NCBI GenBank assembly: GCA_049515535.1
Contig: JBEKTZ010000007.1
Span: 186,001-212,148, forward strand
DNA: 26,148 nt
DNA from: Candidatus Aminicenantales bacterium
GTDB taxonomy: Bacteria > Acidobacteriota > Aminicenantia > Aminicenantales > UBA4085
Direction: 5' to 3'
The position numbers and the translations under genes were made by a program. Below the pieces are notes generated by a model. The model searched no databases and was not told the origin of the DNA. It worked only from the letters and a program-made list of their open reading frames with translations. Positions 1 to 26,148 of the stretch are shown here, piece by piece (the first letter of the stretch is position 1; every line of letters begins with the position of its first letter).

Positions 1-1455
1 CGGCATGTTCCTGACGAATGTGAAGTCTTCGTCGAGATAGGCCTGGAAAGCGGGATAGTCTATGAGATTTTTGAGATGATGGGCCGGGCCGGATGTTTCG
101 ACCAGGATCAATTTGACGTTATGGCTCTCGCACTCGTTTCGAATATTGACGGCCGTGATCTGGCCGCTCCGGGTCATGGCCCCGGAGACATCCACGAGGC
201 GGGGAGGGCAGGGCCGGCGGGCCAAGAAATTGATTCCCGGATCGTCGCCGAAGACGTAATCCCCGGCCGAAGTATTGTCTCCGACAAAAGCCGCCAAAGC
301 CCGCGTGTCCTGATCGAAAGCGCGGAGCTTCTTCAAATTGAACGCCGGGCCGAGGCTGAGCAGGATGAGGACGGCCGCGACGGGGAAAAGATAATATTTC
401 AGCTTTTTCCTGGAGCCGATGCCGGCCACGCCGTCCCCGAAAAAGAAGGCCAGCGGGACGAAGGCGAAGACGATGTAGCGCAGGAAGAATGTCCCGGGAA
501 TCAAAACCTGAACGAGGACGGTGAGCGTCATGAAGAAAAGCAGGGTCCGCTTTTTATCTTTGAAGACGGGCGAGGCGAAGAGGCCCGCGATCGCCAGAGG
601 GATGAGCCCGTAATCGTGGTTCCCGATGAACTGGGCAAGCCGGACGAACGGAAGCGCCGCGTACCGTGAGAACGGGATTTTCTCCTTGGCCAGGTGGAAG
701 CCGAGCGTCGCGTGATAGGTCCCGGGAACGAAAATGACGAAGAGGGCATAAATGAGTCCGAAGGCCAGGAGGAAGCCCGCCATCGCGGCGGCGGCTTTTC
801 GCCGGAGCTGAGGCCCGACGCCTTTTTTGTCATGGGATCGCAGCCATAGATAAAGCAAAAACGATAGATAGCCCCCCAAGAGCAGGACGGCGTTGAGCTT
901 AGCCAGGGTCGCGAGTCCCGCGAACGCTCCGAAAAAAAACGCCGCCGGCAGCCGGTTGTTCAGGCCATCGCCGGCTTCCGACTTCAGGGCGAAATAGAGC
1001 GCGGCGGTCGAGAAAAAAAGCATGGCGTTGTCCGGCATGAACATCCGCCCCAGGAAATAAATGTGCTTCGTGAAGAGAAAAACGGCCGCCGCGAGAAAAG
1101 CGAGCTCGGCGCTGAAATGGAAGAATTTCCGGGAGGCGCGGATGATCAGATAGGCCGTTCCCAGAATGAAGAGAAACGACAGAGCGCGGACTGCCGGGAC
1201 CGTCGCTCCGAAGATTTTGAATACCGCTGCCCCGAGATAGAAGCTCGCCGGCGCCTGGGAAACGAAGAAATCGCGGTAGGGGACATCGCCGAGACTGACG
1301 CGCCAGGAACTGTAGAGATAGGTTCCTTCGTCGTCGTTCATCAAATCTCCGCCCAGGTTGTAGAAGCCCATGAACAGAGCGAGAAGGACGAGCGCTGCGG
1401 GAAAAAGAACGGAGAGAAGCCGCCGATGACGAAGGGGAGCCGGGATCGAGCTCAT
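1..1455 (-). CDS. ArnT/PMT-like (GT39/GT83) polytopic membrane glycosyltransferase; 3' end runs off the window
   Basis: Absent from the ORF track because there is no stop in the window. Manual translation from ATG at 1455 gives MSSIPAPLRHRRLLSVLFPAALVLLALFMGFYNLGGDLMNDDEGTYLYSSWRVSLGDVPYRDFFVSQAP..., with the GT-C 'DE' loop after TM1, a 'PYRDF' motif, many TM segments and 'LATLAK'. The frame is open to position 1. Confidence 0.85.
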   Translation of the reverse strand, partial: MSSIPAPLRHRRLLSVLFPAALVLLALFMGFYNLGGDLMNDDEGTYLYSSWRVSLGDVPYRDFFVSQAPASFYLGAAVFKIFGATVPAVRALSFLFILGTAYLIIRASRKFFHFSAELAFLAAAVFLFTKHIYFLGRMFMPDNAMLFFSTAALYFALKSEAGDGLNNRLPAAFFFGAFAGLATLAKLNAVLLLGGYLSFLLYLWLRSHDKKGVGPQLRRKAAAAMAGFLLAFGLIYALFVIFVPGTYHATLGFHLAKEKIPFSRYAALPFVRLAQFIGNHDYGLIPLAIAGLFASPVFKDKKRTLLFFMTLTVLVQVLIPGTFFLRYIVFAFVPLAFFFGDGVAGIGSRKKLKYYLFPVAAVLILLSLGPAFNLKKLRAFDQDTRALAAFVGDNTSAGDYVFGDDPGINFLARRPCPPRLVDVSGAMTRSGQITAVNIRNECESHNVKLILVETSGPAHHLKNLIDYPAFQAYLDEDFTFVRNMP

Positions 1456-1463
1456 TCAGGGAA

Positions 1464-1492
1464 GTTATAGTGCTCGGGCCTCGTCAAGTCAA
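1464..1492 (-). promoter_or_regulatory. Candidate sigma70 promoter for the glycosyltransferase, possibly leaderless
   Basis: Minus strand TTGACT-17 nt-TATAAC; the ATG lies 8 nt after the -10 box and there is no SD. Confidence 0.4.
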
Positions 1493-1529
1493 GCTCGTCC
1501 CCGAAACTGGACTGCGGTCAGAACCGCGC

Positions 1530-1589
1530 TCATTTGTCGTAATGCAGGAATTCGATCGGCGCGCCGTTGTGGACGATGAAGGCCACCGT
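1530..1589 (-). pseudogene. C-terminal remnant of a small VOC/glyoxalase-like protein gene
   Basis: Minus strand reads TVAFIVHNGAPIEFLHYDK*, resembling the VAFI..NGAP(V/I)E C-terminus of small VOC-fold proteins. An in-frame TAA lies just upstream and there is no usable start. Confidence 0.5.
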
Positions 1590-1628
1590 ATGGCTTTACC
1601 GACGTCCGAGGCCTCGCCGCACGGAGTC

Positions 1629-2432
1629 TTAAAAACCGAGTTTCAAGGCCAAACGAAACGCGAGATCGTTCAAATTCAGGGATGAGGAATTTCTTCGATT
1701 TTCCTGCGGCTGACAGAAAGCCCCGCTTTGTAAAGAATTCAACAAACGCTGCCAAGCATCGTTATCCGAGGAATTGAATCTCCGCCCGAGCGCTTCGACG
1801 ATATTCAAGAGGTCCTCGACGGCCGTCTGCGTCTGCGATAGCGGCTTCACCAAGCCGTGGAATTCAGCGAAGCGGTAGCCGCCTTCGGCCACGAGCTGCA
1901 ACCCCTGGGCGAGGCGATATTCGACGCCGAGGCCGGCCTGGCCGCCCCAGGCGTTTTTATGCTGCATCGGGGAATCTCCATGAAACGAACCGAGGTAGAA
2001 GCTCGGCCCCCCGGTCGCGAAGACGTCCCAGCGGCGGCCCACGGGGACGAAATAATAAAGATTCAAGGACAAGGGGACGATCCGGAAATCTCGGCCCTGG
2101 CCTTGCCCGTCATATCCCCAGCCGTCGGTCATCCAGCCGTTGCCGTCCTCCCGGCCTTGGCCCATGCCATGCCCTTCGAGGCCGGTCAGATATCCGACGC
2201 CGATGCCGATCTGTATTCTCGGTGTCAGGCCGATCTGGAATTCCGACACCAAGTCCACCATCGACTGGTGGGATTCCGCGCAAGCAAACCCTCCCCCCAA
2301 CGATAACGAGAATCGCTGGAAATCCGTCATCCGGTAAGAATCCCTGGCTTGGAGATTCATGGCTCCAAAGACGAGGAGCAGAGAAATGGCGAGAACGGAA
2401 AAACGTCCGGCGGCGCGCGATGGGATGGTCAT
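1629..2432 (-). CDS. Outer-membrane beta-barrel protein (OmpW/OMP_b-brl-like)
   Basis: C-terminal part of ORF 1629..2843. ATG at 2432 has SD AAAGGAG (2441-2447), a signal peptide (FSVLAISLLLVFGAMNLQA), amphipathic beta strands (WGGQAGLGVEY, LVAEGGYRF) and a C-terminal Phe (LKLGF). Confidence 0.8.
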   Translation of the reverse strand: MTIPSRAAGRFSVLAISLLLVFGAMNLQARDSYRMTDFQRFSLSLGGGFACAESHQSMVDLVSEFQIGLTPRIQIGIGVGYLTGLEGHGMGQGREDGNGWMTDGWGYDGQGQGRDFRIVPLSLNLYYFVPVGRRWDVFATGGPSFYLGSFHGDSPMQHKNAWGGQAGLGVEYRLAQGLQLVAEGGYRFAEFHGLVKPLSQTQTAVEDLLNIVEALGRRFNSSDNDAWQRLLNSLQSGAFCQPQENRRNSSSLNLNDLAFRLALKLGF

Positions 2433-2458
2433 GAGGTTCACTCCTTTACTCATATAAA

Positions 2459-2486
2459 AATATACTATATGTATAGGATATGTCAA
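2459..2486 (-). promoter_or_regulatory. Sigma70 promoter with overlapping dyad operator
   Basis: Minus strand TTGACA-16 nt-TATATT; dyad ATATACTATA-TG-TATAGGATAT (9/10 pairs) at 2460-2481 covers the spacer. Confidence 0.6.
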
Positions 2487-2639
2487 ATAGCGGCGGCTAA
2501 AGACAAGCTTCTCCTCTATCGTCCTGTTAGACAAACCGTGACGAAAAAGCTTTGATCCTTCCGTCCGGCCGCGAGCGGATTGTTTTTGACTGCCCGGTGC
2601 TGGTAGAATGGATCGCGGATGGGAGGGCATAAACGCATC

Positions 2640-4265
2640 ATGCAAAGAAGAGATTTCGTGAAAACGATCTTGGCCGGGATTCCAATCCTGTCGCTCGATT
2701 GGAATTCTTTCCCGCGGGCGCAGGCATCGGGCCCGGACCCGAGCTCCTGGGACGCGATCGTCATCGGATCCGGCCTGGGCGGATTGAGCGCGGCGGCGGC
2801 CTTTGCCAGGCAGGGGTTCAAAGCCCTCGTCCTGGAACGGCACTCAAAAGCCGGCGGCTACGCCACGACCTTCCAGCGGCCCGGAGGTTTCGTCTTCGAC
2901 GTCTCCCTTCATTCGACGACGGTGGGCGCGCGCAACGGCGTCCGCAATCTCATCGCGGGCTTCCCCGAGATCGCGGATATCGCCTTCGTTCCACACAAAA
3001 CGCTCTGCCGGGTCATTTACCCGGATGACGATATCCGCGTCCCGGCCCAGGACGTGCCCGCCTATATCAAACTTCTGACGGATCGTTTTCCCGATGAAAA
3101 AGAAGGAATCTCCGCCCTTTTCGACGATATGAAAGGCATCGCCGACGAAGTCGGCAAACTCTCCGCCGCCGGCGGGGCTACGGACATGAGTAAATTCCCC
3201 AGGGAATACCCTCATGTCTTCAAGAGCTTCAGCCGGACATGGGGAGCCTTGATGGAACTCCATATCAAGAATCCCAAGCTCAAAGCCGTCATCTCCTCGT
3301 TCTGGGGATATTACGGCCTTCCTCCGGCCAAGCTCTCCAGTATTTATTATGCGTTACCCACCATCGGCTATCTCGAGGAAGGAGGCTATTATCCGATCGG
3401 AAAGTCCCAGAAGATCAGTGATGCGTTCGTGAAATTCATCGAAGAGAAGGGTGGGCAGGTCAAGCTCGGAGCGCGCGTCGCGAAGATCCTATGCAAAGAC
3501 GGGTCCGCGTCCGGCGTGAGGACCGTGGACGGCGCCGAATTTTTCGGGAAGGTCGTCATTTCCAACGCCAACGCCTTCGACACGTTCCATTCCCTGATCG
3601 ACGGCCAGGACATTCTCAAGGATTACCTGGCGCGGATGGACAAATTCAGCGTCAGCCTTTCGACTTTTCAAATCTTCCTGGGGCTGAAAAAGAACCTGGT
3701 CGGCGAACTCGGCCTCAAAGAGACGGAAATCTTCTGTGCGTCCGGCTATGATCCCGAGGCCGGGTATCGGGCGGTCCTCGACGCCGATCTCGAAAATTCC
3801 GGGTTCGGGCTGACCCTATATGACAATCTTTACAAGGGCTATTCGCCGGAAGGGAAGAACACGATCAGTCTCATGACCCTCCAGGGCTATGAACCTTGGA
3901 AGAAATTCGAGGCCGATTATTTTCAGGGGAAGAAGGACGCGTACAAAGCCGAGAAGGAAAGGATGGCGCGGATCCTGATTGAGCGGGCCGAAAAGACCCT
4001 GTTGCCGGGCCTTTCCAAGGCGATCGAAATCAAGGAAATCGGCACACCGCTGACGAATGTCCGGTATACGGGAAATTACCGCGGCGCGATCTACGGCTGG
4101 AATCAGACGCTCGATAATTCCGCCCCCCGGCGGCTCGGCCATTCCACGCCGATCAAGAATCTCTTTCTCTCCGGGGCCTGGACGAATCCCGGCGGCGGAT
4201 ACAGCGCCGTCATCGGCAGCGGGCTGGAGTGTTTCGGCGAGATTATGAAGAACTGGAAAGGGTAA
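2640..4265 (+). CDS. Tat-exported FAD-dependent oxidoreductase, phytoene desaturase/retinol saturase (COG1233) family
   Basis: ATG 2640 follows GGGAGG. Twin-arginine QRRDFVK signal, Rossmann motif DAIVIGSGLGGL, ERHSKAGGYA, YYPIG, TPLTNVRYTGNYRGAIYG, TPIKNLFLSGAWT. Confidence 0.85.
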   Translation: MQRRDFVKTILAGIPILSLDWNSFPRAQASGPDPSSWDAIVIGSGLGGLSAAAAFARQGFKALVLERHSKAGGYATTFQRPGGFVFDVSLHSTTVGARNGVRNLIAGFPEIADIAFVPHKTLCRVIYPDDDIRVPAQDVPAYIKLLTDRFPDEKEGISALFDDMKGIADEVGKLSAAGGATDMSKFPREYPHVFKSFSRTWGALMELHIKNPKLKAVISSFWGYYGLPPAKLSSIYYALPTIGYLEEGGYYPIGKSQKISDAFVKFIEEKGGQVKLGARVAKILCKDGSASGVRTVDGAEFFGKVVISNANAFDTFHSLIDGQDILKDYLARMDKFSVSLSTFQIFLGLKKNLVGELGLKETEIFCASGYDPEAGYRAVLDADLENSGFGLTLYDNLYKGYSPEGKNTISLMTLQGYEPWKKFEADYFQGKKDAYKAEKERMARILIERAEKTLLPGLSKAIEIKEIGTPLTNVRYTGNYRGAIYGWNQTLDNSAPRRLGHSTPIKNLFLSGAWTNPGGGYSAVIGSGLECFGEIMKNWKG

Positions 4266-4360
4266 AGTTCGAGCTGTCACCGAAATCGAAATAATTTGGG
4301 GTTGAGCAGTCTGTTTCGCAAGTTCATTCTAAATTCTTGTCTTATTGAAGGCATGTACGT

Positions 4361-5512
4361 ATGATATATATTGTCATGCGGAAGGGGAAAAGGCTTAAGT
4401 ATTTGATCATTTTTTCATTCAGCTGTTTTATATTTTCTATCGTAAATGCAACTCCAGCATTTCAGGATATCGAAAGAAAACTATTAGTCTTGGCGGATAA
4501 GACGCCGATATTCCTCAAGCCTGATCCGGCGAGCCCGATTGTCGGGATTGTGCCCCGGAAGACGATCCTGACATCCTATAAAAACGAAAACGACTGGTAT
4601 CGAGTCGTTCTTCCTCCCGATCGGGGCAACGTTTCGATCATTGGCTATATCGCGGCTAAAGACGTCACGGTTATCGAGGAGACGACGACAGCCAAGCCCA
4701 ACTTCTGGGGACCTGGAGAAGGGAAGCCGTTCAAGGGGATCGGCCTCGAGGTTCAGGTCGGGGCCGGCTATGCATTTTTCGGAGGCGGGGATTTCCCCGA
4801 AAGCGTGCGCGGCATGTACGATGAATTGGCCGCTTCGATTGCCGCCATGGGGTATCCTATCCTTGAACGGAAAGTCCAGCCGTTTCACGCTGGAGTTCAT
4901 TTCTCGACGGACCTGGCCTTGCGCCTCAGCCCGCGCTTCTCCATCGGGCTCGGAGGCGAATATCTTTATGCCAGAAATGACGACAGCTTTGGGTTTTTTG
5001 AGGGCGTTCATCATCAGACGGCTATTAGCGAGCCGACCCTGCAGGCCATTATTATCCGGCCTGGCGCTTATCTCACTTTTCCTCTGAGTCACCTTATTTC
5101 CGTAAGGCTGGACGGCGGCCCCGCCCTTTTCGTCACGGGATATGAGTATATCCGGAGCGCTACAACCACGGTTTCCGGAGAATACTTTCACCAAAAGGCG
5201 AAGGATGTCGCCTTAGGCGCTCAAGCGGGGATCGGGCTCGAATTGAACCTCAATGAACGCGTTGGATTGTTTTTGCGGACATCGGGACGATTCGCCCGGG
5301 TCGCGAGCTTCGAGGGCGACGAACAATATGATCTCAGCGAAGGAATAATAGATATTCCAGGACCGCGCTATGACGGCGCCCTGTATTTTTTGCATCGCGG
5401 CTCCTTTGCCGCGTTGACCGTGCGGCCGGACGTGCCTTCGTCGGATGCCCGGCGCGCGGTTTTCGATTTTATCGGCTTAGACCTCTCGCTCGGGCTGAGA
5501 ATGAAATTTTGA
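4361..5512 (+). CDS. Secreted SH3-like domain plus outer-membrane beta-barrel protein
   Basis: Signal peptide; SH3b-like segment (PIFLKPDPASPIVG...DWYRV...IGYI); alternating beta strands; C-terminal LGLRMKF. The start could be 4376. Confidence 0.75.
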   Translation: MIYIVMRKGKRLKYLIIFSFSCFIFSIVNATPAFQDIERKLLVLADKTPIFLKPDPASPIVGIVPRKTILTSYKNENDWYRVVLPPDRGNVSIIGYIAAKDVTVIEETTTAKPNFWGPGEGKPFKGIGLEVQVGAGYAFFGGGDFPESVRGMYDELAASIAAMGYPILERKVQPFHAGVHFSTDLALRLSPRFSIGLGGEYLYARNDDSFGFFEGVHHQTAISEPTLQAIIIRPGAYLTFPLSHLISVRLDGGPALFVTGYEYIRSATTTVSGEYFHQKAKDVALGAQAGIGLELNLNERVGLFLRTSGRFARVASFEGDEQYDLSEGIIDIPGPRYDGALYFLHRGSFAALTVRPDVPSSDARRAVFDFIGLDLSLGLRMKF

Positions 5513-5523
5513 GGAGCGGGCTG

Positions 5524-7593
5524 ATGAAAATGAAAATGTTGGCTGTCATGGCCGCGGGCGGCCTGATATGGTCTTCCATTGGCGTCCATGGTCAGAATCC
5601 TCCGCTCAATCCGAAACATAAAAAATGGCTCACGGAAGAAGTGACTTATATCATCACGACGAAGGAGAGGGACGTCTTTCAGAAACTCGAATCGGACGAA
5701 GACCGGGAACGCTTCATCGAGGAATTCTGGAACCAGCGCGACCCAACGCCGGGTACGCCTCGCAACGAGTTCCGGGAGGAACACTATCGGAGGATAGAGT
5801 TCGCCGATAAAACCTTCGGGAAAGGAACGCCTTTTCAAGGTTGGCGGACGGAGCGAGGCCGCATTTATATCATCCTCGGGCCTCCGAAAGACGTGGAAAG
5901 AATCATCTCCTCCGAGGCGTATCCCATGGAGATCTGGTACTACGCCGGAAATCCTGCCTTCGGCCAGGCGCCGTTCTTCAGGCTCCTTTTCTATCAAAGA
6001 AATGGGACAGGGGATTATGTTCTTTATAATCCGGCCGGAAATTCTCCTAAAGATCTTGTCGGCAATCCCCAGGCAGCTTCTAAAAGAAAAGGGGATCCGG
6101 CAGATTGGGACGAATGGGATAGTGGAGCGTATAGAGTTCTTCAAGAGCGCGTTTCGACCGAAGCGGCGAATTCAGTATTTTCATTAATTCCGGGGAATAA
6201 CAATGTGAACCTTCGGCTTCCCTCTTCCATCCTTCTCGCGGAAGTCCAGAAATATCCCCAGAAAAAAGTCAACGACGATTATGCGATAGCGATCCTGGAG
6301 CATAAGCCGAAAGTCGAGGTCAGCTACTCGATCCGTTTCATGGGAAACCGGACGGCCATGGCCGTGTTCGAGGATTCATCAGGTGCTTTTTTTCTTCATT
6401 ACGTCATCGTTCCGGAGACGATTTCCTTCGATAGCTTCGAAGAAAAATATTTTACTGATCTTAGGACGACGCTGCGACTCTCGGACTCCCAGGGCAGGAC
6501 CCTGTTCCAACAGGAAAAAAACATCCCCATCGATCTCCATAAAGATGAATTGAAAGGGTTGAAAGCGGCCTCGTTCCAGCTCTATGACGCGGTCCCCGTC
6601 ATTCCCGGGAAATGGACGCTTTCCCTCCTTCTCGAGAACACCGTCACCAAAGAGTTCACCACGGTCGAAAAAACGATCGATGTACCGGAACCTGGGGCAT
6701 TTCAAATGAGCCCGCTTGTCCTTTCCAAGAAGATCTTCACTGGTGCGCAAACGACGGGGGCATCCCGGGCTTATCAGTTTGGATCTCTCCAAATATATCC
6801 TTCGGTGAATAACATTTTCCGGGAGAAAGATCGGATTTATCTCTTTTTTCAGATTCTAGGTCTTTCTCCCGCATTAAAAGATCATGCCGTCCTCGTATAT
6901 TCTCTCTTGCGCGAAGAACAGCAGATTTGGACGACCCGGAAAACCGTCCGCGAATATGAAGATCCGCGCTACGTCCTTGAAGAGGTGCCGTCGGAGAAGT
7001 TAGCGGCGGGAAAGTACACAATAAGAGCAGGCTTGCAGGATGAGAGGGGGAGAGAAGTCGTCGCTGCTCAGACCGAGATCCAAATTACGAAGGACGGCCT
7101 CCCCGGCCTCTGGGTCGTTGCCCAATCCAATCCGCCGGCTGGCGATCCCTCCTACGATTTTATCCTCGGAACACAGTACCTTAATAGCGGAAATATGGAT
7201 AAGGCCATCGAGGAACTTGCCAAAGCCTACGAAGGGAAACGCGATTCCGTCGAGTTTGCGGTCGCCTATGCCCAATCGCTCTTGAAGAAGAAAAATCCAG
7301 CCAAAGCGCGCGAGATTCTTCTTCCTCTGGTTGATTCGAAGGACGGGAATTTCGAATTTTATGAGACATTGGGAAGAGCGGCGCGGGAGACGACGAATAT
7401 CAAAGAAGCGGTGACTTGGTACGGCCGGGCTCTTTCGTTCCAGGGCAATGTCGTCGAAGCTCTCAATGCGATGGGCGAATGCTATGTTGAGCTCGGGGAC
7501 AAAGATCAGGCGGAAAAGGCCTTCAAGAAATCTCTCGAAATTAATCCCAACCAACAACGAATCAAGGACTTCATTAAGAGCATAAAATCTTGA
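5524..7593 (+). CDS. GWxTD-domain protein with C-terminal TPR repeats
   Basis: ATG 5524 follows GAGGAG. WLTEEVTYIIT..E, FIEEFWNQRDPTPGTPRNEFREEHYRRI, GWRTERGRIYIILGPP; TPR helices at the C-terminus. Confidence 0.88.
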   Translation: MKMKMLAVMAAGGLIWSSIGVHGQNPPLNPKHKKWLTEEVTYIITTKERDVFQKLESDEDRERFIEEFWNQRDPTPGTPRNEFREEHYRRIEFADKTFGKGTPFQGWRTERGRIYIILGPPKDVERIISSEAYPMEIWYYAGNPAFGQAPFFRLLFYQRNGTGDYVLYNPAGNSPKDLVGNPQAASKRKGDPADWDEWDSGAYRVLQERVSTEAANSVFSLIPGNNNVNLRLPSSILLAEVQKYPQKKVNDDYAIAILEHKPKVEVSYSIRFMGNRTAMAVFEDSSGAFFLHYVIVPETISFDSFEEKYFTDLRTTLRLSDSQGRTLFQQEKNIPIDLHKDELKGLKAASFQLYDAVPVIPGKWTLSLLLENTVTKEFTTVEKTIDVPEPGAFQMSPLVLSKKIFTGAQTTGASRAYQFGSLQIYPSVNNIFREKDRIYLFFQILGLSPALKDHAVLVYSLLREEQQIWTTRKTVREYEDPRYVLEEVPSEKLAAGKYTIRAGLQDERGREVVAAQTEIQITKDGLPGLWVVAQSNPPAGDPSYDFILGTQYLNSGNMDKAIEELAKAYEGKRDSVEFAVAYAQSLLKKKNPAKAREILLPLVDSKDGNFEFYETLGRAARETTNIKEAVTWYGRALSFQGNVVEALNAMGECYVELGDKDQAEKAFKKSLEINPNQQRIKDFIKSIKS

Positions 7594-7615
7594 TGATGTA
7601 GAGAAATTAAGGCCA

Positions 7616-9907
7616 TCAAGGCCTGATCGACAAGGAAATCTTCAGGACTCCCCGCTCTTCCAGGGGGACGAAGCGGCTTGTCGGATCCCAGCGCCGCTCC
7701 CAGTTTTTGTTGTAGACGAGATAGATCTCGTTGCCGGGAGAGATCTGCCAGCGGAGGCGGGCGCTCCAACCGAGCTGCCGGGAGATGTCGTCGTACTGGA
7801 CGTAGTTCATAAGACCGAGGTCGGGCGAGAGGAAGAAATCGGCCTTGAGTTGGTAGAGGTTTTCGTTGAAATTCCCCTCGGCCAGTCGGCCGCGGATGAT
7901 GTCGGCGTTGAACGACAGGTTGGCCGTGCCATTGAGTTTGACCGCCAGGCCGACCCGCCATTCCCCCAGCCAGCCGGAGTAATACGGGCCGAAGCTGTAG
8001 CTCAGGTTGAAGGCGGCGAGGCGGTGGGTCGCCGTATTGAGCGAAACCTGGAAGTTCGTGTAGTCGTAGCCGCGCGCCGGCAGGACCACGCCCTTGGCGA
8101 TCTCGAAGTCGTAGGGCAGGATGTCGCGGTTGATGGTCGTGTTGAACATGACCATTTCGCCGCTTTCGGTCTTGAACCCGAGCGGCGAGAGGGTGAAGCG
8201 GCTCGTTTCGAGATGCCCCGAGAGGTCCCAGTAGTTGTCGCTGCTGGCCGAGAAATAGAACTGGCGGACGAGCGAATCGAGGAATCCCGAGCGCGGACGC
8301 GGCTGGTAGGCCACGCTCAGGAAGCCCGTCTGGATGGCCGGACGCATCATGTATCCCAGCGCCGGGTCCAGGGCCTCGCCGTAGTAAGCGTAGACTGACT
8401 GAACGTTCCAGAGGTCGTTGGGCAGGTCGCAGCGGAAGCCGAAGCCCTGGTGGCGGCCGTCCTTGCGATCGTTCCAGTCGTAGGCGGCCCAGGCGGCGAG
8501 CATGATGTTTTTATTGCCCAGGAACTTGGAGGACGAGTAGTTGAAGTCGACGCCGGCCAGGCTGTTCTTCGCCCCGGTCGGGCTGCCGTTGGTAAAAATG
8601 AGCCCGATTTTGCTCTGGGCGAAGATGTTTTGGACGATTCGGGCGGCCAGGAGATTCTGGCCGGCCAGGGTGTCGAATTTCCCCGTCTGGACGTCCAGGA
8701 CGGCCAGATTCGTGTCGCCGACCTTGCCGTAAAGCTTGGCACCGAAGTTGACGGGAATCTGGCTGCCGTTGTACAGGCCGATGCGGCGGCTGATGAACGG
8801 GGTGAAGCTCACGCTCGAACTGAAGCTGAAGACTTCGGAGCCCTCCAGGAAGAACATGCGCTTTTCGGGGAAATTGATGGGGAAGCGGGTCAGGTTGATG
8901 CGGCGGTCGTCGACCTCGGTTTCGGCGAAATCCATTTTGTAGCTGGCCGCGCCGACCAGGTTGGGCGTGAAGCTTTTGTAAAGATCGAAGCCGCCGTTGG
9001 TTTTCCAGGTCGTCCCGGCTTCCGACCCGTGGGTGGTGTCGGCGCTGACCAGGCCGTAGGGTTTGAAGGTCAGGCCCAGGCCCTGCTTGACGCCTTCGAT
9101 GCCTTCCAAGCCGGCGGCCTCCATGGGGTTGTTGAAATTGCTGTCTCGGTTCGTTCCGGACAGGCGGATGGTCTCCTGTTTGCGGGCGATGACGCGCTCG
9201 ACGTTGAGGCCCCAGGCGGCCAGGCCCGGCTTGAAGGAGATCGACTTGAACGGGATGCGCATTTCGGCGCTCCAGCCGTCCTTGAGGACGCGGCTCCCGG
9301 CTTCCCAGATCCCGTCCCAGTTGAGGCTGGGGCTTCCGGCGTAGACCAGGCCTTCGCTGCGCGCGCCGAGGGGATTGACGTAGAACACGTAGGCCGTCCG
9401 CTTATCCTGGAAGGGGTCAATCAAGACGCGGATCAGGTCGTCGCTGATGGTCGGTTGGGCGCCGTAGGCGTAGCCCATCATCATTTGCGTGCCGCCGGCG
9501 GCGTCGTGGGCCAGGGTGTTGGCGGCGATCTTGCCCGGCTCGCGGTCGAAGCACATCACGCCGATGTAGAGGTTCGCGTCGTCATAGAGGATCCGCAGCT
9601 CGGTCTTCTCGGTGGGCGCGGCCCCGGCCGTGGGCTCGAACATGCGGAAATCGGTGAACGGGGCGGCCGACATCCAGATGGGATCGGAAAGGCCGCCGTC
9701 GATCTTCGGCCCTTCCTTGACCCGGACGGCTTTTACGGCGGAGGAGGCCCTGGGCTCTGCCTGGGGGTCCACTTCCGCCGTACTCGCCCGTGGATATAAG
9801 CTACGGGCGAGTGGCGAGCCCTTGGCTCGTCCATTGACTCCGGCCGCGAAGACGGAGAGCGAAAGAGCGACCGTAAGTCCCATGGAAAAAAACAAAAATC
9901 GTCTCAT
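7616..9907 (-). CDS. CBM9-like plus DUF5916 domain secreted/outer-membrane protein
   Basis: Signal peptide; GPKIDGGLSDPIW, TELRILYDDANLYIGV, WSAEMRIPFKSI, DFAETEVDDRRINLTRFPINFPEKRMFFLEG, SRRIG. Confidence 0.85.
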   Translation of the reverse strand: MRRFLFFSMGLTVALSLSVFAAGVNGRAKGSPLARSLYPRASTAEVDPQAEPRASSAVKAVRVKEGPKIDGGLSDPIWMSAAPFTDFRMFEPTAGAAPTEKTELRILYDDANLYIGVMCFDREPGKIAANTLAHDAAGGTQMMMGYAYGAQPTISDDLIRVLIDPFQDKRTAYVFYVNPLGARSEGLVYAGSPSLNWDGIWEAGSRVLKDGWSAEMRIPFKSISFKPGLAAWGLNVERVIARKQETIRLSGTNRDSNFNNPMEAAGLEGIEGVKQGLGLTFKPYGLVSADTTHGSEAGTTWKTNGGFDLYKSFTPNLVGAASYKMDFAETEVDDRRINLTRFPINFPEKRMFFLEGSEVFSFSSSVSFTPFISRRIGLYNGSQIPVNFGAKLYGKVGDTNLAVLDVQTGKFDTLAGQNLLAARIVQNIFAQSKIGLIFTNGSPTGAKNSLAGVDFNYSSSKFLGNKNIMLAAWAAYDWNDRKDGRHQGFGFRCDLPNDLWNVQSVYAYYGEALDPALGYMMRPAIQTGFLSVAYQPRPRSGFLDSLVRQFYFSASSDNYWDLSGHLETSRFTLSPLGFKTESGEMVMFNTTINRDILPYDFEIAKGVVLPARGYDYTNFQVSLNTATHRLAAFNLSYSFGPYYSGWLGEWRVGLAVKLNGTANLSFNADIIRGRLAEGNFNENLYQLKADFFLSPDLGLMNYVQYDDISRQLGWSARLRWQISPGNEIYLVYNKNWERRWDPTSRFVPLEERGVLKISLSIRP
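9735..9837 (+). repeat. Intragenic hairpin repeat, long (103 bp) copy C
   Basis: First 46 nt match each of the copies at 18602 and 24523 at 40/46; tail GGCTCGTCCATTGA matches at 13/14; two extra internal hairpins. Confidence 0.85.
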
Positions 9908-10014
9908 CTTCTTCTTTCTTGGTGGCTCCGGGGAAGTCCCGGAAACTCAGAAATGATCGCCTATTCTATTATCTTGAGACCGCTTTTTCAAGGCGACGAT
10001 ATGTCAGCGAAGAA

Positions 10015-10533
10015 TCAAGACATGAGCCGCTTCTCGCCTTCCAGCGTTTTGAGGCGGGAGATCTCCTGCGAAACCTCGATGACGCCGCGGTAACGTCCGC
10101 CGGCGTCATAGACGGGGAAATAGCGGATCAGGATGAACTTGCCGCCGCTCTGAATCCAGAATTCCGCGACGTCCTTCGTCTTGTTCTTGAAGGCGGTGAC
10201 GATGTCGTTGACGACATGGATGCTCTTCGGAGGATGGCAGTTCTGGACGGCGCGGCCGATGATAGCCGGGCTCCGCGGAAACAAACGGTCCTTCGTGTCC
10301 GAATAATAGAGGACCCGATCATTCTCATCGACGAAGGTGATATCCACGGGAAGGGTCTTGAGCAGCAGGTCGATCTGCTCGGGCGAGAGACGGCCTTGGG
10401 ACAGCGGGACGGCGGGGTTGTCCTTGGCCCGGACCGCCGGGGGTTCGGGCGGCTTGCCCGCCTTCGGGTCTTTAATGGCGCTTTTGGGGGCTTTCCGCTC
10501 GTCACGTTTGATATTTTCGCCGAGTTTGCTCAT
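10015..10533 (-). CDS. Stand-alone PAS-domain protein (PAS_10 type, like the C-terminus of DUF438 proteins)
   Basis: SD GGAGG; LLKTLPVDITFVDENDRVLYYS, RSPAIIGRAVQNCHPPKS, AEFWIQ, IRYFPV, YRGVIEVSQEI. Confidence 0.85.
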   Translation of the reverse strand: MSKLGENIKRDERKAPKSAIKDPKAGKPPEPPAVRAKDNPAVPLSQGRLSPEQIDLLLKTLPVDITFVDENDRVLYYSDTKDRLFPRSPAIIGRAVQNCHPPKSIHVVNDIVTAFKNKTKDVAEFWIQSGGKFILIRYFPVYDAGGRYRGVIEVSQEISRLKTLEGEKRLMS

Positions 10534-10730
10534 GGGACCTCCGGTTCATATTTAAAAATTCCACGCTATTATATATAGAAAGGGGATCCCAGCCAAGGGA
10601 AACGGCCGTAATCTAAAAGGTGTTTTTTTTCGAGCCCGGCAATGATAAGATGACGTGGTCCGCCCGCCCGCCCGGAATTGTCTTTCGGGCGAGCGGGGCC
10701 GGGCCATGAACAATCGCGAGGTTTGAGACT

Positions 10731-12467
10731 GTGAGAAACCGAAGCATGTTGGCGGCCTACTTCACCATGGAAGTCGCGATCTACCCGGAATTGAAAACCT
10801 ACTCAGGCGGCCTCGGTGTCCTCGCCGGAGATTACCTGAAATCGGCCGCCGACCTCAGGATCCCGATTTCCGCGATCACTTTGCTCTATAACGTCGGCTA
10901 CTTCGACCAGAAAATCGTCCAGATGAGACAGGTAGAGGAATACAACAGGCTCGACCCGATCGAGTACATGACGGAGCTCCCCTATACTGTAAATGTCGAG
11001 ATCGAGGGACGAGACGTCAAGGTGGGATGTGCGAGGATGTATTACATCGGCAACACCAACTTCGCTCAGCCCCACTACTTCTTGTTCACTAGGGGGAACG
11101 CCGGCCGCCCCTGGGACGACGAGATCACGGACAAGCTTTATAAAAAAGGAGCGAATGACCGGAATTACTGGAGAATCGCCCAAGAGCAAGTCTTGGGCAT
11201 CGGCGGAACGAAAATGCTCCACCTCCTCGCCGAGAACGGCGAAATCGAGCTTCCCGAGAATTATCATTTGAATGAAGGACACGCAGGCTTCGCTCCTCTG
11301 GAGCTCGCCAAAAGGTATGGATTCGAAGGAGCGAAAGCGAAAACGGTCTTCACGACCCATACGCCCGTCGAGGCTGGCCACGACATGTTCGATTATGAAA
11401 AAGTCCACAGCATGCTCGGAAGCGGCCTCGAGGGCGCGAACCTCCGGGACCTGGGCGGGCAAGATTGCCTGAACATGACCCGGCTCTCCCTCAACCTCAG
11501 CCGCTACGCGAACGCCGTGGCGAAGCGGCACGGGATCGTCACCCGCCGGATGTTCCCGGGATACGCCATCGACAGCATCACGAACGGAGTGCATTCCCGG
11601 ACATGGACCAGCAAGGTCTTCAAGAAGCTCTTCGACGAGCACTTCAACGGCTATGACTTTCAGACGAATTGGAGGGCGGACCCATCGCTCCTCGGCACGG
11701 TGGACCGGATCTCCGATGAAGCGATCCTCCAGGCGCACAAAGTCGCCAAAAGAAACCTGCTCGATTTTGTGAAGAAAACCACGGGTGATATCTTGGATGA
11801 GAACAAACTCACCCTGGGTTTTGCCCGAAGATTCGCGACTTATAAGAGAGCCAACTTGATCTTCTCGGATCTGGACAGGCTCGTGGAGGCGAGCGGAAAC
11901 GGGCAGGTCCAGTTCGTCTTCTCGGGAAAAGCGCATCCCAACGACGAACAGGGCAAGGCGGTCATGACCGATGTGTTGAAAAACGCCGAAAAACTCAAAG
12001 ACAGGCTCAGGGTCGTCTTCATCCCGAATTACGAGATGGACAAGGGGCTCCTGCTGACGGCGGGCGTCGATGCCTGGCTCAACTTGCCGCGGCGGCCCTG
12101 GGAAGCGAGCGGCACGAGCGGCATGAAAGCCGCGCATAACGGGGTTCCGAGCTTCTCGACCGTCGACGGTTGGTGGGATGAGGTTCCCAAAGAGGAGAGC
12201 GCAGAACGCCGGGGCGGCTGGTCGATCGGGAGCGAACCGCGGGACGACGAACTGGAGCGTCCCGGCTCCGACCTCGCGGATTTCGAGAGCTTTTGCGACA
12301 GGCTCAAAAATGACGTCCGGAAGGCCTATGCCGACCCGAAAGCCTGGGCTCGGGTCATGAAAGGCGCTATCAAGAACGCAGCTTATTTCAACACCCATAG
12401 AATGGTCAAAGAATACGTCGCCCGCGCCTACGGCTTGAGGCTGGAGGACGCGGTCGTCAAAGAATAG
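10731..12467 (+). CDS. glgP: Alpha-glucan (glycogen/maltodextrin) phosphorylase, GT35, short form
   Basis: AYFTME, YSGGLGVLAGD, HLNEGH, FTTHTPVEAGHD, ITNGVH, FARRFATYKR, GKAHP, PLP site EASGTSGMKAAHNG. Confidence 0.95.
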   Translation: MRNRSMLAAYFTMEVAIYPELKTYSGGLGVLAGDYLKSAADLRIPISAITLLYNVGYFDQKIVQMRQVEEYNRLDPIEYMTELPYTVNVEIEGRDVKVGCARMYYIGNTNFAQPHYFLFTRGNAGRPWDDEITDKLYKKGANDRNYWRIAQEQVLGIGGTKMLHLLAENGEIELPENYHLNEGHAGFAPLELAKRYGFEGAKAKTVFTTHTPVEAGHDMFDYEKVHSMLGSGLEGANLRDLGGQDCLNMTRLSLNLSRYANAVAKRHGIVTRRMFPGYAIDSITNGVHSRTWTSKVFKKLFDEHFNGYDFQTNWRADPSLLGTVDRISDEAILQAHKVAKRNLLDFVKKTTGDILDENKLTLGFARRFATYKRANLIFSDLDRLVEASGNGQVQFVFSGKAHPNDEQGKAVMTDVLKNAEKLKDRLRVVFIPNYEMDKGLLLTAGVDAWLNLPRRPWEASGTSGMKAAHNGVPSFSTVDGWWDEVPKEESAERRGGWSIGSEPRDDELERPGSDLADFESFCDRLKNDVRKAYADPKAWARVMKGAIKNAAYFNTHRMVKEYVARAYGLRLEDAVVKE

Positions 12468-12474
12468 GAATTCG

Positions 12475-15400
12475 ATGGCCCTCTTCGAGTTTCATGTCTC
12501 CCGCCGCGCCCGCGATCTCTATGGCTTCGAGGAGTCCCTTTTTTCCTTTGACGGCCGGGTGATCCTTGCCGATTTCGCCGCGTCGCGGGCGTTCGCCCGG
12601 AAGATCGACGCGAAACGCCGTCCGGAGCAAACGATCCGCGCCGGCCGGCTCAACGCGATGGGGCTGATCGACGAACTGCAGCACGGCGTCGTCGAAGCTT
12701 ATCGGGAGCAGAAGAATCCCCGGGTGATGTCCGAGGCGCTCGAATGGCTTACGGCGCGGATCGGACCCGAGGGCGTGGATGGAACGCTCCTCCGTTTCGT
12801 TGCGGAGTTTCCGCCGGTCGCTGTGTATCAGGATCGACTCACCGCCGCCGAATACCTGAGCGGCGCGACGGACGGCCTGGCCCACCGGGAAATCGCCCTC
12901 GAAGAGATGCTGATGGTGTGGCTGGCAAACCTCAATCCGGCCTTCGGACCTTTTAAGGAGTTGTTCGACGACGAACCGTTGAAAAGCGGAACCGCTTATC
13001 CGCGGATCATGGCGGCCCTGCGCGAGTTTTTTGCCGAACAGCCGTCCTTCGGCCCTGATCATCAGAACTTGATCGACCTCCTGCGAGCCCCGGCTCTCGC
13101 CGCCCCGGGTTCTCTGGCGGCGCAGCTCGATTATATGCGCCAACGCTGGGGATCTCTGCTCGGCCCGCTGCTTCAGCGCCTGTTGCGGAGCCTCGACTTC
13201 ATCCGGGAAGAGGAGAAACCGGGTTTCACCGGCCCGGGCCAGGCCCGGCTTCCGGTCTTCGGCCCGGACGCCCAAGCCGCCTCGCTCGGTTTGTTCGGGC
13301 CCGGGACGGCGGGCCCGCGCGAGCCGGAACCGGAATTCGAACGCTTCAGCCCCGATCGCGATTGGATGCCGAATCTCGTGTTGATGGCGAAGAACACCTA
13401 TGTCTGGCTCGATCAGCTGTCGAAGAGATACGAGCGGCCCATCGCCCGGCTCGATCAGATTCCCGACGAAGAACTGGATGCGCTGCGCCGGTCGGGCATG
13501 ACGGGCCTCTGGTTGATCGGCCTCTGGGAGCGCAGCCGGGCGTCGGAACGCATCAAGCGGATCACGGGCAACCCCGAAGCGGTCGCTTCGGCCTACGCCT
13601 TGTTCGATTACACCATCGCCGAAGATCTGGGCGGGGACGCGGCGCTCCAGGATCTGAAGGCGCGCGCCCTCCACCGCGGCATCCGCCTGGCCAGCGACAT
13701 GGTCCCGAATCACATGGGCATCGACTCGCGCTGGGTGATCGAGCATCCCGATTGGTTCATCGCCCTCGATCAACCGCCGTTTCCGGCCTACGCGTTCAAC
13801 GGCCCCGATCTGTCGTGGGACGCGCGCGTCGGCATCCAGATCGAAGATCGCTACTACGACCGAGCCGACGCCGCCGTGGTCTTCAAGCGCGTCAACAAAT
13901 GGACGGGCGCCGCAACGTACATTTATCACGGCAACGACGGCTCGAGCTTTCCATGGAACGACACCGCCCAGCTCGATTTCCTCAAGGCCGAGGTGCGCGA
14001 GGCGGTCATCCAAACGATCCTGCACGTGGCCCGCAATTTTCCCGTGATCCGCTTTGACGCGGCGATGACCATGGCCAAACGGCATTTTCAAAGGCTGTGG
14101 TTTCCGGAGCCCGGCGCCGGCGGCGCGATTCCGTCCCGCGCCGAGCACGGTTTGACCAAAGAGCGCTTCGATGCGGCCATGCCCTCGGAGTTCTGGCGCG
14201 AAGTCGTCGACCGAGTGGCGGCTGAGGCGCCCGATACCCTTCTGCTGGCCGAAGCCTTTTGGCTGATGGAAGGCTATTTCGTGCGGACGCTGGGGATGCA
14301 TCGCGTCTACAACAGCGCTTTCATGAACATGTTGCGCGACGAGGACAACGCCAAATACCGCGGCGTCATGAAGTCCACTCTGGAGTTCGACCCGGAGGTG
14401 CTGAAGCGCTACGTCAATTTCATGAACAATCCGGACGAGAAGACGGCGATCGAACAGTTCGGTGACGGCGACAAATATTTCGGCGTGTGCACGCTGCTGG
14501 CGACGCTGCCCGGGCTGCCGATGTTCGGCCACGGCCAGGTCGAAGGCCTGGCCGAGAAATACGGCATGGAATACCGCCGCGCGTATTACGATGAACATCC
14601 GAAACCCTGGCTCGTCGAGCGGCACGAGCGCGAAATCTTCCCGCTCCTTCACAAACGCTATCTTTTCGCGGGCGTCGAAAATTTCCTGCTCTACGACATG
14701 TTCCGGACCGACGGCCGCGTCGATGAGAACGTGTTCGCCTTCTCGAACGGCGCCGGCGGCGAGCGCGCTCTCGTCGTCTATCACAACAAGTTCGCGGAAA
14801 CGAGCGGATGGATCCGCAGGTCGGCCGCCTTCGCGGTGAAGACGGGGTCCGCCGACGAAAAAAAACTGGTCCAAAGGGAGCTGCGGGACGGCCTGCTCCT
14901 CCCCGATGACCCGGCGGCGTGGGTGGTGTTCAAAGATCAGATCACCGGGCTCGAATACATTCGCAACGGCCGGGAACTGTGCGAGCGCGGTCTCTATATC
15001 GAGCTCGCCGCGTACAAGCGCCACGTGTTCGCGGACTTCCGCGAAGTGCGCGACGGCAGGGACCGGCGTTTCGCCAGGCTCGCGGAGGAATTGAAAGGCA
15101 GCGGCGTGTGGCGGATCGATGAGGCCGCCCGGGAAGTCGTTTCGCGGCCAGTCCGGAGGCCGTTCAGGGAGTTGGTCAATGCCGGTTTTTTCGATTGGTT
15201 GTTGAGGAACCGGGCCGTCGATCCGGCCGTCGCCTTGAATCCCGCCGTCGGCGACGAGGTCATGCGGAAATCGTCGCACGTCGTGCGGGGAATCCGCTAC
15301 GTGCTCGGCGGCGCGGGCGCCGACGAAACGATGGAGACGGCGATGCGGCGCGATTTCGAGGCGATCCTGCAACTGCCGATCATCGACAGCCGCTTCCCGC

Positions 15401-16071
15401 GGACCCGGTCCCGCGCCTATGCGGCGGCGATTCGTTATTTAAAATCGGGCCTGCAGGCTTCGCGACCGGACGATGCCGCGGCGGCGCCGGCGTCCGGTCC
15501 CGGCTCGGCGTCTCGTCTTGTCGCTCCGCCGATCGACGTGCAATTGGCCTGGATTTTATTGTTCGCCTGGGCCGGCGTCCGGTCGCTGGGCCGGACAACG
15601 GAGGGAGCCGATCCTGCTTCGAAGAGCCGGGATTTTATCGACGAGTGGATGCTGGATGGCGTCATGGCCGATACGCTGCGGGAGATGGGCTTTGACGACA
15701 ACGCCGCGGGTCAAGCGGTGAGCGTGGTCAAAGTGCTGACGGCACATCAGCATTGGTCCAAGGCGGACGGCCCCGTGAAGAAGCGCGCTTTTTGCCTGGT
15801 CGAGGCGCTCTTCGGCGATGCCGACGCCCGGCAAATCTTGAAGGTCAACGCGTATCAAGGCGTCGTCTATTTCAACAAGGAAGCGTTCGAGTCGCTGCTC
15901 TGGCATCTCGCGGCCGTCGCCGCGATCGACGCGACCGCAGATCCGGCCCGGCCGGGAGCGGACGTAACGGGCGCCGTCCGATCCGCTTTCGAGGTCATCC
16001 AGGCCCTGCACAAAGCCGAAGCGCAATCGGGGTATCAGGTGGAAAAACTGAAGACGGCGTTGGAGGCTTAA
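12475..16071 (+). CDS. Large GH13 alpha-amylase-family glycoside hydrolase
   Basis: DMVPNH, WNDTAQL, IRFDAAM (nucleophile), LLAEAFW (acid/base), FMNNPDE, TLPGLPMFGHGQ; long N- and C-terminal extensions; no signal peptide. Confidence 0.9.
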   Translation: MALFEFHVSRRARDLYGFEESLFSFDGRVILADFAASRAFARKIDAKRRPEQTIRAGRLNAMGLIDELQHGVVEAYREQKNPRVMSEALEWLTARIGPEGVDGTLLRFVAEFPPVAVYQDRLTAAEYLSGATDGLAHREIALEEMLMVWLANLNPAFGPFKELFDDEPLKSGTAYPRIMAALREFFAEQPSFGPDHQNLIDLLRAPALAAPGSLAAQLDYMRQRWGSLLGPLLQRLLRSLDFIREEEKPGFTGPGQARLPVFGPDAQAASLGLFGPGTAGPREPEPEFERFSPDRDWMPNLVLMAKNTYVWLDQLSKRYERPIARLDQIPDEELDALRRSGMTGLWLIGLWERSRASERIKRITGNPEAVASAYALFDYTIAEDLGGDAALQDLKARALHRGIRLASDMVPNHMGIDSRWVIEHPDWFIALDQPPFPAYAFNGPDLSWDARVGIQIEDRYYDRADAAVVFKRVNKWTGAATYIYHGNDGSSFPWNDTAQLDFLKAEVREAVIQTILHVARNFPVIRFDAAMTMAKRHFQRLWFPEPGAGGAIPSRAEHGLTKERFDAAMPSEFWREVVDRVAAEAPDTLLLAEAFWLMEGYFVRTLGMHRVYNSAFMNMLRDEDNAKYRGVMKSTLEFDPEVLKRYVNFMNNPDEKTAIEQFGDGDKYFGVCTLLATLPGLPMFGHGQVEGLAEKYGMEYRRAYYDEHPKPWLVERHEREIFPLLHKRYLFAGVENFLLYDMFRTDGRVDENVFAFSNGAGGERALVVYHNKFAETSGWIRRSAAFAVKTGSADEKKLVQRELRDGLLLPDDPAAWVVFKDQITGLEYIRNGRELCERGLYIELAAYKRHVFADFREVRDGRDRRFARLAEELKGSGVWRIDEAAREVVSRPVRRPFRELVNAGFFDWLLRNRAVDPAVALNPAVGDEVMRKSSHVVRGIRYVLGGAGADETMETAMRRDFEAILQLPIIDSRFPRTRSRAYAAAIRYLKSGLQASRPDDAAAAPASGPGSASRLVAPPIDVQLAWILLFAWAGVRSLGRTTEGADPASKSRDFIDEWMLDGVMADTLREMGFDDNAAGQAVSVVKVLTAHQHWSKADGPVKKRAFCLVEALFGDADARQILKVNAYQGVVYFNKEAFESLLWHLAAVAAIDATADPARPGADVTGAVRSAFEVIQALHKAEAQSGYQVEKLKTALEA

Positions 16072-17253
16072 ATGATGATGGCCAATCCTTTCCGCGGCGT
16101 CGTATTCCATTGGCTGGGCGGCTTGGCCTCGGGGTCCTTTTATGTCCCCTATCGCGGCGTCAAAAAATGGGCCTGGGAAGTATACTGGCTCGTCGGAGGA
16201 TGTTTCAGTTGGATCATCGCCCCGTGGATCCTGGCCTTGATCAACACGAAAGATCTCCTGGCGGTCCTGCGCGCGGCGCCTCCCGGATGCCTGGTGAAAA
16301 CCTTTATCTTCGGATTGTTGTGGGGGGTGGGCGGATTGACGTTCGGGCTGACCATGCGCTACCTCGGCATGTCCCTGGGCATGGGCGTGGCGCTCGGATA
16401 TTGCGCGGTGATCGGAACGCTGGTGCCGCCGGTCCTCCATCATGAATTCGCGGCGAAGGTGCTCGGCACGTCGTCGGGATTGGTGATCCTGATCGGCATC
16501 CTCGTCTGCATCCTGGGGATCGCCGTCGCCGGAATGGCGGGGATGTCCAAGGAGCGGGAGATGACGGAGGAGCAGAAAAAGTCCTCCATCAAGGAATTCA
16601 ACTTTTTCAAGGGCATCCTCGTCGCGACGTTCTCCGGAGTTTTCAGCGCCTGCTTCGCCATGGGCCTCGACGCGGGGACGCCCATCGCCGAACTCTCCGC
16701 CCAGCACGGGACGACGATGCTCTGGACGGGATTGCCCAAGCTGTGCGTCGTGCTGCTCGGCGGGTTCGCCTCGAATTTCATCTGGTGCGTCATCCTGAAT
16801 CTCCGGAACCGGACCGGTTATCAGTATTTCAGCGGCCGGCTGCGCCGGGAACCGCCGAAACGCGAGGCGGAAACGATCATCAAAACCGCTTTGGACGCTC
16901 CGGGCGAAGAAGTCGTAGAGAGCCTCGCGAAAGTAAAGCGCAAGGCGGACGGACGCGTGCCGATGGCGAGCAATTATTTCTTCAGCGCCCTGGCCGGCCT
17001 GACCTGGTATATGCAGTTCTTTTTCTACACCATGGGCGAGACGCAGATGGGAAACTACAAATTCTCCAGCTGGACGATCCACATGGCCAGCATCATCATC
17101 TTCAGCTCGTTGTGGGGCATCGCCTTGAAGGAATGGAAGGGGAGCAGCGGTTTCACCAAGACGCTCCTGGCCATGGGCCTGGCGGCGTTGATCTTCTCGA
17201 CCGTCATCGTCGGCTACGGCAATTACCTGGCGACGCTACCCGCGGGACGATAG
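16072..17253 (+). CDS. rhaT: L-rhamnose/H+ symporter family protein
   Basis: GSFYVPYRGVKKWAWE, LWGVGGLTFGLTMRYLGMSLG, WYMQFFFYTMG, SSWTIHMA, LKEWKG; SD GGAGG at 16062. Confidence 0.92.
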   Translation: MMMANPFRGVVFHWLGGLASGSFYVPYRGVKKWAWEVYWLVGGCFSWIIAPWILALINTKDLLAVLRAAPPGCLVKTFIFGLLWGVGGLTFGLTMRYLGMSLGMGVALGYCAVIGTLVPPVLHHEFAAKVLGTSSGLVILIGILVCILGIAVAGMAGMSKEREMTEEQKKSSIKEFNFFKGILVATFSGVFSACFAMGLDAGTPIAELSAQHGTTMLWTGLPKLCVVLLGGFASNFIWCVILNLRNRTGYQYFSGRLRREPPKREAETIIKTALDAPGEEVVESLAKVKRKADGRVPMASNYFFSALAGLTWYMQFFFYTMGETQMGNYKFSSWTIHMASIIIFSSLWGIALKEWKGSSGFTKTLLAMGLAALIFSTVIVGYGNYLATLPAGR

Positions 17254-17284
17254 AACGGAGTCAGGCGCTAAAAAGAGACGTCTA

Positions 17285-18451
17285 ATGCTCAAACGGGAAA
17301 CCATGACCTCGCGCGAGCGGGTCTTGGCAGCTCTCAATCACGAAATACCGGACCGCGTGCCGATCGATTTCGGCGGCAACCAGACCGGCATCCACAAGAA
17401 CGCTTACCGGAATCTGGCCCGCCATCTCGGTTTCGACGAGGAGATCCGGATCATGGATGACGTCCAGCAGTTGGCCAGGCCGAGCGAGCGGGTGCTGGAG
17501 CGCTTTCATGTCGATACGCGCTATGTCGGGGCGGGTCCGGCTTCGACCTGGAAAGGCGGCATCGTCCAGGCCGAGCGCGGCGGGAGGATCTGGCACGACC
17601 TTACGGACGAGTTCGGCGTCCGCTGGTCGATGCCCGACGATCAGCCGCTCTACATGGACATCACACTGAATCCCCTGGCCGACGCCGCCATCAAGGACGT
17701 CCGCGATTACGCCTGGCCGAAGGGCGACGATCCCGGGCGTTTCGCCGGCCTCCGCGACCGGGCCCTGCACATCCTGAACGATACGTCCTACGCCGTGGTC
17801 AGCGGCATCTCCGGCGTGATTTATGAATTTGGCTGGTACCTGCGCGGGCTCGAGCGATGGTTTTGCGATCTTCTGACCGATCCGGAATTCTGCGAAGCCG
17901 TGCTGGACCGAATGCTCAAATACTGGCTGGATTGGTTTCGCCTGTTCCTCGACGAGGTCGGCGACATCGTCGATGTGATCATGATCGGCGACGACCTCGC
18001 GGGCCAGGACGGGCCCCTCTTTCATCCCGAGATCTACCGCCGCTTAGTCAAACCGCGCCACAAACGGCTCGTCCGGTACATCCGCTCCCGCACCCGGGCG
18101 AAGATCTGGTATCACACCTGCGGCTCCTGCCTCGCCTACATCCCGGATCTCGTCGACAACGGCATCCATATCCTCAATCCCGTCCAGCTCGGGGCGAGGC
18201 AAATGGACCCCGCGGAATTGAAGCGCCGCTTCGGCCGCGACCTGGTCTTTTGGGGCGGCGGCTGCGACGCGCAGCACGTCCTGCCGCGCGGCGCGCCCGC
18301 CGACATTGCGGATAACGTCCGCCGGAACCTCGCCGCCTTCATGCCCGACGGCGGCTATGTTTTCGCCGGTATCCATAACATTCAAGGCGAAGTCCCGCCG
18401 GAAAATATCGTCGCGCTGTTCGATACCGCCTATGAACACGGATTCTATTAA
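17285..18451 (+). CDS. Uroporphyrinogen decarboxylase/MtaA-CmuA methyltransferase-family protein
   Basis: MTSRERV..ALNHEIPDRVPID (alternative start 17303), DEFG, GDDLAGQ, HTCG, ILNPVQ, LVFWGG, GGYVFAGIHNIQ. Confidence 0.88.
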   Translation: MLKRETMTSRERVLAALNHEIPDRVPIDFGGNQTGIHKNAYRNLARHLGFDEEIRIMDDVQQLARPSERVLERFHVDTRYVGAGPASTWKGGIVQAERGGRIWHDLTDEFGVRWSMPDDQPLYMDITLNPLADAAIKDVRDYAWPKGDDPGRFAGLRDRALHILNDTSYAVVSGISGVIYEFGWYLRGLERWFCDLLTDPEFCEAVLDRMLKYWLDWFRLFLDEVGDIVDVIMIGDDLAGQDGPLFHPEIYRRLVKPRHKRLVRYIRSRTRAKIWYHTCGSCLAYIPDLVDNGIHILNPVQLGARQMDPAELKRRFGRDLVFWGGGCDAQHVLPRGAPADIADNVRRNLAAFMPDGGYVFAGIHNIQGEVPPENIVALFDTAYEHGFY

Positions 18452-18457
18452 GAATAA

Positions 18458-18530
18458 GGAGACACAATACCTGTTTCCGTATTTAAATCCCTTTCGCGCT
18501 GTGAAATGGGGAAACAGGTATTGTGTCTCC
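18458..18530. repeat. REP/REPIN-like perfect 21-bp inverted repeat
   Basis: GGAGACACAATACCTGTTTCC (18458-18478) and GGAAACAGGTATTGTGTCTCC (18510-18530), 31-nt spacer, intergenic. Confidence 0.85.
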
Positions 18531-18544
18531 AAAGGACTTATAAG

Positions 18545-21271
18545 ATGAGAAGAAGCGGGTTGATGTTCGTCGCGGTTTTATTGATAGAAACATTCCTGTC
18601 CACGGCGGACGGGGCCCCGGGCTTTGCCCGGGGGGCCACTTCCGCCGCGAAGGCTCGTCCCTTGACGGCCGCAGACCCGGCTTCGCCCGAAGCCGGACAG
18701 CCTCACCTCAGGCCGACGCTCGCGCCCCTTCTCTGGACGCAGGGCCAGCCGGCCGAAACCATTCGCGCCGTCGTCCGCGAGATCGCCGAAAGCGGCAACA
18801 CGGGATTCGTCTGGGAATCCCGGCCGCATCCGGATTATCTCGGCCCGAAATGGTGGGCCGATTTGAAGGTCGCCGTCGATGAAGCCCGCCTCCGGGGCCT
18901 GGACGTCTGGATTTTCGACGAATGGATGTATCCGAGCGGCATCGCCGGAGGCAAGGTCATCGCCGAGAACCCGGAATTGACGCACCACGTCCTCCGCGAT
19001 CGCTCGCTCGTCGCGGACGGCCCCTCGCCCGAAAAAGAATGGGATATCCCCGGCGGCCTGGATAAATCCGAGACCGTCGTGTCCGTGACGGCCTTTACCG
19101 CGGATGCGAAGAAAGACTTCTCCTGCGCGGACCTATCCGTTCGGGCGGTCTCGCGAAATTCCGCGAAAATCAGATGGGCCGTTCCGGCCGGCCAATGGCG
19201 GATCTGCTGGGCGACGTCGTCGCCGGAATCGCCCAAAGAGGGCTGGCGCATGGACACGATGGTCGACGTCCTGAATCCGAAGACGGCCGAAACCTTCATC
19301 CGTCTCACCCACGAAGAAACCTACAAGCGTTTCGCCGCCGATTTCGGGAAAACGATCAAGGGTTTTTTCAGCGATGAGACGGGGTTCCGCAACATCACAT
19401 CCTACGAGAGCCTGCCGGGGAAGCCCGGCATGCCCATGCCCTGGTCGCCCGTGTTCCTCGACTATTTCCGCAAGGCCAAAGGCTATGATCCCCGGCCGTG
19501 GCTCGCCGCGCTGTGGTACGACCTGGCCGCGCGCGGACGGGAGGTTCGATTCGATCTCATGGACGCCTACGCGACGGCCTTCGCGGAGGCGTTCTTCAAG
19601 CCGCAGCAGGATTGGTGCCGCTGCCACGGCGTTCGTTTGATCGGCCATCTCGTGGAGGACAACGGAGCCGACTGCCAGCTCGGATACGGGCCCGGCCACT
19701 GGTTCCGGGCCATGCGCTATTTCGATATGCCCGGGATCGATATCGTCGGCTATCAGGTCACGCCCGGGCTCGACGCGGGCACGAACCGCTGGGTTCCCGA
19801 TTCCGGCCCGGACTGGGACCAGGAGTTCTTTCAATTCGGCCTGCCGGCGATGGCCCGCGGCGCGGCCTTGATCAAGGGCTCGCCGGAGATCTTCTCCGAA
19901 GCCTTCGGGGCCTACGGCTGGAGCGAAGGCCTGCGGATGGTGAAGTGGATCGGCGACTGGCATTTCGTCAACGGGATCGGCGTCATCTCGCCGCACGCGA
20001 CGACCATGAAATTTCATGATCCCGACTGCCCGCCCCATTTCAACCGGACGAGCGGCAATCCCCAATGGCGCTATTATGCGGCCTGGGCGGAGTATGCCAA
20101 GCGGGTCCAGGCCGTTCTCCTGGAAAGCGCCCCGATCTATGACGCGGCGGTGCTATATACCGCCGAATCCTATTGGATGGGTCCGGCCCAAGGCGTGGCG
20201 CCCGTGGTCCGGGCGCTCGAAAACCGCCAGATATCGACCGCCGTCTTGCCGTATGAGACCTGGGCCGGCGACGGCGCGATCGCGGACGGCCGGTGGGATT
20301 ATCAAGGGCAAGCGTTCCCGCTGATCGTCCTTCCCTCGGTTCGCGATATTCCGGCCAAGGCGATCTCCCGGCTTGCCGATTTCGCCGAGCGGGGAGGGCG
20401 GGTGATCGTCGTCGACCGCTGGCCGCAAAGGTCCGTAGACGGCCGCGCGGACGGCGACGTTCTTCATGCTGTCGAGCGGCTGAAACGGGCACCGGGAGCT
20501 TCTTTGTGCGCCCTCCCCGAGATTGGAGAAGTCGCGGCCGGGATCGCGGCTGTCGTCTTTCGCCCCGGGAATCAAAACCTAATGCTCTCGCGGCGAAAAG
20601 CGAAAGACGGGGAGTGGATCATCATCCACAACCGGTCGCTGGACGCGGCCGCCGTCGGCAGATTGGTTGTTCATGGGAGGCGCGGCGAGATCGCCCGCTT
20701 CGACGCGGAGCAGGGAACGTATTTCACCGTTCCTTTCGCGCCTGACAAGGATGGTCTCGAGGCGACGCTTAATATGCCGCCCGGAGCGCTGTGGTGTTTG
20801 CGACTGGGAGCGCGGGTTCCCGAGACCACGACTGCCGTCGATTTTCAATATCGGGAAGATTTCAAGACAGAATGGGATGTGACCGAACTCGATGATCGGG
20901 GATTGAAAGCCGGACCTGCCGTTCATGTGAAAAAGCTCGAGGACTGGAAGAGATGGAAGAACCGGTCCGACTTTTCGGGAACGCTGAGATACCGCGCCTC
21001 AATGGACCTGGCGGGGTCGAACGGCGCCCTCGCCCTGGACGCCGGCCGCGTCGGTGAAATTGCCGAGCTCTTCGTCGACGGCCGTTCGGCCGGCGTGCGG
21101 CTGGCTCCACCCTACGTCTGGGATATTACGGCGCTCGTCCGGCCCGGGAGGGCGACGATCGAGATCGACGTGACGAACACGGCCCGCTTGCGCTGGAGCG
21201 ATCCTTTTTCCCATGGGGAAACCGAAAGCGGTTTGCTGGGCCCGGTTTCACTCCGGAAAGCGACTCGCTAG
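18545..21271 (+). CDS. Secreted GH106 (alpha-L-rhamnosidase)-like glycoside hydrolase
   Basis: ATG 18545 follows AAAGGA; N-terminal hydrophobic segment. YLGPKWW, WIFDEWMYPSG, GFFSDE, LIGHLVED, DMPGID, SEAFGAYGW; C-terminal AELFVDG...PPY...SGLLGPV beta-sandwich. Confidence 0.75.
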   Translation: MRRSGLMFVAVLLIETFLSTADGAPGFARGATSAAKARPLTAADPASPEAGQPHLRPTLAPLLWTQGQPAETIRAVVREIAESGNTGFVWESRPHPDYLGPKWWADLKVAVDEARLRGLDVWIFDEWMYPSGIAGGKVIAENPELTHHVLRDRSLVADGPSPEKEWDIPGGLDKSETVVSVTAFTADAKKDFSCADLSVRAVSRNSAKIRWAVPAGQWRICWATSSPESPKEGWRMDTMVDVLNPKTAETFIRLTHEETYKRFAADFGKTIKGFFSDETGFRNITSYESLPGKPGMPMPWSPVFLDYFRKAKGYDPRPWLAALWYDLAARGREVRFDLMDAYATAFAEAFFKPQQDWCRCHGVRLIGHLVEDNGADCQLGYGPGHWFRAMRYFDMPGIDIVGYQVTPGLDAGTNRWVPDSGPDWDQEFFQFGLPAMARGAALIKGSPEIFSEAFGAYGWSEGLRMVKWIGDWHFVNGIGVISPHATTMKFHDPDCPPHFNRTSGNPQWRYYAAWAEYAKRVQAVLLESAPIYDAAVLYTAESYWMGPAQGVAPVVRALENRQISTAVLPYETWAGDGAIADGRWDYQGQAFPLIVLPSVRDIPAKAISRLADFAERGGRVIVVDRWPQRSVDGRADGDVLHAVERLKRAPGASLCALPEIGEVAAGIAAVVFRPGNQNLMLSRRKAKDGEWIIIHNRSLDAAAVGRLVVHGRRGEIARFDAEQGTYFTVPFAPDKDGLEATLNMPPGALWCLRLGARVPETTTAVDFQYREDFKTEWDVTELDDRGLKAGPAVHVKKLEDWKRWKNRSDFSGTLRYRASMDLAGSNGALALDAGRVGEIAELFVDGRSAGVRLAPPYVWDITALVRPGRATIEIDVTNTARLRWSDPFSHGETESGLLGPVSLRKATR
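18602..18665 (+). repeat. Intragenic hairpin repeat, 64-bp copy A
   Basis: ACGGCGGACGGGGCCCCGGGCTTTGCCCGGGGGGCCACTTCCGCCGCGAAGGCTCGTCCCTTGA; 62/64 identical to 24523-24586. Confidence 0.93.
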
Positions 21272-21329
21272 GAGGCGATGCGGCCCGATCTTTCGTCTTG
21301 GAACTTCCCCGCCGCGCCTGTCCCTTTTT

Positions 21330-22976
21330 CTAATCGATGGCCTGAACGTGCGGTGGACCTTGTCTCCCCGCATTCGTCAGCAGCGTCGCCAGCAAATGCG
21401 CATCCGTGATTCTCGTCAGGCGATATATGGTCGCCCTCGTTTTGTTTTCCGCCAGATCGGGATTGATGAACTTCCAGACGATCTTTCCTTCCTTTGTGAT
21501 TTCAAAAACCCGCCCTTCGCTCGTCTCCGTGATCAAGGTATTCCCGTTCTGGAATCGTTGGGCGGCCCCTCCCCAGCTCGAATAGAACGATCCCGGCTTC
21601 GAGGAATGGTATTCCCAGACGATGTCCTTTCTCAGAGGATCGATCTCAAGGATCCGGGAATATTCCCTCCCCGTGCCGTTGTCAAAAACGAGGATATGTC
21701 CGTTTTTCAATAACGTCGGGTCGTGCTGTCCCTCCAGGATGCCGGGGCCCCAGGCCCATCGGACCTCTTCCTTGTCGATGTCGACGATGGCGATCAGGTC
21801 CAAATTATTCGCGGAAATCAGGAGGTTCCCCTTTTGGCACACACCTTCGATATCCTGGTCTATGACCGTGATCGTATTCGCATGGAATATGTCGAAAGGC
21901 GTCATGCGTTTCAGGAGGGGACGATGCGTCAGTTTTTGTTTCAAGGCCCGCCATAGCCAATCCCGGGGATTGATGATTTGAGCGTATATTTTCGCGACGG
22001 ACCGGAGCGAAATATGGTCTTTCAACAGAGGATACAAGGAAATCGTCTTCTTGATCGTTCCGTCGCCGGACATGACGACGATATCGTCGTTAATGATGGG
22101 GACCGGAAGAGAGAATGAGGTCACGACCTCTTCGGAGCTCACCAGCGTATAGATGTCCTTGTTTTCGGCGATGGCGATCTCGTGGTGCGCTCGCATTTTC
22201 CGTTGCCAGAGGATATGGGAATCCCAATCCAGTCTCATGAGCATGGCGTCCTCGACGCAGACGAGCAGGTCGCCGTTGTCGCAGGCCACGACATAGTGCC
22301 AGTCTTGAGGCGAATCTTTGGGACGCCAGACATGAAGGATGTTCCCCGACATGTCCAGCAGATACGCTCCCGCCTTATAATAGGAATTGTAGAGATTGAG
22401 GCCCGGCGCGCATAAATTCCGGCGATACGTGACAACGCCTTCCGTGATTTGATTCTCTTCATCGTCGACATGAGAAAGATACGGCAGGGATTGGATGACC
22501 TCGGATTGCAAGGGCTGATCGGAGGGCGGGGGCGACGGCGCTGACTCAGGAGAGGACACGGTCATTATCAATGACAGCGCAATGACCAGCCCCGTCGAAG
22601 AAAGCGTGAATAATCTCCGGCCTAGGGGCGTTTTCAATAGGCTCCTTCCGATGAAAACTACGAGGAAAAGGATTCCGAGGGCGATCGCTATTTCCGTTTC
22701 TTTCAAGACATAAGCGGTGATGAGAAGCGTCCATAAGGACAAAGTGACGCGGTCATGTCGGACCGCTTTGAAAAGGACGATGATCATGACCAGAAAGGCT
22801 AACTGAAAATAGATGATGAAAAAGAAAGCGTCGGCGACGCGGCCGATGAGACCTCCCGCACAGAATAAGACAATGAAGGCGATCAGAGAATCCTTCAACC
22901 CCTTTTTTCTCAGTGCGTCGCCGGCCACGGCCTTTTGTCGAAAATCCTTCTGTCTGTTGAACATTCCTCCGCTCAT
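21330..22976 (-). CDS. Membrane-anchored arylsulfotransferase (ASST)-family protein
   Basis: N-terminal TM bundle, then a beta-propeller with AHHEI, IFHANTI, GQHDP, VFDNG, NGNTLITE, VFEITKEGKIVW, IYR. Start uncertain (22976 or 22964). Confidence 0.82.
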   Translation of the reverse strand: MSGGMFNRQKDFRQKAVAGDALRKKGLKDSLIAFIVLFCAGGLIGRVADAFFFIIYFQLAFLVMIIVLFKAVRHDRVTLSLWTLLITAYVLKETEIAIALGILFLVVFIGRSLLKTPLGRRLFTLSSTGLVIALSLIMTVSSPESAPSPPPSDQPLQSEVIQSLPYLSHVDDEENQITEGVVTYRRNLCAPGLNLYNSYYKAGAYLLDMSGNILHVWRPKDSPQDWHYVVACDNGDLLVCVEDAMLMRLDWDSHILWQRKMRAHHEIAIAENKDIYTLVSSEEVVTSFSLPVPIINDDIVVMSGDGTIKKTISLYPLLKDHISLRSVAKIYAQIINPRDWLWRALKQKLTHRPLLKRMTPFDIFHANTITVIDQDIEGVCQKGNLLISANNLDLIAIVDIDKEEVRWAWGPGILEGQHDPTLLKNGHILVFDNGTGREYSRILEIDPLRKDIVWEYHSSKPGSFYSSWGGAAQRFQNGNTLITETSEGRVFEITKEGKIVWKFINPDLAENKTRATIYRLTRITDAHLLATLLTNAGRQGPPHVQAID

Positions 22977-23111
22977 TATCGGTCTTCAGCCGCGTCCTGA
23001 CCCGGGCGAGGTGGAAAACCGCTTCCTTCAAGCTCGTTGCGAACCCACCCTCATGAATTTAGACAAGAAAATAGATGATTGCTTGGATCATTCGGCCCGG
23101 ATATTAAAACT

Positions 23112-23861
23112 TCAGTGGGGATGAGAGTGTTTCAAGATATGCGGTTTTTCGAGTCCGTGGGCGAGCATGAGTTCTTCATCCGAGAGAATTTTCAAGGTTG
23201 GTCCGTCGGCCACGATCTTGCCCTCATCTATGACCACAGTTCTCTCGCACAACTCCGCGACAAGCTCCAAGTCATGGGTCGCGATAATCTTGGTCGATGG
23301 GACGGATCGAAGCCAGGTTTTGAGTTGCCGTTTTCCTCTTGGGTCGAGACCCCGCGTCGGCTCGTCGAGGGCGAGAATTTTCGGCCGACAGGCCAAAATC
23401 CCGGCTAAACAAACATGCTGCTTCTCCCCGCTGCTGAGATGATGGGGCGATCTCTTTTCAAAATCCCGGAGGCCGACTTCCATCAAAACCTGCCGAACGA
23501 GATCTTTAACGTCTTTTTCCGATACCCCGAATTGCAGGGGGCCGAATGCGACATCTTCATACACCGTCGGGCAGAAGATCTGGTCATCGGGATCTTGAAA
23601 CAACAATCCGACATCGCGCCGAATGCGCGGTCCGTTCGATTTGGTGACCGGGAGCCCATGGATGAACACCGAGGGGCGGCCCTTGAAGCCTTCCGGCAAG
23701 AGGCCGTTCAAGTGCAAGAGGAGGGTCGATTTGCCGGCGCCGTTGGGCCCGATCAATCCCACGTTTTCTCCTTCTTCAATCGTCAGGGATATGCCCTGAA
23801 GCGCCCGATGGTCATCCGCGTATTGGAAATGGAGATCTATGATCTCAACGGCTGTCGTCAT
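23112..23861 (-). CDS. cbiO: ECF Ni/Co transporter ATPase (CbiO/NikO)
   Basis: GPNGAGKS, FQDPDDQ, LSSGEK, LDEP, THD; ATG 23861 overlaps the cbiQ TGA (ATGA). Confidence 0.92.
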   Translation of the reverse strand: MTTAVEIIDLHFQYADDHRALQGISLTIEEGENVGLIGPNGAGKSTLLLHLNGLLPEGFKGRPSVFIHGLPVTKSNGPRIRRDVGLLFQDPDDQIFCPTVYEDVAFGPLQFGVSEKDVKDLVRQVLMEVGLRDFEKRSPHHLSSGEKQHVCLAGILACRPKILALDEPTRGLDPRGKRQLKTWLRSVPSTKIIATHDLELVAELCERTVVIDEGKIVADGPTLKILSDEELMLAHGLEKPHILKHSHPH

Positions 23862-24478
23862 GACTTCCATCCTCTCGCGGACATCGCCGCGAATATCCGT
23901 TCCGCGCGCTCCGTGGAGCGCAGGAACAATTGACCTATCATCATCGAAAGAGAACGCCAGGAGCGCGCGTTCTCTTTCTTATTTTTGAACGTCCGGCTCA
24001 GCCGCGCCCGTTTCATCCGTTGCATCTCATCGACAAGGACGAAGACGTATCGGTACATCAGGGCCATCATGGTCAGAAACACCGGCGGCGTATGAAGACG
24101 CCGGAAGACGCCCAGCAATTCCGTGAAAGGCGTCGTATTCGATAAAACGATGATGGTCACGAGACTTAAGGTGCTTTTCACGACAATCGTGGAGAATTTC
24201 AAAAAGCCGCCCGGCTGCAAGAGCGCCAGCACGGCGACAGCGACGATAAAAGGCTCGAAGATGAGGATCCGGCGAACCATGAAACTCAAGGGGATACGGC
24301 TCAGCGCGATGGCGCCGAGAAGGACGACAGCCGTGAACAGAAAAGGATATAGGGCTGTGATCGGAGGAAGGACGATGATGAAAATCGCGCCAAGCGCGAG
24401 CCCCATTTTCAAGGCCGCCGGAAGGCGATGGATCGGGCTGTCGATTCGGCTGTATCGGTCCAAAAAGTCATGGCGCAT
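23858..24478 (-). CDS. cbiQ: ECF Ni/Co transporter T component (CbiQ/NikQ)
   Basis: SPIHRLPA..K, TTPF, MYRY, MKRARLSR, RAERIFAAMSARG. Confidence 0.92.
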   Translation of the reverse strand: MRHDFLDRYSRIDSPIHRLPAALKMGLALGAIFIIVLPPITALYPFLFTAVVLLGAIALSRIPLSFMVRRILIFEPFIVAVAVLALLQPGGFLKFSTIVVKSTLSLVTIIVLSNTTPFTELLGVFRRLHTPPVFLTMMALMYRYVFVLVDEMQRMKRARLSRTFKNKKENARSWRSLSMMIGQLFLRSTERAERIFAAMSARGWKS

Positions 24479-24502
24479 GGTCTTCTCGATTCGAAAAAGC
24501 GA

Positions 24503-25525
24503 TTAAGAAAAATGATCTTTCGACGGCGGACGGGGCTCCGGGCTTTGCCCGGGGGTCCACTTCCGCCGCGAAGGCTCGTCCCTTGATTTCCGAAAAAGGA
24601 TCTTGGCCAGGACCAGGGAAACCACAAAGATGAGAATGGCGCCGATGACTCCGGCCAGGGCCGTGGCCAAGGGGAGAGAGCCGATGCCCGGAACACGATA
24701 TTCCGGAATCGGAGAGGGAACCATGGGCCGGGCCAGGGCTTTTGTGTCGAACCCGAGCGTCGCGGCGACCTTCTCCAATCCGTCGGGCCAGCGGGAGGCA
24801 AAGGGCAGGACGAACAGGACTAATCCCAGCAGCATTAAAGAACCGTAGATCAACACCCCCGTCAACGGCCGAGCCTCGCGCTTGTCGCCGGACATGTCTT
24901 TGAAAGGCCGGAGATCGGGGCGCGCTTTATAGATCGAGGCCAGAACAAACGTCGTGATGAGCGCTTCGCCGATGCCGATCAACATGTGAATTCCCGTCAT
25001 GGCCGGGAAGCCGATAGACCAGCGGGCCGTCCCGGACCAGGCCAATTCCCCGACGCAACATACGGAGGCCAGCACCGTCGAGGTCCAGGCGGCGAACGCC
25101 ACGGCCGCGTATTTTCCATAATCCGCTTTTATCCACCCGGAGATTAGGCGATACAGAGAATATCCTGCCACGGGCGCGATAATGCCCATATTGAAGATAT
25201 TGGCGCCCAGAGCGAGGACACCGCCGTCCGCGAACAGGAAGCATTGCACGATCAAAACCACGGACATCACCAGGATTCCCTCGCTCGGACCGAGCAGAAC
25301 CGCGACGAGAACCGCGCCCAGGAGATGCCCCGAAGTCCCGGCGATGACGGGGAAATTGATCATCTGGGCGACGAAGATAAAGGCGGCCGCCAGCCCCATC
25401 AAAGGCACTTTCCTGGGGGACATTTGAGTCTTGAGAACTTTCAGGGCCCGCCCTATTCCTATAAGGGAAAATAGGGATGTCGCAACGATCGTTTTCGTGT
25501 CCAGGAAACCGTCCGGTATGTGCAT
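24503..25525 (-). CDS. cbiM: ECF Ni/Co transporter S component fused to a PDGLE domain (CbiM/NikMN-type)
   Basis: N-terminal MHIPDGFL, GTSGH, FADGGVLALGAN, HMLIGIGEA, C-terminal ASRWPDGLE. Confidence 0.92.
   Translation of the reverse strand: MHIPDGFLDTKTIVATSLFSLIGIGRALKVLKTQMSPRKVPLMGLAAAFIFVAQMINFPVIAGTSGHLLGAVLVAVLLGPSEGILVMSVVLIVQCFLFADGGVLALGANIFNMGIIAPVAGYSLYRLISGWIKADYGKYAAVAFAAWTSTVLASVCCVGELAWSGTARWSIGFPAMTGIHMLIGIGEALITTFVLASIYKARPDLRPFKDMSGDKREARPLTGVLIYGSLMLLGLVLFVLPFASRWPDGLEKVAATLGFDTKALARPMVPSPIPEYRVPGIGSLPLATALAGVIGAILIFVVSLVLAKILFRKSRDEPSRRKWTPGQSPEPRPPSKDHFS
24523..24586 (+). repeat. Intragenic hairpin repeat, 64-bp copy B
   Basis: ACGGCGGACGGGGCTCCGGGCTTTGCCCGGGGGTCCACTTCCGCCGCGAAGGCTCGTCCCTTGA; 62/64 identical to 18602-18665. 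Confidence 0.93.
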
Positions 25526-25562
25526 GAGACTATTTTATGGCGAGCATTATCGCGAACATCGC

Positions 25563-25591
25563 ATTATAAGAGATAACTTGTTCATATTCAA
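25563..25591 (-). promoter_or_regulatory. Sigma70 promoter of the ECF operon
   Basis: Minus strand TTGAAT-17 nt-TATAAT, ending 37 nt upstream of the cbiM ATG. Confidence 0.65.
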
Positions 25592-25730
25592 GGCGATGAA
25601 TGTCGATCCTCGCCCGCAGGTCGGGTGACGAATATGCTGACCGGGCCGAGGTTCTAAAGAATGCGAACAGTCAGCAGCATTATAGGGATTGATTTTTTTA
25701 GGAGAAATGGAAAAACAGATAACGGAGAAA

Positions 25731-25770
25731 TGGGCGATACAGGATTTGAACCTGTGACTTCTACCGTGTG
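25731..25770 (-). mobile_element. 3'-half tRNA-Val fragment, probably the att site (displaced tRNA end) of an integrated element
   Basis: Minus strand CACACGGTAGAAGTCACAGGTTCAAATCCTGTATCGCCCA gives the anticodon loop 3' part, T-arm (ACAGG-TTCAAAT-CCTGT) and acceptor 3' strand. No 5' half or D-arm is seen upstream within the window. Confidence 0.8.
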
Positions 25771-25899
25771 TAATGAGACCGGCAAAAATCCAAGACGCAG
25801 AAAATGAAAGAATTGTAATAATATCAAAGAAATTTCCAGGGTTTCCCTTTTCGATGGAGTTTGATTCTTTTATATGCTTTTAGCTATTCCTGATGAATT

Positions 25900-25921
25900 T
25901 TGGGCACAAATTGGGCACAAA
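25900..25921. repeat. Tandem 11-bp direct repeat, candidate tyrosine-integrase arm-type sites
   Basis: TTGGGCACAAA x2, about 130 bp from the tRNA fragment, in AT-rich DNA. Confidence 0.65.
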
Positions 25922-26148
25922 TATTTTGAGACTAAATAGGACATTCTTGTTGTGGGATGAAATCCGGCCCGGCTGCGTCTACAGAGGTGCGCAACTTCGG
26001 AGCCATAAAAGGCTTCCTCAGCTAGTTGTGCGTCTCGTAAATTTCTTGGTTAAATGGCAGGCGAGAGGGACGCACAACATCCGGGGGAGTTTGAGGGGGA
26101 ATGGATTGGTTCCCCCTCAGGGGGTCAGCGAAGCGCCGAGGGGGGAGC

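What the first reader, a model, noticed from the sequence alone, without database searches (positions are those of the whole stretch)
9735..24586. Dispersed hairpin repeat inside protein-coding genes, translated in three different frames (RPE-like 'coding palindrome' family)
Seen: three copies of one GC-rich element at 9735-9837, 18602-18665 and 24523-24586 (the two short copies are 62/64 identical), in three unrelated genes. No intergenic copy was found. In the GH106-like gene it follows the signal-peptide h-region and is read on + as TADGAPGFARGATSAAKARPL. In the DUF5916 gene it sits between the signal peptide and first domain, read on - as VNGRAKGSPLARSLYPRASTAEVDPQAEPRASSAV. In cbiM it forms the C-terminal tail, read in another - frame as SRDEPSRRKWTPGQSPEPRPPS. 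The 64-bp unit has no stop on the - strand and only a terminal TGA on +. Known precedent: Rickettsia palindromic elements insert into ORFs. Inference: a recently active small mobile repeat that adds new peptide segments at tolerant positions. Three copies in 26 kb would imply many genome-wide. I do not know of a description in this lineage.
Basis: partly seen in the sequence, partly recalled or inferred. Interest (0 to 1): 0.85.

Follow-up and report, generated by a model that had tools for sequence, protein, structure and literature searches.

The report
Mini-transposon inside Aminicenantes genes
A tiny hairpin-forming jumping element of Aminicenantes bacteria sits mostly between genes, but about a quarter of its copies lie in frame inside genes, including essential ones, where they add a floppy 21- or 34-residue loop; this kind of coding repeat is known from Rickettsia, and here it appears to move like an IS200/IS605 single-strand transposon.

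Summary
Observation confirmed. The three copies belong to a family of 126 loci in this genome. Net insert is 63 or 102 bp, not 64/103. A related strain lacks exactly 63 bp at the 18604 copy (3 runs). Orthologs lack the 21 or 34 residues in gltX, leuC, AFOR, gpmI, an M28 peptidase and the window genes. Correction: only 28 of 113 complete copies are inside genes, about 6% of what target counts predict. The element inserts 3' of TC(G/C/A)AC, ends in TTGAC, makes no target duplication and nests in itself. This is IS200/IS605 (HUH Y1) behaviour. The guide rule fits 18 of 18 positions in local IS200 ends and also fits the repeat's target. No partner transposase was found beside any copy. Verdict: a PATE-like non-autonomous element that behaves like a Rickettsia coding palindrome; probably tolerated, not adaptive. 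Not found in the paper searches. This scan noted the same family before, in this genome and another (e1-4997402, e1-926099).

The parts
9732..9736 (+). Target pentamer of copy 1 (TTTAC, a variant of the TC[G/C/A]AC consensus); host DNA
   Evidence: boundary inferred from the family consensus
9737..9838 (+). Copy 1, 102-bp form: hairpin 1 (about 9735-9781), 39-nt module with hairpin 2 (9781-9819), hairpin 3 (9813-9831), TTGAC end. Read on minus as 34 aa at the signal-peptide end of the DUF5916 protein. Most diverged of the three
   Evidence: a contig of run X5 runs into the element, so it is present there too
7616..9907 (-). Host gene 1: secreted CBM9-like/DUF5916 protein, 763 aa
18599..18603 (+). 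Target pentamer of copy 2 (TCCAC), kept in the empty allele
   Evidence: joint 18603 to 18667
18604..18666 (+). Copy 2, 63-bp form, read on plus as 21 aa just after the signal-peptide h-region of the GH106-like protein; absent from related strains
   Evidence: skip of 63 in X2, X3, X5; not seen in X4
18545..21271 (+). Host gene 2: GH106-like glycoside hydrolase (Pfam match below the curated cut-off); start at 18545 judged from orthologs
24520..24524 (+). Target pentamer of copy 3 (TCGAC)
24525..24587 (+). Copy 3, 63-bp form ending TTGAT, read on minus as 21 aa in the C-terminal tail of CbiM, six residues before the stop
   Evidence: contigs of X2, X3 and X5 run into it
24503..25525 (-). Host gene 3: CbiM-PDGLE cobalt/nickel ECF substrate component

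Best explanation
A non-autonomous, PATE-like derivative of the IS200/IS605 family. A Y1 HUH transposase (TnpA) supplied in trans binds the IS200-type hairpin on the single strand written here as plus. It cuts 3' of TC(G/C/A)AC at the left and 3' of TTGAC at the right, and inserts the unit 3' of a new target without duplicating it. The common forms are 63 or 102 bp and GC-rich, so insertions into genes keep the frame and usually carry no stop. Selection removes most of them; the survivors lie at signal-peptide ends, tails, linkers and surface loops, and are most likely near-neutral. SHOWN: copy number, exact in-frame inserts, an empty site, one-sided target, no duplication, nesting, depletion from genes. 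INFERRED: TnpA as the mover, the guide bases, the active strand, translation of the inserts, neutrality.
For: Empty allele skipping exactly 63 bp in 3 of 4 runs laid. Left flank consensus T 98, C 104, G/C/A 112, A 95, C 116 of 116, with no 3' consensus beyond C/T at the junction base. The left dinucleotide is not AC in 20 of 110 copies and is repeated on the right in only 2 of those 20, so it is not a duplication. Nested and composite forms (165, 129, about 138-140 bp) break at the internal TCCAC and at TTGAC. Hairpin 1 nearly matches the end hairpins of IS200 elements in relatives G009 and G022. An IS200 in this genome and in G014 has TTGAC at both ends. In six local IS200 left-end types the four bases before the hairpin foot predict the flank at 18 of 18 positions (two of the three pairs are stated in PMC5934647, the third is recalled). 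The repeat has GGGG in that slot (162 of 170 copies), which predicts C-C-N-C, close to the observed target. A sister repeat in this genome shows guide and flank varying together in 16 of 17 copies. PATE definition: PMC3119063, passages.
Against: No Y1 gene lies beside any copy (115 repeat-bearing loci), and no full repeat end flanks the Y1 loci fetched. The only IS200 tnpA in this genome has an internal TAA. IS200 tnpA does not track the repeat: G026 has 11 copies and G039 six, with no repeat hit, while G008, G010, G024 and G027 carry the repeat with only RAYT-like Y1 genes. The target-to-guide linker is 7 nt against 13-14 in the IS200 ends, and it is paired into the stem. The 63-bp form has no second IS200-type hairpin at its right end. 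The commonest target has G where the guide predicts C (65 against 36 of 116). The guide slot is invariant, so the covariation test in this family was empty. The register was chosen after seeing the data, and the cut could be 1 nt to the left, where no guide fits. The sister-family covariation could be shared descent. No exact right-end/left-end junction was found.
Confidence: 0.7

Rival explanations
1. REP/REPIN-type repeat moved by a RAYT (TnpA-REP), one hairpin directing cuts on both sides.
For: One conserved hairpin serves both ends. RAYT-like Y1 genes occur in nearly all relatives, including all five repeat-rich genomes tested. REPs can be intragenic (PMC3733652, passages).
Against: The genome's RAYT-like gene is flanked by a different 27-nt inverted repeat that has its own dispersed copies. 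No RAYT locus fetched is flanked by this repeat. No terminal GTAG tag, no REP doublet structure, and the boundaries are fixed.
Confidence: 0.13
2. Miniature of an IS91-type rolling-circle element (Y2 HUH), which also inserts next to a short motif without duplication.
For: Six Y2 transposase remnants in the genome. Composite forms with a skipped right end resemble read-through termination (inference).
Against: The IS91-type ends here are a different repeated sequence, with no likeness to the repeat. One copy lies in a broken Y2 gene region of G008, which looks like an insertion into it. No Y2 hit in repeat-rich G014 and G027 (both incomplete).
Confidence: 0.06
3. The repeat is kept for a host function: an RNA hairpin acting as regulator or terminator, or a useful peptide tag.
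For: Strong folding. In-gene frame use departs from target supply: the Ala/Gly/Pro-rich plus frame has 6 of 16 against 1.6 expected (p = 0.025, one post hoc test).
Against: Patchy even within a genus. Polymorphic between close strains. Four frames in use. No preference for convergent gene ends (15 of 88, against 254 of 1590 gaps). About 94% depleted from genes.
Confidence: 0.05
4. IS110-type recombinase substrate with an AC core, or a classical MITE with a 2-3 bp duplication.
For: AC stands at both junctions in 74 of 110 copies. Two IS110 genes in the genome.
Against: No terminal inverted repeats. Left-flank variants are not copied to the right (2 of 20). No target consensus on the 3' side. 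IS110 loci share no ends with the repeat.
Confidence: 0.05
5. Assembly artefact.
For: The genome is a 32-contig assembly and no raw reads were laid (one search used contigs only).
Against: Near-identical elements in 11 of 40 relatives. Each copy has its own substitutions. Contigs from other studies run into copies 1 and 3. In-gene inserts are exact multiples of three.
Confidence: 0.01

Closest known systems
PATEs (palindrome-associated transposable elements), transposase-free IS200/IS605 derivatives of Haloquadratum (PMC3119063, passages read)
   Same: Short, no terminal inverted repeats, near-terminal palindrome like local IS200 ends, no target duplication, conserved 4-5 nt target at the 5' flank, strain-specific insertions, nesting with other repeats.
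   Different: Only one IS200-type hairpin; 7-nt linker paired into the stem; units of 63 + 39k bp; a quarter of copies in frame in genes; no parent IS with these ends found.
Rickettsia palindromic elements (RPE) and like coding palindromes of Wolbachia and Methanocaldococcus (seen through reviews PMC2229807 and PMC3733652; original papers not read)
   Same: Dispersed hairpin repeat, both intergenic and in frame in conserved genes, several frames, probably near-neutral.
   Different: RPE is 105-146 bp with terminal inverted repeats per the review. This is 63/102 bp, GC-rich, asymmetric, with a one-sided target, in a free-living lineage, and recently active. No sequence comparison with RPEs was run.
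IS200/IS605 insertion sequences, paradigm IS608 (PMC3201880, PMC5934647, passages read)
   Same: Insertion 3' of a short motif that stays in the flank, a similar motif at the right end, precise empty site, guide bases before the hairpin foot that fit the target.
   Different: No tnpA or tnpB; linker 7 nt; right-end hairpin and guide not identifiable; more degenerate target.
REP/REPIN with RAYT; GTAG and CGTC families (PMC3733652, passages read)
   Same: Small GC-rich hairpin, about a hundred copies, mostly extragenic, some intragenic.
   Different: No terminal tag, no doublets, fixed boundaries; the genome's RAYT-like gene has another repeat family.

Membership tests
PATE / IS200-IS605 derivative | Too short for a transposase; no terminal inverted repeats | tested here: met
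   63-180 bp; the two ends are unrelated
PATE / IS200-IS605 derivative | No target duplication; precise empty site | tested here: met
PATE / IS200-IS605 derivative | Conserved 4-5 nt target 5' of the left end, none on the 3' side | tested here: met
PATE / IS200-IS605 derivative | Near-terminal palindrome related to those of IS200/IS605 elements | tested here: met
   hairpin 1 against IS200 ends of G009 and G022: 19 of 21 and 19 of 20 matched bases (context)
PATE / IS200-IS605 derivative | Guide tetranucleotide before the left hairpin that pairs with the target | tested here: inconclusive
   GGGG fits two positions and partly the third; slot invariant, linker short, register post hoc
PATE / IS200-IS605 derivative | Second palindrome with its own guide at the right end | tested here: inconclusive
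   hairpin 3 of the 102-bp form has IS200-like spacing but no fitting guide; the 63-bp form lacks its 5' arm
PATE / IS200-IS605 derivative | Parent IS with the same ends | tested here: inconclusive
   none in the Y1 loci fetched; only 30 of the Y1 matches were fetched and most genomes are fragmented
PATE / IS200-IS605 derivative | Cleavage and strand transfer by TnpA on single strands | not testable with these tools
   needs biochemistry
RPE-like coding palindrome | Dispersed palindromic repeat inserted in frame in unrelated conserved genes | tested here: met
RPE-like coding palindrome | Terminal inverted repeats and 105-146 bp length (RPE proper) | tested here: not met
   against PMC2229807
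RPE-like coding palindrome | Insert is translated and the host protein works | not testable with these tools
   indirect only: gltX and bamA each gave one match in the genome and are open
REP/REPIN-RAYT | Repeats flank a RAYT gene | tested here: not met
Classical MITE | Terminal inverted repeats and target duplication | tested here: not met

The most novel reading that the evidence does not exclude
The family is a single-hairpin HUH element whose 63 + 39k bp modular design has been selected for reading-frame compatibility. That would let it colonise coding DNA, even essential genes, as a precisely excisable peptide cassette, and it would suggest that RPE-type coding palindromes in general are IS200/IS605 miniatures. 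For: 63, 102, 141 and 180 bp forms are all multiples of three, and two sister families have 0 of 32 copies inside genes against 28 of 113 (p = 0.0006). Against: open frames are no more than shuffles give, 62/101-bp variants are common in some relatives, and the share of multiples of three is the same inside and outside genes.
Probability: 0.15. Interest if true: 0.75.

Novelty: new variant of a known kind. Interest (0 to 1): 0.45.

Why it matters
It is a recent, dateable case of mobile DNA adding new loops to working proteins, with filled and empty alleles in close strains and inserts in single-copy gltX and bamA. How coding palindromes such as RPEs move is, from my own knowledge, unsettled; the review passages I read name no mover. 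This family has ends that make a specific in-vitro test possible. Its copies also map insertion-tolerant sites in about 28 proteins and can mislead annotation. The general phenomenon is known, so the gain is a mechanism and a new lineage, not a new kind of system.

Tried and rejected
Rfam: no match at the repeat. Viral contigs: 0 exact matches to the right-end 18-mer. Run search: no RNA holder listed. TnpB family: 0 of 5 genomes. IscB RRXRR family: 0 of 5, but the controls did not ring, so uninformative. IS91 and IS110 as partners: no shared ends. Target duplication: rejected. Excess of open frames: not seen, 5 of 6 against shuffle mean 4.7 and 3 of 6 against 3.3. Selection for multiples of three inside genes: not detectable, 26 of 28 against 75 of 85, p = 0.73; one of the two exceptions is a boundary error of my pattern at leuC. 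Target/element covariation in 170 copies: only weak signals from rare variants, 124 tests uncorrected. tRNA interruption in this genome: 49 tRNAs with or without the elements. The tRNA-like sites in L152 and L198 gave no tRNA after removal. The nadE-like site in L192 and L210 is not in frame. bamA orthologs are too variable at the site for an exact gap. The AlphaFold model of GltX has low confidence at the insert (230-258) but also at 190-204 and 265-280, from 13 sequences, so it does not prove tolerance. The first family C pattern found nothing (redone). Transposase translations were out of frame (redone). Nine of the 37 'inside' rows are not in the count of 28: gene score under 30, or an incomplete element.
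Full report
Observation. The three copies are real and lie where stated. The short copies are 62/64 identical and all three peptides read as given. The long copy folds into three hairpins (z = -7.0, 0 of 200 shuffles as stable); the short ones give z = -2.0 to -3.1. Host genes are a CBM9-like/DUF5916 protein, a GH106-like hydrolase (below the Pfam cut-off) and CbiM-PDGLE. There is no Rfam match.

Family size and spread. BLASTN of the three copies against the 3.45-Mb genome gives 126 merged loci. Among 110 copies with both ends, 50 are 63 bp and 38 are 102 bp; 129, 141 and 165 bp occur three times each. Eleven of 40 relatives have hits, patchily within genera. One of 300 genomes drawn across the phylum has a hit, and it is in the same order (at most three candidates were scored per genome). 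Three assemblies labelled Eubacteriales share flanks with Aminicenantes loci, so I take that label as doubtful. The lineage of the window is inferred from these matches.

Inside or between genes. I trained a hexamer gene model that recovers the window's genes. With score 30 or more, 28 of 113 complete copies lie wholly inside a gene, 17 of them at least 30 codons from either end; 85 do not. Target motifs are 46,411 inside against 8,505 outside such genes, so about 464 in-gene copies would be expected and 28 are seen, about 6%. This figure depends on my gene model. The window, with three of three in genes, is therefore untypical. Hosts include gltX, bamA, a leuC/aconitase-like subunit, AFOR, a permuted gpmI, ribBA, ispG and an ispA-like gene.

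The inserts are true insertions. Orthologs show an exact 21-aa gap in gltX (21 of 21), leuC (13 of 13) and AFOR (13 of 13) and in an M28 peptidase (2 of 2). DUF5916 shows a 34-aa gap at the signal-peptide end (13 of 15), GH106 a 20-21-aa gap (3 of 3), and gpmI a gap of about 34 aa in a linker (12 of 13). These are the best-scoring loci fetched, not all matches. bamA orthologs lack the peptide but are too variable for an exact gap. gltX and bamA each gave one match in the genome. CbiM homologs end 6-15 residues after the last helix, as the window protein does without 21 aa; none of 79 other cbiM loci has the right-end motif within one mismatch. At the DNA level, contigs from 3 of 4 runs join 18603 to 18667, skipping 63 bp; in X2 the contig is about 98% identical to the window. 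Contigs of X5 run into copy 1, and contigs of X2, X3 and X5 run into copy 3, so those insertions are older or shared. In a solved GluRS the site aligns with a short variable loop, and the model shows low confidence there.

Ends and target. The left flank reads T 98, C 104, G/C/A 65/36/11, A 95, C 116 of 116; the last base is partly forced by my pattern. The right end is TTGA plus C 104 or T 13 of 118, with no consensus after it. The left dinucleotide differs from AC in 20 of 110 copies and is repeated on the right in 2 of them, which rejects a duplication. The element contains its own target, and nested or composite forms break exactly there and at TTGAC. Run X5 shows the same 36-nt left module repeated. 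The cut could lie after the C or one base earlier; both fit the empty site.

Mechanism. IS608 inserts 3' of a tetranucleotide that stays in the flank, recognised by pairing with four guide bases before the hairpin foot (PMC3201880 and PMC5934647, passages). The second paper gives two of the pairs; the third I recalled. Six IS200 left-end types from this genome and relatives obey all three pairs, 18 of 18; three of the six types are single copies. One of these elements, broken by a TAA here and intact in G014, has TTGAC at both ends. A second IS200 clade has hairpins nearly identical to hairpin 1. The repeat has GGGG before its hairpin (162 of 170), predicting C-C-N-C. The observed target fits at the outer positions; at the middle one G outnumbers C, a mismatch also seen at local IS200 right ends. 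The genome holds two sister families with IS200-type hairpins. In one, the first guide base and the flank vary together in 16 of 17 copies, though shared descent could give that too. Against the model: the linker is 7 nt and paired, the 63-bp form has no right-end hairpin of IS200 type, no Y1 gene lies beside a copy, and IS200 tnpA does not track the repeat across genomes. I put TnpA at 0.7 and a RAYT at 0.13.

Is coding capacity selected? Weak evidence. The main lengths are 63 + 39k, and the two sister families have 0 of 32 copies inside genes (p = 0.0006), but they are longer and often not multiples of three. Open frames match shuffles, 62/101-bp variants are frequent in some relatives, and multiples of three are equally common inside and outside genes. 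Frame use among 16 in-gene 63-mers favours the Ala/Gly/Pro-rich plus frame (p = 0.025, post hoc), which fits host-level filtering. In relatives' loci, 8 of 11 copies with coding flanks are in frame; one of the other three is a false call. Tolerated selfish DNA is the simplest reading.

Comparison with what is known. It meets most PATE criteria (PMC3119063, passages) and works like an RPE (PMC2229807, first third and passages; PMC3733652 and PMC3184786, passages), but it fails RPE's terminal-repeat and length features. Six paper searches listed no description of this family; none of the 15 papers listed mentions Aminicenantes. The library lacks most subscription journals, I did not read the original RPE papers, and I opened no supplements; the repeat tables in the supplements of PMC3733652 could bear on novelty. 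I stated the IS200/IS605 reading before my first look-up of earlier notes. Those notes report the same family here and in another genome, and like cases in other phyla. They are unchecked AI notes and not independent support.

Verdict. Real, well supported, and a new variant of a known kind. Interest 0.45.

Noticed in passing
G000 genome-wide, e.g. C1:75557-75741: Sister repeat family of 164-196 bp with an IS200-type first hairpin and TTGAC-like motifs at both ends; 15 complete copies, none inside a gene. It nests with the studied repeat at C1:55444 and C9:159654.
   Followed up: partly
G000 genome-wide, e.g. C1:294757-294864: Third repeat family of 105-108 bp, 17 copies, two hairpins, a classical PATE layout with a 14-nt linker; first guide base and flank vary together in 16 of 17.
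   Followed up: partly
L002:1357-2426 (G000:C13): RAYT-like Y1 gene flanked by 27-nt inverted repeats that also occur as doublets on several contigs.
   Followed up: partly
L001:1413-2025 (G000:C9): About 610-bp IS200 with a TAA in tnpA, 95% identical to an intact copy in G014, inserted in another ORF.
   Followed up: yes
L152 and L198: The repeat sits in the anticodon arm of what looks like a decayed tRNA-Val(CAC) gene in two assemblies; ARAGORN finds no tRNA even after removal.
   Followed up: partly
L192/L210 and L124/L214: Orthologous sites carry different forms of the element, so it changes size in place; at the nadE-like site it replaces the last residues out of frame.
   Followed up: partly
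window 18458-18530: 27-nt inverted repeat between the URO-D-like and GH106-like genes, with one partial copy elsewhere on C7; one arm also resembles DNA next to an IS110 end in L009.
   Followed up: partly
L234 (G000:C2:209882-211621): gpmI has its two halves in swapped order, and the 102-bp insert lies in the joining linker.
   Followed up: partly
L004:985-1120 and copies: Six IS91-type transposase remnants and many copies of their own end sequence, unrelated to the studied repeat.
   Followed up: partly
L114, L124, L160 and others; L166: Assemblies labelled Eubacteriales share repeat loci with Aminicenantes, and one Spirochaetes contig has a full copy in an Aminicenantes-like flank; mislabelling or misbinning is likely.
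   Followed up: no
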